A stretch of 32,000 bases of DNA from Candidatus Methanophagaceae archaeon (GCA_003194425.1 PQXB01000001.1:700444-732443); one strand, 5' to 3'; shown: positions 1 to 32,000, numbered from the stretch's first letter. The notes: generated by a model not told the origin, from the sequence alone. A program made the numbers and translations.

Positions 1-965
1 GTCTTTTTATCTCAGCGTCTCTGACTGCCCTTTACTGGCTGTTTCGGGTTGTGCCAGTCGTAGCCACGGGCATCTTTGCAACGAGTTTCGCAGTCAACCT
101 CGGGCTGATGAAGAAGTTCAGCAGGCTGGTAGAACCGCTCTCCAGCAAAGCCAAAATCAGTGCAGTCTCGGCTCTCGCAGTCGTAACCTGCACTTTCAGC
201 ACCACCGCGGGTTACTCAATGCTCGTGGACGGGCTGAACAAAAAGGTCGTCTCGGAGCAGGAGGTCGTCGCAACCACGCTAATCTCCTCCTTTCCAAGCA
301 TCCTTTCTCACCTCTTCACATTTTTCATCCCCGTCATAATTCCGATTCTTGGGCTCACTACAGGAGCGATTTATGTCTGCCTCGTTGGGCTCGTGGCACT
401 CTTAAAGTCGTGCTTTGGCGTTTTCCTCGCGAGGCTGTGGCACTCTGCAAACCCCGAATCCAGCAAATCCAAACTCTCAAACCCCCAAACCCCAAAACCT
501 CTAACCTCAAACCTCAAGCAAGAGGCGTTAAACAAGAGTACCCGAAGCACCTACAAAATGCTCAAGCGGGTTGTGCCGACGATGTTCGTCACTCTTTTTC
601 TGGTCTCGGTGGCGGAGGAACTGGGGCTGTTCGAGTCGTTCTCTGCGGTTTTACAGCCGCTCACGAGCGTTCTGGGTTTGGAAAGCGAGGTCGTCCTAAT
701 CAGTGCAACCGATGTTGTGAACTCTTACTCTGGACTAATCCTCGCGGGCAGCCTTCTGGAAGGGGGGCGGGTAACGACGAGAGGGGTGCTGGTTGCGTTG
801 CTGCTTGGAAATGTGGTCTCGTTCTCTGCGAGGTTTGCGAAGCACTCGCTACCGCTCCACTTCTCGCTCTTTGGACCGAGGTTGGGGAGCAGGACGGTTG
901 CGGTAAACGCGGGGACGACGCTTGTTTTGGACGCGGTTTTTATTGTTGTGCTACTGATGATTTAG
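1..965 (+). CDS. Polytopic membrane protein, 5' end cut by window edge (nucleoside-recognition/Gate-domain-like, tentative)
   Basis: ORF 51..965 begins at GTG, but the same frame is open from nt 3 with no stop, so the gene probably starts upstream of the window. The translation is very hydrophobic with several TM-like segments split by a polar S/K/P-rich loop. The family assignment is a by-eye impression only. Confidence 0.4.
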
Positions 966-984
966 AAGTTTTAAGTATTGTTAT

Positions 985-1012
985 ATCGTTTTAAATAGTT
1001 ATAAATTTATAG
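985..1012 (+). promoter_or_regulatory. A/T-rich TATA-like box region upstream of the chelatase gene
   Basis: tttaaatagttataaatttata lies about 25-45 nt upstream of ATG 1037 in an otherwise GC-rich context. This fits an archaeal TATA box with a short or absent leader. Confidence 0.3.
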
Positions 1013-1036
1013 GGGTAAAATAAAAAAAGAAGGGAA

Positions 1037-3325
1037 ATGACACACCACATCAGAAGAGAAATATTACCGTTTACCGCGATTGTGGGGCAGGAGCGGATGA
1101 AGAAGGCGTTGGTTTTGAACGCGGTTAACCCGCGAATCGGCGGCGTGCTTATTCGGGGCGAGAAGGGGACGGCGAAGTCCACTGCCGTGCGGGCGCTTGC
1201 AGAACTGCTGCCTGAGATTGAGGTGGTAAAAGGCTGTAGGTTCAACTGCAACCCTCACGACGAGGCGGAGATGTGCGACCTCTGCTACGCCAAGAGGACG
1301 AACGAGAGAGCGAACAAGGACGGAGAAGAAGGAGAAGAAGGAGAAGAAGGAGAAGGAAGAGAAGAAGGCGAAGGAAGAGAAGAAGGCGAAGAAGAAGGCG
1401 AAGAAGGCGAAGAAGAAGGCGAAAGAGGAGAAGGACGGGAGGGGAAACAGGAGGTAGCGAGGCGGAGGATGTGGGTCGTCGACCTTCCGCTCGGTGCGAC
1501 CGAGGACAGGGTCGTGGGCTCAATAAATGTGGAGAAGGCGATAAAAGAGGGGATAAAAGCGTTAGAGCCGGGCATTCTGGCTGCTGCGAACCGAGGCATT
1601 CTTTACATCGACGAGGTGAATCTCTTGGACGACCACGTCGCGGATGTCATTCTCGATTCCGCGGCGATGTCAATAAATGTGGTCGAGCGCGAGGGCGTCT
1701 CGGTCTCGCACCCCGCTAAATTCATCCTCGTCGGTACGATGAACCCCGAAGAAGGCGAGCTCAGACCACAACTCCTCGACAGGTTCGGACTTCAAGCCAG
1801 CGTAGAAAGCATCGACGACGCGGAGAAGCGGGTGGAGATTGTGAAGCAGGTGGAGGGTTTTGAACGAGATCCGGCAGAGTTCAGGGAACGGTTCGAGGCG
1901 CGACAGAGAGCGTTGCGGGAGAAGATTGTGCAGGCGAAGCAAATTCTTAAGGCGGTGCAGATTAGCGACGATTTGCTGAAACTGACCGCGGAGACCTGCG
2001 TTAAACTCGGCGTCAGGACGCACCGAGCCGAGATTGTCATCAGCAGGACCGCGAGAACGGCCGCTGCACTCGACGGCAGGAAAGAGGTTACTCTTGAGGA
2101 CCTAAAAGAGGCGATGCAGTTGGCGCTGCCGCACAGAATGCGTAGGAAGCCGTTTGAACCGCCTACTTTGGAGACCGAACGGTTGGACGAGTTGCTGGAT
2201 GAGAAAAAAAAGCAGCCTGAAAAAGAGCCGCAGGAGAAGGAGCAAGAGCAAGAGCAAGAACACCAGCACCAACAAGAAAAAAAGGAGCGGGAAGAGGAGG
2301 GAGAGAAGAAAGGAGGGAGGGAGGAGAAAGGGGGGGAAAAAGAGAAAAAAAATGAGCAAAAACAAGAACCGCAAGAAACGCAAGAAACGCAAAAAGAGTC
2401 GGTTTTTGAGATCGGCGACCCGATTGACACACGAGCAGTAAGGCAGAGGCAGAGAGCGAGGAGGGACCGAAAATACCGCAGGAAAATTTCGGGAAGGCGA
2501 ATTCCTTCTCTCTCGCTTCGCAACAGCGGGAAGTACGTGCGACACGGTCTGCCGAGGGGGGAGCTAAAAGATGTTGCACTTGACGCTACGATTCGCACCG
2601 CCGCACCTTACCAAAAAGAGCGACGACTTGAGTCAGATTCGGGAGTGGCGGATTTGGCGGTCGTTGTAAAAACCGAGGACTTTCGTGAGAAGGTTCGTGT
2701 AGGCAAAATCTCGACCGCCACACTCTTCGTCGTGGACGCTTCGGGTTCAATGGGTGCGAACAGGAGAATGGAGAGTGCAAAGGGTGCCGTTCTCTCTCTA
2801 CTCTTGGACTCTTACCAACAGCGAGACAAAGTCGGACTGGTCGCGTTCAAAGGTAGCCAAGCGGACGTCCTGCTACCGCTCTGCTCAAGCACGGATTTAG
2901 CGGTCGAGCGGCTGAAGGAGCTCCCGACGGGTGGGAGAACGCCGCTCTCCGCTGGTCTTGAGAAGGGGCTGAACCTTCTGACCGTCGAGAGACTGAAGGA
3001 CGAAGAGACGATTCCAATCCTGCTCTTAATCTCGGACGGGCGGGCGAACGTCTCGTTGGGAGGGAAGAAATTGGGAGGGAAGAAAGAAAGAGAGATTAAA
3101 ACCGAGTTGCTCGCACTCGCGGAGCAGGCACGAGCAAACGGCGTTCACCTAATCGCGATCGACACCGAAGAAGTTAGCAAGTCGTTCGTCAGGATGCAAC
3201 TCGGCTACTGCAGGGAAATTGCGAGCCGCTCTGGCGGGCTGTACTACCCTCTCTCCGACCTCACGCCGCAGAAAATTCACGAGGTTGTTACTCAGGAGCA
3301 GGCGGTTTTGGAGACGAAGATGTAA
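1037..3325 (+). CDS. ChlI/BchI-ChlD/BchD-type AAA+ chelatase subunit fusion (AAA+ ATPase N-terminal half, VWA/MIDAS C-terminal domain)
   Basis: The N-terminus [38 protein letters not shown] is a ChlI-type Walker A region. [13 protein letters not shown] is the Walker B. An acidic/Q-rich linker follows. The C-terminus [11 protein letters not shown]...[10 protein letters not shown]...GGRTPL is a VWA MIDAS pattern. Confidence 0.85.
1321..1445 (+). repeat. In-frame purine-rich (GAA/GGA/GGC) micro/minisatellite encoding an (E/G/R) tract inside the ChlI-like domain
   Basis: ggagaagaaggagaagaaggagaagaaggagaaggaagagaagaaggcgaaggaagagaagaaggcgaagaagaaggcgaa... translates to [41 protein letters not shown]. 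It lies just after the Cys-rich [17 protein letters not shown] segment. Confidence 0.85.
2201..2397 (+). repeat. Low-complexity E/K/Q-rich linker coding region (imperfect short repeats)
   Basis: gagcaagagcaagagcaagaac and caagaaacgcaagaaacgcaa repeats encode [38 protein letters not shown]...QETQETQKE. ChlD proteins normally carry an acidic linker at this position, so this tract is partly expected. Confidence 0.6.
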
Positions 3326-3331
3326 AGTAAA

Positions 3332-4411
3332 ATGGTTGGAAGAAGAGGAAAAGAGGAGAAAACAGCAGGAATAAAAGAGCAGTACAAAAAATTCATCTGC
3401 AGGAAAATCCTGTTTATCTTTTTCTTGCTCCTCCTAATCCTTGCCATCGCGGGCGTCGCCGCAACTCTCGGCTCCTACCCAATCTCGGTCCCAGAGGTCT
3501 ACTCAATAATTTGGAACGGGCTGTTTCAAAATCCCGCAACCACGAAAGAGATTGTGGTCTGGAAGTTGCGGTTACCCGTAATTTTAATGGGCGTCCTCGC
3601 AGGTACAGGGCTCGCAATCGCAGGCACGATGATGCAGGGAATCGTCCGGAACCCGCTCGCAAGCCCTTACACTTTGGGAATTTCGTCGGGTGCGGGATTC
3701 GGCGCGGTCATCGCGATTATTTACGGCACTGGCGTAGTCTCTGGGGTAAGCCTAAAATATCTCGTCGTTGCAAACGCCTTCGTCTTCTCGCTCATCCCTG
3801 TGCTCGTGATTATGGGCTTGGCACGGTTCAAAAGAGCCACGCCTGAAACGATGATTCTTGCAGGCGTCGCGATGATGTACATTTTCTCCGGCTACACGCA
3901 CTTAATTTTTTATTTTGCTGACCCCGAGGCGATGAAAGAGGCTTACTTCTGGACTGTCGGCGGTCTTGGTAGAGCCTCGTGGCCGAACCTTACGCCGATG
4001 GCATTTATGCTCGCGTTGTGCGTGCCTGTGCTGATGTGGAAGTCGTGGGACTTGAATGTGATGGGTGCAGGGGACGAGACTGCGAAGAGTCTGGGCGTTA
4101 ATGCCGAGCGCGCCCGACTCTTTATTATGGTCGTCTCAAGCCTCCTTACAGCAAGCATAATCAGTTTTACAGGCTGCATCGGGTTCGTGGGTCTCGTCGC
4201 CCCGCATGTCTGCCGCATTATTATCGGCGGCGACAACAGGTTTCTAATCCCAGCCTCCGGTCTCTTCGGCGCTGCTTTCCTGCTCGGAATGAGCACGCTT
4301 GGAAGGACGATTATCGCACCTGTAATTATTCCTGCAGGCGTGATGATGGCTTGCATCGGCGGTCCGTTCTTCTTTTTCATCCTGCTGACAAGAAAGAGGG
4401 AATATTGGTGA
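3332..4411 (+). CDS. FecCD/BtuC-family ABC transporter permease (iron-chelate/cobalamin-type importer)
   Basis: 359 aa with about 9-10 hydrophobic segments. The family-typical regions LRLPVILMGVLAGTGLAIAGTMMQGIVRNPLASPYTLGISSGAG and FVGLVAPHVCRIIIGGDNRFLIP are present. The ATG lies 7 nt after the chelatase stop. Confidence 0.85.
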   Translation: MVGRRGKEEKTAGIKEQYKKFICRKILFIFFLLLLILAIAGVAATLGSYPISVPEVYSIIWNGLFQNPATTKEIVVWKLRLPVILMGVLAGTGLAIAGTMMQGIVRNPLASPYTLGISSGAGFGAVIAIIYGTGVVSGVSLKYLVVANAFVFSLIPVLVIMGLARFKRATPETMILAGVAMMYIFSGYTHLIFYFADPEAMKEAYFWTVGGLGRASWPNLTPMAFMLALCVPVLMWKSWDLNVMGAGDETAKSLGVNAERARLFIMVVSSLLTASIISFTGCIGFVGLVAPHVCRIIIGGDNRFLIPASGLFGAAFLLGMSTLGRTIIAPVIIPAGVMMACIGGPFFFFILLTRKREYW

Positions 4412-4412
4412 A

Positions 4413-4562
4413 AGAGGGGTTTGGAGGTTTGGAGGAGTGGAAGAGGGGTAGAGGAGTGGAAGAGGGGTAGAGGAGTGGAAGAGGGGTAGAGGAGTGGAAG
4501 AGGGGTAGAGGAGTGGAAGAGGAGTGGAAGAGGGGAAGAGGAGTAGAAGAGAGGAGGGAGAG
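4413..4562 (+). repeat. Intercistronic purine-rich tandem repeat (19-bp unit gaggagtggaagaggggta, 4 full copies plus degenerate copies; also ggtttggag x2)
   Basis: Perfect 19-bp units at 4432-4450, 4451-4469, 4470-4488 and 4489-4507, followed by decayed copies up to the ATPase start. The period is not a multiple of 3, so the tract is non-coding. Confidence 0.85.
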
Positions 4563-5333
4563 ATGAAACTGAAAGTAGAAGGGGTGGAGTTCAGCTACGC
4601 GAGCGTGGAGGTGCTAAAGGGAATTTGTGTAGAGCTTGGCGAGTCGGAAATGCTCGGGGTTGTGGGTCCGAACGGTGCCGGGAAATCTACGCTGATCAGG
4701 TGCATTGACAGGATTCTGACGCCGCAGAGGGGTTGTGTAACGCTAAACGGGCAGGACATAAAAAAGATGCAACAAATGGAACTTGCGAGAAGAATCGGCT
4801 ACATCCCGCAGAACTCTTCACAGGTCTTTCCTGCCACGGTCTTCGACACTGTTCTGATGGGCAGGCGACCGCACCTCGGCTGGCGGAGCAGCGAAAAGGA
4901 CACCGAGAAGGTTTTAGAGGTGCTGGAGTTGATGAAGATTGAGGAGTTCGCGATGCGGGACATTCACGAGCTCAGCGGCGGTCAGCAGCAGAAAGTCTTC
5001 ATCGCACGCGCACTCACGCAAGAGCCTGACATTCTCCTGCTCGACGAGCCGACCTCTAACCTCGACATTCGACACCAGCTTGAAGTGCTGGATGTGATAA
5101 AAGAGGTCGTGCGGCGGAGGGGAATCTCGGCGGTGATGGCAATTCACGACTTGAACCTTGCGTCGAGGTACGCGGACCGGATTGTAATGCTGAACGGTGG
5201 CAGGGTTTTTGCGGCGGGCGAGCCTTCTGCAGTGCTTACGCAGGAGAACATAAAACAGGCTTACGGCGTGGTGGCAGAGGTGAAGAGAGAGAAAGGGCGA
5301 CCTTACATTGTGCCGCTAAGACCGGTGAGTTGA
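4563..5333 (+). CDS. ABC transporter ATP-binding protein (FepC/BtuD-type)
   Basis: Walker A GPNGAGKST, signature LSGGQQQKV and Walker B ILLLDEPTSNLD are present. I place the start at ATG 4563 (MKLKVEGVEFSY) preceded by ggagggag. The track start at 4524 lies inside the tandem repeat. Confidence 0.85.
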   Translation: MKLKVEGVEFSYASVEVLKGICVELGESEMLGVVGPNGAGKSTLIRCIDRILTPQRGCVTLNGQDIKKMQQMELARRIGYIPQNSSQVFPATVFDTVLMGRRPHLGWRSSEKDTEKVLEVLELMKIEEFAMRDIHELSGGQQQKVFIARALTQEPDILLLDEPTSNLDIRHQLEVLDVIKEVVRRRGISAVMAIHDLNLASRYADRIVMLNGGRVFAAGEPSAVLTQENIKQAYGVVAEVKREKGRPYIVPLRPVS

Positions 5334-5386
5334 AGAGTTATGCAAGCGAGTACTGCAACACAGACTAACACAGACTGCAACCGGGC

Positions 5387-8300
5387 TTACAGTCTTGGCA
5401 GGCTCGGTCTTGGCAGGCTCGGTCTTGGCAGGCTCGCATTCTCGTCCAACCTAAAAGTTCGCCGCATTGAAAATTCAGCCTGTTTCCCCTTGTTCCACTG
5501 TTTCACGGGTCGCAGGTAGCCAACCACCCTTGAGTAGACCTCAGTCTCGGCACCGCATTTTGGGCAGGTGAAATGCTCGCCCGCGATGTAAGCGTGAGTG
5601 GGGCAGACGCTGAAGGAGGGGGTAAAAGAGAAGTAAGGCAGGCGGTAGAGCTCGCAAATCCTTCGCACCAAGACCTTAACAGCAGTAGGATCTTTTACAC
5701 GCTCGCCTGCGAAGATGTGGAATACTGTGCCACCGGTATATTTTGACTGAAATTCGTCCTGCAGGTCTAACGCCTCGAAGAGGTCGTCGGTGAAATTCAC
5801 GGGGAGTTGCGTGGAATTGGTGTAGAACGGTTCTGCTCGCACCGCTCCTGGTCTCCTAAAGCTACCACGCCACTCTGCCTCGTTGGCACAAATTATTCCT
5901 GGTTTCCTAAATCTGAATTTCTTCTTGTCCTTTCTGGCGAGGCGGTAAGAAGTGTTGTGCAAACAGACCAAACCCTCTCCGCCTAAGAAGTTTTGCACGC
6001 TCTCATTCTTCGCATCAACTTCAAAGTCGTAGACAAATTTAGGAGCAGTCAATTTTTTTACGCTCTTTACCGCGTCCCAATAAATGTCTGAATTCAGTAG
6101 ATTCTGAAGTTTTTCCGTCTCTTCGCTCTTCCCTAGGTCAGACAACTTCTGAAGAATTTTTCTGAAATATTGAGCACTTATTCTGTTATTTCTCAGATTT
6201 CTGTTAAAACTGTCTTTGTCAATTTCAATCTGCGAAGGGTTTAGCGAATTTTTTTCCAGTACCGCTTTTATCAATCTCGGGACCTCTGGGAGGTCTTCTC
6301 TACCCTTTGTTATTTCTAATTTCTCTTTAAGAACTTCCCAGAAGAATTGCTTTAGGTTGTCTGCCCCTGTGATTGAGATTACGAAGTTGTCGTTCCAGTT
6401 GGGGTTGCGTTCCGACTTTTTGTCCTTGCTCAGCCGTGCCAAAATGCCAAGTTTTAGGAGGCAGAGGTTTAGCCCGCCCGCCAACTTCTTCGAGTTTGTG
6501 TAAAGTCTTACAGAAAAATCACGGTAAACGCTCCCGCCGCCCAAGAAAAACCCTCTCAAGAGCCCGGAAACGCATTCTTTTGAAGAGGCGAAGACGAAAT
6601 TCGGGATTAATTTTTTGTTACTCCCTCCTTCCAAGCCCACCTCTTTGAAGAACAAAGAGAGCGACTTGCTTAAGGAGACTTCGTAGATTCTCTTTCGGTC
6701 TCGATTTTTAATCTGAACATTCGCAAGACCTGGTCCGAAAACTCTTTCGAGAGACTCGGTAAATTCGTGAGTAAATTCCTTGTCGGTGTTACAGAAGCTG
6801 CTTTGCCCTTCAGACGAGAGGCAAGAGAGAAGAGCGCCAACTACAAACCCCAAATCCCTGTTAGCCGGGATTAAAGCGTTAATCGGGCTTGTATTTTTAC
6901 TGGTTCTGTAAAATATTCTTGACTGTTTTAGGACTTCTCTGCTTACCGCTTCAAAAATTTCCAAGTCGTAGATTAGTTTTAGAGGGATTTTCCTGCTCTT
7001 TCGCCACAGGTATTTTACATTTTTCCAAGCGAGTCTGTAATTCTTCTCGCACCATTCTTTGACCCTTGACCCCTTCCTCTGATTTGAGATTAAATCCTCT
7101 ACGAAGTCAGCGGGGAAGAGAGCGTAAAATTTACCCTTCTTCCGAGACTCCGAGTTCTTGAAAGTTTCAATCAAATTGAACTCTCTACAACACTCCTCCA
7201 ACTCAACCCGCTTCGGGACGGCAACGACCTCGCCTTCTCTCAAGTTCCTAACAAGAATGCTTTCAGGCGCGCCTTCGGGGCTCAAAGTAAAGAGGCTGTG
7301 CTCTCCTGTGACCCTGACTTTTCTTCCAGATTCGGTGGTCACCTCAAACATTGATTTTCCGGGATGCCTGACCAATGCGGTGACCGGATATTTTTTTATT
7401 TTTAGTCTTCTCCTGCTGAAGCCGTAGGAGAATAATTCGCCTTCGGGCAGTTTCAAAACCTCGCTGCACCCACACTGTTGAATCTCTCCTTTCTTGTCTT
7501 CTAATTCAAAATAACCGTCTACCAAAGGTCCGATTGCTGAAAATCTTGGCGCACCCTGAGAGATTAAGACCTCTTCTTCCGGTGCTAAACTGCCTTCGGC
7601 CGGCGTCGCTTCGAGGTTGAAATTGTTACCGGTCTCTTCTTGAAACTCGACCAACCGCTCACGCATAAAATCAAGAACCCGCAGCGTGAACCTCCGCCCG
7701 CTCTCGCTCGCAATTCCCTCGCTCCAGCTCCCCTTCCCCACACTCGAGCCGAACAAGTTCAAGCACGCCTCGTTCATTCCGAGCAGCCCGATTGTGGAGA
7801 AGTGGTTCTTCCAGTACTCGCCGAACCGCTCCTTAACGCCCCGCAGGTAAAACCTTGTGTAAGGGTAGAGTTTCTCGTCGGTGAACTTCTCCAAGACCTT
7901 CCGCTTTATCTCCAAACTCTCCTTCGCCAACTCCATCTGCCTGCCGAGCGACTCCAAGAACGCGTCCTCGCCGCGGTGGCGGGCAAGGTAGCCCAGCCGC
8001 GGCATATTTATTGTTACTACCCCCACACTTCCTGTTAACGGGTTCGACGCAAAGAGTCCACCGCCTCGCTTTCTTAGCTCTCTGTTGTCGATCCTGAGTC
8101 GGCAACACATACTTCGGGCGTCCTCGGGGTTCATATCAGAGTTCACATAATTGCTGAAGTAGGGGACGCCGAACTTGGCGGTGACTTCCCACAAAAGCTC
8201 CAAATTACCGTTCTCCCAGTCGAAGTCTTTGGTGATGCTGTAGGTTGGGATTGGGAAGGAGAAGACGCGGGACTTTGCGTCGCCCTCTGCCATCACTTCC

Positions 8301-9274
8301 AAGAACGCTCTGTTGAATAAATCCATCTCGTCTTGGAAGTCGCTGTAGGTCTCGCTTTGGCTCTGGCTTTGAGCCGTGCCGCCGCCGACGACGACTGCAC
8401 GGTCGGCGAAGTATTTGGGAACTGTCAAATCGTGCGTTACATTTGTGAAGGGGGTCTGAAACCCGACCCTCGTGGGAACGTTCATATTAAAGACGAACTC
8501 CTGCAACGCCTGCTTCACCTCCTCGTAGTTGAGGTGGTCGTATCTGATGAAAGGAGACAGGAGCGTGTCGAAATTTGAGAACGCCATCGCGCCCGCGGCT
8601 TCGCCCTGCAGTGTGTAGAAGAAATTGACGATCTGACCGAGAGCGGTGCGGAAATGTCTTGGCGGCTTGCTCTCGGTCTTCCCCGGCGCTCCCCTGAAAC
8701 CCTGCACGAGCAGGTCAAAGAGGTCCCACCCGATGCAGTAGGCTGCAATTAGATTGAGGTCGTGAATGTGAAAATCGCCGTTCGTGTGTGCCTCTCGGAT
8801 TTCGGGCGGGTAGATTTTACGCAGCCAGTAAATCTTGCTGATTTCCGAAGAGACGTAGTTGTTCAAGCCCTGCAGCGAGAAGGTCATATTGCTGTTCTCG
8901 TTGACCTGCCAGTCGAGGTTCTTGAGGTACTGGTCGACGAGGTTTGTGTTAGCTTTGGCGGTGAGTTCGCGGATTCCCGCGTGCTGCTCGCGGTAAATTA
9001 TGTACGCCTTCGCGGTCTTGCGGTACGGCGAGGAGAGCAAGACCTGCTCGACCAAATCCTGAACCTTCTCAACGCTCGGGGTCTTGTTTTGCGTCTTCTT
9101 TTTACGCTGGCCTGCCTGTTCTTGAGCCAGCTGAAAGACCTTGCGTGTCAGGACTTGAGCGGTCTCGAAATCAAATTCGCGGGTTGCTGCACCTGCTTTT
9201 GCGAGTGCTTTTGTAATCTTTTCAGGCTCGAATTTTACGATTCTGCCGTCCCTTTTTTTTATTTTTTTGAACAC
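5387..9274 (-). CDS. nrdD: Anaerobic (class III) ribonucleoside-triphosphate reductase NrdD, interrupted by one intein
   Basis: N-terminal ATP-cone IKKRDGRIVKFEPEKI. Active-site region CCRLRIDNRELRKRGGGLFASNPLTGSVGVVTINMPR. C-terminal Zn ribbon CPTHAYIAGEHFTCPKCG. Glycyl-radical motif SRVVGYLRPV. GTG start. 1295 aa, of which 546 are intein. Confidence 0.9.
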   Translation of the reverse strand: MFKKIKKRDGRIVKFEPEKITKALAKAGAATREFDFETAQVLTRKVFQLAQEQAGQRKKKTQNKTPSVEKVQDLVEQVLLSSPYRKTAKAYIIYREQHAGIRELTAKANTNLVDQYLKNLDWQVNENSNMTFSLQGLNNYVSSEISKIYWLRKIYPPEIREAHTNGDFHIHDLNLIAAYCIGWDLFDLLVQGFRGAPGKTESKPPRHFRTALGQIVNFFYTLQGEAAGAMAFSNFDTLLSPFIRYDHLNYEEVKQALQEFVFNMNVPTRVGFQTPFTNVTHDLTVPKYFADRAVVVGGGTAQSQSQSETYSDFQDEMDLFNRAFLEVMAEGDAKSRVFSFPIPTYSITKDFDWENGNLELLWEVTAKFGVPYFSNYVNSDMNPEDARSMCCRLRIDNRELRKRGGGLFASNPLTGSVGVVTINMPRLGYLARHRGEDAFLESLGRQMELAKESLEIKRKVLEKFTDEKLYPYTRFYLRGVKERFGEYWKNHFSTIGLLGMNEACLNLFGSSVGKGSWSEGIASESGRRFTLRVLDFMRERLVEFQEETGNNFNLEATPAEGSLAPEEEVLISQGAPRFSAIGPLVDGYFELEDKKGEIQQCGCSEVLKLPEGELFSYGFSRRRLKIKKYPVTALVRHPGKSMFEVTTESGRKVRVTGEHSLFTLSPEGAPESILVRNLREGEVVAVPKRVELEECCREFNLIETFKNSESRKKGKFYALFPADFVEDLISNQRKGSRVKEWCEKNYRLAWKNVKYLWRKSRKIPLKLIYDLEIFEAVSREVLKQSRIFYRTSKNTSPINALIPANRDLGFVVGALLSCLSSEGQSSFCNTDKEFTHEFTESLERVFGPGLANVQIKNRDRKRIYEVSLSKSLSLFFKEVGLEGGSNKKLIPNFVFASSKECVSGLLRGFFLGGGSVYRDFSVRLYTNSKKLAGGLNLCLLKLGILARLSKDKKSERNPNWNDNFVISITGADNLKQFFWEVLKEKLEITKGREDLPEVPRLIKAVLEKNSLNPSQIEIDKDSFNRNLRNNRISAQYFRKILQKLSDLGKSEETEKLQNLLNSDIYWDAVKSVKKLTAPKFVYDFEVDAKNESVQNFLGGEGLVCLHNTSYRLARKDKKKFRFRKPGIICANEAEWRGSFRRPGAVRAEPFYTNSTQLPVNFTDDLFEALDLQDEFQSKYTGGTVFHIFAGERVKDPTAVKVLVRRICELYRLPYFSFTPSFSVCPTHAYIAGEHFTCPKCGAETEVYSRVVGYLRPVKQWNKGKQAEFSMRRTFRLDENASLPRPSLPRPSLPRL
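5394..5438 (-). repeat. 15-bp tandem repeat x3 forming the NrdD C-terminal tail (SLPRP)n
   Basis: tcttggcaggctcgg is repeated three times on the + strand. It encodes ...SLPRPSLPRPSLPRL after the conserved end of NrdD. Confidence 0.8.
5954..7591 (-). mobile_element. Intein (546 aa) with LAGLIDADG homing-endonuclease domain inside nrdD
   Basis: Extein junctions are NLEATPAEG | SLAPEEEVLI... and ...GEGLVCLHN | TSYRLARKD. Block A is Ser1-Leu, block B is VTGEHSLF, and the end is HN followed by Thr+1. Two LAGLIDADG-like motifs are present (LGFVVGALLSCLSSEG and VSGLLRGFFLGGGSV). The DNA is visibly more A/T-rich than the flanking extein. Confidence 0.8.
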
Positions 9275-9298
9275 GATATTTCTCTCTCTTCTGCTTAT
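9251..9298 (-). repeat. Copy 1 of duplicated nrdD 5' end/leader segment
   Basis: tttttttgaacacgatatttctctctcttctgctta spans the GTG start and leader of nrdD. It recurs with a few mismatches at 9491-9541. Confidence 0.7.
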
Positions 9299-9332
9299 TT
9301 AAGGGACTGACCTAATCTTAAAAAAAATAAAA

Positions 9333-9455
9333 ATGTCTGAAGTAATCCTGAGCGACCCAAAGACGATGGAAGCACTCCGCAAAAGCGACCAAGACATTAA
9401 AGCAGGCAGGGTTAAAGCAGTCAGTTCTGTCAAAGAGTTGCTTGCTGAGCTGTGA
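9333..9455 (+). pseudogene. 40-aa ORF resembling the C-terminal tail of a Phd/YefM-type antitoxin (probable relic)
   Basis: ATG 9333 to TGA 9455 gives MSEVILSDPKTMEALRKSDQDIKAGRVKAVSSVKELLAEL. The ILSDP..MEAL...DIKAGRV pattern is typical of the C-terminal part of YefM-like antitoxins. The N-terminal DNA-binding part is absent because of in-frame stops upstream. The ORF is below the track length cutoff. Confidence 0.3.
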
Positions 9456-9490
9456 ACGTTTGATTTTCTTGCCAAGTCCCTCGAGGGCTT

Positions 9491-9541
9491 TCCTGTTATT
9501 TTTGATTTTTTTGTACACGATATTTTTCACTCTTCTGCTTA
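9491..9541 (-). repeat. Copy 2 of duplicated nrdD 5' end/leader segment
   Basis: tttttttgtacacgatatttttcactcttctgctta is a direct repeat of 9251-9298, about 240 bp away. It creates the spurious 70-aa ORF 9318..9530. Confidence 0.7.
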
Positions 9542-9577
9542 CTCACAAAACCTCCAAGCCTCCAAGCCCCGAAACCA

Positions 9578-9949
9578 CTAACCTTTAAGCCTCTTCAAGA
9601 CCAGAATGTCAGGTCTCGGCGGGGCTTTAGAGCCCGCAAACTCCTTCTTACACCGCTCACACAACTCCCTCGCAGTAAGCGTGACCACCTCTTCGCTGCC
9701 CGGCAGTTTCCTGGCGTACACGAACTCTGGCTCAACGCCAACTGCTCTGCTTATTTCTTCCAGCGTCCCTGTTATTTTCGCGCCAAAGACCTCTACATCG
9801 TCGCTCCGCAGACCTCGCAAGTCAGCTGCGAACCCGACGCAGCCGCAGACCATTCCGAAGACCTTCGCCTCAGGCACGAACACATTTCCTACCTGCCTTC
9901 TCAGTTCCGCTTCAAGCCGTTTCCTACCTTCTTTTAACTCTTCTTTCAC
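9578..9949 (-). CDS. Hypothetical 123-aa protein, last gene of the U32-like operon
   Basis: The GTG start overlaps the upstream stop (GTGA at 9946-9949), which suggests translational coupling. No family recognised. Cys pairs are present (CGC, CERC). Confidence 0.5.
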   Translation of the reverse strand: MKEELKEGRKRLEAELRRQVGNVFVPEAKVFGMVCGCVGFAADLRGLRSDDVEVFGAKITGTLEEISRAVGVEPEFVYARKLPGSEEVVTLTARELCERCKKEFAGSKAPPRPDILVLKRLKG

Positions 9950-11013
9950 TTTCTCTCCACCTTCAAAACTTTACTCGTCAGTTCGTCGCAAAACCTGCAC
10001 TCGTCGCAGATTTTTCTGCACCGCTTCCATTTTTTTATGCTCCCCGCCTCTCCCAAGAGTTCGTTGTCCAAGTGAAAAGCGTAGCGGAGTTCGGAGGGGC
10101 AGTCGAGGATTTCAAGCAGGTTTCGCTGGTTGCCTTCCCCCTTAAGTGACCGTTGCGAGTACGCCCGCACGCAATTAATTATCCAGTTCACTGCGTTCGC
10201 CCGCCCCGAAATCTTGAAGTCGTGAATCCCGATCGCTTCGTACTCCGCCAAGTCCTCAGGTCTAATCCACGGCGACCGCACAATTTGCGACGGGTCTCGC
10301 ACTCGGATTGAAATGCACTTGTCGAAGTAGTAGTCGGCGAAGGTGTTCAGGGGTTGTGCCTGTGCCCCTGCGTTCAGGAGCGAGGTGCGGGGGGAGGTAA
10401 TGTGAGAGAAGAGGTTGAAGTGGGCGTGCCTGAACGGGCATTTGTAGAGGCAGCCCTCGTTCACGATCAGTCGGATGTCGCAGTCAACCGCCCGCAAAAT
10501 CGCTTCCAAAACCCCGAAGTCCCTGTTTATATTCGTGTCAAGAGTGATTCCGTCAGCGCCGAGGTCTTCAAAGAATTCGGCACGCTGCGGCGAATTCACA
10601 TGCGCCACGCAAGACACAACCGTCTCGAGCGGTGAGTCGCGCAGCAGCTCCACGAGGTACGGCTCTGCCACTGTAACGCCGTCTACGCCCGCCTTCTCGA
10701 GTTCCCCGAAGTACCACTCAAAAATCCGGTAGCCCTCGAAGGTTAGGTGGAAACCGCCCAAGCAGGACGGGTTCAGCACGATGTTCATTTTTAGGCGGTG
10801 CTGGTGTGCGTACTCGGTCTGCTCTCGAATTTCGTCGATTAGGGCTGCGTGCAGCGTCGCCCGACCGCTGCCCAGCACCTCTGGCGAGCCCGCCATATAA
10901 ACCTCGCTCACCTCGCTCATCTCGCTCGCCTCGTTCAAGCCCCCCGCTTCTTTTGCCGCGATTATTTCTTTCAAAGCCGCGAAATGCCCCGGGTGCGGAA
11001 TTATTAATTTCAT
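9946..11013 (-). CDS. U32-family (UbiU/UbiV/RlhA-like) TIM-barrel Fe-S protein, paralog 2
   Basis: I place the start at ATG 11013 (MKLIIPHPGHF). This aligns with the N-terminus of the upstream paralog and forms an ATGA overlap with its stop. Layout is Gly-rich start, H-x-H-RLKMNIVLN strand, VDGVTVAEPYLVELL, RLIVNEGCLYKCPFRH and a C-terminal CRKICDECRFC cluster. The family call is by eye. Confidence 0.55.
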   Translation of the reverse strand: MKLIIPHPGHFAALKEIIAAKEAGGLNEASEMSEVSEVYMAGSPEVLGSGRATLHAALIDEIREQTEYAHQHRLKMNIVLNPSCLGGFHLTFEGYRIFEWYFGELEKAGVDGVTVAEPYLVELLRDSPLETVVSCVAHVNSPQRAEFFEDLGADGITLDTNINRDFGVLEAILRAVDCDIRLIVNEGCLYKCPFRHAHFNLFSHITSPRTSLLNAGAQAQPLNTFADYYFDKCISIRVRDPSQIVRSPWIRPEDLAEYEAIGIHDFKISGRANAVNWIINCVRAYSQRSLKGEGNQRNLLEILDCPSELRYAFHLDNELLGEAGSIKKWKRCRKICDECRFCDELTSKVLKVERK

Positions 11014-12017
11014 TTCAACACCTCCAACACCTCCTTCGTGACACGCTCGCAGAACCCGCACTCGCCACAGACCTTCCTGCAACTTTTCCAACGCTCCACG
11101 CAACCCGCCCGCCCCAGCTTCTCGCTGTCCAGATAAAACATATGCCGAAGCATCTGCGGGCAGTCGAGGAGTTCGAGCAGGTTGCCCTTGAACGACCGCT
11201 GCGAGTACGCCCGAATGCACTCAATTATCCAGTTCACCGCCTTCGTCCTGCCCGAGAGTTTGAAGCCCTGAATCCCCAACGCCTCGTACTCCGCCAAGTC
11301 CTCGGGTCTAATCCACGGCGACCGGACAATCTGCGACGGGTCTCGCAGGCGGATTGAGATGCACTTGTCGAAATAAAAGTCAGGCGCGAAGAGCGGCGAG
11401 CGGGGCTGGTTCAGACCGCTGAGGTGCGAGGCGAGGTTGTAGTGCGAGTACCTGAACGGGCACCTGTAGAGGCAGCCCTCGTTCACAATCACCCGAACGT
11501 CGCAGTCGACCGCCCGCACAATCGCCCGCAAGAGCCCGAAGTGCCGATTTATGTTCGTGTCCACTGTAATCACATCCGCACCGAGTTCTTCAAAGAACCT
11601 CGCACTCTGCGGTGCGTCCACGTAAGCAAGAACCGAGACGACGGCTTTCATTGGGAAGTCCCGCAGCAGCTCCACCAAGTACGGCTCTGCCACAATCACG
11701 CCGTCCACTCCCGCCTCGTTCAAAGCCCGAAAATACCACTCAAACATCTTGTAGCCCTCGAAGGTCAGGTGGTGCCCGCCCGTGCAGGTGGAGTTCATCG
11801 CGATGTTCATTTTTAGGCGGTGCTGGTGTGCGTACTCGGTCTGCTCTCGAATCTCCTCAACCAGCGGCGCGTGCAACACACCCCGACCGCTGCCCATCAC
11901 CTCCGGCGAGCCGCCCATAAAAACCTCCTTCACCTCGTTCAAGCCCTCTGCTTCCTTGACTTCTACTATTTCCTGCAACGCCGCGAAATGCCCCGGGTGT
12001 GGAATCATTAAACGCAT
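11010..12017 (-). CDS. U32-family (UbiU/UbiV/RlhA-like) TIM-barrel Fe-S protein, paralog 1
   Basis: 335 aa, collinear and clearly homologous to 9946..11013 over its whole length (MRLMIPHPGHFAALQEI..., VIVNEGCLYRCPFRYSH, CRKVCGECGFC). Confidence 0.55.
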   Translation of the reverse strand: MRLMIPHPGHFAALQEIVEVKEAEGLNEVKEVFMGGSPEVMGSGRGVLHAPLVEEIREQTEYAHQHRLKMNIAMNSTCTGGHHLTFEGYKMFEWYFRALNEAGVDGVIVAEPYLVELLRDFPMKAVVSVLAYVDAPQSARFFEELGADVITVDTNINRHFGLLRAIVRAVDCDVRVIVNEGCLYRCPFRYSHYNLASHLSGLNQPRSPLFAPDFYFDKCISIRLRDPSQIVRSPWIRPEDLAEYEALGIQGFKLSGRTKAVNWIIECIRAYSQRSFKGNLLELLDCPQMLRHMFYLDSEKLGRAGCVERWKSCRKVCGECGFCERVTKEVLEVLK

Positions 12018-12080
12018 TTTCTCTCTTCTCTATCTATTTTATATTGTTTTATAAAATCCCCTTATGAAAAATTGAGAGAG

Positions 12081-12983
12081 ATGAAAGCGATTCTTTTAGC
12101 AGGAGGGTACGCCAAGAGGCTCTGGCCACTGACGAGGGACTGCCCAAAATCGCTGCTCCCGGTTGCGGGTAAGCCGATGATTGACTATATTTTGGACAGA
12201 GTAGAGCAGGTAGAGGAGATTGAAGAGGTGTTCCTGTCCACGAACCGGCGCTTTGAGGCACAGTTCAAGGAATGGCTTGAGACCTACAGAGACAGACACA
12301 AAGGCACAGGAGGCAAAGAGATTGAATTGGTAATTGAGGAGACGAGAGAAGAGGGGGAGAAATTGGGTTCGATTGGGGCGTTGGATTTCTTGATTGACCG
12401 CTTTGGTCTGGAGGAAGATTTGCTGGTCGTGGGAGGAGACAATCTCTTTGACTTTGACCTGCGGGATTTTGTTGGGTTTTACAAGGCGAAGGGAAAGGCG
12501 AAGGGAAAGGCGAAGGGAAAGGCGAAGGGAAAGGCGAAGGGAAAGGCGAAGGGAAAGGCGAAGGGAAAGGCGAAGGGAAAGGCGAAGGGGAAGACGAAGG
12601 GGAAAACAAAGGGAAAGAGAGAGAAGAGCAGTGTAGTGCTTTTGTACGATATGAGAGAGAAGGAGCGGGTGAGAGGGAAGTACGGGGTCTTGGAGGTGGA
12701 CGCGGATTTTAGAATCGTTAATTCTGAAGAGAAGCCAGCAGAACCAAAGACGACCCTAATTTCTACCGCCTGCTACATCTTCACAAAATCTGATTTGGCG
12801 TTGGTCAAAGAATATTTGGCAGCGGGAAATAATCCTGACGCCATCGGGTTCTTCGTCTCTTGGCTGTGCAAGAAGCGGGAGTTGTACGGGCTCGTTCACG
12901 ACGGGCTGTGGTTTGACATCGGGAGTTTTGAGGACTACGAGCGTGCGAATGCGGTTTTTTGCAGTTCGAGGAAGACCTGCTAG
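12081..12983 (+). CDS. Sugar-phosphate nucleotidyltransferase (NDP-sugar pyrophosphorylase family)
   Basis: MKAILLAGGYAKRLWPLTRDCPKSLLPVAGKPMIDYIL is the canonical G-x-G-x-R-L nucleotidyltransferase N-terminus. ATG 12081 is preferred over TTG 12072. The gene contains an internal (KGKA)n insertion. Confidence 0.8.
   Translation: MKAILLAGGYAKRLWPLTRDCPKSLLPVAGKPMIDYILDRVEQVEEIEEVFLSTNRRFEAQFKEWLETYRDRHKGTGGKEIELVIEETREEGEKLGSIGALDFLIDRFGLEEDLLVVGGDNLFDFDLRDFVGFYKAKGKAKGKAKGKAKGKAKGKAKGKAKGKAKGKAKGKTKGKTKGKREKSSVVLLYDMREKERVRGKYGVLEVDADFRIVNSEEKPAEPKTTLISTACYIFTKSDLALVKEYLAAGNNPDAIGFFVSWLCKKRELYGLVHDGLWFDIGSFEDYERANAVFCSSRKTC
12483..12615 (+). repeat. 12-bp tandem repeat (aaggcgaaggga, about 9 perfect plus degenerate copies) encoding (KAKG)n inside the nucleotidyltransferase
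   Basis: aaggcgaagggaaaggcgaagggaaaggcgaaggga... translates to KAKGKAKGKAKG...KTKGKTKGK. The tract is in frame and splits the conserved fold. Confidence 0.9.
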
Positions 12984-13046
12984 ATTTGAGTTGGATAAAA
13001 TTACAAAACCGTTTCCGTCCTTCGTAGGTTGCAGATTTTCTTTTGT

Positions 13047-13193
13047 CTACTTCCCCCTGTGGCTGGATTTCATCCTCAAGTCCTTCGACCCACATTTACG
13101 GCACCTCGTCGCCCTGAACGCGTTCCTCGCATTGCAATCCATGCAAATCTTCATGCGGAAGAGCCTCGCCTCCGCCTCTGCAAATCTTGCCAT
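13047..13193 (-). CDS. rpl40e: 50S ribosomal protein L40e
   Basis: Not in the ORF track (48 aa). The minus-strand ATG 13193 to TAG 13047 gives [48 protein letters not shown]. This is the classic archaeal L40e with its C-x2-C...C-x2-C zinc ribbon. Confidence 0.85.
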
Positions 13194-13249
13194 TTCGTTC
13201 GTTTCTTTCCTCTTTCTATTTACTTACCCAGCACCAGCATAAAAACCTC

Positions 13250-15952
13250 TCAAAACAAAATCACCACTCTCGTGCCGTCAACATCGAGAATCTCTCCTCC
13301 CTCCTCGCTTTTCCCCTCGCTTTCCTCTCCTGTTTTACTCTCTCTCCTGCACAGCTCCACCTTCGTGGCGGTTGCGTTTTCTATATCTTCGGTCTCCAAT
13401 CCAGCCCCTCTTTCTACCGTGCCCGTTCCAGCGTCGTAAATCTCGATTTTACGCAGCGGTGCATTTAGCGGAATGCCACGCTCGGATTTGTAGCTTCTGA
13501 CCGCTCGGACGATGCCAGCAATTAAGTCCCCCTCCCTCTCCGCTTTTCTCTCCGCTTCTGCCTCGCTCGGGTCACTCGGGTCGCTCCACGCCTCCTGCTG
13601 CTGCTCTACTTCTGCCTCGGGCCACTTCTCCTCGTGCACGCTCTTTCCGCCTCCCGCTCCTGCGATGTAGGAATACATTTCTTCGGCGTAAAAGGGGACG
13701 AACGGTGCGAGCAGAAGGGAAAGCGTCTTCAGCGTTTCGTGTAACGCGTACTTGGCGGATTCCTGCCCGCTTGCCCCGCTCCTCGCCCCTTCCGCTCCGT
13801 TCCGCCCCTCCTGCCGACCGTAGAGCCCCTCCTGCCGACCGTAGAGCCGCGACTTTGCGAGTTCGATGTAGTCGTCTGCAAGCACTTCCCACGCGAACGT
13901 CCGAATGCTCTTGAAAGCATTGTCGAACTTGAAATTCTCCATCGCGGCGGTTACCGAGCGGACGAGCCGGTTCAGTTTTGCGAGCAGCCACCTGTCCACG
14001 ACTCGCAGTCTTGGTCTCGGATTTACCGCTCCTTCTTCGCCCTCGTAGTCCGCGAGGTGAATCATTGCGAACCTGAGGATGCTCCAGAGTTTCTGCGTAA
14101 ATTTGGTCGCAGCCACAATGTCCTTCCACCTGAACTGCACATCCGAGCCCACGGCACCGCCGATCGCCGCCCACTGCCTGAACGCGTCCGCACCGTGCTT
14201 TTGAATCACGGCGTCAGGCGAGACGGTGTTGTTCCGCGACTTGCTCATTTTGTAGCCGTCCTCGCCCAAGACCATCCCGTTTATCAAAATCGTGTGCCAG
14301 GGGATTTTGTGTGTGAGGGCAGCGGAGCGGAGGATTGTGTAGAACGCCCAGGTTCGGATAATGTCGTGCCCTTGCGGTCGTAGTGCAACTGGCTCAAACT
14401 CAACCCCTGCCCCTGCCTCCCTTGTCCCTGCCGCCCCTGTCCCTGCCGACTCTGACGACGCGTTAAGGTCCCAGCCAGCCGTCCAGAGCGCGGTCAACGA
14501 GGAGTCCATCCAAGTGTCCAAGACATCTTTTTCACCCTCAAACTCTGTCCCGCCACAATTTACACAAGCCGTCTTCGGACTCGTCTCCAAAGGGTCTACG
14601 GGCAACTCCTCTCCCTCCTCCTCCGCAGCGACCTTCACTGCACCGCAGTTTTTGCAGTACCAAACCGGGATCGGCACGCTGAAAATCCGCTGCCGCGAGA
14701 TGCACCAGTCCCACTCCATCGTCTCAACCCAGTTCTCCAGTCGGACGCGGAAATGCTCGGGGTGCCACCTTATTTCCTGCGCAGCCTTTTTCACCGCCTC
14801 CTTCTGCACTCGCACGAACCACTGCCGCGTAGAAATAATCTCAATCGGAGTCTTGCACCGCCAGCAGACCCCTACACTCTGCCGTAGCCTCTCACGCCTT
14901 TTGAGCAGTCCTGCAGCCTCCAAATCCGCCACCACCTTCCGCTTGCACTCCGTCACGCTCAGCCCCTCGTAGCCTCGTGCAACTGCTGTCATTCGCCCGC
15001 GTTCGTCAATTGAAGCCTTCAGCGGTAGGTTGTGCAGTTTCCACCACCGCACGTCCTGCCGATCCCCGAAAGTGCAAATCATCACAACCCCGGTCCCAAA
15101 CGCAGGGTCAACGCTCTCGTCCTTGTAGACCCGCACCCTCTGCCCGAAGAGTGGGACTTCCAACTCTACCGCTCCTCCCTCTCCCGCGATATTTTTGTAA
15201 CGCTCGTCCTCGGGGTGCACCGCCACCGCAACGCAACTCGCCAACAGCTCGGGTCTCGTGGTCGCAATTTCTACCTCCTCCTGCTGCTCTACTTCTGCCC
15301 GCTCTACTCCTTTTTCTTCTCCCGCTCTCTCTTCTCTCCCCACGATTTTGAAGACTAAATAATTTAGGTAGGCGTCCCGGTCCTCGTACTCCACCTCTGC
15401 AAACGCGATCGCAGTCTCGCACCGCGGACACCAGTTCACAGGGTGCTCGGCTCGGTAAATCAGCCCCTCGCGGTGCATTTTCAGGAACGAGAGTTGCGTG
15501 AACCTTTTGTAGCGGTCGTCCATCGTGACGAACTCCCTGCTCCAGTCAATTGACATTCCAAGCCGCTGCAGCATTCTTTTCATCTGCTCGATGTTCCCGC
15601 GGGTGAGTTCCCTGCAAAGTTCCCTGAACTCGTGCTTGCTTATTTGGTGCCGGGACACGCCCTGCTGCTCCTCTACCTTCACCTCAGTCGGCAGCCCGTG
15701 GCAGTCCCACCCCTGCGGAAACAGGACATTGTAGCCCCGCATTCGCTTGTAGCGTGCGACAAAATCAATGTAGCACCAGTTTAGCGCGTTGCCGATGTGG
15801 AAATCGCCGGTCGGGTAAGGTGGTGGCGTGTCTATGATGTAGGACGGCTTCTCCGAAGTCGGTTTGAAATAATACATTGACTCGTCCTTCCCCCAGCTCT
15901 CCAGCCATTTCCGTTCCACCGCTTCTGGCTTGTATTTCTTCTCCATCTTCAT
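13250..15952 (-). CDS. valS: Valyl-tRNA synthetase (archaeal type)
   Basis: [23 protein letters not shown] (HIGH-like), [24 protein letters not shown] and YKMSKSRNN (KMSKS). I place the start at ATG 15952 ([16 protein letters not shown]). The track GTG at 15982 lies in the upstream tandem repeat. The gene contains low-complexity inserts, for example a 21-bp x2 repeat at 13805-13846 giving [14 protein letters not shown]. Confidence 0.8.
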
Positions 15953-16027
15953 CCGCTCTTTCCCCTTCCTCTTTTCATCCACCCTTCTCCCTTCCTCTTT
16001 TCATCCGCTCTTTCCCCTTCCTCTTTT
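15950..16027 (-). repeat. 26-bp tandem repeat x3 at the valS start/leader (purine-rich on the valS strand)
   Basis: + strand copies are catccgctctttccccttcctctttt (15950-15975), catccacccttctcccttcctctttt (15976-16001) and catccgctctttccccttcctctttt (16002-16027). Each copy carries an ATG on the minus strand. Confidence 0.85.
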
Positions 16028-16143
16028 GATAAAACTTTTCCTAAAAGTTTTTTGATAAAACTTTTCCTAAAACTTTTTCTTTTTAAGAAAAACTTTACTA
16101 AAAGAAATTTATATTTTTGATCAAACTTTTAGGAAAAGTTTGA
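16026..16143 (-). promoter_or_regulatory. A/T-rich region between tRNA-Arg and valS with three copies of an imperfect palindrome (TTGATnAAACTTTT-nnn-AAAAGTTT) and a TATA-like box
   Basis: Copies lie at 16026-16050, 16052-16076 (26-bp spacing) and 16118-16143, plus a partial copy at 16088-16104. The 8-bp arms AAACTTTT/AAAAGTTT are exact reverse complements. gaaatttatattt (16103-16116) is TATA-like on the minus strand. Confidence 0.4.
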
Positions 16144-16216
16144 CGGAGCCGCTGGGATTTGAACCCAGGTCGTCGGGTCCGAAGCCCGAGGGGATAGTCC
16201 GCTACCACACGACTCC
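16144..16216 (-). tRNA. tRNA-Arg (anticodon UCG), no encoded CCA
   Basis: Minus strand: GGAGUCG-UG-UGGU-AGCGGACUA-UCCC-C-UCGGG-CUUCGGA-CCCGA-CGAC-CUGGG-UUCAAAU-CCCAG-CGGCUCC-G. It has a 7-bp acceptor stem, a 5-bp anticodon stem, U33/G37, and a T-arm with UUCAAAU. The D-stem pairs weakly (U10.C25 and U13.U22), so the score may be modest. Confidence 0.7.
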
Positions 16217-16255
16217 TTGATTTATGTTATGTTTATCAAATGAAAAACATAAAAA

Positions 16256-16964
16256 CTACTTTCTAAAAAGCCTTCTGATAGCCGGCAAAATCAGCTCTCG
16301 ATTCCTAATCAAACTATTTATGCAAGTCATCCACCACCTAGGATTATAAATGAGCAGCCTCTTTATTTTTATTATTTCTGTGTTTAAATCGAGATTAAAC
16401 GGTTCATAATTTTTAAGTCCTGAACCTACTGCCAAATATCTTTTCCAGTTCAAATCCCAATGTTCTGCCCATTTGTTCTCAATTGCTAATTTAGTAAATT
16501 CTGTTCCTGGCTTGGCATTAATAATTCCGATTTGAAGTATCTTTTGACTGCCTGATTCAACACCGTAAGAAATACCGATGCACCCGCTTTTTCGCATTAT
16601 TTTTAATAACTCTTCGTCAACTAACTCTACTCTTGAATCGCAGAACCATTTAATCTTAATCCTCTCCTCTAAAATTCTTTCACACACCTCCACTACTCTT
16701 CTCCGATTAATCGTAAATACCTCCTCAAAGAACCAAACATATTTTACATTTTTCTCCCCCCCCCTTCCCTTTTTCTAACATTTTTAATTCTTTTATAATA
16801 TTCTCTGCTGACCTGCCACTGTATTTTGTCTTCGCTGCATTGCAGTACAAACATCCAAAAGGACACCCTTTCCCGCAGTAGTTACAGATTTCTAAATCGT
16901 GATCTAAGATTTGAGAATTAAATGAAAAGGGGTGTCTACACGAGATTTTGAAACAAACTCGCAT
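16256..16964 (-). pseudogene. Radical SAM enzyme gene, frameshifted at a G9 homopolymer and apparently shortened
   Basis: The N-terminal fragment (16725..16964) has the CPFGCLYC CxxxCxxC motif. The C-terminal fragment (16256..16693) has RVELVDEELLKIMRKSGCIGISYGVESGSQKIL. Removing one G from the run at 16756-16764 joins ...KGKGG-EKNVKYVWFFEEVFTINRRRVVEVCERILEE in a single frame. The region after GVESGSQ looks internally deleted. Confidence 0.7.
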
Positions 16965-17208
16965 CTCTCCTCTCGTGTTACTGGAATGGAATTATATCTC
17001 GGCAAATTAATTAACAATATGTTCATATTTCTCTGTTCATATTTCCATTTTTTTCATACTGAATTTTTCTTTTTCATGCAAAGTATTTTTTACTATTTTT
17101 TGCTCTACTCTTTTTTACTCCATATAAACTTATAAACCTTTTTTAGTACCTGCAATTTAGTTTAGTACCTACAATTTAGAATTTGCAATTTAAAAAATGG
17201 GATGAAGA

Positions 17209-20200
17209 ATGCCGAAAGAATGGCTGAAAGAGGGCGAAGAAAGAGCGCGCTTCAGAAGCGAAGAGCAAAGACCGAATTTCGTGCGACTGGAAGAGGCGGT
17301 CTTGAACCGCTGGGAAAAAGACCGAACATTTGAGCAGAGCGTAGAACGGAGGAGGTGCGAGCGGCTGAACGGGGAGGAGGAGGGCTGCGAGAAGTTTGTT
17401 TTTGTCGAGGGACCGCCGACTGCGAACGGGCTGCCGCACCCGGGACACATTCTTACGAGGGTAGTGAAAGACCTCGTGCTGCGGTACAAAACGATGCAGG
17501 GGTTTCTCGTGGAGCGGAAGGCGGGCTGGGACACGCACGGGCTGCCGGTTGAGATTGAGGTTGAGAAGGAGCTGGGGCTGAACAGCAAGCGAGAGATTGA
17601 GGAGTTTGGAATTGAAGAGTTCAACCGCAAGTGCAAGGACTCGGTCTTCAGGTACGAGCGGGAGTGGGTAAGTGCGACGAAGCGGGTGGGGTTTTGGTTG
17701 GATATGAATTCGCCTTACATCACTTTTGAGAACGCTTACATTGAGTCGGTTTGGTGGTCGCTGAAGGAGATTTGGAAGAAGGGGCTGCTTTACAGGGGGC
17801 ACAAGGTCGTGCCGTACTGCCCGCGGTGCGAGACCACGCTGAGCAGCCACGAGGTCGCACAGGGCTACAAGGAGGTGGAAGACCCTTCTATTTTTGTGAG
17901 GTTCAGGCTGAAGCACGAGGACGCCTCTCTCTTAGCCTGGACGACGACGCCTTGGACTTTGTTTGGGAATGTCGCACTCGCGGTTCACCCCGAGCACACC
18001 TACGCGAAGGTGAGGCTAAAGGGAAGCAGGAAGGAGGAGATTTTGATTCTTGCGGAGGCGAGGTTGGAGGCTCTGGAGTTGGAGGGCTTGGAAGGCGAGT
18101 ACGAAGTAACCGAGCGGTTAAAAGGGTCGGATTTGGAAGGTAAGGAGTACGAACCGCTCTTTGAGGTAAGCGTAGAGGGCGAGGCTCACAAAGTAGTCAC
18201 TGCGGATTTCGTCAGTTTGGAGGAAGGCACGGGCGTCGTTCACATTGCACCCGCGTTCGGAGCAGACGACTACGAGGTCTGCAAGCAGAAGGGGCTCGGT
18301 TTCTCGCAGCCAGTGAACAGCAAAGGACGGTTCACGAGCGAGGTCCCGTCGTGGTTGAGGCTGGAGGGTGCCTTTGTGAAGGACGCGGACAGGCGAATAA
18401 TTGAGGTGCTTGAGCAGCGGGGTGTTTTGTTCAAGGAGAGTGCGTATTTGCACTCCTACCCGTTCTGCTGGCGGTGCGGGTCGCCGCTCTTGTACTACGC
18501 CCGCGAGTCGTGGTTCGTCGGAATGCGGTCGCTGCGGGACAGGTTGCTCGCGAACAACGAGAAGATAAACTGGTTTCCCGCACACCTGAAGCACGGCAGG
18601 TTTGGGAATTTTCTCGAGAGCATCGAGGACTGGGCGCTGAGCAGGGAGCGGTTCTGGGGAACGCCGTTGAACATTTGGGTCTGCGAGAAGTGCGGGACGG
18701 AGTGCTGCGTTGGAAGCGTGGCGGAGCTGAGAGAGAGGGCGACGAGTTCTGTTCCCAGCAACTTTGACCTTCACAGACCGGGAATTGACGAGGTGGTGCT
18801 GAAGTGCGAGGGGGAGGGGGGAGCGGGAGAGGGGTGCGGTGGAGAAATGAGGCGAGTAAAAGATGTAATTGACTGCTGGTACGACTCGGGCTCTGCCCCT
18901 TTCGCGCAGTGGCACTACCCGTTTGCGGAGGGCGAGGAAAAGGAGGGGAGAGAGGGAAAGGAGGGGAGAGAGGGAAAGGGGTTCAAGCAGAACTTCCCCG
19001 CAGATTTCATTACTGAAGCAATTGACCAGACGAGGGGCTGGTTCTACTCGCTCCTCGCGGTCTCGACTGCGATTTTCGACGCCCCGCCTTACTTGAATGT
19101 GCTCTCGCTGGGGCATATTTTAGACGAGAAGGGGGTGAAAATGAGCAAGAGCAAGGGGAACGTAGTCGACCTAAATTCGATCTTTACGGGCGAGGGAGCG
19201 GCGGGAGCGGACGCGTTGCGGTGGTACCTCTACACTGCAGGACCGCTGTGGGACGACATTCGGTTCTCTGAACCCGCGGTAAAAGAGAGGCAGAAGAAGT
19301 TCTTGAACACGCTCTGGAACTCCTACTTCTTCTTCGTCACCTACGCCAGTATCGACGAGTTCAACCCCGCAGAGACAGGGAAAATTCCGGTGGGCAAGAG
19401 GAGTGCGTTGGACAGGTGGGTCGTCTCGAGGCTGAACTCGCTCACGCAAGAGGTGGTCGGTGCGATTGAGCGTTTTGAAATCCACACCGCTGCACGGAAG
19501 ATTGAGGAGTTCGTGGTCGCTGACCTGAGCAACTGGTTCATTCGGAGGTCGCGGCGGCGGTTCTGGGTTCCTGAAGAGAACTTTGACAAGGACTGTGCGT
19601 ATTTGACGCTCTACGAGGTTCTCGTTTCGCTCTGCAAACTGCTCGCTCCTTTTGTGCCGTTTGTCACCGAGCACATTTACCAAAATCTCGTAGGAGCAGT
19701 CTCGGAAGAGGAAGAAGAGCGGGAAAGCGTGCATTTCTGCGACTACCCGTCGGCGGACGAGTCGCTTGTAGACGCGGAGTTGGAGGATTCAATGAGCACG
19801 GTCTCAAAATTGGTAGAAGCAGGCAGGCGAGCGAGGTCAGACGCGGGAATAAAAATACGACAGCCCTTGAATGAGGTTGTAGTCGTTTGCAGCGGGGAGA
19901 AGCAGGAGCGGAACAAACAGGAGCGGAACAAGGAAAGACAAGGACAGGCGAGGGGAGAGAGTGTGGTGAAGTTTGGTTTGGAGGAGGTAGTGCGGGAGGA
20001 GTTGAATGTTCGTGAGGTGAGGTTTGAGGAGGTCTTTGACGGAGGGAAAGAGTACAAGAAAGTAGAAGTGGAAGTGAACGGAGAGGACGGAGTGGGAACG
20101 AGTTTGTTTTTGGACACGAGTTTGGACAAGAATCTCCTGGAGGAAGGGCTGGTCAGAGACCTCGTGCGGAGGGTGCAAGGAATGAGGAAGGAGCTTGACT

Positions 20201-20406
20201 TGGAGTACACGGCGAGGATAAAAATTTCGTTCGTGGGCGACGAGGAGGTGAAAGAGGCGGTAAAAAATTTCTCAGACTACATTTGTGAGGAAACGCTCGC
20301 GGTGGGCATTGAGGAAGGTAAGCCGTCTGCCTCAAGTTCTGCGATTTACGAGAAGCGTTGGAAAATAGGAAAGAAACAGGTTCTTCTTGGAATTATTCGT
20401 ACTTAG
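17209..20406 (+). CDS. ileS: Isoleucyl-tRNA synthetase (archaeal type)
   Basis: FVFVEGPPTANGLPHPGHILTR (HIGH), AGWDTHGLPVEIEVEKELG, editing-domain region, VKMSKSKGN (KMSKS). 1065 aa. Contains short in-frame repeats (KEGREGKEGREGK near 18939-18980; QERNKQERNK near 19901-19930). Confidence 0.9.
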   Translation: MPKEWLKEGEERARFRSEEQRPNFVRLEEAVLNRWEKDRTFEQSVERRRCERLNGEEEGCEKFVFVEGPPTANGLPHPGHILTRVVKDLVLRYKTMQGFLVERKAGWDTHGLPVEIEVEKELGLNSKREIEEFGIEEFNRKCKDSVFRYEREWVSATKRVGFWLDMNSPYITFENAYIESVWWSLKEIWKKGLLYRGHKVVPYCPRCETTLSSHEVAQGYKEVEDPSIFVRFRLKHEDASLLAWTTTPWTLFGNVALAVHPEHTYAKVRLKGSRKEEILILAEARLEALELEGLEGEYEVTERLKGSDLEGKEYEPLFEVSVEGEAHKVVTADFVSLEEGTGVVHIAPAFGADDYEVCKQKGLGFSQPVNSKGRFTSEVPSWLRLEGAFVKDADRRIIEVLEQRGVLFKESAYLHSYPFCWRCGSPLLYYARESWFVGMRSLRDRLLANNEKINWFPAHLKHGRFGNFLESIEDWALSRERFWGTPLNIWVCEKCGTECCVGSVAELRERATSSVPSNFDLHRPGIDEVVLKCEGEGGAGEGCGGEMRRVKDVIDCWYDSGSAPFAQWHYPFAEGEEKEGREGKEGREGKGFKQNFPADFITEAIDQTRGWFYSLLAVSTAIFDAPPYLNVLSLGHILDEKGVKMSKSKGNVVDLNSIFTGEGAAGADALRWYLYTAGPLWDDIRFSEPAVKERQKKFLNTLWNSYFFFVTYASIDEFNPAETGKIPVGKRSALDRWVVSRLNSLTQEVVGAIERFEIHTAARKIEEFVVADLSNWFIRRSRRRFWVPEENFDKDCAYLTLYEVLVSLCKLLAPFVPFVTEHIYQNLVGAVSEEEEERESVHFCDYPSADESLVDAELEDSMSTVSKLVEAGRRARSDAGIKIRQPLNEVVVVCSGEKQERNKQERNKERQGQARGESVVKFGLEEVVREELNVREVRFEEVFDGGKEYKKVEVEVNGEDGVGTSLFLDTSLDKNLLEEGLVRDLVRRVQGMRKELDLEYTARIKISFVGDEEVKEAVKNFSDYICEETLAVGIEEGKPSASSSAIYEKRWKIGKKQVLLGIIRT

Positions 20407-20833
20407 AAGGGCATTTAAGCAGCAACTGCGTCGCGTTAAGGTGGCTGGGCGAAGTGAGCGTGCCGACGGCGACTACTTTTCGACCCTCTTTTAAGCCTTG
20501 CGGTTGCACTCCAGAATATTCAACCACAATTCTTGCTCGCTCGTTGTCCCCGCTCACTCCTCCGTCCCCTCCCCCGTCTCCAGTGCCACCGTCGGTAAGG
20601 CTAAAGAGCAGCGAGCCGTCTTCTCGCAGAGTAAGAGAGCCGTTGGCGACGGTTGCTAAAATCTGAACCTCTTTGTTGAGGAATTTGTTTTTCCCTCCGT
20701 CTCCTTCACCCACCACTTCGGAGACCGTCAAGTAGGGGTTGAGGTAAGACGAGAAGGCGTCGTAAGCGAGTAGGGCGCTCACGAGAACTAAACCGAGAAC
20801 GACCGCGTGAACAGGCTTAAATTTAAAATTCAT
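20393..20833 (-). CDS. ccmE: Cytochrome c-type biogenesis heme chaperone CcmE, CxxxY variant
   Basis: N-terminal membrane anchor, then an OB-fold-like pattern (YLTVSEVV..., VQILATVANGSL, FSLTD, IVVEYSGVQPQGLKEGRKVVAVG). The C-terminal LLKCPSKYE carries C-P-S-K-Y in place of the bacterial HxxxY heme-binding motif. The 3' end overlaps ileS by 14 nt (convergent). Confidence 0.8.
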   Translation of the reverse strand: MNFKFKPVHAVVLGLVLVSALLAYDAFSSYLNPYLTVSEVVGEGDGGKNKFLNKEVQILATVANGSLTLREDGSLLFSLTDGGTGDGGGDGGVSGDNERARIVVEYSGVQPQGLKEGRKVVAVGTLTSPSHLNATQLLLKCPSKYE

Positions 20834-20985
20834 TTTCCCACCCTCTCCTCTCTTCCTCCCTCTTTCTCCTTCCGCTCCAAGTCCGCAACCCGCTCTTTAA
20901 GCCTGGACAACCCCCTGTTCAGCCAAACAAAGACCGCCAAAAGTGTAGTCCAGTAAATTACCGAAACGACAAAAGACTCAAACAT
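20830..20985 (-). CDS. ccmD: Small membrane protein, CcmD-like (heme exporter protein D)
   Basis: Not in the track (51 aa): MFESFVVSVIYWTTLLAVFVWLNRGLSRLKERVADLERKEKEGGREERVGK. It has a single TM followed by a charged tail. It starts 1 nt after the ccmC stop and its TGA overlaps the ccmE ATG (ATGA). Position and topology fit CcmD. Confidence 0.55.
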   Translation of the reverse strand: MFESFVVSVIYWTTLLAVFVWLNRGLSRLKERVADLERKEKEGGREERVGK

Positions 20986-20986
20986 T

Positions 20987-21769
20987 TTAGACTGCTCCTC
21001 CTTCTCCTCTCACTTCTCCTCCTTCTCCTCCTTCTCCTCCTTCTCCTTTTCTGTAAATTAACGCTTCTACGCGGTCTTCTAACGACCAAACCGAGTAGGC
21101 GGTCGTCAAAAGGTAAGCGAAGAACAGTGTGGCTGCCAAGAGGTTCAAATACAAAACCGCCTGCACCGGTGCGGAGGAAGAGACTTTTGAGGCTTGAGGG
21201 TGCAGCGAGAGCAGGAGCGTTGCCGACAAAAAACTCAGTGGAATTGTAGAGAACGCAAGAATGTTGTAGACCGCGCCCACGACCGCTCGCTTCTCAACGC
21301 TCCCGATTGAGCGTTTCACCGAGAGGTAGCCCACGTACGCGACCCAGAGAATTAGCGTCGTCGTCTCCCGTGGGTCCCAGTTCCAGTACGCCCCCCACGC
21401 TGCTTCCGCCCAGACCGCGCCCGAAATCAAGGCGACCGCACCGTAAACCAGCCCCAAAACCGCCGACACCTCTGCCAGCCTGTCCAACTTGTCCAACTTC
21501 TCCAACCGGTCTAACTTCTCCAACCTCTTCGACTCGTCTGCCGACTTGCCCAAATTGTTTTTTGCAGCCAAAAAGCCGACGCTCGCGAGCAGAGAAATCG
21601 AGAAAGCGAGGTAGCAGATCCAGGCTGTAGGCACGTGTAGGTACAAGAAAAAAATGTCGCTCCTTTCCGCCTGCACCCCGGGGCCGAGGTAAGCAGCGTA
21701 AGAGGCGACTACGCTTACTGCTACGGCGACGCAGAGGAGAATGTTCTGCCCAACTGCACTTGTTTTCAT
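20987..21769 (-). CDS. ccmC: Heme exporter/heme lyase-like protein CcmC
   Basis: LHVPTAW (conserved His), tryptophan-rich WWD motif WGAYWNWDPRETTTLILW, and a second conserved His in LLLSLHPQ. Contains an inserted LEKLDRLEKLDKLDRL repeat and a C-terminal GEGGEGGEGGE tail. Confidence 0.85.
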   Translation of the reverse strand: MKTSAVGQNILLCVAVAVSVVASYAAYLGPGVQAERSDIFFLYLHVPTAWICYLAFSISLLASVGFLAAKNNLGKSADESKRLEKLDRLEKLDKLDRLAEVSAVLGLVYGAVALISGAVWAEAAWGAYWNWDPRETTTLILWVAYVGYLSVKRSIGSVEKRAVVGAVYNILAFSTIPLSFLSATLLLSLHPQASKVSSSAPVQAVLYLNLLAATLFFAYLLTTAYSVWSLEDRVEALIYRKGEGGEGGEGGEVRGEGGAV

Positions 21770-21773
21770 TTTT

Positions 21774-22640
21774 CTAATATTTTATCCTCTTGTTTAAAAT
21801 AAAAATTATTAAGGCTGCTGCTAAACCTTCAACCAGCCCAAAGCCTGGAATTAAGAACGTTTTGCTTGTTTCCTGCGGTGTTGGTGCAGGCGAGGCTGCC
21901 GGCGTTGGTGTAAGGGGTAGTGTTGGGTTTGGCGTTGGACTTGGCGTTGGACTTGGTGTTAATCTCGGGCTTGGTGAAGGCAGGGGAAGGGATTCCGCAG
22001 AGACTACGCTAACCGTCTTTTCTACTTCACCCGCGGAAATCAAAAATTCCCCAAACGGAACTCCCTCTGTGCTGAGATTAAGCAGGAAATCGCCGTTCGA
22101 ATCCGCGGTAACTTTGATTGACATTTCGCTCTTCAAGACCACCGCGGTCGCCCCCTCCGCAGCGGCGCCGTAGACCTTGACATTCTTTCTACCTGAAATG
22201 TCTATTTTTGTCCCGTGCATTCTTGCTGGAAATGAAATAGAAAGCGTGGCAACACCGTCCTCCGTTGCGTCTTCAGGTCCTGACAAAGGGTATTCAATCG
22301 TGTGCCAGAACACCGGACTTAACGAAACCCTGATATTTTTTACATTCTCCGCGGTTACCGAGAACCTCTTCTCTCCAGCCGGGAAGTGGACGCCTGCAAA
22401 CTCGCAAGCGTATTTTCCGTCAGAAACGGAGACGGGCAGAGAGAACTCAAAAGATGAACTTAACCAAACCGCCTCGTTTGGCGCCGCCTTCCCGGAAATT
22501 GACGCTTCTCTGCCTTGCAAAATCTCGGAAGGGCCGTTCAATTCCGTTACCTCTGCACTCGTGGAGGAGATAAAAAAGGAGGCAGAGAGAGCCAGTAAAA
22601 GCAGAAATGCCGCCAACCGTGTAGATCTTCTTGTCTTCAT
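21774..22640 (-). CDS. Secreted surface protein with PT-rich linker and PGF-CTERM archaeosortase sorting signal
   Basis: Signal peptide MKTRRSTRLAAFLLLLALSASFFISSTSA. Beta-rich body. Linker PSPSPRLTPSPTPSPTPNPTLPLTPTPAASPAPTP. C-terminus IPGFGLVEGLAAALIIFILNKRIKY (PGF motif, TM, basic tail). The stop lies 4 nt before the ccmC ATG. Confidence 0.7.
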   Translation of the reverse strand: MKTRRSTRLAAFLLLLALSASFFISSTSAEVTELNGPSEILQGREASISGKAAPNEAVWLSSSFEFSLPVSVSDGKYACEFAGVHFPAGEKRFSVTAENVKNIRVSLSPVFWHTIEYPLSGPEDATEDGVATLSISFPARMHGTKIDISGRKNVKVYGAAAEGATAVVLKSEMSIKVTADSNGDFLLNLSTEGVPFGEFLISAGEVEKTVSVVSAESLPLPSPSPRLTPSPTPSPTPNPTLPLTPTPAASPAPTPQETSKTFLIPGFGLVEGLAAALIIFILNKRIKY

Positions 22641-22702
22641 TTCTTTATCAATTTCATAAAAAATAAAAAGGTGAGTAAAAAAGGAAAACGCGCCAAAACT
22701 TT

Positions 22703-24103
22703 TTAGTTCCTTTTTCGCCTTCTCGTCGCACCCTCTCTGACTGCAAGAACGACCGCCAGCAGCCCAATCATCGCCGTTAGCCCAGTCGTAGTGAACTCTG
22801 GCACTGGCATTGGTGGTTTTGGACCCCCTACACCGCCGGGGTCTTCGATTTTTCCGTCTTTACCTAAATCGTCGTCTCCTCTCTCCCCGTCGACAAAATG
22901 CAGTGTCACTTCTTTGCCGTCAATCTTCGCCCCTGTCCCTGTCGTTTCGTCGTACATAAATTTGTACCAGTGCTTCGTGTGGTTGTCTGGCGTCCGTCCG
23001 TACTTCCAATATTCTGCCTCCGCAGGCAAATCAGAAGGCAGAACGATTTTTACAGTAGCGTTCCCGCCAGCGGACGAGAGGTTTTTTATTGTGAACGAGA
23101 AGAAGCCGTGCGGGAACTCTACGCCACTCGGCTTGCCCTCTTCTGGCAGCGTCTCCTCCGCCACCGCTTCTACACGCTCAAAGTAACCGTCGGTCGTCTC
23201 GAAAGTCGCAAATTCCTCTCCAGGTGGTGCGGTGTCCAACTTGACCTCCACTCGAATTGTGCCGTTCTTCGCTCCGCCGTTTGAGGCTACGGCAATTGTG
23301 CCGGTCTTTATGCCACCGCTCGAAAGTTTTGTCTTGTCGATTGACACAGTTACGGTTGTGTTAGTCCCTGAAGAAGGCGAGACCGAAATCCAAGGCTTAC
23401 TTGCTGTTACAGTCCAATTTAACGTAGTGCCTGGGTCTCCACAATTGGTTATTTTAAAAGTCCATTCCCGCATCTCGCCTGGTTTGACAATTCCAAAGTT
23501 GTGCGAGAGCGAGTCTGGTGCGGTGCAAAGTAGCGGACCCAGAGTCGGCGTTGGAGTTGGCGTCGGTGTTGGCGTCGGTGTTGGAGTTGGAGTTGGCGTC
23601 GGTGGTGTGCCCAAAATAGTGAAAAACCCGTTCCTTAAAGAAACTACAGGAATGTCCGTCATCGTCGGATCCTGCAACTTCACGTCTGTCAGTTCCAGCG
23701 GACTCGTGTCGCCGGCAACACCCTTCGCCTGCAAAGTGACATCACAGATTTTTACATCTCCGTTCAAGCCTGTAGAGAATTGCATTGCATTTATCACTAC
23801 CCAGCCCGGTCCTGTCTCCGTCGGTGGGTTCTGCGGCGGAAGGTCAAAATCGCTACTCGTGTCTGTAGCGGTGACTGTGACCACGGTCTCGTCGAAAGTC
23901 AAGTTGACCTCTACACTGCCCGCGTTCGTCACATCTTTTATCATCAGCGGGACGACAGCAGTTTCACCAGGGTCTGCAGAGCCGTCGCCGATTTCAATTG
24001 TCGTCGCTGCTACCACTGTTACCGCTGTTGCCGCTGTCAAGACGAAAGCCGTGGAGACTAACACTGAAATTGCTAACGCTGCTAAAAACCTCTCTTTACT
24101 CAT
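22703..24103 (-). CDS. Secreted cohesin-domain protein with PT linker, two beta-sandwich domains and a PEF-CTERM-like anchor
   Basis: Signal peptide, then a cohesin-like module TIEIGDGSADPGETAVVPLMIKDVTNAGSVEVNLTFDETVV...GDVKICDVTLQAKGVAGDTSPLELTDVKLQD. Then (PT)n. Then a domain ending HFVDGERGDDDLGKDGKIEDPGG. C-terminus VPEFTTTGLTAMIGLLAVVLAV...RRRKRN. Confidence 0.7.
   Translation of the reverse strand: MSKERFLAALAISVLVSTAFVLTAATAVTVVAATTIEIGDGSADPGETAVVPLMIKDVTNAGSVEVNLTFDETVVTVTATDTSSDFDLPPQNPPTETGPGWVVINAMQFSTGLNGDVKICDVTLQAKGVAGDTSPLELTDVKLQDPTMTDIPVVSLRNGFFTILGTPPTPTPTPTPTPTPTPTPTPTLGPLLCTAPDSLSHNFGIVKPGEMREWTFKITNCGDPGTTLNWTVTASKPWISVSPSSGTNTTVTVSIDKTKLSSGGIKTGTIAVASNGGAKNGTIRVEVKLDTAPPGEEFATFETTDGYFERVEAVAEETLPEEGKPSGVEFPHGFFSFTIKNLSSAGGNATVKIVLPSDLPAEAEYWKYGRTPDNHTKHWYKFMYDETTGTGAKIDGKEVTLHFVDGERGDDDLGKDGKIEDPGGVGGPKPPMPVPEFTTTGLTAMIGLLAVVLAVREGATRRRKRN
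23627..24018 (-). repeat. Cohesin-coding repeat, copy A (near-identical to 27358-27749; shorter match to 25379-25722)
   Basis: By-eye alignment at a constant offset of 3731 nt to copy C shows only scattered mismatches over about 390 nt. Confidence 0.85.
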
Positions 24104-24816
24104 CTTTTTCTTTTCCTTCGCAACCCCTCTACTTTGAGACAGAGCACAAAAACAGCTACAACCAGCCCCTCTGCAGCTAACGAGGAACCGACTCCGCTCA
24201 GTCCTAGTGCAGGAATTCCCCAGGCAGAACCGCCGCGGATTTTTAATTTCCCGTCATTTACGGTTTTTATTCGCAAGCCTTGCATTTGCATATTTTCTAA
24301 TTTCACCTCCGTCAAGTGCAACGGACTCTTTCCGCCACCTCTGCCAACCGCTTTAAAAGTGACATCACAGATTTTCACATCCCCGTTCAACGGCGGCTTC
24401 ACGACCTGCCCCGCGTTTATTCTTACCCAACCCGGCCCTCGGTCGTAAGGCGGGTCCTGTGGCGGAATTTCAAAAGAACTGTTCGTGCAGTTGACAACCG
24501 TGACCACCGACTCGTCGAAAGTCAGGTTGACCTCTACTGCTGCTACTTCTGTCGCACCTTTGATCACAAGAGGCACAACAATTGTCTCGCTAACGTTTAC
24601 GAGACCCTCGCCGATTGAGACTGTCGCCGCCGTTCCTCCGCCTCCTGTCTCTGCTGCTACCACTACCCCTACTCCTGTCTCTGCTGCTGCTACCTCTACC
24701 GCCGCTGCCGCCGTTGTCAAGACGAAAGATGCGGAGACTAACACTGAAATTGCTAACGCTGACGCTACTAAAATCCTACCTCTTCCTCCCTCTTTTCTAG
24801 CTACTGCCTCTTTCAT
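24100..24816 (-). CDS. Secreted, membrane-anchored protein with a divergent cohesin domain
   Basis: Signal/TM region ILVASALAISVLVSASFVL. The cohesin-like module VSIGEGLVNVSETIVVPLVIKGATEVAAVEVNLTFDESVV...GDVKICDVTFKAVG...LHLTEVKLEN is homologous to its neighbours but diverged. C-terminal TM plus RRKRKR tail. ATGA overlap with the downstream gene. Confidence 0.65.
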   Translation of the reverse strand: MKEAVARKEGGRGRILVASALAISVLVSASFVLTTAAAAVEVAAAETGVGVVVAAETGGGGTAATVSIGEGLVNVSETIVVPLVIKGATEVAAVEVNLTFDESVVTVVNCTNSSFEIPPQDPPYDRGPGWVRINAGQVVKPPLNGDVKICDVTFKAVGRGGGKSPLHLTEVKLENMQMQGLRIKTVNDGKLKIRGGSAWGIPALGLSGVGSSLAAEGLVVAVFVLCLKVEGLRRKRKR

Positions 24817-24829
24817 TTTTCCTACTGCT

Positions 24830-24869
24830 AAAAAAATAAAAAAAGGTGAGTAAAAAAAGAAAACTCACC
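24830..24869 (-). terminator. Hairpin plus oligo-T (terminator/attenuator-like) between two cohesin genes
   Basis: Minus strand: ggtgagt-(11-nt loop)-actcacc followed by ttttttttattttttt. It starts about 10 nt after the stop of 24879..25844. A decayed homolog of the same intergenic sequence lies at about 22660-22700. Confidence 0.4.
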
Positions 24870-24878
24870 CAAAATTTT

Positions 24879-25844
24879 TCAGTTCTTTTTTCGCCTTTTT
24901 GCTGCGTTCCTACTCGCACTACTCGCAAGCACAACCGTAAGAGCACTGATTACTACTGCTAATCCCATTCCATTCAGCCCTGGCACTGCTACAGGCGCCG
25001 GCGGTTTCGCACTCGTCGTGAACGAATATTTGTCCTGGGGCATCGCGTTTGGTGGTGTGTTTAGATCTGCGGCGTCGACCGTTACCCACACTACTTGCCC
25101 GTAACCGAAATCGGTTGTCGGCTTGTAAGTGAGGGTGTAGTCTGCTGTCGTTCCTGTAATCGTTGGGGTTACTACCTGCCCGTTGACTTTCATCACTATC
25201 GTGCTTTGATCCACGCCTTTACCGTCGTCCTTGACATGCACTACGATTTCCGTGTCTGTTGGGACATTCGTTGCTCCGTCTGCGGGATCCCACCCTGTCG
25301 TGTAAGGCGTCCCTGCTTCCAGAATTTTAAAGTCCCCATCAGACAGAAATACTGGAAAAATGTCTGACCCCCCAATGTCCTGCAACTTCACGTCTGTCAG
25401 TTCCAGCGGGCTCGTGTCGCCGGCAACACCCTTCGCCTGCAAAGTGACATCACAGATTTTCACATCTCCGTCCAAGCCTGTAGAGAATTGCATTGCATTT
25501 ATTACTACCCAGCCCGGTCCTCTCTGCGTCGGTGGGTTCTGCGGCGGAAGGTCAAAATCGCTACTCGTGTCTGTGCCGGTAACATTTACCACGGTCTCGT
25601 CGAAAGTCAAGTTGACCTCTACACTGCCCGCGTTCGTTACATCTTTTATCATCAGCGGGACAACCGCCGTTCCGTTGGGCTCTGCAGAGCCGTCGCCGAT
25701 TTCAATTGTCGTCGCTGCTGCTACGGTTGCTGGCAATAAGAAGGCTGCTAACAACAGTGCAGACAGTGCAAAGAACACTGTCGCCGCAGTCTTCCTATTT
25801 TCGTCTCTTCTTCTTGTTCCTGGTCTTTTACTTGAGTATTTCAT
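24879..25844 (-). CDS. Secreted cohesin-domain protein with SbsA/Big_5-like Ig domain and C-terminal TM/basic anchor
   Basis: Signal peptide. Cohesin module nearly identical to the neighbours. Then WDPADGATNVPTDTEIVVHVKDDGKGVDQSTIVMKVNG...YTLTYKPTTDFGYGQVVWVTVDAADL (SbsA-Ig-like pattern). C-terminus VPGLNGMGLAVVISALTVVLA...KRRKKN. Confidence 0.65.
   Translation of the reverse strand: MKYSSKRPGTRRRDENRKTAATVFFALSALLLAAFLLPATVAAATTIEIGDGSAEPNGTAVVPLMIKDVTNAGSVEVNLTFDETVVNVTGTDTSSDFDLPPQNPPTQRGPGWVVINAMQFSTGLDGDVKICDVTLQAKGVAGDTSPLELTDVKLQDIGGSDIFPVFLSDGDFKILEAGTPYTTGWDPADGATNVPTDTEIVVHVKDDGKGVDQSTIVMKVNGQVVTPTITGTTADYTLTYKPTTDFGYGQVVWVTVDAADLNTPPNAMPQDKYSFTTSAKPPAPVAVPGLNGMGLAVVISALTVVLASSASRNAAKRRKKN
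25379..25722 (-). repeat. Cohesin-coding repeat, copy B
   Basis: Aligns to copy A at a constant 1708-nt offset with few mismatches, apart from two short diverged patches. Confidence 0.8.
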
Positions 25845-27864
25845 ATCCTCCTACGTTCCTTGTATGTCGCACGAGATAAATAGCGTCGCCCATAAAGTCC
25901 ACCACGCCGTCGCCGTTTACATCAGCAATGTTGTCTCGAATGTTTTCGTAACCGGGAACGTTCCTCGTGTGCCTTACTAAATAAATAGCGTCGCCCATAA
26001 AGTCCACCACGCCGTCGCCGTCGTAAGGCTTGACATCCCCGTTCTTCTGCACTCTCAGATTTATGTTATTTGTCCGAGAGTTTCCGTAAGTGTCGGTTAC
26101 TGTCATCACTAAAACGTAGTTTGCTGGTGCCGTTCCTGCGGAGGCGTTCGTCTCGACCGACCAGAGATTACCACCGATGTTCGTCATTGCTTGCGTTGCC
26201 GACCCGCCAATTTGGGAGAGGTCAATTCTAACGCTTGCAACTCCGCTGACATCTGTTACCGTTGCTGTTAGATTCGTCGTCTCACCCCAGAGAGGGTTGT
26301 CGTCCGTGTCGTTTGGAATTACATTCGGCGTTGCTTGTTCGTCTGTTACCGTGGGTGGCGTTGTGTCGATTTCTACATTTATCTCTGAAACTCCTGTTCG
26401 CCCGTGCTTGTCGGTCATTTTCGCAAAAATCATGTAGCACTCGGTAAGTCCTGCGGTGTTCCAGTCAGCGCTCCAGCCGTCGGCGCCGTTCGTGTCGTTT
26501 CCAATCTCGACCAGCGTGCTACCGTCGTCTTGCACGCAGTTGCAGTTCGCATCGTAGTAGTGCTCGAAGCGGGTGTAAGCGATGTCTGCGCCTGCGTCAA
26601 AGCCTGTGTCTGCTCCCGTAACAATTGTCACGACACCGCCAATTATGCTTCCGTCAGCGGGGTTCGTTATGCTTGTCACGGGGTCGTGGTTAGAGAGAGC
26701 CACTTGGATTTCGTCGGTTCCAGTCCTGCCGTGCTTGTCGCCCATCGTTGCTCGAATTAGGTAGCAGCAGTCGTTGAGTAGTGCGGTGTTCCAGTCAGCA
26801 CTCCAGCCGTCGGCGCCGTTCGTGTCGTTTCCGATTTCGGTCCAGCTGCTGCCGGCGTCGTCAGCGAGTCCGTTGCAATTTTCGTCGTAGTAGTACTCAA
26901 ACAGGTTGTAGACGATGTCCACACCGTTGTCAAATCCTGTGTCTGTCTCTTCGATGGTTTCTGTCCCAGTTAGTTTGGTGCCGTCAGCGGGGTGCGTTAT
27001 GTTTGGCTCGGGGTCGTGGTTAGAGAGCACTACACGAATTGTGCCTGCTCCAGTTCTGCCGTGCTTGTCGCCCATCGTTGCTCGAATTAGGTAGCAGCAG
27101 TCGTTGAGTAGTGCGGTGTTCCAGTTAACGCTCCAGCCGTCGGCGCCGTTCGTGTCGTTTCCGATTTCGGTCCAGCTGCTGCCGGCGTCGTCTTCAAGCC
27201 CGTTGCAATTTTCGTCGTAGTAGTACTCAAACAAGTTGTAGGCAATGTCTCCTTCGCCACTGTCGTCTACTTCTTCAATTGTTACGGTACCGCTAATCTT
27301 CGCTCCGTCTGCTGGACTCGTTATTCTTGGTCTTGGCGCACCGTTTATTCTGAATGTCCCGTTCCTCAAAGAAACTACAGGAATGTCCGTCATCGTCGGA
27401 TCCTGCAACTTCACGTCTGTCAGTTCCAGCGGACTTGTGTCGCCGGCAACACCCTTCGCCTGCAAAGTGACATCACAGATTTTTACATCTCCGTTCAAGC
27501 CTGTAGAGAATTGCATTGCATTTATTACTACCCAGCCCGGTCCTGTCTCCGTCGGTGGGTTCTGCGGCGGAAGGTCAAAATCGCTGCTCGTGTCTGTAGC
27601 GGTGACTGTGACCACGGTCTCGTCGAAAGTCAAGTTGACCTCTACACTGCCCGCGTTCGTTACATCTTTTATCATCAGCGGGACGACTGCGGTTCCTCCT
27701 GGTTCTGTAAGCCCGTCGCCGATTTCAATTGTCGTCGCTGCTGCCACTGTCGCTAGAAATGCGAAAGTTACCAGAGAGAGTGCTAACGCTAAGATTACTA
27801 AACTTTTTCCTGCTCGTGCTTCCTTTTCTTTTTCCTTATCCTCTCGTGCTTTTTGTCGGTTCAT
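25828..27864 (-). CDS. Secreted modular protein: cohesin, 3 tandem Ig-like repeats, beta-sandwich domain, C-terminal dockerin
   Basis: Signal peptide. Cohesin at about aa 44-172. Three repeats of about 110 aa (IT.PADG...YNLFEYYYDENCNGL.DDAGSSWTEIGNDTNGADGWS..WNTALLNDCCYLIRATMGDKHGRTG). A domain shared with the 406-aa protein. C-terminal duplicated Ca-loop/helix segments YDGDGVVDFMGDAIYLVRHTRN and DVNGDGVVDFMGDAIYLVRHTRN (dockerin-like). Confidence 0.7.
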   Translation of the reverse strand: MNRQKAREDKEKEKEARAGKSLVILALALSLVTFAFLATVAAATTIEIGDGLTEPGGTAVVPLMIKDVTNAGSVEVNLTFDETVVTVTATDTSSDFDLPPQNPPTETGPGWVVINAMQFSTGLNGDVKICDVTLQAKGVAGDTSPLELTDVKLQDPTMTDIPVVSLRNGTFRINGAPRPRITSPADGAKISGTVTIEEVDDSGEGDIAYNLFEYYYDENCNGLEDDAGSSWTEIGNDTNGADGWSVNWNTALLNDCCYLIRATMGDKHGRTGAGTIRVVLSNHDPEPNITHPADGTKLTGTETIEETDTGFDNGVDIVYNLFEYYYDENCNGLADDAGSSWTEIGNDTNGADGWSADWNTALLNDCCYLIRATMGDKHGRTGTDEIQVALSNHDPVTSITNPADGSIIGGVVTIVTGADTGFDAGADIAYTRFEHYYDANCNCVQDDGSTLVEIGNDTNGADGWSADWNTAGLTECYMIFAKMTDKHGRTGVSEINVEIDTTPPTVTDEQATPNVIPNDTDDNPLWGETTNLTATVTDVSGVASVRIDLSQIGGSATQAMTNIGGNLWSVETNASAGTAPANYVLVMTVTDTYGNSRTNNINLRVQKNGDVKPYDGDGVVDFMGDAIYLVRHTRNVPGYENIRDNIADVNGDGVVDFMGDAIYLVRHTRNVGGYEILK
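26365..27324 (-). repeat. Three tandem coding repeats of about 330 bp (Ig-like domains)
   Basis: gtgcttgtcg... landmarks at 26404, 26731 and 27061 give periods of 327 and 330 nt. The two upstream copies are nearly identical at the DNA level and the third is diverged. Confidence 0.85.
27358..27749 (-). repeat. Cohesin-coding repeat, copy C
   Basis: See copy A. It begins at cccgttcct and ends just past gatttcaattgtcgtcgctgc. Confidence 0.85.
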
Positions 27865-27943
27865 TTTTCATTCACCTCCTAATCTTTTTCTTAATGAAGT
27901 TTGTAAGGCTTCATTAGCGTAACAAAATTTGTTTTTGTTTTTA

Positions 27944-29164
27944 TTATTTAAGTGTTTCATATCCTGGTACCCACCTCGTGTGTCTTACTAAATAAACAGA
28001 GTCGCCCATAAAGTTTACTTTGCCATCACCGTTTACATCAGCAATGTTGTCTCGAATGTTTTCGTATCCGGGAATATTCCTCGTGTGTCGCAGTAAATAA
28101 ATAGTGTCGCCCATAAAGTCCACCACGCCGTCGCCGTCGTAAGGCTGAACGTCGCCGTTCTTCTGCACACGCAGGCTTATTTTTTCGGTTGTGTTTGAGT
28201 TTCCGTAAGTGTCGGTTGCGTTAACAGGTAAAAGGTAAGTTCCCGGCGTTGTTCCTGCGGACGCGTTTGCGGGGACCGACCAGAGATTGCCGCCTGCGTT
28301 CGCCATCGGCTGAACCGGCGAGCCTCCGATTTGCGAGAGGTCAACAGTAACCGAAGCGAGGTTGTCACAGTCTACAGAGACACTCAGCGTTGAAGCCTCA
28401 CCCCACAGCGGGTTGTTGTCAGTGTCGTCGGGAATGACATTTGGAGTAGCGGTTGGGTTTGTGACGGCGGGTTTTATTCTGAGAGTGTTAGAAGGGAAGG
28501 CGGGGGAAGAACTGTCGACGGTTGCAAGAAAGATGTAGTTGCCACACGAGGGGTTCTTCACATATTTTCCGAAGGTGCTCGAAATGTTCCGCATTTTCAT
28601 CGGCAGCGAGAGATTTAAGCACCCGTTTACCGTCTTTGTTGGTAAAGTTAATCTCACGTACGAAGTGCCACCTGCAAAGGGAGAGTCGGCTCTTGTCGTT
28701 CCGCCTGCGCTGTAGTCCACATCTACGGTTGCTTCCGCTGTGTCTCCACCGATGTCAGCAAAAACATCTAACTTGTTCGCGGGGTCAGAGGCGTTTGCGG
28801 TGAATTTAATGTAGCCGTAGTTCGGCTTAGTCTCGTTCTGGAGGTCAACCCGGGCTACTAACTCGCTGGCACCGGGCGTTTGCACGCCGAACCCCGCGAG
28901 CAGGGTTGCGTTAAACCACTTGAACTCGGCGGTCGTGTTCAAGACTACTTTGTACGCTACTGTTTCGCCTGCCAGACCACTGTCGGGCGTTATCGTGAAA
29001 GAGGAAATCGCAGCAGTAGCAGGAGGAACGAGCAGCGCAAGGGTAACAAGAGCGACGACCAGCAGCGAGCTCAGCGTTGCCCCCGCTGTTACTCTCGTCA
29101 GTTTTTTAATGTAATTTCCCTTCGCTCCTGCAGCTCCTGCCTTCTTTTTCATTTTCCACCTCAT
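27944..29164 (-). CDS. Secreted dockerin-bearing protein (no cohesin), many N-glycosylation sequons
   Basis: Signal peptide ...LVTLALLVPPATA. Beta-rich N-terminal part. A domain homologous to aa ~505-605 of the 678-aa protein (TPNVIPDDTDNNPLWGE...LSQIGGSPVQPMANAGGNLWSV...TDTYGNSNT). C-terminal dockerin-like pair YDGDGVVDFMGDTIYLLRHTRN and DVNGDGKVNFMGDSVYLVRHTRW. Confidence 0.7.
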   Translation of the reverse strand: MRWKMKKKAGAAGAKGNYIKKLTRVTAGATLSSLLVVALVTLALLVPPATAAISSFTITPDSGLAGETVAYKVVLNTTAEFKWFNATLLAGFGVQTPGASELVARVDLQNETKPNYGYIKFTANASDPANKLDVFADIGGDTAEATVDVDYSAGGTTRADSPFAGGTSYVRLTLPTKTVNGCLNLSLPMKMRNISSTFGKYVKNPSCGNYIFLATVDSSSPAFPSNTLRIKPAVTNPTATPNVIPDDTDNNPLWGEASTLSVSVDCDNLASVTVDLSQIGGSPVQPMANAGGNLWSVPANASAGTTPGTYLLPVNATDTYGNSNTTEKISLRVQKNGDVQPYDGDGVVDFMGDTIYLLRHTRNIPGYENIRDNIADVNGDGKVNFMGDSVYLVRHTRWVPGYETLK

Positions 29165-29215
29165 TACCCTCTCCCCTTTTCTTCTGCCGCTTCCCTTTTT
29201 TTCATCAGCATCATT

Positions 29216-29467
29216 TTATATTATCTCCAACACTTTAAAGAAAACAATACTTAAAAAAGCGAACAGCAGCGGATTGATTGCAACATTAATCGCTCTTCCG
29301 AGCAGTAATGCCTTTTCATTTTCACTTGCGCTGAGTAGTTCCTTCGCGATGAGAAGCGTAATTAAAATAACCACACCAAAGACTCCAAATACCGCCACTT
29401 GGCTTACCGACGCAGCCGTTGTCGTAGTCGTTGTTGTAGTCGTTGTTGTAGTTATTGTAGTTAGCAT
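29216..29467 (-). CDS. Small two-TM membrane protein with N-terminal poly-threonine tract
   Basis: 83 aa: MLTTITTTTTTTTTTTTAASVSQ... followed by two hydrophobic segments. It is the first ORF of the same-strand cohesin/dockerin locus, with TATA-like boxes upstream. No family recognised. Confidence 0.45.
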   Translation of the reverse strand: MLTTITTTTTTTTTTTTAASVSQVAVFGVFGVVILITLLIAKELLSASENEKALLLGRAINVAINPLLFAFLSIVFFKVLEII

Positions 29468-29504
29468 CTTCTTTTCCTTTTTTAAAAACGTAATATAAAA
29501 GGAA

Positions 29505-29541
29505 GTATATAAACTTTTCGATAGAGGGTATATAAACTTTT
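29505..29541 (-). promoter_or_regulatory. Duplicated BRE/TATA-like element (aaaagtttatata x2 on the minus strand) upstream of the locus
   Basis: + strand gtatataaactttt occurs at 29505-29518 and 29528-29541. On the minus strand this reads AAAAGTTTATATAC, matching an archaeal purine-rich BRE plus TTTATATA box. The proximal copy is about 40 nt upstream of ATG 29467. Confidence 0.4.
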
Positions 29542-29581
29542 TGGTTTTGTTCTGATTTCTTTCAAAAATGCCCCTTTTTTC

Positions 29582-30487
29582 TTACACATATCCCCTTAAA
29601 TCCTCCCTCTCCTGCCCCCTCTTTCTCGCTCCCTCTCCTCCTTCCCCTTCTCCTCCTTCCCCTTCTCCTCCTTCCCCTTCTTCTCCTTCCCCTTCCCTCT
29701 CTTCTCCTTTCCCCATTCCTTCGATCAGCTCTCGCTCCGCCGTTCCCCGCTCTTCCAACTCCGAAGTGTCAATTTCAATTCCCAATATTTCGCCGACCTT
29801 CCCCGCCAACTCCTTCGCAGCTCTGAAATCAGGGTACTCGGGGTTCGCCAAATTCGGCGTCGTGCTTGCGAACAGACAGACGCCGCCAATTCCCTTCTCT
29901 CGCGCTAACGCGACCACAAGCCCCGGAAAGCCTAAAAATCTGTCCACGTTCGTCCTCTTAATCTCGTACTTGTACATTTCCTCCAACAACTCCAAATCGG
30001 TCGCGCAGTCCGTAATTCCCTCCTCAACTACCTGCGCACCCAGCGAAATCACCCGCTTCACCCCCAACTCCTTGAAGAAGTCCGCTACCTTGTCGGCGAC
30101 TGCGTACTGGTTAAGGGCGTTGTAAGACTGGTAGCCTCGTGTAATTAAAATGTCGTTCTCGCCCGAGCCCGCCGATTCAAGAGCGTAAAATTCCACGCTT
30201 GGCAGCCGAGCCAGACCGCCGCGCTCTAACTTCGCACCCACACCGCAGGGCGCGCCAAGGTAAGAGGGACCGTAGTAAGCAGCCGGGAAACCGTAAGAGA
30301 AAAGTTCAGCGAAGAGTCGTGGTTTGGGCTGCGTCTTCGCCACTAACTCGTCTACTACAATTCGCCCGACAGACCGCAGTCCCGACGAGCCGACTACCGC
30401 CACCGGCTCCTTTAACTTCTCCCTGCCCTCCTCCGCCCCTCTCTTCTCGTCCTGATAATTTATCCACACTCTTCTCGTCGTTCGCAT
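29582..30487 (-). CDS. PAC2-family (proteasome assembly chaperone-like / COG1938) protein
   Basis: VAVVGSSGLRSVGRIVVDELV... and ...DILITRGYQSYNALNQYAVADKVADFFKELGVKRVISLGA resemble archaeal PAC2 family members (by eye). The C-terminal GEGEEGEGGEGEGGEGEGGEG tail is encoded by a 15-bp repeat at about 29631-29695. Confidence 0.5.
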   Translation of the reverse strand: MRTTRRVWINYQDEKRGAEEGREKLKEPVAVVGSSGLRSVGRIVVDELVAKTQPKPRLFAELFSYGFPAAYYGPSYLGAPCGVGAKLERGGLARLPSVEFYALESAGSGENDILITRGYQSYNALNQYAVADKVADFFKELGVKRVISLGAQVVEEGITDCATDLELLEEMYKYEIKRTNVDRFLGFPGLVVALAREKGIGGVCLFASTTPNLANPEYPDFRAAKELAGKVGEILGIEIDTSELEERGTAERELIEGMGKGEEREGEGEEGEGGEGEGGEGEGGEGARKRGQEREDLRGYV

Positions 30488-30545
30488 TTTCTTAAATCTT
30501 AAATTAAATTTTTTTCTTTTTCCCTTTTTCTTTTCTCGCTTAAAA

Positions 30546-31847
30546 ATGAGTGAAGAAATGTTGAGGTTGTCGCGGCTGTGTTACCAGTGCGGCGAGTGCA
30601 CGGCAGCCTGTCCGCTGCGGAGGGTTTCAAGGTTCTCGCCCCGCCGCATTTTGTACGACCTTGCTGCTGCAAATGCAGATGTTTTAAAGACCGACGAGGA
30701 CGACGAGAAAGACCTGTGGAACTGTCTGGTCTGCGAGAACTGCTACATAGTTTGTCCGCAGGAAGTTGATTTTCCGGCTCTCGTGCTAAAATTGAGGAGC
30801 GAGGAGGGAGGTGCTGCTGCAGGTGCTGCTGCAAGTGCTGCTGTAAGTGCTGCTGCAAGTGCTGTTGCGAGGAAGGAGAGTTTAGCGCACCGCGAGTTCT
30901 CGGAAATCGCCAGTTTTATGACCTGCTTTGAGAAGGGCGTGCCGACGGATTTCGGGGTCGGTGGAGAGACGGACGAGGAGAGCGAGTACGGGTACTTCCC
31001 AGGCTGTCTGGATTATTATGACCTGTTCTTTGATCTCGGCGTGAACTACCACGAAATCGGAGACTGCACGGTGCGGCTGCTGAACGCGGTTGGGATAAAG
31101 CCGCGAATTCTGAGTCTGAAGTGCTGCGGGCACGACGCGCTCTTTCAGGGCAACCGCAAAGTCTTTGAGAAACTCGCTGCCTACAACACCCGAAAAATAA
31201 AGGAGTCGGGCATAAAAAAACTCGTTGTGAGCTGTGCCGAGGGTTTCCTGACTTTTAAAAAATATTACGAACTCGCGGCGAGTGGGGGTGCGGAAGGGGC
31301 GGAAGGGGCAGAGGGAGTGGAGGAGGTAGAGAGGGTGAGGGAGGTAGAGAGGGTGGAGGTCTTACACATCTCGGAATTGCTGAGCGAGCGTGGAGAGAAG
31401 CTGAATTTTAAGGCGGGCAAGGAGGGCAGTCGCACCGTAACGGTAGCCTACCACGACCCGTGTGCGTTTAAGCGGTTTGGGTTGTACGAGGCGCCGAGAG
31501 AGGCGTTAAAGAAGGCGGGTGCGGGGGTGAAACTTGTAGAACTGACGCACGCCAAGGAAAACGCGGTCTGTTGCGGCGTTAGCGGAATGATGAACTGCAA
31601 CGACCGGAGCAAAGCACTGCGGGCGTTTAGGCTGGACGAGGCGAGGGCGAAGAAGGTGGACGTGCTGGTGACTACCTGCCCAAAGTGTCTCTCGCATTTT
31701 AGTTGTCTGAAGCGGGAAACCGAGAGGGAGAGGGGGGGCAGGGAGAGGGGGGGGGAGAAGGAGCGAGAGGAGGGGAGAGTGGGCGGTGGCGAGTACGATT
31801 TTGAGGTGCTTGACCTCTCGGTGTTTTTGGGGCGGTTGTTGAAATGA
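30546..31847 (+). CDS. HdrD-like Fe-S protein (HdrC-like 2x[4Fe-4S] domain fused to two HdrB-like CCG domains)
   Basis: CYQCGECTAACP and CLVCENCYIVCP are ferredoxin-type motifs. The CCG motifs are ...YFPGC...LKCCGHD... and ...YHDPC...AVCCGVSG...TTCPKC. Interrupted by an Ala-rich repeat (12-bp unit, 30811-30870), a (GAEG)/(VEEVERV) repeat (31286-31360) and a C-terminal R/E/G tract. Confidence 0.7.
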   Translation: MSEEMLRLSRLCYQCGECTAACPLRRVSRFSPRRILYDLAAANADVLKTDEDDEKDLWNCLVCENCYIVCPQEVDFPALVLKLRSEEGGAAAGAAASAAVSAAASAVARKESLAHREFSEIASFMTCFEKGVPTDFGVGGETDEESEYGYFPGCLDYYDLFFDLGVNYHEIGDCTVRLLNAVGIKPRILSLKCCGHDALFQGNRKVFEKLAAYNTRKIKESGIKKLVVSCAEGFLTFKKYYELAASGGAEGAEGAEGVEEVERVREVERVEVLHISELLSERGEKLNFKAGKEGSRTVTVAYHDPCAFKRFGLYEAPREALKKAGAGVKLVELTHAKENAVCCGVSGMMNCNDRSKALRAFRLDEARAKKVDVLVTTCPKCLSHFSCLKRETERERGGRERGGEKEREEGRVGGGEYDFEVLDLSVFLGRLLK

Positions 31848-32000
31848 AAAATCACACTCTTAAACAAAAAACCTCAGTTTCGTCCGAAGGCGAGACAAGA
31901 ATTGACCTCCTCTCTTTCTCGCTCCTGTACTCCACCAAAACCCCTTTCCCCTCAGCACCAGCCTCTGCACCCGCGTCCGAATACCTCGCAGTCAGCCGTG

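Follow-up and report, generated by a model that had tools for sequence, protein, structure and literature searches.

Tandem repeats have already been reported to be pervasive in the Borg extrachromosomal elements of Methanoperedens, where perfect repeats of ≥50 nt with ≥3 units occupy on average 0.62% of the sequence, and they are virtually absent from the chromosomes of the Borg hosts (Schoelmerich et al. 2023, PLoS Biol, PMC9879509). In prokaryotic proteins, the growth of low-complexity regions (LCRs) by proliferation of short repeats has been surveyed, and housekeeping, single-copy families were found largely at LCR = 0 (Persi, Wolf, Karamycheva, Makarova, Koonin 2023, PNAS, PMC10120016). 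Here, we analysed a window of 32,000 nucleotides (32 kb) from the chromosome of an ANME-1 (Methanophagales) archaeon. It belongs to the species represented by MAG ex4572_4, which comes from Guaymas/Pescadero-type hydrothermal sediments, and in it short tandem repeats sit even inside essential genes. We found no literature report of such repeats for an ANME-1 chromosome.

Tandem Arrays in the Window and Their Reading Frame

At a TRF score of ≥50, 24 merged arrays covering 2161 nt were detected in the 32 kb, compared with 0.3 ± 0.5 (maximum 2) in 30 composition-matched controls obtained by dinucleotide shuffling within 500-bp blocks; the density is thus non-random, and the in-frame repeats in conserved genes across the window, which the original prediction had read from the sequence alone, were recovered (Table 1). 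Pfam confirmed the genes as AAA+/VWA chelatase, NTP_transferase, CcmE, CcmC-type Cytochrom_C_asm, PAC2 and Fer4+CCG. That many genes are affected also stood, and the count, given as at least ten, was about twelve at this score, a figure that includes the 330 bp x2.4 repeat at 26452-27249, a protein-domain duplication of another kind than the short arrays.

Table 1. Repeat features of the window and their variation among strains (nt or aa relative to the window, unless lengths or copies are given).
Feature	Position	Strand	Array	Variation
Chelatase (AAA+/VWA)	1312..1435	+	9-bp unit GGAGAAGAA x12.3; E/G/R tract; sense purine 0.94	protein of 750, 752, 762 or 770 aa
Chelatase linker	2296..2392	+	18-bp x2.1 and 9-bp x3.3	
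Chelatase VWA domain	3056..3085	+	perfect 15-bp x2, (LGGKK)2	
Non-coding intercistronic leader, FecCD stop to ABC-ATPase ATG at 4563	4432..4563	+	19-bp unit GAGGAGTGGAAGAGGGGTA x6.5, preceded by 8-bp GGTTTGGA array; purine 0.91; 27 GGAG/GAGG motifs; predicted MFE 0.0 kcal/mol	+52, -84, +5, -16 nt
NrdD C-terminal tail	5392..5436	-	perfect 15-bp x3, (SLPRP)3; purine 0.53, unskewed	-15 and +33 nt in two strains
U32-like protein A	10901..10937	-	9-bp x4.1 (SEMSEVSE); sense purine 0.76	invariant
Sugar-nucleotidyltransferase (NTase)	12483..12617	+	12-bp unit AAGGCGAAGGGA x11.2, 95% matches, (K[A/T]KG)n; sense purine 0.92	copies 11, 8, 6, 6, 6, 6, 3 in seven genomes of the species; 0 in other ANME-1
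ValRS	13566..13600	-	12-bp (EAWS)1-2, adjoins DPSDPS	+12 or -3 nt
ValRS	13804..13848	-	perfect 21-bp x2.1, (LYGRQEG)2; unit includes native conserved SRLYGR motif	1-4 copies among 15 cluster members
ValRS	14404..14448	-	15-bp x3, (AGTGA)n; sense purine 0.82	+/-15 nt
ValRS 5' leader	15948..16078	-	26-bp x3.1 plus 26/12-bp AT-rich array; sense purine 0.79	-26, -52, -77 nt
Non-coding, upstream of IleRS	17142..17179	.	19-bp x2; purine 0.42, unskewed	extra perfect 26-bp duplication in L082
IleRS	18934..18979	+	18-bp x2.6, (EGREGK)n; all purine	one unit fewer in four other strains
IleRS	19903..19931	+	perfect 15-bp x1.9, (QERNK)2; within 19-aa lineage-specific insert	invariant
CcmE	20556..20600	-	G/D-rich, purine-rich low-complexity stretch GGTGDGGGDGGVSGD	146 aa in every complete cluster member
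CcmC C-terminal tail	20995..21047	-	9-bp x5.6, (GEG)n; sense purine 0.98	+9 or +12 nt in other strains
CcmC loop	21468..21539	-	27/9-bp array, LEKLDR-like, 27 bp x2.6; sense purine 0.71	invariant
Secreted protein	21929..21960	-	12-bp x2.7 (TPSP) linker	
Cohesin-module protein	23542..23602	-	6/12-bp (PT)n linker	144 nt longer in L082
PAC2 stop codon and 3' region	29556..29597	-	22-bp x2; sense purine 0.76	
PAC2 C-terminal tail	29634..29714	-	15-bp x5.1, (GEGEE/GEGGE)n; sense strand all purine	cluster members 291-308 aa; this block accounts for the length differences at this site
HdrD-like Fe-S protein	30811..30868	+	12-bp x4.8 Ala-rich (AAAG/AAAS); purine 0.48, unskewed	-4 or -8 aa in some strains
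HdrD-like	31290..31352	+	weak 9-bp and 8-bp purine-rich periodicities (AEGAEGAEGVEEVERV); TRF scores 35-40	
HdrD-like	31725..31779	+	15-bp x2, (RERGG)2 at 31725-31753, plus degenerate G/E/R tract; purine 0.97	-5 or +7 aa

The loci predicted in the chelatase, NTase, ValRS, IleRS, CcmC and PAC2 genes and in the two non-coding leaders were found where expected, to within a few bases. For the HdrD-like gene the second of the two proposed repeats was confirmed, while the first, placed at 31286-31360, is only weakly periodic. In CcmE, a repeat had been proposed at about 20560-20600; the stretch at 20556-20600 is purine-rich and of low complexity, but tandem structure was not detectable in it, and it is possibly a decayed array.

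The repeat period was divisible by 3 in all 19 coding arrays of the window and not divisible by 3 in four of the five non-coding ones. The same was observed outside the window in a sister strain, where 16.6 kb of flanking sequence held 18 arrays: ten out of ten coding arrays had a period divisible by 3, with sense purine of 0.80-1.00, and the non-coding periods were 17, 14, 19, 19, 13, 19 and 15, bringing the sampling of the species to ~49 kb in all. Moreover, coding indels between strains were multiples of 3 in 22/24 cases (17/24 being tandem duplications or deletions), against 6/32 for intergenic indels, in agreement with the predicted preservation of frame. On the sense strand the arrays consist of 36% A, 44.5% G, 14% C and 5% T (26/31/22.5/20 in genes), and E+G+K+R make up 63% of the array-encoded residues. 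The units differ locus by locus and derive from native sequence, as for the conserved LYGR of ValRS, which points to a local origin.

Copy Number Varies among Strains of a Single Lineage

To compare strains, five other assemblies of the same species were used, whose non-array sites differ by only 0.04-0.76%. Copy number differed in 14 of the 18 assessable arrays, as expected from the recent and possibly polymorphic expansion that had been proposed; the comparison among related genomes, which the original prediction had called for, gave for instance 3-11 copies of (K[A/T]KG)n and 1-4 of (LYGRQEG)n. As an internal control, proteins without arrays scoring ≥50 were constant in length across strains (FecCD 359 aa, ABC ATPase 256 aa, CcmE 146 aa). 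By a rough estimate, each array changes ~200 times as fast as a single site is substituted.

Assemblers are known to make errors at tandem repeats, and the longest arrays (~130 nt) are near the k-mer length of short-read assemblers, so that some copy-number differences could be due to collapse; against this, the internal A/T unit variants differ from strain to strain and the arrays of 21-84 nt are far below read length. That the arrays themselves could be assembly or polishing artefacts is extremely improbable: the same arrays occur at the same sites in independent assemblies from separate archives (NCBI, JGI, ENA, Logan) and different assemblers (MEGAHIT- and SPAdes-style contig names), with graded copy numbers and internal unit variants, and the reading frames are kept. 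This agreement rules out the artefact for practical purposes.

The phenomenon is specific to this species and not a trait of ANME-1 in general. Array density was 7.5 per 10 kb here versus ~0.5 per 10 kb, ~15 times fewer, across 39 other ANME-1-type loci totalling 468 kb, and perfect tandem repeats covered 0.62% of the window versus 0.04% in other ANME-1. The relatives showed equal sense purine loading (0.57-0.59) and similar purine-run counts; purine loading alone is therefore insufficient.

Inserts in Conserved Proteins

Three enzymes carrying arrays have extra residues, in each case at the array sites. ValRS has 899 aa, whereas its length in other ANME-1 is 807-836 aa, NTase is ~50 aa longer than its relatives, and IleRS contains 9 lineage-specific segments of 69 aa in total. 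In AlphaFold models, another check called for at the outset, NTase residues 144-177 show pLDDT <50, between a helix (130-141) and a strand (187-193), the ValRS (LYGRQEG) insert falls within a pLDDT <50 segment (706-724) between two helices, and (AGTGA)n within another (498-515). As modelled, the inserts occupy low-confidence loops and are predicted to be disordered.

Such charged, disordered inserts could be adaptive, serving solubility, heat tolerance or interactions, with the leader arrays acting as translation enhancers tunable by copy number and the variation as a device for rapid adaptation like contingency loci. The same loops carry inserts in several strains, the organism comes from a 50-80 °C mat and a 37 °C enrichment culture, and most leader arrays contain many SD-like motifs, several of them adjoining a start codon and being predicted to be free of structure. 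However, unrelated housekeeping enzymes are affected indiscriminately, copy number is free to vary in near-identical strains, down to one-copy or zero-insert alleles (IleRS CERLNGEEE, absent in L082; NTase 3-11), and the arrays are missing from thermophilic relatives, for example the G60 ANME-1 (L030). In addition, the units do not shift the frame, which excludes on/off switching, and the estimated instability is modest, so that we consider an adaptive role unlikely.

The Purine-Rich Strand Follows the Sense Strand

It had also been predicted that the purine-rich strand tracks gene orientation. This held for every strongly skewed array, 23/23 coding and 9/9 non-coding, the former comprising the 13/13 coding arrays of the window with sense purine ≥0.7, across five gene-orientation switches, and the 10/10 of the flanks; the Ala-rich and (SLPRP)3 repeats, named beforehand as exceptions, are present and unskewed. 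The sense strand of cytoplasmic genes is itself purine-loaded (0.58-0.60), and purine runs outnumber pyrimidine runs, with ratios of 3.2-7.4 within genes and 1.2-1.6 between them. From this supply of seeds, 76-88% of coding arrays would be expected to be sense-purine; the observed 23/23 is slightly higher (P ~0.002-0.05), so that a further filter is needed, which we infer to be selection at the protein level. Purine-run supply and protein-level selection together would be enough for the coding bias.

For non-coding arrays the seeds predict ~55-62%, and the observed 9/9 clearly exceeds this (P ~0.004-0.013). Protein-level selection is inapplicable here, and either mRNA-level selection or a transcription-linked mutational bias is needed, both fitting the leader bias alike; the original prediction had suggested selection or a process linked to transcription or coding, and for this part two readings are left. 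The leader arrays, most of them with repeated GGAG/GAGG motifs, have a predicted MFE of 0.0 kcal/mol, whereas the coding background folds at -0.26 kcal/mol per nt. In the ValRS leader the unit takes in an SD-like run together with the GGATGAA start region, thereby creating upstream ATGs.

If the strand rule were mutational rather than selective, purine-rich transcripts could form stable RNA:DNA hybrids (R-loops), or triplexes, at purine/pyrimidine tracts, which would halt replication and so lead to duplications preferentially at sites with a purine-rich non-template strand. Such transcription-coupled mutagenesis would agree with the orientation rule in the non-coding leaders and with a bias that flips with gene orientation five times in 32 kb, hence untied from replication direction. 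Nevertheless, we hold it to be very unlikely as a general explanation, since recent duplications from one copy to two are also found outside purine-rich sequence (TCTTCTCTATCTATTTTA, TGCAATTTAGTTTAGTACCTACAATT, GAGCGGTTAAAAGG) and out of frame, and births therefore seem not to be restricted to purine tracts; moreover, unskewed arrays (the Ala repeat, SLPRP and the PT linkers) are equally polymorphic, and the transcripts of repeat-poor relatives are equally purine-loaded.

Proposed Origin of the Arrays

Taken together, we suggest that the arrays probably arose by a lineage-specific, microhomology-independent tandem duplication, followed by slippage and filtered by selection. The two-copy arrays are perfect, with junction microhomology of 0-3 nt, indicating a founding event independent of pre-existing repeats; so little microhomology speaks against slipped-strand mispairing as the way in which the arrays were founded. 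In this lineage, stretches of 9-27 bp would be duplicated in tandem unusually often, anywhere in the sequence, with no earlier repeat needed, and the arrays then gain or lose whole units, with replication slippage or unequal recombination as the most probable mechanism. The contrast between genes and intergenic DNA shows that genes keep only unit lengths divisible by 3, and intergenic DNA any length. Genic survivors, overwhelmingly purine-only on the sense strand, may in turn have been selected for composition, as the genetic code suggests: the eight RRR codons specify only Lys, Arg, Glu and Gly and never a stop, and the complementary YYY codons Phe, Leu, Ser and Pro, so that purine-only inserts would form flexible, charged surface loops or tails. 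The sense strand, with its 3-7 to 1 excess of purine runs, already supplies the seeds. Point mutation would finally erode arrays into cryptic low-complexity inserts, leaving proteins 5-20% longer than their orthologues, and in leaders mRNA-level selection, or at least tolerance, may favour open, mostly Shine-Dalgarno-rich sequences.

Comparison with Known Systems

The Borg tandem-repeat syndrome is the closest described parallel. Under the Borg criteria the density of perfect repeats is equal, 0.62% in both, and in both, genic units are always divisible by 3 and intergenic ones only in a minority, units are locus-unique, locally formed and variable in number between close relatives, the coding strand is T-depleted and A-enriched, the encoded repeats are predicted to be disordered and the phenomenon is sharply genome-specific, Methanoperedens hosts having ≤0.01%. 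This common signature, together with births without microhomology, which fit an enzymatic process better than passive slippage, might reflect a dedicated or element-derived repeat-forming activity, the same as in Borgs, by a polymerase, nuclease or recombinase of the host or of a resident element, which would start and lengthen perfect repeats at A/G-rich sites, with selection only trimming the products. We regard this as a rather unlikely reading: a candidate enzyme was not seen in the window, the units of many arrays match imperfectly (76-96% matches) whereas Borg repeats are perfect, the bias is towards A+G and not A alone, units of 9-27 bp imply no single fixed stagger, and any high duplication rate combined with selection would give the same signature. 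Borgs differ further in being linear extrachromosomal elements with one coding strand per replichore, their repeats lying mainly in extracellular or membrane proteins with an A bias and P/T/D/K residues; here the arrays belong to the chromosome of an ANME-1 cell, which encodes aaRS and ribosomal proteins and has genes on both strands. They are A+G-biased, encode E/G/K/R, are in many cases imperfect or decayed, and affect largely cytoplasmic housekeeping enzymes.

As in prokaryotic LCR growth, in-frame VNTRs and minisatellites, short head-to-tail genic repeats grow and shrink, which is attributed to replication slippage, and fade by point mutation; unlike in the LCR survey, ValRS, IleRS, NrdD, CcmC and the PAC2 chaperone carry arrays, and the density is a property of one lineage, not of gene families. 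The sense strand, with purine runs 3-7 to 1, also resembles the purine loading of mRNA-synonymous strands (Szybalski's rule), as reportedly described by Lao and Forsdyke in 2000; since repeat-poor relatives share it, loading can influence the kind of repeats observed but does not account for their appearance in this lineage.

In bacterial contingency loci, units of 1-8 nt change frame or promoter spacing, by which surface or restriction-modification genes are turned on and off very frequently. The likeness lies in copy-number-variable repeats within genes and upstream of start codons; here, instead, units of 9-27 nt always stay in frame in genes, affect housekeeping genes and show only ~200 times single-site mutability. 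Plasmodium falciparum has polymorphic low-complexity inserts in conserved enzymes, Asn/Lys-rich and driven by extreme AT content. In both organisms the inserts are proteome-wide, lineage-specific and polymorphic, lie in surface loops and have residues that mirror the nucleotide bias of the genome, but Plasmodium is a eukaryote, whereas the present inserts, G/E/K/R-rich, belong to an archaeon of 52% GC.

Short In-Frame Arrays and Their Strand

A TRF search of the 32-kb window returned 81 rows at a score of at least 30; the rows scoring at least 50 merged into 24 arrays covering 2161 nt, whereas 30 shuffled sequences, with dinucleotide content kept within 500-bp blocks, gave 0.3 ± 0.5 arrays (maximum 2). 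Nearly all the repeats that the original prediction had placed inside conserved genes were found, at most a few bases away, together with the two arrays in non-coding leaders and the two repeats cited as exceptions to the purine-rich rule, and the gene identities match the Pfam assignments. At two loci the agreement was partial: the CcmE locus is indeed purine-rich and of low complexity, with no detectable tandem periodicity, and the proximal of the two HdrD repeats in the table is present with a faint periodicity. The unit sequence differs at every array, and the units are contiguous, locus-specific and derived from the native flanking sequence, which rules out dispersed repeat elements (REP/MITE-like), a mobile element or a CRISPR.

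Positions in the window of the arrays called by TRF and of neighbouring features, with copy numbers where these were compared
Feature	Position (strand)	Description	Copies among genomes of the species
Chelatase array	1312-1435		
Leader array	4432-4563		
NrdD gene	5387-9274 (-)	anaerobic ribonucleotide reductase	
(SLPRP)3 repeat	5392-5436		
DUF5402 gene	9578-9949		
Peptidase-U32-like gene pair	9946-12017 (-)		
Nucleotidyltransferase (NTase) array	12483-12617	12 bp x11.2, 95% matches, (KAKG)n	(K[A/T]KG)n: 11, 8, 6, 6, 6, 6, 3; 0 in other ANME-1
L40e gene	13047-13193 (-)	48 aa	
ValRS (EAWS)n	13589		1-2
ValRS (LYGRQEG)n array	13804-13848		1, 2, 3 or 4
ValRS (AGTGA)n			1-3
Leader array	15948-16078		
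ValRS leader unit	15950-16030 (-)	26 bp	
tRNA-Arg	16144-16216 (-)	anticodon TCG	
Radical-SAM gene	16256-16930		
IleRS arrays	18934-18979; 19903-19931		
CcmC arrays	20995-21047; 21468-21539		
Secreted-protein cluster	22703-29164 (-)		
Domain repeat in one secreted protein	26452-27249	330 bp x2.4	
PAC2 array	29634-29714		
Ala repeat	30811-30868		
HdrD repeat	31290-31352	faint periodicity	
HdrD-like array	31725-31753		

The repeats had been proposed to preserve the reading frame and to keep their purine-rich strand in step with gene orientation, and both proposals were borne out. The unit length was divisible by 3 in all 19 coding arrays, and the 13 coding arrays with a purine fraction of at least 0.7 on one strand all had it on the sense strand; among the five non-coding arrays (units of 19, 26, 19, 12 and 22 nt) only one had a unit divisible by 3. 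Both strands carry genes, with five changes of orientation along the 32 kb, and the purine-rich strand flips with them, so that a bias tied to the direction of replication is ruled out. The sense-strand composition of the coding arrays was 36% A, 44.5% G, 14% C and 5% T, compared with 26, 31, 22.5 and 20% in the genes as a whole, and Gly, Glu, Lys and Arg made up 63% of the array residues.

Variation among Genomes of the Species

The expansions had been described as recent and possibly polymorphic. To compare them we used six loci (L081-L087) from five other assemblies of the species, obtained from ENA, JGI and NCBI, in which the divergence at aligned non-array sites was 0.04-0.76%, both between the window and these loci and among the loci. 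The length differed at 11 of the 15 arrays covered by DNA alignment, and within genes all differences were multiples of 3. When the PAC2 (GEGEE)n tail, the HdrD-like Ala repeat and the HdrD-like (RERGG)n, each variable in copy number within the species, were added to these 15, variation among such close genomes was found at 14 of the 18 assessable arrays. The coding arrays thus show head-to-tail repeats in ORFs, copy-number polymorphism between strains and a maintained frame, the features of in-frame coding VNTRs. Among the complete cluster members, length did not vary in proteins without arrays scoring at least 50 (FecCD 359 aa, ABC ATPase 256 aa and CcmE 146 aa).

The same arrays recur at the same sites in independent assemblies, with graded copy numbers and differing internal unit variants. 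This excludes an assembly artefact, and the repeats are genuine, the exact copy number being provisional for arrays longer than 120 nt.

Indels between strains revealed how the frame is kept. Among 24 distinct coding indels, 22 were multiples of 3 and 17 were tandem duplications or deletions of adjoining sequence, compared with 6 multiples of 3 among 32 intergenic indels, suggesting that events of any length are produced and that selection purges those breaking the frame from genes. Assuming Poisson accumulation, a change in array length was about 200 times as frequent as a substitution at one site; the arrays are therefore unstable, yet far below the switch rates of phase variation. In the ex4572_4 assembly (L083), a perfect 14-bp tandem duplication at about window position 18111 splits the essential IleRS into 308 and 730 aa; the event looks like damage, with an out-of-frame duplication captured, or like an assembly error.

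Species, Chromosome and Lineage

A search with IleRS retrieved about 40 ANME-1 (Methanophagales) loci, with a best match of only 72% amino-acid identity. The 90%-identity cluster of ValRS contained proteins of 'ANME-1 cluster archaeon ex4572_4' and of other MAGs together with the window's own protein, which is encoded on a 1,187,124-bp contig. The genome ex4572-4 (Guaymas Basin mat, 50-80 °C) and GB37, from an enrichment at 37 °C, belong to one species, Methanophagaceae gen. nov. 3 (Chadwick et al. 2022).

The region, lying on this 1.19-Mb contig, is syntenic across strains of the species. It carries ValRS, IleRS, L40e, tRNA-Arg and NrdD with its intein, and L31e, L39e and eIF6 are found in the flanking DNA; this gene set points to the main chromosome and not to an extrachromosomal element. 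Together with the synteny and the use of both strands, it rules out that the window is part of an element similar to Borgs, the giant extrachromosomal elements of Methanoperedens.

The repeats are specific to the window's lineage: arrays occur at 7.5 per 10 kb in the window and at about 0.5 per 10 kb in 39 other ANME-1-type loci totalling 468 kb. Beyond the window ends, in 16.6 kb of a sister strain covering both sides (L086 11324-21323 and L087 1-6620), TRF found 18 arrays, corresponding to 9.0 and 13.6 per 10 kb. The 10 coding arrays lying there in real genes all had a period divisible by 3 and a sense purine fraction of 0.80-1.00, and the non-coding periods were 17, 14, 19, 19, 13, 19 and 15; the phenomenon thus extends past the 32 kb in which it was noticed.

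Szybalski-type purine loading, an excess of purines on the mRNA-synonymous strand regardless of gene orientation, is present in the window, where the cytoplasmic genes on either strand have a sense purine fraction of 0.58-0.60. This loading is a necessary background and not the cause of the repeats, because array-poor relatives are equally loaded (0.57-0.59, compared with 0.60 for the window) and have similar counts of long purine runs in IleRS. These relatives include G60 ANME-1 (L030), and neither purine loading nor thermophily is a sufficient cause. The GC content of the window is about 52% (IleRS 56%), compared with 41-47% in the ANME-1 lineages whose IleRS is most similar, at equal purine loading.

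Purines on the Sense Strand and the Leader Arrays

If arrays grew simply from pre-existing purine or pyrimidine runs (seeds), the supply of such runs would set their strand. Outside the arrays, purine runs outnumber pyrimidine runs on the sense strand of genes by 3.2-7.4 to 1, from which 76-88% of the coding arrays should be purine-sense. The pooled count was 23 of 23 (13 in the window and 10 outside; P about 0.002-0.05 under seed supply), indicating an additional filter. The codons RRR specify K, R, E and G only, with no stop in any frame, and YYY codons specify F, L, S and P; from this standard code we infer that the genetic code itself provides the extra filter on the coding arrays.

Seeds in non-coding DNA favour purines by only 1.2-1.6 to 1, yet in each of the nine skewed arrays the purine-rich strand matches the sense strand of the downstream or co-directional gene (P about 0.004-0.013 under seed supply). 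Four of these arrays adjoin the start codon, another lies about 60 nt upstream, and in most of them GGAG/GAGG motifs are repeated. The predicted folding energy was exactly 0.0 kcal/mol for three of the four leaders tested and -0.07 kcal/mol per nt for the ValRS leader, the coding background being -0.26 kcal/mol per nt. We read the purine-sense leaders as the outcome of selection, or tolerance, for unstructured and mostly Shine-Dalgarno-rich leaders, while a transcription-coupled mutational bias could also stand behind their strand rule. Translation of the leader arrays as N-terminal extensions is made unlikely by units of 19 and 26 nt and by stop codons (TAG) inside the unit. The single Rfam hit was a tRNA, and the leader arrays matched no known RNA family.

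The unit of the ValRS leader also duplicates the ATG region: it includes GGATGAA, so that each added copy brings one more upstream ATG. In P0126, which belongs to the ValRS cluster, the N-terminus is extended by 10 residues that run into the leader repeat. The annotation of start codons at repeat-bearing starts is unreliable.

Birth of Arrays and Growth of Proteins

The founding duplications were approached through seven perfect two-copy duplications, five of which are pure duplication alleles in other strains (window 12293, 12023, 17150, 18111 and 20878) and two of which lie at listed arrays, namely the EAWS unit, duplicated in L081-L083 and single in the window, and LYGRQEG, two-copy in the window. 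Periodicity beyond the two units was 0-3 nt, about the chance level, and several of the seven were not purine-rich; births therefore depend neither on microhomology nor on the type of sequence. None of the seven shows the junction microhomology expected of a slipped-strand origin, which speaks against founding by classical slippage between direct repeats already in place. The possibility that a two-letter purine alphabet offers more microhomology, and hence more slippage, fails on the same observations, with births occurring without microhomology and also beyond purine tracts. Once an array exceeds two units, slippage or unequal recombination could account for its length changes. The (LYGRQEG) unit includes the native, universally conserved SRLYGR motif, so that arrays arise from local sequence.

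ValRS exceeds its counterparts in other ANME-1 by about 80 aa and the NTase by about 50 aa, and IleRS contains nine lineage-specific segments totalling 69 aa. When the inserts were mapped on AlphaFold models, as had been advised, they fell in low-confidence loops in both proteins for which this was done. The NTase model has a mean pLDDT of 86, and its one long stretch with pLDDT <50 is the (KAKG)n insert, which separates helix 130-141 from strand 187-193; for ValRS, modelled at a mean pLDDT of 74, six lineage-specific insert segments match loops with pLDDT <50 that connect secondary-structure elements. The encoded repeats are therefore predicted to be intrinsically disordered regions. Several inserts are degenerate in sequence, an appearance that would be expected of decayed arrays.

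We conclude that this ANME-1 chromosome has seen a lineage-wide burst of short tandem duplications, polymorphic among near-identical strains, from which selection has probably left inserts that are in frame, purine-rich on the sense strand and disordered, and leaders that lack structure. Conserved proteins are growing by 5-20% in this way, as repeats are born, expand and decay.

Other Features of the Region

The radical-SAM gene, intact (454-471 aa) in L081, L083 and L084, has lost three segments (171, 333 and 139 bp) in the window, leaving a remnant ORF of 145 aa, and is split into 257 and 202 aa in L082; judged from these sequences, the gene seems to be undergoing decay in part of the strains. 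The tRNA-Arg gene lies between the ValRS leader array and this remnant, and deletions of 65-85 bp were observed near it in two strains. NrdD contains an intein with a LAGLIDADG endonuclease domain (Pfam, L082 orthologue), and its ORF shows indels of 21 bp in one strain and 3 bp in another (window 8041 and 8377). The two peptidase-U32-like genes are tandem paralogues with about 78% DNA identity, and the DUF5402 gene is downstream of them on the coding (-) strand, i.e., at lower window coordinates. The gene for ribosomal protein L40e, directly downstream of ValRS, falls under the 100-aa cut-off of the ORF list.

The secreted-protein cluster encodes five proteins, four of them with near-identical cohesin modules (92-94% DNA identity between paralogues), two with C-terminal duplicated dockerin-like segments (GDVxPYDGDGVVDFMGD...) and one with the domain repeat. 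The DNA of L081 and L084 past CcmC (window >21790) did not align to the window, which suggests a different gene content there.

Significance and Comparison with Known Systems

A search of the accessible literature for tandem repeats or low complexity in ANME-1 found no description of this phenomenon; a 2026 paper on structural variation in ANME-1 discarded variants of 50 bp or less. What is new is a Borg-type signature, at the same density, in an ANME-1 chromosome, where it reaches aminoacyl-tRNA synthetases and further housekeeping genes. Repeat-rich and repeat-poor ANME-1 with equal purine loading offer a natural comparison for the trigger (polymerase, flap processing, nuclease or resident element), and the window's species is, according to the literature, also present in enrichment culture. 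Repeat-driven growth of conserved proteins is here visible in progress. The arrays are ready high-resolution strain markers for ANME-1 populations, and they call for caution in this lineage with orthologue lengths, gene calls at repeat-bearing starts and short-read assemblies. Even if only mutation and a selective filter were at work, this would be an unusually clean prokaryotic case of the genetic code deciding which repeats are tolerated. A broader reading, which we consider rather improbable, is that the repeat process taken as a hallmark of Borgs is not specific to them and can also operate in a cellular methanotroph, on its main chromosome (an ANME-1 species in enrichment culture), reaching essential genes, with microhomology-independent tandem duplication by a putative lineage-specific activity, or by a replication or repair defect, as founding step, and with leader arrays acting as copy-number-variable, structure-free ribosome landing pads.

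Contingency loci, i.e., phase-variable SSRs, have units of 1-8 nt that shift the frame or the promoter spacing to switch expression on and off; the window units are of 9-27 nt and in frame, with modest instability and a single out-of-frame event (the L083 IleRS), and this class does not fit. The growth of low complexity by proliferation of short repeats is general in prokaryotes, with housekeeping families largely at zero (Persi et al. 2023, PMC10120016).

Of the systems described so far, the tandem-repeat syndrome of Borgs comes closest. In these elements, of which dense and fast-evolving repeats are a striking, genome-specific hallmark, perfect tandem repeats occupy 0.62% of the genome; genic units are without exception multiples of 3, compared with 14-38% of intergenic ones; the coding strand of the repeats is enriched in A and depleted in T and G; the number of units varies within populations; the repeats form disordered regions; and in the host chromosomes they are 'virtually absent' (≤0.01%) (Schoelmerich et al. 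2023, PMC9879509). Applying the Borg criteria (no mismatch, at least 50 nt, at least 3 units), perfect repeats covered 0.62% of the window (2 regions in 32 kb) and 0.54-1.04% of the sister-strain stretches, compared with 0.04% of other ANME-1 loci and 0.02% of outgroup loci; the density in the window thus equals that of Borgs and is far above that of related genomes. The likeness extends to coding units all divisible by 3 with few intergenic ones so (window and outside arrays, the strain indels showing a like contrast), to unit numbers varying between very close genomes with units unique to each locus, and to the predicted disorder of the encoded repeats (NTase and ValRS models). In composition, the low T (5% in arrays vs 20% in genes) and high A (36% vs 26%) parallel Borgs, whereas G is enriched here (44.5% vs 31%) and depleted there. 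Unlike in Borgs, the window arrays are chromosomal, many of them are imperfect, and both strands are coding, with five switches of orientation, while the linear Borgs have nearly all genes on one strand per replichore. Moreover, the carriers are mostly extracellular or membrane proteins in Borgs, a pattern matched in the window by the PT linkers and CcmC alone, and mostly cytoplasmic here (chelatase, NTase, ValRS, IleRS, NrdD, PAC2 and HdrD-like). The finding is therefore one of tandem-repeat-derived low-complexity regions, best paralleled by the tandem repeats of Borgs and an unexpected instance of them.

Follow-up and report, generated by a model that had tools for sequence, protein, structure and literature searches.

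We found that a 678-aa protein encoded on the minus strand of a 32,000-nt stretch of archaeal DNA (the window) combined an N-terminal cohesin and a C-terminal dockerin on one chain, and that its cohesin was nearly identical to those of neighbouring proteins with putative membrane anchors. The host was ANME-1-like (Methanophagales), with 93% identity to a Methanophagales protein. In our interpretation, the 678-aa protein would be secreted and act as an extender, with a single cohesin, of an assembly of cohesins and dockerins on the cell surface, in which chains would be capped by a cargo protein; we put the probability of this reading at roughly 55%.

The modules of the 678-aa protein were arranged in the order of leader, cohesin, three 110-aa Ig-like repeats, an Ig-like X module and dockerin (Table 1). 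The initial annotation had described three Ig-like spacers of about 110 aa, and repeats of 330 nt (110 aa) were indeed present. A fourth Ig-like module, X (aa 500-606), joined to the dockerin and common to the 406-aa protein encoded nearby, had been missed. Repeat 1 was Big_7-like in Pfam with 22.2 bits, under the cutoff of 24.1. The leader was read as a probable secretion signal that would be cleaved; AlphaFold2 placed a helix at aa 3-35 of this region with low pLDDT. Searching PDB sequences with the whole 678-aa protein by phmmer gave no match, and profiles were needed.

Table 1. Positions of the modules, the neighbouring genes and the tract that differs from the sister strain, counted from the first letter of the window.
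Feature	Position	Strand	Content or basis
ORF of 678-aa protein	25828-27864	minus	ORF call
Leader, 678-aa protein (aa 1-43)	27736..27864	minus	charged N-region, 22-residue hydrophobic stretch, then VAA/ATT
Cohesin type B, 678-aa protein (aa 44-173)	27346..27735	minus	PF00963, module HMM (aa 43-173), AlphaFold2
Ig-like repeat 1 (aa 180-287)	27004..27327	minus	repeat HMM, 330-nt tandem repeat, beta-sandwich in model
Ig-like repeat 2 (aa 288-397)	26674..27003	minus	tandem repeat, repeat HMM
Ig-like repeat 3 (aa 398-499)	26368..26673	minus	repeat HMM, AlphaFold2
X module (aa 500-606)	26047..26367	minus	X HMM; Ig-like beta-sandwich joined directly to dockerin
Dockerin (aa 607-678)	25831..26046	minus	two near-identical calcium-loop-plus-helix segments
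406-aa protein	27944..29164	minus	leader, beta-rich domain, X module, dockerin (X-Doc aa 228-406); without cohesin
321-aa protein	24879..25844	minus	leader, cohesin type B (aa 44-174), Big_5, C-terminal hydrophobic helix, basic tail
238-aa protein	24100..24816	minus	leader, cohesin type C (aa 63-193), C-terminal hydrophobic helix, basic tail
466-aa protein	22703..24103	minus	leader, cohesin type B (aa 33-163), Pro-Thr linker, BACON-like, choice-of-anchor U, C-terminal tail
Tract differing from sister strain	~27370..28150	minus	sliding identity comparisons; surroundings 96-98% identical

The cohesin matched PF00963 with 28.1 bits against the gathering cutoff of 24.1 (aa 45-172, profile positions 2-138 of 139), a cutoff passed by all four cohesins of the cluster. 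AlphaFold2 modelled aa 45-173 as strands only, with pLDDT of 86-97. A cohesin profile matched solved cohesins, with ScaB cohesins as the best solved-structure sequence matches (3l8q, E=1e-7), and also matched the A. fulgidus cohesin 2xdh (E=2e-3). The near-identity in DNA to the cohesins of two neighbours, claimed in the initial annotation, was confirmed: positions 27351-27650 were 98% identical to 23620-23919 in the gene of the 466-aa protein and 87% identical to 25328-25627 in that of the 321-aa protein. The identities of the 678-aa cohesin to the cohesins of these anchors were 95% and 85%. The type C cohesin of the 238-aa protein was divergent (74% over 92 nt; ~53% to type B at the protein level).

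The dockerin of the 678-aa protein scored below the PF00404 cutoff of 22.9 bits, both in the context of the whole protein (15.0 bits) and as an isolated module (20.4 bits). All nine orthologous dockerin modules matched PF00404 (best E 4.6e-10), and a profile made of the nine matched solved dockerins (E=1.4e-8). The AlphaFold2 model showed a helix, a short helix and a helix at aa 622-633, 640-645 and 657-668 with pLDDT of ~95. The profile match and the helix pattern support the assignment of the C-terminal repeats to the dockerin fold. The module is a tandem duplication, in which aa 615-640 and 650-675 were identical at 24 of 26 positions. Its putative calcium loops were atypical: both had 13 residues instead of the canonical 12 (DFMGD vs canonical DFAD), and loop 1 carried a further 3-residue K-P-Y insertion. 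Acidic ligand positions were retained (D648, N650, D652, D656 and D660), and the dockerin may bind calcium. Its similarity to the dockerin of the 406-aa protein also held, with 83% DNA identity between 25828-26067 and 27944-28183, a region that comprises the dockerin and the end of the Ig module before it.

The segment of aa 500-678 was modelled with pLDDT of 95.6 and pTM of 0.87, so the X module and the dockerin were modelled as one rigid unit. X adjoined the dockerin in 146 of the 150 best representatives. When the X-Doc model was compared with the PDB, the best 50 Foldseek matches were generic Ig, PKD, titin and sulfite-oxidase C-terminal domains (E ~1e-4), with no X-Doc or dockerin entry among them to indicate homology to cellulosomal X modules; the Ig-like X module dominated this search, from which nothing can be concluded on the dockerin.

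The genes stood in a row with operon-like spacing: the start of the 321-aa gene overlapped the 678-aa stop by 17 nt, another overlap was 4 nt, and the gaps were 62-79 nt. This row has the layout of an adaptor scaffoldin, with cohesin and dockerin on one chain and cohesin proteins with C-terminal helices nearby, and contains no SLH modules. The neighbours had been called anchored in the initial annotation. Their C-termini are formed by a hydrophobic helix and a basic tail; no match to a curated sorting-signal model was found in the tails of the 466-, 321-, 238- and 288-aa proteins at E up to 10. By sequence, these tails have a tripartite shape of short motif, hydrophobic helix and basic tail, and in the 466-aa protein, which has a choice-of-anchor U domain (NF041766, 89.5 bits), a PEF motif precedes the helix and basic tail. 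The 406-aa protein, the sole dockerin-only neighbour, is proposed to be a cargo or cap. Its N-terminal domain matched nothing in Pfam or the PDB, and no catalytic domain was detected in the protein with Pfam, NCBIfam or the PDB.

From this arrangement we propose the following mechanism. Once exported, the extender would insert its rigid X-dockerin unit, in a calcium-dependent manner, into the cohesin of an anchored neighbour, and the four tandem Ig-like modules would place the extender's own cohesin ~15-20 nm further out. Because the extender cohesin is of the same type as those of the anchors, and the dockerins of cargo and extender are of one type, the free cohesin could take either the 406-aa cargo or another extender, which would give chains of variable length capped by cargo.

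The gene order of cargo-X-Doc, Coh-...-X-Doc and Coh with a C-terminal anchor recurred in related loci, of which 3 were compared via homologues and 20 via a metagenome scan. A scan of genome contigs gave 3 loci, and the cluster was in none of them; a 79-aa dockerin query returned one candidate, and an X-Doc profile returned short proteins only, the index being seemingly biased to similar lengths. The extender carried the anchor's cohesin type in three of four distinct ANME-1-clade loci compared, and its cohesin was at least 85% identical to that of the downstream dockerin-less protein in the window, L009 and L015. Within a locus, the median identity of dockerins was 82% as against 56% for the fused X modules, while between loci it was 44% for dockerins and 52% for X; the dockerins are thus homogenised within a locus. 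Cohesin and dockerin identities co-varied among 16 de-duplicated loci (Spearman 0.56; 0.57 partial on X; reached by 0 of 5000 permutations) and, on the same chain, among 43 representative Coh-X-Doc proteins (0.37; 0.30 partial on X; 0 of 2000 permutations), with common descent and tandem duplication as confounders. The 16 loci were divided identically by their cohesin clusters and by their dockerin clusters. Gene order, homogenisation, co-variation and the anchor-type cohesin on the extender argue that the dockerins of the cluster would bind its cohesins, and if they do, head-to-tail chaining is possible.

A sister strain (GCA_026133975.1) showed 97% DNA identity to the window with full synteny. 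In its locus (L001) and in L003, the orthologue of the 678-aa protein carried a type A cohesin with 61-66% identity to types B and C, and a different dockerin variant was present in the cargo ('TFLKD' in the sister-strain cargo vs 'DFMGD' in the window). The sister-strain orthologue had two Ig repeats and lacked repeat 2. The presence of a different cohesin type in this orthologue means that same-type presentation is not fixed. The differing tract runs from the dockerin of the 406-aa gene across the intergenic region into the leader and cohesin of the 678-aa gene. We considered whether the change of the extender cohesin from A to B and that of the cargo dockerin from 'TFLKD' to 'DFMGD' were two compensatory changes, and rejected this, because both differences lie in one contiguous recombined tract and are explained by one event.

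The sister-strain pattern bears on the alternative that the 678-aa protein is a classical adaptor with two specificities, whose dockerin binds only another cohesin type (type C of the 238-aa protein or one elsewhere in the genome) and whose own type B cohesin binds other dockerins, so that assembly would stop after a single step without self-chaining. Cellulosomal adaptor scaffoldins such as ScaB of A. cellulolyticus work in this way (PMC3413522), and two cohesin types do occur in the cluster. The third cohesin type and distinct cargo dockerin of the sister strain suggest a hierarchy from cargo dockerin to extender cohesin and from extender dockerin to anchor cohesin, and the pattern of L001 and L003 fits such an adaptor at least as well as chaining. 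In the window, however, the dockerin of the extender shares 85% identity with that of the cargo and differs little from it in the helix residues, so a cohesin taking the cargo should also take the extender. Moreover, L002, L009 and L025 have a single cohesin type and a single dockerin type, yet encode Coh-Doc proteins; in L002, they are common to a cargo protein, two Coh-Doc proteins and a PGF-CTERM anchor (PGF_CTERM, 35.8 bits vs 24.5). We regard the two-specificity adaptor as rather unlikely, but as the most probable of the alternatives.

A second alternative is that the dockerin folds back on the cohesin of its own chain, in which case the protein would not polymerise but would be inert or regulated. 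The two ends are separated by four modules of about 430 residues in total, enough to loop back with bent linkers, and the same-chain co-variation is as compatible with cis as with trans binding. The full-length AlphaFold2 model (pTM 0.43) had no confident global packing and no confident contact between cohesin and dockerin within the chain, so that it neither shows nor excludes such contact. It resembled elongated tandem-Ig adhesin extenders in Foldseek, and tandem Ig arrays are usually extended. The conserved place of the gene between those of cargo and anchor also argues for a role in trans, and we consider self-capping very improbable.

The protein might instead be an adhesin for a partner cell, its dockerin or cohesin binding a module on a syntrophic sulfate-reducing bacterium and thereby bridging two species. 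The syntrophic bacteria of ANME encode and express cohesin and dockerin proteins, some apparently exchanged between clades (PMC10553843), and cargo proteins of related loci carry adhesion-type CARDB-DUF3344 domains. Homogenisation within the locus and co-variation point to partners from the same locus, however, and the named homologues, though a minority of the matches, were all archaeal (Methanophagales, Methanosarcinales, ANME-2, Archaeoglobaceae, Syntropharchaeales and Halobacteriota). A role in bridging species thus seems very unlikely as well.

The least probable explanation, that the cohesin entered the 678-aa gene when near-identical repeats of a metagenome bin were assembled wrongly, draws on the hazard that 98%-identical repeats of 300 nt pose to assemblers, on a gene in L003 that joins a 466-type leader to an extender body and on the lack of any other record found for the exact 678-aa and 406-aa products, but it was mostly rejected after an independent assembly (L027, ENA ERZ27245762) displayed the same junction, and the replaced tract is flanked by unique sequence and joined in frame, with clean junctions at module boundaries. 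L027 contained the 406-type recombinant dockerin and the intergenic region, and the first 96 residues of its downstream gene product (leader and start of the type B cohesin) were identical to those of the 678-aa protein, followed by Ig repeats.

Returning to the proposal of a chain-extending scaffold, we consider chain extension by the 678-aa protein plausible from its sequence. The architecture, the recurrent gene order, the homogenised dockerins and the co-varying types speak for what the initial annotation had suggested, but neither confident packing in the full-length model nor a fixed same-type cohesin could be added to them. Self-chaining of the extender, if real, would reveal how uncultured methane oxidisers construct extended structures on their surface, and protein engineering would gain a self-extending cohesin-dockerin module of archaeal origin; otherwise, the 678-aa protein would be an ordinary adaptor. 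We further suggest, tentatively, that ANME and related archaea share a conserved, non-enzymatic three-tier cassette with one cognate pair at every tier, which would build head-to-tail stalks or brushes, and whose binding would be retuned as paralogues and strains frequently exchange their cohesin and dockerin modules. In that event the surface stalks would be of adjustable length, the extender would branch where two cohesins are present, and the cohesin-dockerin pair would be used as a same-type polymer, possibly shaping the matrix of methane-oxidising consortia.

The initial annotation had implied that cohesin and dockerin on one chain are rare. This was not borne out: 46 of the 150 best X-dockerin representatives carried both, and the combination is neither rare nor new, being published for A. 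fulgidus ORF2375, R. bromii Amy4 and scaffoldin-like proteins of ANME. ORF2375 and ORF2376 are similar to our case in being archaeal and non-cellulolytic, with a cohesin and a C-terminal dockerin on one protein and a second cohesin gene adjoining. Voronov-Goldman et al. are said to have found in 2011 that the ORF2375 dockerin binds both cohesins, its own included. Strong binding of this dockerin to the cohesin of the adjacent ORF2376 is documented (PMC9705933). The sequence similarity of these proteins (cohesin structure 2XDH) to the 678-aa protein is low, and unlike ORF2375, the latter has three Ig repeats, 13-residue calcium loops and a dockerin to which an X module is fused. A further difference of the cluster is its separate cargo with a dockerin only, together with three cohesin proteins that end in a membrane helix.

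Amy4 of the R. bromii amylosome, also with cohesin and dockerin on one polypeptide, provides an experimental precedent for the proposed mechanism. Its dockerin binds its own cohesin and an anchoring scaffoldin, and Amy4 can therefore autoaggregate (PMC4611034). Amy4 is bacterial and has a GH13 amylase module, without an X module or an array of Ig spacers, and self-binding was measured for Amy4, whereas the 678-aa protein is predicted to bind itself.

Cellulosomal adaptor scaffoldins (A. cellulolyticus ScaA/ScaB; C. thermocellum CipA with its type II X-Doc) resemble the cluster in that scaffoldin genes are clustered (PMC3413522). They are multivalent, organise glycoside hydrolases and use SLH anchors, whereas the cluster has one cohesin on the extender, of the anchor's type, no detectable enzyme cargo, and membrane-helix anchors. 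In these adaptors, a protein's own cohesins and own dockerin differ in specificity; the sequence of the 678-aa protein suggests the opposite.

Catalogues from the same group of organisms count 80 cohesin and 149 dockerin domains in ANME-1 (PMC5244752; Timmers 2017) and describe proteins of ANME-1, ANME-2a and ANME-2c with a dockerin and up to five cohesins as proposed organisers of the extracellular space (PMC9012536; Chadwick 2022). Since ANME-1 genomes hold many other cohesins and dockerins, partners may also lie outside the cluster. In their sections on these domains, the catalogues are domain lists, without a gene-order rule, an X-dockerin unit, a cohesin/dockerin pairing or strain-level module swapping, and both papers call the function and pairing of ANME cohesins and dockerins unknown and ask for experiments (PMC9012536, PMC5244752). 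The cluster described here yields a concrete prediction of module pairing, and with its relatives it forms a small, self-contained and testable set of two cohesin types, two dockerins, one extender and one cargo, in which natural strain variants (type A vs type B cohesin, 'TFLKD' vs 'DFMGD' dockerin) serve as built-in controls.

Six genes were closely packed on the minus strand of the window (21774-29164). The 321-aa gene started 17 nt inside the end of the 678-aa gene, the 466-aa gene started 4 nt inside the end of the 238-aa gene, and the remaining spacings were 62-79 nt. A Pfam cohesin (PF00963) scored above the gathering score of 24.1 bits in the 678-, 321-, 238- and 466-aa proteins (26.9-36.3 bits), and the C-terminal dockerins of the 678-aa protein (termed the extender) and the 406-aa protein (termed the cargo) fell below the Pfam cutoff of 22.9 bits, at 15.0 and 16.7 bits. 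The modules of the extender were delimited by a module-level HMM scan; the X module is an Ig-like module fused directly to the dockerin (together X-Doc).

Features of the window and modules of the 678-aa protein (window positions in nt unless marked aa)
Feature	Position	Strand	Remark
406-aa gene	27944-29164	minus	cargo
678-aa gene	25828-27864	minus	extender
321-aa gene	24879-25844	minus	anchor
238-aa gene	24100-24816	minus	anchor
466-aa gene	22703-24103	minus	anchor
288-aa gene	21774-22640	minus	
Leader, 678-aa protein	aa 1-43		HMM scan
Cohesin, 678-aa protein	aa 43-173		HMM scan
Three repeats, 678-aa protein	aa 180-287, 288-397, 398-506		HMM scan
Ig-like X module, 678-aa protein	aa 500-606		HMM scan
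Dockerin, 678-aa protein	aa 607-678		HMM scan
Dockerins with 13-residue loops	25831-26046; 27947-28162		
Replaced tract	~27370-28150		L001 9700-10500
A-rich intergenic segments	22658-22715; 24833-24890		58 nt each
Cytochrome c maturation genes	20393-21769		
CcmC	20987-21769		Gly/Glu-rich stretch
Isoleucyl-tRNA synthetase	17209-20406		Gly/Glu-rich stretch
PAC2-family protein	29582-30487		Gly/Glu-rich stretch
CCG/Fe-S protein	30546-31847		Gly/Glu-rich stretch
NrdD with intein	5387-9274		1295 aa
Peptidase_U32 ORFs	9946-12017	minus	424 and 335 aa, overlapping
tRNA-Arg (anticodon TCG)	16144-16216	minus	

The initial annotation had described the extender cohesin as almost identical in DNA to those of two anchored neighbours, and alignment confirmed this: 27351-27650 matched 23620-23919 in the 466-aa gene at 98% and 25328-25627 in the 321-aa gene at 87%. 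These three cohesins are called type B here. The 238-aa protein carried a divergent type (type C), with 74% DNA identity over 92 nt and about 53% protein identity. The resemblance between the extender and cargo dockerins also held, since 25828-26067, covering the dockerin and the X-module end, was 83% identical in DNA to 27944-28183. The three Ig-like spacers of about 110 aa were borne out by DNA-repeat comparison as a 330-nt tandem repeat, and the dockerin assignment of the C-terminal repeats rests in part on a profile of nine orthologous modules, which matched solved dockerins (E=1.4e-8).

All nine orthologous dockerin modules matched PF00404 (best E 4.6e-10); the window module alone reached 20.4 bits, under the cutoff of 22.9. 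AlphaFold2 modelled aa 500-678 on a 37-sequence alignment as a beta-sandwich followed by a helix, a short helix and a helix (pLDDT 95.6, pTM 0.87), and the top 50 PDB matches in a Foldseek search with the X-Doc model were generic Ig-like folds. Between the calcium-loop/helix segments at aa 615-640 and aa 650-675, 24 of the 26 residues were the same. Their loops were atypical, reading D-V-N-G-D-G-V-V-D-F-M-G-D in this ANME-1 clade versus D-V-N-E-D-G-S-V-D-F-A-D in relatives, so that the clade's 13-residue loop has one residue added ahead of a conserved Asp. The first loop of the extender dockerin also contained a K-P-Y insertion. The acidic ligand positions were retained, and we infer that this dockerin would bind calcium. 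The 13-residue form (D-F-M-G-D versus D-F-A-D) was present in both window dockerins, and in most dockerins of the clade the first loop was lengthened by a 3-residue insertion, [KQM]-P-Y. The added residue falls at the site of the type I dockerin specificity residues.

The full-length model (pLDDT 84.8, pTM 0.43) comprised the cohesin and dockerin, four beta-sandwiches and an N-terminal helix, with no confident global packing. The nearest solved structures were elongated tandem-Ig adhesin extenders, including GhpA, the M. primoryensis ice adhesin, RTX adhesin repeats and cadherins; this likeness fits a spacer role. The 466-, 321- and 238-aa proteins, termed anchors, had C-termini made up of a short motif, then a hydrophobic helix and finally a basic tail, and none of the three tails matched curated sorting-signal models. 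The 466-aa protein contained a choice-of-anchor U domain (89.5 bits). The cargo domain of the 406-aa protein had no match in Pfam, NCBIfam or PDB. The cargo in related loci was CARDB-DUF3344, which is adhesion-type, not enzymatic; related archaea repeatedly had CARDB-DUF3344-X-Doc as the cargo in the X-dockerin system (L002, L011, L014, L023, L024), and some loci (L010-L013) had cargo and anchor genes without an extender gene.

The comparison covered three loci obtained via homologues plus 20 found by scanning metagenomes. A gene order recurred across them: at least one cargo-X-Doc, then Coh-...-X-Doc, then a dockerin-less cohesin protein, often with a PGF-CTERM-like tail at its end. In the distant locus L002, a single type of cohesin and a single type of dockerin were common to four genes, whose products were a PGF-CTERM anchor (35.8 bits), a pair of Coh-Doc proteins and a cargo with CARDB-DUF3344. 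Within the ANME-1 clade, the extender cohesin was at least 85% identical to that of the downstream dockerin-less protein in the window, L009 and L015, and cargo and extender carried one dockerin type per locus. Median dockerin identity was 82% within a locus versus 44% between loci, and that of the dockerin-fused X module was 56% versus 52%. Across loci, best cohesin identity was tracked by best dockerin identity, not X identity: in 21 loci the cohesin-dockerin Spearman coefficient was 0.70 versus 0.18 and 0.21 for X, with a partial Mantel of 0.69 (reached in 0 of 2000 permutations). After removal of near-duplicates, 16 loci gave 0.56 and 0.57, respectively (0 of 5000 permutations), and the partition by cohesin clusters was exactly that by dockerin clusters. 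Cohesin and dockerin identity also co-varied within the same chain among 43 representative Coh-X-Doc proteins (0.37; 0.30 partial on X, 0 of 2000 permutations). These correlations, which are confounded by shared ancestry and tandem duplication, favour the view that cohesins and dockerins of one locus would be cognate partners, in which case head-to-tail binding of a Coh-Doc protein follows logically.

We put a probability of about 55% on the reading that the 678-aa protein is a secreted extender which would dock on the anchored cohesins of its cluster and show the same cohesin type. Presenting the anchors' own type, it could thus form chains, with the 406-aa protein as the cap. An ordinary adaptor with two specificities is the main rival and seems less likely; the state of the sister strain (L001) suits it. 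There, the 321-, 238- and 288-aa genes were nearly identical to those of the window, and the extender was 561 aa long with two repeats and a cohesin of type A, which shares 61-66% identity with types B and C. The sister cargo dockerin read 'KITFLKDALYLLRH' where the window has 'VVDFMGDTIYLLRH'. The same state was found in P0017 (ten member sequences) and L003.

Sliding identity located the change: about nt 190-490 of the window extender gene equalled the cohesin of the 466-aa gene (97-100%), and the gene past nt 490 equalled the sister orthologue. Relative to the 96-98% identical sister strain, a contiguous tract had been replaced, covering the cargo dockerin, the intergenic region and the extender leader and cohesin. 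Because both changes lie in this single tract, they were one recombination event and not a compensating pair. A search for identical proteins found the exact window proteins absent from the record. An assembly artefact was largely excluded, since an independent assembly (L027, ENA ERZ27245762) shared this dockerin variant and the intergenic region; residues 1-96 encoded by its downstream gene, comprising the leader and the beginning of the type B cohesin, were identical to those of the 678-aa protein, and Ig repeats followed. In a further recombinant, L003 3943-5439, the extender body (Ig repeats and X-Doc) stood behind a 466-type leader and type B cohesin. A second extender-like gene with a hybrid, frameshifted X module was seen at L027 3-1279. 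These extra recombinants are either real mosaics or assembly/sequencing errors. Judged from the replaced tract, cohesin and dockerin modules evidently shuffle among paralogues and strains.

The A-rich segments 3' of the 466- and 321-aa genes were 81% identical, so the cohesin genes were duplicated along with their 3' flanks. Directly downstream of the row, in the same orientation, lay genes for cytochrome c maturation, one of them CcmC-like (PF01578) and another a CcmE-like ORF (PF03100 match in the sister locus), an arrangement kept in the sister strain; a tie to extracellular electron transfer would be speculative. Insertions or tails of low complexity, rich in Gly and Glu, were present in several housekeeping proteins (for example EGREGKEGREGKG, GEGGEGGEGGE and EGEGGEGEGGEGEGGEG); isoleucyl-tRNA synthetase was 1065 aa in the window versus 1054 aa in the sister strain. 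The anaerobic ribonucleotide reductase NrdD was interrupted by an intein bearing a homing endonuclease domain of the LAGLIDADG type. Two overlapping ORFs each matched only a short part of Peptidase_U32 and may represent one gene, split or frameshifted. The tRNA-Arg gene lay in a low-GC gap between two class I tRNA synthetase genes.

The closest protein match was a Methanophagales (ANME-1) protein (93% identity), on a 363-kb contig (GCA_026133975.1) that showed synteny with the window and 96-98% identity in DNA. An exhaustive X-dockerin profile search of 1.84 billion representative proteins gave 239 clusters at E<=1e-30. Among the best 150 of these, 88 were X-Doc only, 30 were Coh-X-Doc, 6 were Coh-X-Coh-X-Doc and 3 had Ig repeats resembling those of the window protein; cohesin and dockerin shared one chain in 46 of the 150. 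The available parts of related published accounts did not mention the cassette order, the cohesin/dockerin co-variation or strain-level module swapping. Earlier papers count 80 cohesin and 149 dockerin domains in ANME-1 (PMC5244752), describe proteins that combine a dockerin with as many as five cohesins in ANME-1, ANME-2a and ANME-2c (PMC9012536), and report that the syntrophic SRB partners have and express cohesin/dockerin proteins of their own (PMC10553843). In A. fulgidus, the dockerin of ORF2375 binds the cohesin encoded by its neighbour ORF2376 (PMC9705933); in R. bromii, the dockerin of Amy4 binds its own cohesin, making autoaggregation possible (PMC4611034); and X-dockerin adaptor scaffoldins are standard in cellulosomes (PMC3413522). 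With these precedents, cohesin and dockerin on one chain are already known, this archaeal group included.
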